Position numbers and translations under genes: made by a program. Positions 1 through 20,000 of a stretch of DNA of 20,000 nt are shown in pieces. This DNA is from an uncultured virus (IMG/VR IMGVR_UViG_3300045005_000111) (taxonomy: Duplodnaviria; Heunggongvirae; Uroviricota; Caudoviricetes). The notes under the pieces are model-generated. The model saw only the letters and a list, made by a program, of their open reading frames with translations. It searched no databases and was not told the DNA's origin. Where the stretch lies: the IMG/VR virus record IMGVR_UViG_3300045005_000111; one strand, given 5' to 3'. Numbering within the stretch: position 1 is the first letter of the stretch; each line of letters begins with the position of its first letter.

Positions 1-1659
1 GCTGCGGGCGACATCCGAAACGGCCGCGTTCATGGCGTCGACGAGCTTGTCGTCCTTCCGCATCTCCTCGGTCATCGACCCCTGCATGGTCGAGGAGAAC
101 ACCTGGAACAACCGAGGCTCGATGTCTGCCTTACCCTGGAGCGCGCGAGCCTGTGCAGTCAAGTTCTTGTCGGCAATCGTCTTCTGGTTCGTGGCCGTCT
201 GGTACCGCACCTTCTCGACCACGTCGCCGCGCATACCGCCCTTCTGCATCACGTCCAAGAATGATCCTTCGCCATATCCGCTCGGCAGGTACACGCTCTT
301 CTTGGCTCCGCCGAACGTGTACTCGGTGTCGCCACGGGCCAGGGCTTCGTAGATGGCTTTGGCCTCGGTCCCCTCTTTGAACCCGCCGAACTCCTCCTGC
401 AGCCGCATGACCGTGGCGAGTTGCTGCGCGATCGGCGAGGCCGCCGCATTGGTCTCGAGCTGGACGGCCAGAGCCGCCGCCTTGTCCTTATCGGCCATGC
501 CCCAGCGACGCATACCGCCAGCCATGTTGCCGTACGCAGTCGCGAAAGCGGCCGCGCCCTGAGCGCTAGTGGCCGCGAACCTACGGTCGAGGCCGAACTG
601 GTCTCCCCGCTGGGCCGCCGTGGCAACGAGCTGCATCATGGCGGTCATGTCCATGCCGCCGGCCCGAGCAATATTAGAGGTGGTGCGAACCATCCGCTCG
701 ACTTGTTCAGGACTCATGCTCTGCATGCCGTTCTGCGTGAGCATTTGCAGGCCGTTCATCAACATCGACATCGGGGCGTCGGGCTGACCCATCTCGCCGA
801 AAATGTCTTGCATGGCGGCGACGGCGCCGGCCATGTTCTTGAGCTTGTCGGCGATTCTGTCCGCCTCGAACTGGCGGAGCTTCATGTCCAGAGTCGGGTT
901 GTCGAGCTTACGCAACTCCGCGACGGTGGTATTCTGCGCGGTGGCAATGCGCTCGAGCGAGGCGTCGCGGGACAGGCCGGAGCCCATGAGTCCACGGCGA
1001 CTCATCTCGTCGTAGAGCTGTCCGGCCCGGCCGGCGCCGAGACCCTTCATCTCCCGGACGTCGGCGTCCGGTCCGTAGAGCCGGTCGTACACCCGCCTGG
1101 TGAGCTGCGAGACGCTGTCGCCGGTCAGTCCGGTCCGGCCAGTGACGGGGTCTATCTGGTACCGGCCGCCCAGATTCATCTGCTGGGCCATGATGAGCGC
1201 AGAGCCCCTCGACCCGTGGAGCCGGTCGAACATCTCTGGAGCCATCGGGGCAATCATGGGCATGATGCGGGACATGTCGCCGGCGAGAGTGGAGGCCGCG
1301 CGGCGCTCGCGTACGCCGAACGGCGTGCCGGCCATTTGGGCCATCCCGGCGAACATGTCGATGTAGGTCTGCTGATCGACCTCGGACCCTCTGCGCATCG
1401 CCTCCTGTTGGGCAGCGAAAAGGGCCTTGTCTCGGTACTGGTTGTAGAGGTTCCCCATCGGCAGGAACTGGGCCGACATGAACTTGTCACCGAGGAACTT
1501 TCCGAGCATCGGCTGAAGAACCATGTTCAGCATCATGCCCTCGGGGCCGCCCACCCCGAGCAGTCCGGCCATGTTCATGTCCGGAGACATGGACAACGGC
1601 CGGCCCTGGAACATCGTCCCGCCGGACTGCGCGAGTGCTTGCAGAAATGGGTCTGCCAC
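1..1659 (-). CDS. Tape measure protein, N-terminal 553 codons (runs off the left edge)
   Basis: Absent from the ORF track because it has no stop in the window. GTG start at 1659 with GGAGGGG SD at 1665-1671; my translation is open to base 1 (MADPFLQALAQSGGTMFQGRPLSMSPDMNMAGLLGVGG...KLKNMAGAVAAMQDIFGEMG...DAMNAAVSDVARS). Ala/Gly/Met-rich and helical-looking, directly after the tail chaperone pair. Confidence 0.8.
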   Translation of the reverse strand, partial: MADPFLQALAQSGGTMFQGRPLSMSPDMNMAGLLGVGGPEGMMLNMVLQPMLGKFLGDKFMSAQFLPMGNLYNQYRDKALFAAQQEAMRRGSEVDQQTYIDMFAGMAQMAGTPFGVRERRAASTLAGDMSRIMPMIAPMAPEMFDRLHGSRGSALIMAQQMNLGGRYQIDPVTGRTGLTGDSVSQLTRRVYDRLYGPDADVREMKGLGAGRAGQLYDEMSRRGLMGSGLSRDASLERIATAQNTTVAELRKLDNPTLDMKLRQFEADRIADKLKNMAGAVAAMQDIFGEMGQPDAPMSMLMNGLQMLTQNGMQSMSPEQVERMVRTTSNIARAGGMDMTAMMQLVATAAQRGDQFGLDRRFAATSAQGAAAFATAYGNMAGGMRRWGMADKDKAAALAVQLETNAAASPIAQQLATVMRLQEEFGGFKEGTEAKAIYEALARGDTEYTFGGAKKSVYLPSGYGEGSFLDVMQKGGMRGDVVEKVRYQTATNQKTIADKNLTAQARALQGKADIEPRLFQVFSSTMQGSMTEEMRKDDKLVDAMNAAVSDVARS

Positions 1660-1663
1660 GTCG

Positions 1664-1677
1664 GCCCCTCCGTGGGC
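1664..1677 (-). promoter_or_regulatory. SD hairpin GCCC-ACGGAG-GGGC (CsrA/RsmA-type site) of the tape measure gene
   Basis: Plus strand gcccctccgtgggc; on the mRNA a 4-bp stem with a C-G-closed ACGGAG hexaloop overlapping the SD. Confidence 0.7.
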
Positions 1678-2166
1678 TCACTTCGCGCCTTTGTTGATGC
1701 TGCCGGCGGACCAACCGTCAAAACCGCCCTGCTTCGTCCCCGACCGGTTCAGTTTGGAGGTCAGATCGTTGGCGATCTTCTCCATCTTCGATCGGAATAC
1801 CGGGTCGCTCATGTCCCCGATGACCCGCTTGTATTTCTCGATCAACGATTCGTTCTCGGACCCCAGGCCGGCGGCGTCCTTTTGCTGGTTCAACCACGGC
1901 CGCAGCGCAGCATCCAAATCCTCGAGCGTCTTGCCCGACAGCTTCCATGCCTTCTCGAAGAGCTTGGCGTCGTCGGTGCCGAGAGCCCCAGTGTACCGCA
2001 TGTGACGTGCGAGAGCCACTTCAGCCCGCTTCGAGCCGGAGTACGCCTTGGTGAGCCAGCTCAGCCGCAGAGACCACCGGCGATCGAGCAGATCGGCGTC
2101 GCGGAAGTCCACGACGCCGTCGGCGGCCATCCCCACAAGAAGGGACGCTACCCGATCGCCTTCCAG
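1678..2166 (-). CDS. Tail assembly chaperone frameshift extension (gpT-like), 162 codons; alternative independent start ATG at 2130
   Basis: This is the C-terminal part of ORF 1678..2679 and lies in the -1 frame relative to the end of the chaperone gene. It fills the gap before the tape measure gene, and ATG 2130 has no convincing SD. Confidence 0.65.
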   Translation of the reverse strand: MEGDRVASLLVGMAADGVVDFRDADLLDRRWSLRLSWLTKAYSGSKRAEVALARHMRYTGALGTDDAKLFEKAWKLSGKTLEDLDAALRPWLNQQKDAAGLGSENESLIEKYKRVIGDMSDPVFRSKMEKIANDLTSKLNRSGTKQGGFDGWSAGSINKGAK

Positions 2167-3401
2167 AAATCCGGGTTTTCCGCCATCACCTGCAGCTTGT
2201 CGCAGACCGCCTGGAACTCGTTGTAGGCGTGGCCGATGATCGAGCGGAGCTGCTCGGTCGGACACACCTGTTCGATCACGGCGTCGAACACCTCGACCAG
2301 TTTGGTGTCGGGGAACTTCGGCGGGTCGCTCTCGATCTCCTCGATCGGCGGCACCTCGATCGTTCCGTTCACGTCGCTTTCGATCTTCTCGATCGACATT
2401 ATCATTCTGTACGTCATCAGATTCCGCCAGTAGAACGGCGTGTCGTTCACCAGGCGGTTCTTGAGATCCGACTGCGCGTCCACCACGATCTGGCGGAACG
2501 CCATGTCCACTTCTCGGGAGGTGAGAGAGCGGAACACGAGTTTGAGCTGGCCGCCGAACAGGAGCCGTTCTTGACGAAACCGTTGGCCGCCGAGAACGGA
2601 CTGGACGAAGTTCAACTTGTCCAAGTCGGTGATCGGAGTGTCGTCCTGTTTCTTCAGATCGAAGCCGCAGTGAGGACACTCGACCGGATGGAGCAGCCCG
2701 CCGGCGCCCTCTGGGGGAGAGGCGACGCGCGGGGGTAACGCCGAACCGGCCGCCGTGGGGGACGGCGTGTATGCCGGTTGCGCCGGGGGCTGCGGGGGAG
2801 CTGTCGTCCGTCCACCAGGCGAGAGATCGTCGACGAACTCGACGACGCCCTGTTGGGGACGTGGTTGGGGGGAAGGAGCGGACGCAGCACGGGGGGACGG
2901 GTCGACCGGGTTGGCGCCCGGCCTCATGATCTTGGCGAACGCGTCGATGGCCTCTGCCGCCGATCGGACTTTGTCTGGCGGAGCCTTCGAGATATCGACC
3001 GGCAGCGGCGCTTTCAGGACGTGGTCCATCTTCACGTCCGGATGATACGGAACCGGACCTTCGAGCGCCCTCTGGTGCGCGGCGATCTGTTGGGCGATGT
3101 CGGTCGGGACCGGTTTCTTCGGATCGACGTTGAGTTTCTTCAATCCCTCGAGCTCAAAATCCGTGTACACGGTGCCGGCAGGAATGAATTCAGGACCCTG
3201 CGGCGCGGGACCAACGACGCCGCCAAGAGATGCCGGGTCGACACCGGACTGTCCGAGAAAGTTAATCACGCCCTCCGGCAGCTCGGCCGGAAATCCCGCC
3301 GGCAGACTGGTCGGCGGAGGAGGCGGTACGGGAGCGGCCGGAGCAGCGGGCGGAGACGGCTTCTTCGCCGACCCGACGCGACGGATGGGTTTGTCTGCCA
3401 T
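2148..3401 (-). CDS. Tail assembly chaperone (gpG-like), 417 aa, with Pro-rich N-terminal region and CxxC (CPHCG)
   Basis: ATG at 3401 with AAAGGA SD. The C-terminal domain has a chaperone-like 'LKLVFRSLTSREVD' segment and ends ENPDFWKAIG. It lies just upstream of the tape measure gene. Confidence 0.65.
   Translation of the reverse strand: MADKPIRRVGSAKKPSPPAAPAAPVPPPPPTSLPAGFPAELPEGVINFLGQSGVDPASLGGVVGPAPQGPEFIPAGTVYTDFELEGLKKLNVDPKKPVPTDIAQQIAAHQRALEGPVPYHPDVKMDHVLKAPLPVDISKAPPDKVRSAAEAIDAFAKIMRPGANPVDPSPRAASAPSPQPRPQQGVVEFVDDLSPGGRTTAPPQPPAQPAYTPSPTAAGSALPPRVASPPEGAGGLLHPVECPHCGFDLKKQDDTPITDLDKLNFVQSVLGGQRFRQERLLFGGQLKLVFRSLTSREVDMAFRQIVVDAQSDLKNRLVNDTPFYWRNLMTYRMIMSIEKIESDVNGTIEVPPIEEIESDPPKFPDTKLVEVFDAVIEQVCPTEQLRSIIGHAYNEFQAVCDKLQVMAENPDFWKAIG
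2166..2181 (-). promoter_or_regulatory. Candidate programmed -1 frameshift site (G GAA AAC CCG GAT TTC)
   Basis: mRNA GCG GAA AAC CCG GAT TTC TGG contains slippery candidates G-GAT-TTC (2166-2172) and G-GAA-AAC (2175-2181). The -1 frame reads GKPGFLEGDRVAS and stays open to 1678. Confidence 0.55.
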
Positions 3402-3419
3402 GTGAGCATCCTTTCTCAC
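3402..3419 (-). promoter_or_regulatory. SD hairpin GTGAG-AAAGGATG-CTCAC (GGA in loop)
   Basis: 5-bp stem immediately before the chaperone ATG; the loop contains AAGGAUG. Confidence 0.55.
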
Positions 3420-6040
3420 CCGATGATCGGGTAGTTGCCGTCCAGCGCCGCCGCCTTGGCGGTCGCGGGCTTGGGTTCTTCGTGTTCTTCCCTGGCCTTC
3501 GGTTTACCCTGTGGCACATCGTACAGCATCAGATCGACCGTGCGGAAGTTCGATCCCGTCCAGCAGTCTTTGCCGGGCCACGGATAAGTCGTCTCGGACC
3601 CGGCCATGACCGGTTTCTCGGTCCACTTCTGCGTCGTCTGACCTGCCAATCGACTGCGCTGCTGCCAGCGGCTCTCGTACAGCTTGTAGTTTTCCGTCTT
3701 GCACTGTGTTGTCGAGCGGAACGAGAACTCGATGTACTCCTGGGTCTGATCGTTTCCGACCCGGTTGATAGGGTAGTGCGGTGTGTCGAGCTTCTTGTTG
3801 TACGTCTCCCCGCAGGACTCGCACCCCTCGTTGATGATCGACCGGATCCGTTCGAGGTTGGACTGCACCTGCCCCAGACCCGGATCCGACAGCGACGGGA
3901 CCAGGTTACTATAGGCATCGGCGTCGGAAGTGAAGACGTGACCCTGAGCCACAAACACGGAATTCTGGAACTGGGCGTAACCCTTCGCCAGCAAGTCGCG
4001 GTCGGCCATCAGGTACCCGCACACCACCGTGGCGGTCTTCGAGTACCAGTTGCAGTCCGAGTACGAACCCTCCTTACCGAACGCGTCGAACACGTTCTGG
4101 TCGACCAAGTTGAAGTTCGACTGGCCCTGTAGGACGATGTCGCCTTTGCTCTTGGCCGAATCGAGGACGATGTTGCCGACCTTTCCTTCTGCCCCCGAGC
4201 GAACGTATACGTCGTTGACCGCCAGAATGCCGATGATGCCCTCGCTCTTGAGAAGCACGCCGTTCGACTTTACGTCGGTGCCGACTTTGCCGACGAACTC
4301 CTGGTCGAAGCCCTTCGCCCGACTCTCGAGAAGCAACGCCCCTTTCCCCGAGTTGCCGGCAGTGATCTGCGTGTTGAACTCCGACTTGACGCGGACGTCC
4401 TCCGTCGTCGCCGACAATTCGACGTTCTTGTAACCCCGGACGACGGCGTCGCGACCGGCCAGGGTGACGGCGTTGCGCCCGGCCCGGTTTAACACGTCGC
4501 CGGGAGCGGACACCTCGGCCGTGCCGTCGATGAACCGCAGCTCCTCACCGTGGCCGCCGGCCAGAACCATGTTGCCGCCGGGCAGGAGCTTGATCATCGA
4601 CATCAGCTTGTAGAACTTCGCCTTGTACCGGTGGTCGACCTTGAATTCGACGGGCTCCGAGTCGTCGAAGAACTGCTGGTCGGCGAGTACGCCGAACGGC
4701 ACCTGCTCCTCGGTACCTTGAACCTCGTCCGGCTCGCGAAGCTCGAAGTCTTTTTCGTGGTAGTGGAACGGGTGGTCGCCCCGCCACTGCATCGAGTACG
4801 AAGTGTCGTCGTCGGACGCCAGGGCGCGGATAACCCCCTCGTTCTCCCCGTTCACGTCCAGCGGGGCTTTCATCTTGTGCGAGCTGTTGTCGTACCCCGA
4901 CTCGACGGAATCGCCGGTCTTGTCCTCCGGCCGCTTGACGCGGGTCGGCGGCGCCCACGGCGGAGTCATGGCGATCGTGATGCCCTGAGCCGACCGTAGG
5001 AAGTAGTACCCGTCCATCGCCAGGGCTTCTTCCCACGCCGCTTTCGTGTCGGCCGGATCCTTCAGCCGGTTGAGTTCGCCCTCCTCTGGAGGCAGAACCA
5101 TGACGCGGCGGAATCCCTGACCCAAATAACCCTGGTACTCACGGAACCGATAGAACGCGGCCTGGTCGTCGTGCTTGGTGTCGAGATTGGCCCGGTACGG
5201 CTCGTCCTGCTGCGTCTGCTCGGCGGTGTACGACTTGGTCGGATCGGTGCCCTTCTCGAACGCCCCGAGCGCTTCGTGCGGGTACGGAGTTGTGCCCACC
5301 TCCCGACTGAATTCGCCCTCGTCGTTGAGCTGCTCGTCTTCGCGGCCGCCGGATCGAATCTGCACGTTTTCGCCGGCCATGCGAGCGAGCTGGTCGTGAT
5401 AGAACGCCCAGAACCCGGTGTTCTCGTCCGCCCGCAGAAACGCCATGAACGAGTCGACGAACACCGCGACGCCGGTCTCGGCTATGTATCCCCACTCGCC
5501 GAGAGCCGTCTCGTCGAGCGGACGGCCGTTGGAGAAGTCGACGATACCGTGCTTCTGGATCTGCAGCAGGGCCGTGATGACCTGCTGACTGGCAGGGGCG
5601 TGCCCGCTGGCCTGGGAGATGTAGTCCGAGATCACCTGCCGCTTATCGGAGACGTACGGCGGCTCGACGCCGATGATGCATCCGTATCCGGACCGTGGGT
5701 GCTTCACATAGAAGACGCGGCTGTTGGGCTGGAGTGCCCCGATACGACACACGCCCACAGGAGTCAGGGCAGCGTCGGACAGGAGACAGCAGGAGATGAT
5801 GATATTGCCCTGGTCCGGGGTCACCCGGTACCAGCCGAAGAACGGCATGACCTCGGTCACCCGCCCCGAGCGTACCTGGAGCTGATTACCGAGGTCGAGA
5901 TGAGCCTGGCCCGACGACCCGACGGCGTCGGACTTCGGCTGCGACTTGTCGATCTGGGCCTCGAGGCGCTGAACCTGCGCCTCGAGCCCGACCACCATGT
6001 TCTGCAGCGAACTGATGATCTCCGCGATGTTGACCGGCAT
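3416..6040 (-). CDS. Baseplate spike/hub-like protein (gp5/gpV/VgrG-like), 874 aa
   Basis: N-terminal coiled coil, then an OB-fold-like segment (RSGRVTEVMPFFGWYRV...GALQPNSRVFYV), then a beta-helix-like repeat region (GNMVLAGGHGEELRFIDGTAEVSAPGDVLNRAGRNAVTLAGRDAVVRG). GGGAG SD; tail module context. Confidence 0.55.
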   Translation of the reverse strand: MPVNIAEIISSLQNMVVGLEAQVQRLEAQIDKSQPKSDAVGSSGQAHLDLGNQLQVRSGRVTEVMPFFGWYRVTPDQGNIIISCCLLSDAALTPVGVCRIGALQPNSRVFYVKHPRSGYGCIIGVEPPYVSDKRQVISDYISQASGHAPASQQVITALLQIQKHGIVDFSNGRPLDETALGEWGYIAETGVAVFVDSFMAFLRADENTGFWAFYHDQLARMAGENVQIRSGGREDEQLNDEGEFSREVGTTPYPHEALGAFEKGTDPTKSYTAEQTQQDEPYRANLDTKHDDQAAFYRFREYQGYLGQGFRRVMVLPPEEGELNRLKDPADTKAAWEEALAMDGYYFLRSAQGITIAMTPPWAPPTRVKRPEDKTGDSVESGYDNSSHKMKAPLDVNGENEGVIRALASDDDTSYSMQWRGDHPFHYHEKDFELREPDEVQGTEEQVPFGVLADQQFFDDSEPVEFKVDHRYKAKFYKLMSMIKLLPGGNMVLAGGHGEELRFIDGTAEVSAPGDVLNRAGRNAVTLAGRDAVVRGYKNVELSATTEDVRVKSEFNTQITAGNSGKGALLLESRAKGFDQEFVGKVGTDVKSNGVLLKSEGIIGILAVNDVYVRSGAEGKVGNIVLDSAKSKGDIVLQGQSNFNLVDQNVFDAFGKEGSYSDCNWYSKTATVVCGYLMADRDLLAKGYAQFQNSVFVAQGHVFTSDADAYSNLVPSLSDPGLGQVQSNLERIRSIINEGCESCGETYNKKLDTPHYPINRVGNDQTQEYIEFSFRSTTQCKTENYKLYESRWQQRSRLAGQTTQKWTEKPVMAGSETTYPWPGKDCWTGSNFRTVDLMLYDVPQGKPKAREEHEEPKPATAKAAALDGNYPIIG

Positions 6041-6087
6041 TGAGTCTCCCGATCTACCGAATCGCCACGCCGGTCGTCACCGTGCGA

Positions 6088-6552
6088 TTACGGGATCCGG
6101 TTGAGTTGCCCGAACATTCCCTGGACCTGCTCGTTGATGAGCATGTCCTGGGCCTGCATCGAGTACGCGACGGACATCAACACGACCGCCTTCGCGATCA
6201 GGATGATGAAGCCGCCCACCCCGGCGCCGGAACAGGCCGAATTCCCGAGTAGCAGGAAGACGTCCTTGTCGCCCTTGGAACACGGATTCCCCAGAAGGGC
6301 GAGGAACGCCGACCCGACGATCGACGGGCCGATGATCTTGCCGAGCTGGATCTGGCCGGTGGTACGACCAACGACGTAGTAGCGGTTGTTCGAGCCGATC
6401 TCGAACAGAGTGTTCACGGTCTGACTGTAGTTGATGCTGAGCTGCTGGATCAAGTGGGTAGCCATCGCTTGACCACCGATGATCAGCACGCTCGCATCGG
6501 CAGCGAAGGCCCCGGCGAAGGGGCTGTCGTTGCGACCGAAAATGTCAGCCAT
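6088..6552 (-). CDS. Tail tube protein, 154 aa
   Basis: Immediately downstream of the sheath; tube-like motif LIQQLSINYSQTVNTLFEIGS..YYVVGRTTGQIQL; typical size; GGAGG SD. Confidence 0.8.
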   Translation of the reverse strand: MADIFGRNDSPFAGAFAADASVLIIGGQAMATHLIQQLSINYSQTVNTLFEIGSNNRYYVVGRTTGQIQLGKIIGPSIVGSAFLALLGNPCSKGDKDVFLLLGNSACSGAGVGGFIILIAKAVVLMSVAYSMQAQDMLINEQVQGMFGQLNRIP

Positions 6553-6558
6553 TGCTCA

Positions 6559-6572
6559 GGACCTCCGTGTCC
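6559..6572 (-). promoter_or_regulatory. SD hairpin GGAC-ACGGAG-GTCC (CsrA/RsmA-type site) of the tube gene
   Basis: mRNA ACACGGAGGU matches (A/U)CANGGANG(U/A) exactly; 4-bp stem. Confidence 0.75.
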
Positions 6573-6573
6573 G

Positions 6574-6604
6574 TTAAGGAGGGGCGTCGTGCCCCTCCCG
6601 TTAA
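6574..6604. other. Strong intergenic hairpin between sheath and tube (GGAGGGGC-5 nt-GCCCCTCC, extendable with flanking TTAA)
   Basis: Perfect 8-bp inverted repeat 6578-6585/6591-6598; no U-tract on the coding strand. Confidence 0.6.
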
Positions 6605-6632
6605 TTGTGGATGCGCCTCGACTTTCTCCGGG

Positions 6633-9401
6633 TCAGACCACGAGCCGCAACTCGATGTTGTTGATCGGGTACGGCACAGTCAGGTCGATCGTAATGACCA
6701 CGCGGTCCTTGAGCAGGGCGTGTTGTCGCAGCTCCCTGATGTTGTAGCCGACCAGTTGCGGGCCGATACGGGGGGTCCGGTCGACCGACATCTCGTCGAG
6801 GGCCGAGGTGATGGTGTTACGCATCATCAGCAGCACGCCGTCGACCACGTTGCTCTTGCCGATGTACGGCTCGAGAGCGGCGAGCAGAGTGTAGCTGATC
6901 GAGTCCACGTTGACCCGGATCATTTCCTCGCGACGGTTCAGGTCGGTGTTGTCGGTCGTCAACGCGTGACGCGTGATGATCGACCCGTCCTTCGCCTTCA
7001 CCACGATCCACCCGCCGGCGGCCGCGATGGTGTTCAGGTGGACGCTGTTAAGGCTCTTCACCAGCTCCCCGACGTCGTCGATCCCCGCGATCTCGACGTT
7101 CGTCAGACCCTGGTGCGGGTTGACGGCCGACCGAAGGCCGGCGGCAGAACAGGCCAGGAAGTAACCCGGGAAGCTGACACCGGCGTTGCCGACCGTCTCG
7201 TTGACGATCGCGCAAACCCGACGGCTGGACAACCGACCGACTTCATCGACCACCGCCGTCGCCAGCCCGGCGCCCTTCAAGCTCCGCCAGACCTCCACTT
7301 TCTGCGCGACCGAGATGGGAACGTCGTGCCCGTCGGTCAGGCGGAGGGTGTTCTCCGACAGAACTTCGTCGACCGTGAACTCGGTCCAGGTGTCGTTGTC
7401 GAACCCGTCCGTCGAGTACAGGAACCGGACCTTGTCCCCCGGCTCCACGTCGTTGGTCAAAAACTTCGCGTTGCCGGCCGGGACCGACAGCCGGGTGTAC
7501 TGCGTTCCGCTGGTCAGCGGATCGTCGGACAGCGTCGCCAGCGCGACCTCGCCGTCCGAAGTGGTGGCTTCCGAGACGATGGCCTTCTCGTCCGGCACGC
7601 TGATCCCGCAGAACATGCCCCGCCACCGCCCGTTCTCCGGGCTCGACTGCCCTTCGACGTGGGCCTTCCACGCGTCGATGACGGTCTTGTTGGTGGTCAG
7701 CGGGACCAAGTTGTACAGGTCGTCGCGGCCGACCAGGATCTCGAGCGCGTCGAACCAGGTGTCGGTGTCGTTCGGATCCTCGACCGCCGTGAAGCGGACC
7801 GGCTGGCCGTTGCTGTTCTGCAGCGCCATGAAGACGCCCCAGAACAGCGGGTTGTCCGGACTCGCCTGGCCGAGCAGGTCGGGCAGATTCGCCACATCGT
7901 CGGCCGACTCGAACTCGGCGATGTAGGTCGGCAGCCACGCGCGGTAATGGAGGAACAGCTCGCCGCCCTTGAGCGGCAGCGGAAGCTGCTCGCCGTCGTC
8001 GGTCCACGTCGAGTCGTAGAGGGTGATCCCGCTCTCGACAGTGAACTCGGTGTCCGCCTGCGAGTAGTTCGTCAGCGGCGGGCTCGTCACGCGGTTCTTC
8101 TCGATGACGATGTCCTTCTTGATGAACAGCTTCAGGTCGAGGTCGGTCGCGTCCTGAATCTCTTCCGGCAGGTCGTCGGCCAGGATCAGGGTCTGCATCG
8201 ACCCTTCCTTCTCCGCCTCGACCTCGATGTAGTACTTGTCGCCCTTGCACAGGCCGGAGGCGCCGGCAAAGGAGACGGTCACGTCCTTCGTTCCGGCCGC
8301 GAACGCGGTGGACGCGGCGGTGACCTTCGTCGGGCCGCTCTTGTCCACGCCGGTCGTGGTGGTGACGGTGATCTCCGGCTTGTTGGCGAAAGCGCCGCCC
8401 TTCGTGACCTCGATGATGTAGGTGGTGTTCTTGGTGCCGCTGTAGGTGCCGCCGCTGGTCGCGACGGGCGCGGTGAACGCCTGCTTGACGCGCACCTTCC
8501 ACTTCTGGCCGACAACCAGGTCGTCCGGGCTGATGTCTTCGAGCTCGGCCGCCGAAGACGCCGAGTTCGTCTCGACGCGGTCGAACTCGATCTTCAGGCC
8601 CCGTTTGCCGATGAGCGTGAACCCGCCTACCGGCGAAGGCTCGACGTCCGAATCCTGGTCGTGGCCGCTGGCCGTGGTGACGCGCAGGCGGGCCGTGGTC
8701 AGGTCGCCGCTGATCGAGCTGCGGGTGACCTCGATTGTGTAGCTCTCGTCGAGATCGCCCAGCTCGCGACCGTCGTAGCTGGACCCGTCGGCCGTCAGGG
8801 TGATGGTGTTCTTGAGCCCGCTGAGCTCGTCGACCGTCACTTCGTAGCTCTGGTCGTCTTGGTTGGTGTCGGCGTCGGTCGCCGACCCGGTGACCGGGGC
8901 CACCAGATCGCCGGCGAACCCGTTGACGGTGGTCCACAGCTCGAAGCTGTCGCCGCTTCCCGACTCGACGCCACGGACGTACGCCGTGTCGCCGACCTTC
9001 ACGTCGCGGTCGTACAGGCTGTCAGAACGCGGGTAGTCGTCGGTGTTCTTCTTGAACGCGTGGCTCGCCGAGCGAATCCGGTTCTTGTAAGTGGCGACGG
9101 GCACGACGAGGCCGCCCACGGCGATCAGGTCGGCGAAGTACTGCAGCAGAGCGCCGTCGCAGTAGAGCTTGGTGTAGTCGAAGTCGACTTGGGCGCCGTC
9201 GGGGCGTTCGGGCCAGGCGTACGCCTGGTCGGAAATCGGGTCGTACTGGCCGAGGCCGATGACGGCTTTCTCGTCCTCGTCGTCGTAGCGGAACAAGCGG
9301 GCGTGACCGCCTGTGATGTGGGCCTGACGCGGCGCCTCCGTCGCGGTCGGAGCAACGCGGAACTCCTGGTACACCAGGACGCGGGGCAGAACGTACGCCA
9401 T
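6633..9401 (-). CDS. Contractile tail sheath protein, 922 aa
   Basis: N-terminus MAYVLPRVLVYQEF resembles the sheath Y..PGV...E start. The C-terminal sheath domain reads RVNVDSISY...YIGKSN...DRVVITIDLTVPYPINNIELRLVV. Followed by the tube gene. Confidence 0.9.
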   Translation of the reverse strand: MAYVLPRVLVYQEFRVAPTATEAPRQAHITGGHARLFRYDDEDEKAVIGLGQYDPISDQAYAWPERPDGAQVDFDYTKLYCDGALLQYFADLIAVGGLVVPVATYKNRIRSASHAFKKNTDDYPRSDSLYDRDVKVGDTAYVRGVESGSGDSFELWTTVNGFAGDLVAPVTGSATDADTNQDDQSYEVTVDELSGLKNTITLTADGSSYDGRELGDLDESYTIEVTRSSISGDLTTARLRVTTASGHDQDSDVEPSPVGGFTLIGKRGLKIEFDRVETNSASSAAELEDISPDDLVVGQKWKVRVKQAFTAPVATSGGTYSGTKNTTYIIEVTKGGAFANKPEITVTTTTGVDKSGPTKVTAASTAFAAGTKDVTVSFAGASGLCKGDKYYIEVEAEKEGSMQTLILADDLPEEIQDATDLDLKLFIKKDIVIEKNRVTSPPLTNYSQADTEFTVESGITLYDSTWTDDGEQLPLPLKGGELFLHYRAWLPTYIAEFESADDVANLPDLLGQASPDNPLFWGVFMALQNSNGQPVRFTAVEDPNDTDTWFDALEILVGRDDLYNLVPLTTNKTVIDAWKAHVEGQSSPENGRWRGMFCGISVPDEKAIVSEATTSDGEVALATLSDDPLTSGTQYTRLSVPAGNAKFLTNDVEPGDKVRFLYSTDGFDNDTWTEFTVDEVLSENTLRLTDGHDVPISVAQKVEVWRSLKGAGLATAVVDEVGRLSSRRVCAIVNETVGNAGVSFPGYFLACSAAGLRSAVNPHQGLTNVEIAGIDDVGELVKSLNSVHLNTIAAAGGWIVVKAKDGSIITRHALTTDNTDLNRREEMIRVNVDSISYTLLAALEPYIGKSNVVDGVLLMMRNTITSALDEMSVDRTPRIGPQLVGYNIRELRQHALLKDRVVITIDLTVPYPINNIELRLVV

Positions 9402-9404
9402 TTG

Positions 9405-9443
9405 TTTGGCCTCCGTGCCAAAAGTTCGGGTGACTTCCTGTCA
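9405..9443 (-). promoter_or_regulatory. Two GGA-loop hairpins in the sheath leader: TGAC-AGGAA-GTCA (9431-9443) and TTTGGC-ACGGAG-GCCAAA (9405-9422, SD)
   Basis: Read directly from the sequence; the two GGA motifs are 21 nt apart. Confidence 0.75.
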
Positions 9444-9454
9444 GCCGCCCTCGT

Positions 9455-10075
9455 TCACGGCAAGAACGAGGACAAAACCACGCGCTTCAGAGTCGGGGCA
9501 TAGGGTTGCAGCAGCCACTTCTCTTCGGCTGCGTAGCTCACGGTCACCGGGACCGCGTAGTTCTCCCTCGCCTCCTCCAGCTCGAACAGAGCGCCGACGC
9601 CCACCAGAACGAACCGCATCATGTCGAGTTCTTGCCGGATGATCGGCCCGAACTGTAGCAGTTCTCGGTAGACTTCGCCACCCAGAATCTCCGCTTCTGT
9701 ACCGTGTCCTGCGATACAGAACAAGGTGTGCGAGCCGGTGAGGAAGGTCGAGTAGTACCGCTCACCGGTCAATGATACTCCACCCTGCAGTCTGTCGTCT
9801 ATACCGGCCCGCTGCACCTGCCATTCATTCCGTTTGATGATAACCGCCGGTCGTTTCTCGACGAGAGTCGGTTTGTACTTCGTGATCGACTCGATCAGGA
9901 TGTTCGACGAATCGACCTCCTTCCACAGCTTGCCCCGCAACTCCTTGTTCTCAACGAAATCCGGGTTCGAGAAGTGGTACTTGAACCATTCTCGTAGGAA
10001 TCCCGTCATCAGGTGCGGTCGGGGCGCGATCGCGCACCAGTTACTTACCAGCCCTGTTCTGATTTCCGGCGGCAT
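9455..10075 (-). CDS. Probable tail terminator/completion protein, 206 aa
   Basis: Start moved to ATG 10075 (MPPEIRTG) with a purine-rich SD. It sits between the neck genes and the sheath; the 'KRPAVIIKR' segment and beta-rich C-terminus fit tail-terminator proteins. Confidence 0.5.
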   Translation of the reverse strand: MPPEIRTGLVSNWCAIAPRPHLMTGFLREWFKYHFSNPDFVENKELRGKLWKEVDSSNILIESITKYKPTLVEKRPAVIIKRNEWQVQRAGIDDRLQGGVSLTGERYYSTFLTGSHTLFCIAGHGTEAEILGGEVYRELLQFGPIIRQELDMMRFVLVGVGALFELEEARENYAVPVTVSYAAEEKWLLQPYAPTLKRVVLSSFLP

Positions 10076-10238
10076 CCTTGCCCCCTGTCTGGTACGGCGG
10101 GACGTACTTATCTGCCGCCGCAAGCTGTATGCGCCCGTCTGACGACAGACCAAGGGCTGCGTGACACTGCTGGGTCAGCTTTTCGTCGGGCTCCCACTCG
10201 GTGAGCCGGATCCGCTTCGGACTGATCGACTTGATCAT
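10041..10238 (-). CDS. Small hypothetical protein, 65 aa (MIKSISPKRIRLTEWEPDEKL...)
   Basis: ATGA overlap with the upstream stop (10235-10238), GGAGG SD, fills the gap; overlaps the next gene by 35 nt. Confidence 0.55.
   Translation of the reverse strand: MIKSISPKRIRLTEWEPDEKLTQQCHAALGLSSDGRIQLAAADKYVPPYQTGGKDAAGNQNRAGK
10071..10082 (-). promoter_or_regulatory. Hairpin GGC-AAGGAT-GCC (CAAGGAUG) overlapping the start codon
   Basis: Plus strand ggcatccttgcc; C-G-closed ANGGAN hexaloop that includes the AUG. Confidence 0.6.
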
Positions 10239-11056
10239 GTTCCCTCCAGCGGGATCTTGTACGCCCGGTCGGTGAACGGCAGCTCTCGCATGGTCAGCGT
10301 ACTCGCGATCGTGTATCCCCGGTGGACGGCCAAGTCGTTCACGTCGCGGACGATGTACCTCATGTCGCTCCCCTTCACCACGAAAACGTCGTACACGTCG
10401 ATATTCGGGTCGCCGAGAGCCCGGCATCCCTGAACAACGGCCGACTCGGTCGTACCGGCCGCCTGGAGCTGATCCATCTGCTCCTCAGTGTCGACGGGCG
10501 GAATCTCGATGTACACGTCAGGAATGGCCGCGTAGTACCCCTCGACAATACCGGTGCCGTTGCATTCCGGACAGTCCGAGTTGGTCACTTCATCGGTCAG
10601 ACGCTCGACGCAGGTCGTGCATTTGCGGCCGTACCGTTTCCGTTTGAGCAGGTACCCCTGGACGCCGACGAAATCGTCGAGACGGAGCCGCTCCTTGCGG
10701 ATCATTTCGGTGGCGAGTCGCCAGTCGCGGAAATTCAGGTTCTCCTTCGGCGAGACGGCCGACGAGATGTACGTCCTGACCGGGGTCGTAAGAACCACCC
10801 GGTAGTTCCAGTCCTGATTCTTGCCGTATACCCGCTGCTCGTCGTCGACCGCGTAGTACCCGTTGGACACCGACAGACCGATGTCCTCCCAGTCCGACCC
10901 GTCCACGCCGCCGTACGACCCCTGGAGCTGGAAAACATGGGGCAGCGGATCGGTAAACAGCCGGTGGAGCTGCCACTCGACCTTCGCGCCGCCGGTCGTC
11001 GCGTACCGCACCGTGACGCGCTCGAACGGAGTGTTCAGTTTGTCACGCGGCGGCAT
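10235..11056 (-). CDS. Neck/head-closure protein with Zn-finger (CTTC...CPECNGTG), 273 aa
   Basis: KRKRYGRKCTTC...CPECNGTGIVEGY is a motif type seen in myovirus neck proteins; TGATG coupling to the upstream gene; GGAGG SD. Confidence 0.6.
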   Translation of the reverse strand: MPPRDKLNTPFERVTVRYATTGGAKVEWQLHRLFTDPLPHVFQLQGSYGGVDGSDWEDIGLSVSNGYYAVDDEQRVYGKNQDWNYRVVLTTPVRTYISSAVSPKENLNFRDWRLATEMIRKERLRLDDFVGVQGYLLKRKRYGRKCTTCVERLTDEVTNSDCPECNGTGIVEGYYAAIPDVYIEIPPVDTEEQMDQLQAAGTTESAVVQGCRALGDPNIDVYDVFVVKGSDMRYIVRDVNDLAVHRGYTIASTLTMRELPFTDRAYKIPLEGT

Positions 11057-11973
11057 CAGCGGCGTCCTCCGTACGGGGAGCCGTGGGTGCCAGTCCAGCC
11101 CATACGGTTGATGCGGGCCTTCTCCATCTTGACCCAGGTCAGGTAGCTCTGCTCGAGCTCCTGGGCGACGGCCAGATACTCCTGGGCCTTGTTCTTGTCG
11201 TCAAGCTGCACGCCGCCGGCCGAATACGGCAGGTGGTCGCGGCTGTAGTGCTTGGCGGCCAACGAGTACAATTCGGCCATGATCCCGTCGATGAGCGCGT
11301 ACGGGTCGTAGAAGTTGGCCGAGTTGTACATCCTCGTCAGGCGGGGCGGGGTCTTGTTCCAGGTGTGGATCGCGGCGGTCATCGCTTCCACGATCTCGGC
11401 CAGGTCCCACTCGTAATCCTTGAGCAGGAAGTTGCCGTCCTTGTGGTCGCGGAGGTAGGTGCGGATCTCGCTTACCGACGGCACGCCGCCGGACTGCTCT
11501 GCCTGCGCGAACTGGTTGGCCTCGACCAGGACGTACATGCCGTTGGTGAACAACAAATCGCCGTCCGGGGCGAACACCCCCCAGTCGCCGTTCATGATTC
11601 CGGCCAGTTCGGTGGCCTTCTTGGGGATCCGAACCCGGACCGTGCCGCTCGGCGCGTCCATAACCACCGCGTCGGTCTCGACCATCCCCTCGTCGGTATG
11701 GGCGAACGTCTCGTTGAGGCGTAGCTTGATCGACCCCTCGGCAGCGGCCGACGAGGACGTGGAACTCGAGCTGGAGGTCGAACCGAATCCGCAGGAGGTG
11801 AGGTTGACCGGACGACCCTCGGAGTCGCGGATGACGAACTCAACTACCGGGCTGGCGGTCTGAGGGACAGCGACGGCAACGAACTTCGTGAGAACGGGCT
11901 TACCCTCGACTCGCGTGTATCGCGGCTTGACGAGAGCGGCCTCGGGGCAGGTGATGATCGAGGGGTCGGGCAT
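11056..11973 (-). CDS. Head-tail adaptor/neck protein with N-terminal BppU-like beta domain, 305 aa
   Basis: The N-terminal part (VEFVIRDSEGRPVNLT...DAPSGTVRVRIPKKAT..AG) resembles BppU_N. The helical C-terminal part (VSEIRTYLRD...WNKTPP...YSAGGVQLDDK) resembles adaptor proteins. Confidence 0.55.
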   Translation of the reverse strand: MPDPSIITCPEAALVKPRYTRVEGKPVLTKFVAVAVPQTASPVVEFVIRDSEGRPVNLTSCGFGSTSSSSSTSSSAAAEGSIKLRLNETFAHTDEGMVETDAVVMDAPSGTVRVRIPKKATELAGIMNGDWGVFAPDGDLLFTNGMYVLVEANQFAQAEQSGGVPSVSEIRTYLRDHKDGNFLLKDYEWDLAEIVEAMTAAIHTWNKTPPRLTRMYNSANFYDPYALIDGIMAELYSLAAKHYSRDHLPYSAGGVQLDDKNKAQEYLAVAQELEQSYLTWVKMEKARINRMGWTGTHGSPYGGRR

Positions 11974-11983
11974 GGCTAGGTCC

Positions 11984-13240
11984 TCAGATCAAGCACGGCC
12001 CGGGAGCCCGCTGCCCCTTGAGAGCAACGAGATCCGCGAAGACGTACGGAATGTTGTGTGCCTTGTGGAATTCAGAGGGGGACGCGGTCCAGACTCTGAC
12101 TCCCTGAAAACGGCACTGAATCTCCGGGACGTACTTCGCGTACTCCCGATTCGTGTAGTACCAGAACGAGTTCTCGTTCATGAAGTTAACGTGCGTGGGA
12201 TCTTGGAAGGCCCCGCGCCCGTCGCTCGACGGCGTTCCCGACAGAATCCATCCGCCGGGGGCGAGCACGCGGTAGAAGTCGTTCATCGCGAATACGAACT
12301 TCTCCCTCGGAACGTGCTCGAAAAAATCGAAGGCCCGGATAACCCCCACCGAATTATCGGCGAATGGCAGCGGCCCGTCTCCGATCCGGTGGATCACGTC
12401 CGCGTCGACCAGGTCGACCGTCGTGAATCCGGGCGGGGCGTTGTGGGCTCCCCCCAAATCGAGCTTCGCCAGGCCGCTGCGCTCGGCCCACCGCGTAGCA
12501 AGCGGATGGACGTAGCGATTCAGGTTGGCGAGTTGCTGCTTGGCGATCGCGGTTCCCTGGTCGACCGACGTGTTGTTATTTTTCTTGTCAAGAACCCGCC
12601 GGTACATGTACAGACAGTCGGGAACGTACACGAAGGCTACGTCGGCCAGATACGTCCGGCACACCAGGTCGTGGTCGTCACCTACGGCGAGAGTCGGATC
12701 GTGCCCGCCGCTCTTGTAGTACGCGTCGCGGTGCCAGGCCCGGACGTGGTTGGGACAGTAATAGACCTCGCTCAGCGAACGGGCGCAGGGCTCAAACGCT
12801 TTCTGGGCCTGATACTTCTTGCCCTCGTACTCGAAGTCGTAACCCCGCCACCCGTGGAAGTTCGAGTACTCCTCGCTCGTCCCGTTCGGATAGTAGCTGA
12901 CGAAGTCCGAGTAGTAGAACCCGACGCCGGACTTTTCGACCTCGTTCTTGAGTACCATCAGGGCGTTGGGCGTCAGCATGTCGTCGTGGTCGAGTTCGAC
13001 GTACACTTCGCCCGAACAACGCGTACAGGCGTATCGCTTGAGCGCCCCAATCCCCTTGCCGTTCGATGGCGCAATCACGACCCGGCGGTCTTCGCGTATG
13101 ACTGCCGGAATGTCGAACCGCTTCGGGCCGTTGGGCACAATCACCCACTCCCACTGGGTGTACGTCTGCGCGGTCAGCGACCGGTAGCAATCGAGCAGCC
13201 ACCGGGGGTCGTTCGTCGGAGTGAACACGCTGAACTTCAC
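11984..13240 (-). CDS. Family 2 glycosyltransferase fused to a class I SAM-dependent methyltransferase-like domain, 418 aa
   Basis: GT2 motifs FSVFTPT, SLTAQTY.QWEWVIV, ELDHDD (DxD) and GDDHDL. Methyltransferase motifs KLDLGG, LPFADNSV, DFFEHV, YRVLAPGGW and AFQDPTH. Confidence 0.9.
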   Translation of the reverse strand: MKFSVFTPTNDPRWLLDCYRSLTAQTYTQWEWVIVPNGPKRFDIPAVIREDRRVVIAPSNGKGIGALKRYACTRCSGEVYVELDHDDMLTPNALMVLKNEVEKSGVGFYYSDFVSYYPNGTSEEYSNFHGWRGYDFEYEGKKYQAQKAFEPCARSLSEVYYCPNHVRAWHRDAYYKSGGHDPTLAVGDDHDLVCRTYLADVAFVYVPDCLYMYRRVLDKKNNNTSVDQGTAIAKQQLANLNRYVHPLATRWAERSGLAKLDLGGAHNAPPGFTTVDLVDADVIHRIGDGPLPFADNSVGVIRAFDFFEHVPREKFVFAMNDFYRVLAPGGWILSGTPSSDGRGAFQDPTHVNFMNENSFWYYTNREYAKYVPEIQCRFQGVRVWTASPSEFHKAHNIPYVFADLVALKGQRAPGPCLI

Positions 13241-13261
13241 AGTCCGCCCCCTCTCCCCACT

Positions 13262-13293
13262 GAAAAACGAAGCCGGCGGTAATTGCCGCCGGC
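13262..13293 (-). terminator. Rho-independent terminator at the end of the head module
   Basis: mRNA GCCGGCGG-CAAUUA-CCGCCGGC followed by UUCGUUUUU. Confidence 0.75.
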
Positions 13294-13320
13294 CCCTTCC
13301 GGTTACATCGGACGGCCGAC

Positions 13321-13659
13321 TCAGCTCCCGATGGAGCTCGAGTACGCGCCCCAGCTCGGGTCGGTGGCGCTGACCGTGTTGTTGTTGACCTTGATGGTCT
13401 TCGTGACGTCGAGCGTCTCGTCGTAGAACAGCGGCGGCGGGGTGCGGACGATCACCAGATCGCCGTTGTCCAGGGCGTTCAGCAGCGCCCGACGCTTACG
13501 GCCCTGGGTCACGCCCGCGAAAGACTGGCGGGGGTCGCCGTCCAGTTCGTACTCTTCGCCGGCGGCGAGACGCTTGCCGCGAGGGCCGAGGAAGCCGAAG
13601 AACGCTTCCCGCCCGGTCATGTTCCGGACGAGCGTCTTCAGGTTGTCTTTGGCGGCCAT
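13321..13659 (-). CDS. Hypothetical head-module protein, 112 aa
   Basis: ATG with AGGAGG SD; same codon bias as neighbours; ends before the terminator. Confidence 0.75.
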   Translation of the reverse strand: MAAKDNLKTLVRNMTGREAFFGFLGPRGKRLAAGEEYELDGDPRQSFAGVTQGRKRRALLNALDNGDLVIVRTPPPLFYDETLDVTKTIKVNNNTVSATDPSWGAYSSSIGS

Positions 13660-13662
13660 GTT

Positions 13663-13679
13663 CGAGTCCTCCTGACTCG
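13663..13679 (-). promoter_or_regulatory. SD hairpin CGAGTC-AGGAG-GACTCG (GGA pentaloop)
   Basis: Perfect 6-bp stem with a C-G-closed AGGAG loop. Confidence 0.7.
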
Positions 13680-13749
13680 GGGGTGTAAACCGGGTCGGCG
13701 TTCCTGAACGGTGGAGTTACCGCAGGCCGGCCGCCCCGGTAGTGTAGCT

Positions 13750-14133
13750 TCAGCCGGCGAGTTCGCCAGCGAGAGCAGCCTGGAACGTCTTCACCGCCTG
13801 CGCGACCACGGGATCGGCGGCGAGGTTGGCGCTTGCATTCTTGATCAGGCTCTCTTCGTTGGTAGAGCCCTTGTACCCGAGGGCGGCCATCTGCCCGTCG
13901 AGGTTGTGCGCGGCTTGCGCGATGAAGGAGGTCTGGGCCTGCGCCTGCTTGACCTGCTCCTGTTCGCGGACCTGGCTGAGTCGGCTGCCGATGCCGAGGA
14001 GGTACTCGACCTCCTGTTCGTTTTGGGGAACGATCCCGAAGTCGCTCGCCAACTTCTCGAGGAACACCGGGACGTAAATTTCTCGCGTCAGGAACGCGTG
14101 GGCATCCTGCGGAGTCATGGCTTCTTGCGACAT
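13750..14133 (-). CDS. Hypothetical head-associated protein, 127 aa (MSQEAMTPQDAHAFL...)
   Basis: Start moved to ATG 14133 with GGGAGG SD; contains K-x-A motifs (VKQA, IKNA). Confidence 0.75.
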   Translation of the reverse strand: MSQEAMTPQDAHAFLTREIYVPVFLEKLASDFGIVPQNEQEVEYLLGIGSRLSQVREQEQVKQAQAQTSFIAQAAHNLDGQMAALGYKGSTNEESLIKNASANLAADPVVAQAVKTFQAALAGELAG

Positions 14134-14136
14134 GCG

Positions 14137-14150
14137 AGCCCTCCCTGGCT
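14137..14150 (-). promoter_or_regulatory. SD hairpin AGCC-AGGGAG-GGCT (CsrA/RsmA-type site)
   Basis: 4-bp stem with a C-G-closed ANGGAG hexaloop. Confidence 0.7.
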
Positions 14151-14172
14151 GCATTGGGATGTTCGTGTGGAG

Positions 14173-14237
14173 AAGTGGTGACGCCTGTCTTGGCGCCACC
14201 ACTTTTGTTACTTCAGGGCGCCCGGTTCACCCGGGCG
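14173..14237 (-). other. Two tandem hairpins directly after the capsid gene
   Basis: CGCCCGG-5-CCGGGCG (14219-14237) and a 13-bp stem AAGTGGTGGCGCC/GGCGTCACCACTT with one G-U pair on the minus strand (14173-14204). Confidence 0.6.
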
Positions 14238-14241
14238 ATCA

Positions 14242-15174
14242 TCACGCGAAGTCGGCTCGCGCGACGGCATTCGTGTTGCCGATGGCCCCGCCGAGGGTCT
14301 CGTAGGCGAAGAACTCGAGCATGAACGCCTTGCGTTCGATGTACATCGTGGTGTCTTCCAAAACATACGATTTGCCCAGGAACTTCGGGTCCGCGAACAT
14401 GAACATGCTGTCCGTCGGGACCAGGTCGTGCTTGATCGTGATGATCCAGCGCGCCCCCATGAAGTTCTGCTCGGACCAGCCGTTGAAGAGGATGTCCTGC
14501 GACTTGTCGCCGCCGGTCTCCTCGCGGCCGAACTTCATGATCTCGCGGATCGTCAGGTTGTTGATCAAGCAGGTCGCCGTCTCCAGCCGGGAGATCGTGC
14601 GCGGCAGGATCTTGAAGCTGTCCTGCAGCGTTTCACGGGTGATCCCACCGTAGATGGTCTCCCACTGGACCTGACCCGACTGCTCGACGACCGAGTCGGC
14701 CGCCGACCCCAGCGCCGCGTTGACTGCGTCGATGAACTTTTTATCTTCTTCCGCCAGCATATCTTTGATGCTGTTGTCCGACAGCACCTGGCGGATGTCG
14801 ATGTAGTAGGTCCGCAGTTCGTCCACGTCTTTCGTGAAGCGCGGCGTGACGATGCGGTCGAAGCTCACCCGGTAGCGCTGGCCCCGGATGTACAACGACA
14901 TCGGGAGCGTGGCGAACGGGATGCTCATCGCAGCCGGCGAATCGGGCTCGCGATCGACGATCTTGACGGGCTTGTCAGTGTCGTACTGACGATCCAGGTC
15001 GTCGTTGCTGATTTGGACCGGCGGCAGGACGCGCCGGAAGAAGCCTTCTTCACGCATCCGATACCGCGTGAAGTCGTTGACCGAATCGAGAGCCCGCTTC
15101 TCCATGCCCGGAGTGGACAGGTAGTTCAGGAACGTCTCGTTCGCCAGTTGGATCTCGCTCGTGGCGGCAGGCAT
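14242..15174 (-). CDS. Major capsid protein (HK97 fold), 310 aa
   Basis: Downstream of protease, scaffold and decoration genes; RMREEGFFRRVLPP, IVTPRFTKDVDELR and DNSIKDMLAEEDKKFI segments fit HK97-fold capsids; strong AAGGAGGT SD. Confidence 0.8.
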   Translation of the reverse strand: MPAATSEIQLANETFLNYLSTPGMEKRALDSVNDFTRYRMREEGFFRRVLPPVQISNDDLDRQYDTDKPVKIVDREPDSPAAMSIPFATLPMSLYIRGQRYRVSFDRIVTPRFTKDVDELRTYYIDIRQVLSDNSIKDMLAEEDKKFIDAVNAALGSAADSVVEQSGQVQWETIYGGITRETLQDSFKILPRTISRLETATCLINNLTIREIMKFGREETGGDKSQDILFNGWSEQNFMGARWIITIKHDLVPTDSMFMFADPKFLGKSYVLEDTTMYIERKAFMLEFFAYETLGGAIGNTNAVARADFA

Positions 15175-15177
15175 TTT

Positions 15178-15193
15178 CAGACCTCCTTGTCTG
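15178..15193 (-). promoter_or_regulatory. SD hairpin CAGAC-AAGGAG-GTCTG (CsrA/RsmA-type site) of the capsid gene
   Basis: mRNA ACAAGGAGGU matches the consensus exactly; 5-bp stem. Confidence 0.75.
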
Positions 15194-15242
15194 TCGATCG
15201 GACGTCATGTCCGGGTTAGTGCTCCAGAGGAACGGGGGTTGG

Positions 15243-15800
15243 TTACAGGCCGCTGGCGCCTGGGTAGTGGCCCGGCCAGAATGCGAGCACCTTGTGACGG
15301 TCGGACTGGCGCTTGCGGGGCGCGCGGCTGACGTGGCCGACGATCGCCGTGGCTAGTTGCGGGGTGGCGGATTGCGTCTTCACGACGCTCTGGTTTGTCA
15401 GACGCCCGCCGGTGGTCTGATTGCTGTTGCTCGCGACAGCGCGGAGCGGCTGGTTCGGCAAGTACGTCTGGTCGTCGTCGTACTCGGTCGTCTCCAGCTC
15501 GTAGGCCCCCTTCGCGACGAGACCGTTGAGTGTGCCCGACGGCCCGATCGGGTACCACAGCGTCCCGCCGGAGTTGGTCACATCGGAATCGTAGCTGTTT
15601 TGCAGCAGGAAGATCGGCATGTGGTCGCCCGTGCAACCCATCTCGAACTCGCCTTCGTCGTTCAGGTGGACACACCGACCCTGGTAGGCGTCGATGGTCA
15701 CGTTGCTCGACAGCTTGGCGGAGAAGTCGAGTGCCGCCATGTGGAACCACCCCTTCGGGGCGTCCAGCGTGTGGTCGAACATCTGGCGCGGATTAGCCAT
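15243..15800 (-). CDS. Probable capsid decoration/cement protein, 185 aa
   Basis: Immediately upstream of the capsid gene; beta-rich with a 'GAYELETTEYD...Y.PNQPL' segment; size and position typical. Confidence 0.5.
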   Translation of the reverse strand: MANPRQMFDHTLDAPKGWFHMAALDFSAKLSSNVTIDAYQGRCVHLNDEGEFEMGCTGDHMPIFLLQNSYDSDVTNSGGTLWYPIGPSGTLNGLVAKGAYELETTEYDDDQTYLPNQPLRAVASNSNQTTGGRLTNQSVVKTQSATPQLATAIVGHVSRAPRKRQSDRHKVLAFWPGHYPGASGL

Positions 15801-15805
15801 CTCAG

Positions 15806-15821
15806 TGGACCTCCATGTCCA
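15806..15821 (-). promoter_or_regulatory. SD hairpin TGGAC-ATGGAG-GTCCA (CsrA/RsmA-type site)
   Basis: mRNA ACAUGGAGGU matches the consensus exactly; 5-bp stem. Confidence 0.75.
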
Positions 15822-15867
15822 GTGGGGTTGAGAATCGTTCTCGGTTTGGCCTCACGGCCGTTGGTGG

Positions 15868-16272
15868 TTAGCCGCCGATACCGAGGCCGGCGAGGAACAC
15901 CTTGTCACTTTCCCGGACCTCCGAGGTCCGCCGCCCGACATACGGGCTGTCGAGCGAGCTGACGCCAGCGGCGCCCGCCTTCTTTTCCTGCACGGCCGTC
16001 CCGAGGGTACGGGGCCGGATCGTGTTGTTGACGTCGGCGGTCTTGATCAGGATCTCCAGCACCCGGGCCGGGTCCTTCAGCGCGGCGGCCGCCTTCTCGC
16101 GGTCCGCCGGGTCGATGCGCTCGTTCGCGATGAGTGCCTCGATCGCGGCCGGAATCAGGGCGGCAACCTTCTGGTCGGCCGCCCGCTTCACGGTCAACTC
16201 CTTCTCCGCGACCTCCAGCGCAGTCGCGCTGCACTGGACATAGTCGAGGAGTTTTTCGTTCAGGTCCGGCAT
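15868..16272 (-). CDS. Small helical head/scaffold-associated protein, 134 aa
   Basis: AAGGAGG SD; Ala-rich helix; several K-x-A motifs (KRA, KVA, KAA, KTA, KKA). Confidence 0.75.
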   Translation of the reverse strand: MPDLNEKLLDYVQCSATALEVAEKELTVKRAADQKVAALIPAAIEALIANERIDPADREKAAAALKDPARVLEILIKTADVNNTIRPRTLGTAVQEKKAGAAGVSSLDSPYVGRRTSEVRESDKVFLAGLGIGG

Positions 16273-16276
16273 TTTA

Positions 16277-16290
16277 CGCCCTCCTTGGCG
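16277..16290 (-). promoter_or_regulatory. SD hairpin CGCC-AAGGAG-GGCG (CsrA/RsmA-type site)
   Basis: 4-bp stem with a C-G-closed hexaloop. Confidence 0.7.
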
Positions 16291-16330
16291 CTGTTCAGTT
16301 GGTGGAACTCGACCGGCGAGTTAACGCCAG

Positions 16331-17695
16331 TCAGTTGACGATCTCGGCGATGCACTTCTTCAGCTCGTCCCGCAGCCGTCGCTCGGCGGCCGTCTTGGCT
16401 TCGGAGAAGCGGAACCGCCCCTGCTTCTGGTACGTCTTCGCTGTCTTCACGAGCTGAATCAGGTTCCGACGAACCTGTTGAGCTTGTTTGACGCGGGCCA
16501 TCTTCGTCGGGTCACCGCCAGCGCCGGCAAGGGGATCGCCGCCACCCGCGCCCGCAAGAGGATCACCGCCCGCACCAGCGAGTGGATCGCCGCCACCGCC
16601 TGCGCCGGCGAGCGGATCACCGCCGCCACCGCCGCCACTGCCCTGCAGTGCCGCCATGATCTCGTCAGGCGTCACGCCCATTTCCATCAGGGCCATGAGG
16701 AGCTGGTTGACCGCTTCCTCCTGACCGCCGCCACCGCCGCCACCGGCCATCGGGTCTCCGCCACCGCCGCCACCGGCCATCGCGCCGAGAGCCGACGGGT
16801 CCAGCCCGAGACCGCCGCCTTCGTCACCGCCGCCGCCACCGCCGCCGCCACCGCCTTCGTCACCGCCACCGCCGCTGTCGGACTTGCTCTCGCTCTTCGA
16901 GCCACTGTCCGAATCGCTGGACGAAGAACCGCTGTCCTCTTCGTCGGCGGCGCGCTTGTTGACAGCCTGCTTCTGGAACTCGACCAGGTAGTTCCCGGTC
17001 ATGACGGCGGCGGCGAGCGCGTCGCGAATCGTCCCTTCGACCGCCGCCTGGACGGCCTGCTTCTCCTGCTCGTCGCCGTTAACGCCGGCAGCGGTAGCCG
17101 CCTGATACCCGGCCGCAGCGGCCTGGGCCACGGCAGCTTTCTGAACCTGCGGGGCCGGCGTGGTCTTCGCGGGGGTAGTCGGCGTCTTGACCGGAGTCGC
17201 AGGACTGGCGCCGGCGACCTTCTGACCTGCCGCCGCAATCGTGGCGAGAATGTCGTTGGCCTTCTTTTCGCTGAGCTTCTTCAGCTCCTCGAACTTCATC
17301 GACCCGTACTTCTCGTTGTCGTCGACGCTGGCCGGGTGGTCGGTGCCGGGATCGTCCTTCTTGTCCTTGTAGTTCTGCTCGTTGGCTTCGTCGTTACCGG
17401 TCTCGGTCGACGTCACGCCGATGTTGAATTGCTGGCTTTCCTGGTCGGGGCCTTTTTCCGACGCGGAGTCGACGTTGAGCGGAATCTGCTTCTTGACGTC
17501 GGACGAGTTCTCGCTCGAACGGGCGCCTTCCGCAGCGTTCTGGAGTTGGTCGTCGATGTTCTTGACGGGGTGGCTCGTTTCGCCGCCCACGGAGCCGGGC
17601 TCAGAGAGGGTGTCGGCCTTCTTCTGGGCCGCCGCCTTCTTTTCGCCTTGGACCTCCGCGAGGAAGCCGCGCAGTTGATCGAAGAGCTGAGGCAT
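16331..17695 (-). CDS. Scaffold-like / prohead core protein, 454 aa, low complexity
   Basis: Between protease and capsid genes; acidic, Ala/Gly-rich and apparently disordered; about ten K-x-A motifs. Confidence 0.6.
   Translation of the reverse strand: MPQLFDQLRGFLAEVQGEKKAAAQKKADTLSEPGSVGGETSHPVKNIDDQLQNAAEGARSSENSSDVKKQIPLNVDSASEKGPDQESQQFNIGVTSTETGNDEANEQNYKDKKDDPGTDHPASVDDNEKYGSMKFEELKKLSEKKANDILATIAAAGQKVAGASPATPVKTPTTPAKTTPAPQVQKAAVAQAAAAGYQAATAAGVNGDEQEKQAVQAAVEGTIRDALAAAVMTGNYLVEFQKQAVNKRAADEEDSGSSSSDSDSGSKSESKSDSGGGGDEGGGGGGGGGGDEGGGLGLDPSALGAMAGGGGGGDPMAGGGGGGGQEEAVNQLLMALMEMGVTPDEIMAALQGSGGGGGGDPLAGAGGGGDPLAGAGGDPLAGAGGGDPLAGAGGDPTKMARVKQAQQVRRNLIQLVKTAKTYQKQGRFRFSEAKTAAERRLRDELKKCIAEIVN
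16508..16880 (-). repeat. Gly-rich coding repeats (GGGDPLAGA x4, GGGGDEGGG x2, poly-Gly)
   Basis: Seen in the translation; DNA copies differ at synonymous positions. Confidence 0.85.
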
Positions 17696-17735
17696 TCCTT
17701 GTCACTCCTTGACTTTTGGGTCCGGCTTCCTGCCG
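17693..17735 (-). promoter_or_regulatory. Three GGA motifs in the scaffold leader: CGGC-AGGAA-GCCG hairpin, GTCA-AGGAG-TGAC SD hairpin, and CAAGGA-AUG
   Basis: Read directly at 17723-17735, 17701-17713 and 17693-17701. Confidence 0.65.
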
Positions 17736-17765
17736 TGCAGTCGGTCAACCGGCGTTAGACAGACC

Positions 17766-17797
17766 CGATTTTGCAAAACCGAAGAAATACCCGCAAG
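17766..17797 (-). promoter_or_regulatory. Candidate sigma70-like promoter TTGCGG-17 nt-CAAAAT with a palindrome over the -10 box
   Basis: Exact 17-nt spacer in a locally AT-rich patch; CG-n-TTTTGCAAAA-n-CG dyad at 17766-17781. Confidence 0.35.
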
Positions 17798-17816
17798 ACC
17801 GACTTGCGGTTTTTTT
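17791..17816 (+). terminator. Intrinsic terminator-like hairpin with its best U-tract on the antisense (+) strand
   Basis: CCGCAAG-accga-CTTGCGG followed by TTTTTTT on +; weaker GTATTTCTT tail on -. Confidence 0.55.
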
Positions 17817-19290
17817 ACCCCAAACCGTTCTGTTTTACGATCAACTCCCGATAGAGAGGTTGATCGGGGTCGTTCCTCAACTCGTCGAGGAAGTAGAGTT
17901 GGTACACAGCATATTGCCGTGCAAGGGTTTCGGCTCCGCCGGCCGCCGACTTTGTCAGCCGACGTAGGCTCGGTCGGGGGGTGTCCTGAATGACCTCCCG
18001 GACTCCGCGATCGCCGATATGTTTGCGAGAAATCGAAATCTCGGACGCGATTTTCGCGGCCCAGTTTCGTTCCCGCTCGCTCGCCACAGCCCGGCCTGGG
18101 TCGCAGCTCCGATCGGCGAGCATCCGTTCGAGGTTGTCGCCGTCACCCACCAGGCGACCAAACACGCCGGGCAGGCAATCGGTGGCGTCCGGAGCGGAGG
18201 CGGTCTTCGTCAGCACGCCGACGGTGGGCATTGCCGGACGGAAGTTGGCCCAGCTCCGGTAAGAAAGAGCGATCTTCTCGGCGGTCATCGCCTGCCACAC
18301 GCCGTCCTTGAGGACCGGCGACACCTCGATCACCTTGTACCCGTTAGTGCGGATCGGACGATCGAGAATGCTTTCCGTCATCTTGCCGTGAGCCAGATCC
18401 TGCTCCAGATCGGCCATGTCGTACGACAATTTGATAAGTCGGGCCGTTCGCTCGTCGACTTCGGCGTACCGCATGTACGGCGGTACGGTCAGACCGTACA
18501 GCTCGGCTGCTTCGGCTCCGCCGATCACCCGACCGCTGGCTGCCTTCTGCATCTCACCCATGACGTACGCGATCCGGTCCGCTGGGCGGTACACGTCGCT
18601 GATGTCGAACCACGTCGGACTCGGGTTGTCGACGTGTAGAATGTGTCCGTCGTCGGCGACTTTCGTGAGGTTGTTAGTACACCCGCCGTACTTGCAGGTG
18701 TCTTCACGGCAGTATTCGGCACGGGTACGAGCCTGGTTGCCGCAGCCGCTGCACACGTCAAACGGGACGCGGCACGCCATGCTGACGCCCCAATCGCTCT
18801 CGCCCCGGGCCAGCTTTTCCATCTCCTTGTCGGCCACCAGTCCGCCGTTGCGGTCGGCGGCCTCTTTGGTGGAGTTCAGGGCGACGAGCAACTCGATCCG
18901 CTTCATCGCCTCGTTGAACGCGGCCAGCTTCACAACGCCGTAGGACTTCTGAGGGTCCTTGTTCTGGTGGTTGCGGTACCAGTAAGCCCCCTCTTTGGTG
19001 AGCGGCTTGGTCTCGAACGTCTTGTAGAACTTACGGCACGTCGCGCACTTGAACCCGTCGCCGTTGCGGTTCGGGCCGTAGAACTCGGTCGCGCCGATAG
19101 CGAGCAAGTGGATCGGCACCTCGCCCGGCCCCAGGCGTACGTTTCGCATGGCGTCGACGAACTGGTGACCGGCGCGCTTGATGAGCTGCTGCAGGTCGTG
19201 CCCTCTCAATCCGGCGCTGGCCGTCTTGATTTGCTCGACTGCGGCGCAACCGAAATCGTACGCTCCGGGCGTCGTCCTCTTGATCAGCAT
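17815..19290 (-). CDS. Prohead maturation protease (HK97/assemblin-like serine protease) with Cys-rich insert and C-terminal extension, 491 aa
   Basis: Motifs NRNGDGF, YRNHQNKD (candidate catalytic His), GVSMAC (candidate catalytic Ser), DVCSGCGN and FDISDVYRPAD; upstream of scaffold and capsid; AAGGAG SD. Confidence 0.8.
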   Translation of the reverse strand: MLIKRTTPGAYDFGCAAVEQIKTASAGLRGHDLQQLIKRAGHQFVDAMRNVRLGPGEVPIHLLAIGATEFYGPNRNGDGFKCATCRKFYKTFETKPLTKEGAYWYRNHQNKDPQKSYGVVKLAAFNEAMKRIELLVALNSTKEAADRNGGLVADKEMEKLARGESDWGVSMACRVPFDVCSGCGNQARTRAEYCREDTCKYGGCTNNLTKVADDGHILHVDNPSPTWFDISDVYRPADRIAYVMGEMQKAASGRVIGGAEAAELYGLTVPPYMRYAEVDERTARLIKLSYDMADLEQDLAHGKMTESILDRPIRTNGYKVIEVSPVLKDGVWQAMTAEKIALSYRSWANFRPAMPTVGVLTKTASAPDATDCLPGVFGRLVGDGDNLERMLADRSCDPGRAVASERERNWAAKIASEISISRKHIGDRGVREVIQDTPRPSLRRLTKSAAGGAETLARQYAVYQLYFLDELRNDPDQPLYRELIVKQNGLG

Positions 19291-19301
19291 GTGAGTGCTC
19301 C

Positions 19302-20000
19302 TTACTTGTCAGGGCCTCTCGAGGCTTCTCTGCCGGACTGGATACCGCCGCCCATCAAGGCGCCGAGAATCGGGTTGCGGAGTTTTCCAATCCACAGATT
19401 CGTCCGCCCGGCGAATCCGGCCCGAGTCGCGGCACGCGCCGACGGAGTTCGGGCCGCCGCTGCCTGCGCCTTCGCCCGAGCAGCGGCCTCTTCGGCTTGC
19501 GCCTTAGCCACCTGTGCCTTGTACGAATTCAACGTCGCTTCGAGTGGCGCACGCCTGGCCGCCATGTCCTTCTGTACTTGACCGTACAGAGTCTGCAGAA
19601 ACGAATCGCTCGATCTGCGGCTCATGTCAATGAACCCGCCATGGGCGGCCAAGCGCCGGTTCAATTCGGCTAATTGCGTCGGCCCAAGATTGCGAGCTGC
19701 TCTCAAATAAGCATCGTTGGCTCCGGGTCCGCGAATGACCTTCGCGGCTGTCAGGGCTCTGATCCGATTCTGCAGATCGGCCTGAGGAGCAGTGAAATTC
19801 TTAGCCGTCGATGCGGCCGTACTGGCGTTGAAGTTATGGTACCTCCGGCTGATATCCGGGCCGGCCTTGTCCGCCATCGCCATCACAGTCGGGAACGCGA
19901 TGGCTCCGGCCCCGGCTCCCTGGGCCACCCGCAATCCGCTGCGAGCGAGTTGCTTACCGCCCTCAGCCAGGTTGTTCAAGCTGAAGACGCTCTCGCCGCT
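19302..20000 (-). CDS. Hypothetical Ala/Gly/Arg-rich protein, 5'-truncated by the window edge (possible internal head protein)
   Basis: The frame stays open past the TTG at 19979 to base 20000 (SGESVFSLNNLAEGG...); its stop overlaps the protease SD. Confidence 0.6.
   Translation of the reverse strand, partial: SGESVFSLNNLAEGGKQLARSGLRVAQGAGAGAIAFPTVMAMADKAGPDISRRYHNFNASTAASTAKNFTAPQADLQNRIRALTAAKVIRGPGANDAYLRAARNLGPTQLAELNRRLAAHGGFIDMSRRSSDSFLQTLYGQVQKDMAARRAPLEATLNSYKAQVAKAQAEEAAARAKAQAAAARTPSARAATRAGFAGRTNLWIGKLRNPILGALMGGGIQSGREASRGPDK

Follow-up and report, generated by a model that had tools for sequence, protein, structure and literature searches.

The window, by which we mean the whole 20,000-nt stretch of DNA analysed here, has all its genes on the minus strand, and some of them present the Shine-Dalgarno (SD) sequence in the loop of a small hairpin. 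This locus raises the question whether such hairpins are selected structures and, if so, whether a regulator of the CsrA family acts through them on the virion genes.

Gene content and relatives

The window was assigned to a family of uncultured phages of about 190 kb each. PHROG support was obtained for two of its genes only:

6633..9401, minus strand: tail sheath gene, 922 aa (PHROG 2839 and 279)
14242..15174, minus strand: major head protein gene, 310 aa (PHROG 2522)

The sheath and capsid labels of the preliminary description are thus kept. Its ‘tube’ is named from position only, and this label is treated as putative, as are its ‘tape measure’ (start 1659), ‘tail terminator’ (hairpin at 10071) and ‘decoration’ (start 15800). 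The portal label of the 454-aa gene starting at 17695 is likewise positional and putative. Relatives were found via the major head protein (1696 homologues; loci L001-L011 and L067-L100), and five large relatives (G001-G005) were compared.

SD sequences in hairpin loops

We scanned both strands for exact matches to a stem of at least 3 bp carrying the hexaloop A.GGA. and obtained nine on the minus (coding) strand and none on the plus strand. At seven starts (1659, 6552, 9401, 14133, 15174, 15800 and 16272) the SD GGA lies in an A-N-G-G-A-G hexaloop; the stems have 4-6 bp and close the loop with C-G in 7/7. At all seven, GGA and ribosome-binding site overlap, the GGA ending 8-11 nt upstream of the start codon. 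Four further starts (3401, 10238, 13659 and 17695) have the SD GGA in loops of other types. In only two of the 11 leaders, those of the sheath gene and of the gene at the portal position, did we observe another GGA-loop hairpin, placed 21-22 nt upstream in a dual-site layout.

1664..1677, minus strand: SD hairpin GCCC-ACGGAG-GGGC, 4 nt before GTG start 1659; in the MFE structure of the 87-nt leader
3402..3419, minus strand: hairpin GTGAG-AAAGGATG-CTCAC, 8-nt loop, directly upstream of ATG 3401; dG -4.6 in isolation, not the MFE structure of the 87-nt leader
6270, minus strand: intragenic match of the exact scan, 3-bp stem
6559..6572, minus strand: SD hairpin GGAC-ACGGAG-GTCC, before ATG 6552 of a 154-aa gene that follows the sheath gene (putative tube)
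9405..9422, minus strand: SD hairpin TTTGGC-ACGGAG-GCCAAA, before ATG 9401 (tail sheath)
9431..9443, minus strand: further GGA-loop hairpin of the sheath leader, TGAC-AGGAA-GTCA, 21 nt 5′ of the SD hairpin
10071..10082, minus strand: weak site GGC-AAGGAT-GCC, 3 bp, ATG in loop/stem; gene uncertain
10241..10254, minus strand: hairpin TCCC-GCTGGA-GGGA, before ATG 10238 of a 66-aa ORF whose start overlaps the upstream stop
13663..13679, minus strand: SD hairpin CGAGTC-AGGAG-GACTCG, C-G closed pentaloop, before ATG 13659 (112 aa)
14137..14150, minus strand: SD hairpin AGCC-AGGGAG-GGCT, before ATG 14133 (127 aa)
15178..15193, minus strand: SD hairpin CAGAC-AAGGAG-GTCTG, before ATG 15174 (major head protein)
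15806..15821, minus strand: SD hairpin TGGAC-ATGGAG-GTCCA, before ATG 15800 (185 aa)
16277..16290, minus strand: SD hairpin CGCC-AAGGAG-GGCG, before ATG 16272 (134 aa)
17701..17713, minus strand: hairpin GTCA-AGGAG-TGAC, weak (dG -1.3), before ATG 17695 (454 aa, putative portal)
17723..17735, minus strand: second GGA-loop hairpin CGGC-AGGAA-GCCG in the leader of the 17695 gene, 22 nt upstream of the first

The exact scan reproduced the coordinates of all eight hexaloop hairpins reported previously. One of them, at 10071, is weak: its stem has 3 bp, its GGA belongs to a candidate start codon and not to an SD, and no orthologue of the ORF was found by tblastn against L069, an 88%-identical relative. 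The three sites reported in other loops (3402, 13663 and 17701) are real, and that at 10241..10254 was added to them. A CsrA-type hairpin is present at the SD of most independently initiating virion genes in the window. The GTG at 1659 opens an open-ended ORF of at least 553 aa.

A comparable element is the Start-Associated Sequence (SAS) of Cluster K mycobacteriophages, which Pope et al. 2011 (PMC3203893) describe on non-structural genes as 13 conserved nucleotides, GGGATAGGAGCCC; its function is given there as unknown, with a host or phage factor proposed. Like the window sites, SAS is short, contains AGGAG between symmetric outer parts (GGG...CCC) and lies 3-7 nt upstream of start codons. 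Unlike it, the window sites have freely varying stems and a hexaloop. We rejected identity with SAS, as stems differ at every window site and the genes concerned are virion genes.

Enrichment and folding

Eleven of the 16 GGA-bearing starts carry a GGA-loop hairpin, against 1.16 ± 1.03 expected from a flank-swap null. With the SD preserved, 5000 shuffles produced 1.02 ± 0.97 hairpins when any register was counted (never more than 6) and 0.09 ± 0.30 when only the hexaloop register was; the window has 11 and 7, respectively. Among 82 coding-strand A.GGA. hexamers, 11 lie at starts, seven of them with a stem of at least 4 bp, a feature found in 0/71 hexamers away from starts (Fisher 8.7e-8). As background, any hexaloop with a stem of at least 4 bp occurs at 130/19,974 positions. 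In three unrelated Pseudomonas phages of 62-64% GC, the hexaloop register was seen at 0/190 candidate sites, compared with 7/23 in the window.

Hairpin thermodynamics, on the other side, are unremarkable. For 34-nt leaders, folding z-scores lie between -1.9 and +0.3, and only 4/11 have the SD hairpin as their MFE structure; with 87-nt leaders the number is 7/11.

Conservation and covariation in relatives

In the comparison with L069, 107/109 hairpin bases (98%) are identical, compared with 440/552 remaining intergenic bases (80%) and 88.7% of coding bases. Stems differ among the seven window sites and between orthologues, with a constant loop register: at the orthologous sites of L083, L084, L010, L011, L006-8 and L072, other stems carry the hexaloop in an unchanged register. 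The individual sites compare as follows:

6559 hairpin: identical in L069; ACGAC-AAGGAG-GTCGT in L083; ATAACC-TGAGGA-GGTTAT in L001
Sheath SD hairpin: stems TTGGC/GCCAA in L069 and L083, GGC/GCC in L006-8
Second sheath-leader hairpin (9431..9443): identical in L069, absent in L083
10241 hairpin: retained in L069 with a 7-nt loop
13663 hairpin: AATGCC-ACGGAG-GGCATT in L084; TAACC-TAGGA-GGTTA in L006
14137 hairpin: identical in L067-L069
Capsid (15178) hairpin: stems CGATAC/GTATCG in L084, GCAC/GTGC in L083, TTTC/GAAA in L010, AAAC/GTTT in L011
15806 hairpin: stems AGAC/GTCT in L006-8, AAAGAC/GTCTTT in L072, ACAATC/GATTGT in L083
16277 hairpin: TCGTTC-ACGGAG-GAACGA in L084
17701 hairpin: GTCAA-A(A)GGAG-TTGAC in L010, L011 and L086

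Helix pairing, scored over 113 distinct SD sites, amounts to 46.4% of cells, compared with 37.2 ± 1.5 when shuffled, and covariation scores 0.276 versus 0.171; neither value was reached in any of 500 shuffles. This covariation, together with the conservation, identifies the hairpins as selected RNA structures. The earlier view that structure is conserved over sequence thus holds, stems varying and yet pairing. The proposal of a virion-gene regulon was supported only in part; hairpins are found on the virion genes of the window but are scattered genome-wide in the relatives, without restriction to virion genes.

Loop composition and the CsrA/RsmE rule

According to Duss et al. 2014 (PMC4005645), a high-affinity CsrA/RsmE site presents its ANGGAX hexaloop immediately on top of a stem whose closing pair is C-G. 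The seven window sites conform to this rule, as the preliminary description had proposed. They share with the RsmE-hcnA complex (PDB 2JPP) the hexaloop on its stem, the C-G closure, the GGA over the ribosome-binding site and a variable N, which is C in hcnA and at three window sites. Of the two or more GGA sites per leader that a CsrA/RsmE dimer would bridge, a second hairpin is seen in only 2/11 window leaders. Unlike known targets, the window has many candidate sites in one module, and the genes that carry them are virion genes of the phage itself; G, as in the SD GGAGG, takes the place of U at loop position 6 in nearly every case.

We compared loop composition in 55 hairpins of the family, which are not independent since near-identical orthologues are among them, with 409 ordinary SDs of the same family. 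Position 1 is A in 47/55 hairpins against 161/409 ordinary SDs; at position 2, A falls to 20/55 (253/409 in ordinary SDs) and C rises to 19/55 (42/409). The closing pair is C-G in 44/55. SD/anti-SD pairing predicts the reverse of this pattern and A(N)GGA recognition predicts the pattern observed, so the loops fit A(N)GGA recognition better than an SD extension.

CsrA and its antagonists

Four of the five large relatives (G001-G004) encode a PF02599 match of 57-74 bits (cut-off 27), and none was found within the 20-kb window. Residues L2, R6, R44 and E46 are invariant, and RsmE 2JPP is the closest structure in the PDB (E 2.6e-10, aligned without gaps over residues 1-49). By sequence, the protein is a canonical PF02599 member with conserved RNA-binding residues. 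Its gene adjoins the same sbcD-like gene in 9/34 further loci. The suggestion of a CsrB/RsmZ-like multi-GGA sRNA received no backing: Rfam CsrB/Rsm families had no match in the window, in G004 or in 60 kb of G003, nor did the intergenic regions of G001-G005 offer a convincing GGA-dense RNA. Within this search, the family differs from Csr/Rsm systems in having no match to a sponge RNA.

Annotated csrA genes are also found in cultured Vibrio, Pseudomonas, Providencia, Acinetobacter and Bacillus phages. Surveys of phage-encoded CsrA/RsmA homologues have appeared from 2020 onwards (Sobrero & Valverde 2020, PMC7366521; Campa et al. 2021, PMC8450108; Adler et al. 2025, PMC11879866). In the available text of these papers, the role proposed is host manipulation, for example of CRISPR-Cas, a role in the phage cycle is stated to be untested, and one phage-encoded CsrA is recently shown to affect plaque size; neither a phage RNA target nor a CsrA-type site on a phage mRNA is named there. 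The relatives of the window phage resemble these phages in encoding a canonical CsrA, and the window differs from what that text describes in having CsrA-type sites on the phage's own mRNAs. Our literature search found no published phage self-regulon with CsrA-type hairpins, in line with the earlier claim.

A CsrA gate or a cis-acting element?

We give a probability of about 0.5 to the reading that a CsrA-family dimer, predicted to bind the hairpin loops, acts as a gate on the synthesis of the major virion proteins. The dimer would dock on the loops and occlude the ribosome-binding site, and translation would be held until CsrA is titrated or outcompeted. Such a CsrA could be phage-encoded, as in four of the five large relatives, or the host's, and with stems as marginal as these (-4 to -7 kcal/mol), ribosomes would be able to open any site that is not bound. 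Selected hairpins, an architecture following the CsrA rule and csrA in relatives speak for this part of the preliminary description; an enrichment that does not track csrA and a search that yielded no sponge RNA speak against it. Presence of csrA among the five relatives does not predict hairpin enrichment: G001 has two copies without enriched hairpins (6 vs 7.5), and csrA was not found in G005, which yet has hairpins at capsid and portal. Similarly, the csrA-positive Pseudomonas phage phi297 has no such hairpins.

This lack of relation to csrA is what a translation-tuning or SD-display element working in cis, with no protein partner, would give, an explanation that we consider less probable than the CsrA gate but a serious competitor. 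Such hairpins could keep the SD out of long-range pairing in a GC-rich mRNA, or set initiation rate and stoichiometry and stabilise the mRNA. They occur at 8/9 starts lying at least 50 nt from the upstream stop, where de novo initiation is needed, and at 3/7 with shorter spacers. They are densest in high-GC lineages (window and L067-69, 63-68%; L083, 67%; L084, 65%), and the G at loop position 6 in 42/55 hairpins retains the SD GGAG(G). Moreover, the different hairpin of L001-L004 (GTGTC-N-GACAC), which abuts the SD rather than enclosing it, resembles an alternative solution to the same problem. GC content is however not sufficient, as shown by the three unrelated phages above, and hairpins are also absent from family members L003, L080 and L082 (57-59% GC). 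Nor would a cis-acting element require the loop size to be fixed at six, position 1 to be invariably A with position 2 free, or the loop to be closed by a C-G pair that buries the last G of GGAGG; larger loops showing the whole SD would do better.

The hairpins, which occur also in G005 where csrA was not found, could instead be operators for another phage-encoded RNA-binding protein (RegA-like or a coat-protein-like repressor) or determinants of RNase action, processing or stability, the likeness to CsrA sites being coincidental. Most proteins of the family are without Pfam or PHROG match, which leaves room for such a factor, but there is no candidate protein, and loop size, the A at position 1, the GGA at 3-5 and the C-G closure each agree independently with the CsrA rule, making this explanation improbable. 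A by-product of GGAGG SDs in GC-rich DNA, to which the ordinary z-scores and a 3′ arm always beginning with the G of GGAGG (one stem pair is thus cheap) could point, is refuted by flank-swap, shuffle and covariation nulls all far exceeded, the empty opposite strand, the GC-matched phages, compensatory stem changes in orthologues and conservation, and has a negligible probability.

Implications of a possible CsrA gate on virion genes

Returning to gating by CsrA, a more specific version is doubtful: the phage family might run its own CsrA circuit, in which predicted binding to the virion-gene hexaloops would serve as a translational timer or assembly checkpoint, with no need of the host Csr system. 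The parallel, by analogy only, would be the FliW-CsrA-flagellin switch of Bacillus, where CsrA restrains translation of a self-assembling structural protein via GGA sites at the SD. The proposed hold on structural-protein translation at an SD GGA would be alike, and the difference is that FliW was not found in the five relatives.

The window hairpins provide concrete, synthesisable candidate targets for the question of what phage CsrA does, and raise the possibility that phages use a regulator borrowed from bacteria to steer their own late translation. Hairpins that prove independent of CsrA would still form a clear group of co-varying structures at the ribosome-binding sites of phage late mRNAs, of use in annotating start sites and in studying how a loop-displayed Shine-Dalgarno functions.

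SD hairpins in the virion module

All real genes of the window are on the minus strand. Three of their products could be assigned, and the remaining proteins had no PHROGs or Pfam match:

6633-9401, minus strand, tail sheath (PHROGs)
14242-15174, minus strand, major head protein (PHROGs)
11984-13240, minus strand, glycosyltransferase-methyltransferase fusion (glycosyltransferase-2; Pfam)

No DNA similarity to cultured phages was found. Among cultured phages, the capsids closest in sequence (29-31% identity) are those of Salmonella phage Arash and Vibrio phages, which have 181-188 kb. A large protein collection contained 1696 capsid homologues. IMG/VR and JGI/ENA metagenomes contained syntenic capsid relatives, whose contigs reach ~190 kb (42-68% GC), the closest accessible one, locus L069, being 88.3% identical over 12.6 kb. 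The window thus represents the virion module of a large, myovirus-like phage that is uncultured.

The hairpin coordinates and sequences of the preliminary description were all exact on rescan. Of the eight C-ANGGAN-G sites that it had placed over SDs or start codons, seven are sound: the SD lies inside a C-ANGGAG-G hexaloop on a perfect stem of 4-6 bp. We count the eighth, at 10071, as weak, with 3 bp, a GGA in the start codon instead of the SD and an ORF lacking orthologue support. GGA occupies other loop types at three sites (3402, 13663 and 17701), and an additional GGA-loop hairpin, absent from that description, was found at 10241-10254. Only two leaders, those of the sheath gene and of the gene starting at 17695, carry a further GGA hairpin 21-22 nt upstream; the sheath copy is kept in L069 and not in the related locus L083.

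Other features of the module were observed. A strong hairpin just 3′ of the sheath gene (6578-6598, minus strand; GGGAGGGGC-ACGAC-GCCCCTCC) has a CCUCC arm able to pair alternatively with the next gene's SD, and does so in the 34-nt fold. The fusion gene, which sits mid-module and is found only in some relatives (L006-8, L068, L069, L083 and L084), looks like an inserted moron, because a terminator-like hairpin with a T-run precedes it (13269-13296) and it carries no SD hairpin. In the interval from the 874-aa gene to the last ORF, ORFs 1678-2679 and 2148-3401 (minus strand) overlap by ~530 nt in different frames; they could be a programmed frameshift pair of the tail chaperone type or result from a miscalled start.

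Enrichment against chance and composition

A stem of at least 4 bp enclosed 7 of 11 A.GGA. hexamers at starts versus none of 71 elsewhere (Fisher 8.7e-8), and the non-coding strand of the window contained no A.GGA. hexaloop hairpin. With a flank-swap null, which preserves position-specific composition, 1.16 ± 1.03 starts with a hairpin were expected (maximum 4.9 in 1000) and 11 of 16 were observed. SD-preserving shuffles likewise gave far fewer hairpins in the hexaloop register (7 observed versus 0.09 ± 0.30 in shuffles).

A DNA-level operator of a dimeric protein was rejected since the arms vary from site to site and only one strand carries the signal. GC content as the only cause was examined in three unrelated Pseudomonas phages of 62-64% GC (phi297, phiCTX and YuA; 143 kb in total). 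Among their 190 loosely defined GGAG-plus-start sites, none had a hairpin in the hexaloop register and 10 had one in any register, against 7 and 10 of 23 sites in the window by the same scan. These phages, together with the distribution within the family, led us to reject this cause.

Covariation and conservation

The preliminary description had held that structure rather than sequence is conserved, and the relatives bear this out. The seven stems of the window differ from one another, and orthologous starts of distant relatives keep the register with other stems. At the capsid start these are CAGAC/GTCTG (window), CGATAC/GTATCG (L084), GCAC/GTGC (L083), TTTC/GAAA (L010) and AAAC/GTTT (L011); for the gene starting at 15800 they are GGAC/GTCC, AGAC/GTCT, AAAGAC/GTCTTT and ACAATC/GATTGT. 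Covariation was measured on the full set of 113 distinct SD sites that contain an A.GGA. hexamer, unselected for pairing. The 7-bp helix was paired in 46.4% of cells versus 37.2 ± 1.5 in shuffles (33-40% in shifted register), and the covariation score was 0.276 versus 0.171, neither value being attained in any of 500 shuffles. Between the window and L069, 107 of 109 hairpin bases are identical, compared with 440 of 552 other intergenic bases (79.7%) and 88.7% of coding sequence. The SD hairpins are real structure under selection.

Thermodynamics is not the evidence for them. Isolated hairpins range from -1.3 to -7.2 kcal/mol, and shuffling does not lower the stability of the 34-nt leaders (z-scores -1.9 to +0.3). 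The MFE structure contains the SD hairpin in 4 of 11 34-nt and 7 of 11 87-nt leaders.

Loop composition and known CsrA/RsmE sites

The high-affinity CsrA/RsmE target is, according to Duss et al. (2014, PMC4005645), an ANGGAX hexaloop straight on a stem and closed by a C-G pair whose G is contacted by Thr5; which base N is does not matter. Judged by sequence, the seven hexaloops of the window have every feature of this target, and its pentaloops correspond to the intermediate class of the same authors.

We compared hexaloop hairpins (NNGGAN, first A not imposed) with 409 ordinary GGAG SDs from the five large relatives' genomes; the 55 hairpins include close orthologues. At loop position 1 (-2 from GGAG), A was found in 47 of 55 hairpins versus 161 of 409 ordinary SDs (Fisher 4e-11). 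Position 2 (-1 from GGAG) was A in 20 of 55 versus 253 of 409 (Fisher 4e-4) and C in 19 of 55 versus 42 of 409 (Fisher 1e-5), and 44 of 55 hairpins had the C-G closing pair. Ordinary SDs have an A-rich base adjoining GGAG, as SD/anti-SD pairing predicts, whereas hairpins show the reverse. Given this reversed A preference at the two positions, the composition fits recognition of A(N)GGA in which N is looped out and disagrees with SD extension.

Distribution in relatives

Hairpin density is high in the window clade and in L083 and L084, and intermediate in L010, L011 and L006-8; L003, L080 and L082 have none. By genome-wide flank-swap, 25 were observed versus 11.4 ± 3.2 in G004, 19 versus 11.1 in G003, 13 versus 7.5 in G002, 6 versus 7.5 in G001 and 11 versus 9.3 in G005. 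Sites in these five large relatives were not limited to virion genes and occurred genome-wide; PHROG annotation of the best hairpin-bearing G004 genes gave nothing useful.

The strongest hexaloop hairpins of low-GC relatives are two pairs, each kept in both genomes: TTACGAC-ATGGAG-GTCGTAA before a ~314-aa gene (G003 90738/G004 13337) and GCCAC-A(T/G)GGAG-GTGGC before a ~80-aa gene 3 kb from csrA (G003 35766/G004 155229), both proteins being unannotated.

Upstream of the orthologues of genes 15800, 9401 and 17695 in L001-L004, a sequence-conserved hairpin, GTGTC-N(4-7)-GACAC, abuts the SD without enclosing it. It ends at the SD (…GACAC-AAGGAG or -AACGGAGG), is also present at G001 129838 and 137714, and may be an alternative leader element. 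The same hairpin occurs in each of three ~45-nt elements at the G001 contig start, 43-57, 355-369 and 510-524 (GTAGGA-GTGTCTGAAAGACAC-ACCAAGGTGCAACTCCTTGGCGGTGAT…).

csrA genes and partners

The CsrA-like protein invoked in the preliminary description has candidates among the relatives: four of the five large genomes gave PF02599 matches of 57-74 bits (cut-off 27), with a second, weaker copy in G001. These proteins have 52-75 aa, with L2, R6, R44 and E46 invariant, and among solved structures they match RsmE of the hcnA complex (2JPP) best, with an alignment free of gaps over residues 1-49. The closest CsrA clusters of the Atlas come from Uroviricota and Pseudomonadota, which is only a lead to the host. 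As the CsrA alignment was too divergent as a query, further loci were located via the adjoining sbcD-like gene, next to which csrA was found in 9 of 34, 3 of these being G002 copies. The arrangement of csrA divergent from this calcineurin/SbcD-like phosphoesterase gene is conserved across distant large phages (L012-L015, L108, L114, L124 and L128-L130). The gene after csrA encodes 208 aa in G002 and 210 aa in G001. csrA leaders in the relatives have no SD hairpin.

Multi-GGA sRNAs, also envisaged, did not emerge: Rfam yielded no CsrB, CsrC or Rsm families in the window, G004 or 60 kb of G003, and a GGA-dense intergenic scan of G001-G005 was unconvincing. Its candidates included G004 60349-60512, a probable missed coding repeat, and G002 13597-13862 (minus strand), an intergenic, highly structured triple repeat of TCTCACCCACGCGTGCGTGGATAAGG… with 10 GGA and -107 kcal/mol, whose CsrB likeness is not clear. 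No FliW was found in the five large relatives.

Which explanation

The main rival is a protein-independent hairpin displaying the SD or tuning translation. Hairpins occur at 8 of 9 starts with spacers of at least 50 nt versus 3 of 7 whose spacers are shorter, their density is highest in the high-GC lineages, and L001-L004 employ a different hairpin, which abuts the SD; all three agree with this rival. Counted against a CsrA-type mechanism are the absence of a csrA gene from the 20 kb of this phage in the window, the lack of correlation between csrA and hairpin density among the five genomes, the csrA-positive phi297 without such sites, the missing sponge RNA and FliW, the second GGA hairpin limited to two leaders, and the question why a phage would repress virion genes of its own, for which no reason is apparent.

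Phage csrA genes have been described: published work reports csrA in 30 of 2517 phage genomes (Sobrero & Valverde 2020, PMC7366521), proposes that phage RsmA manipulates the host, e.g. CRISPR-Cas (Campa et al. 2021, PMC8450108), and relates small plaques upon csrA knock-down, calling its role in the phage cycle ‘not previously tested’ (Adler et al. 2025, PMC11879866). Our literature search, which covered main texts, found no description of CsrA-type sites on phage mRNAs. A CsrA-type mechanism is the best single explanation of the SD hairpins, at a probability of about one half.
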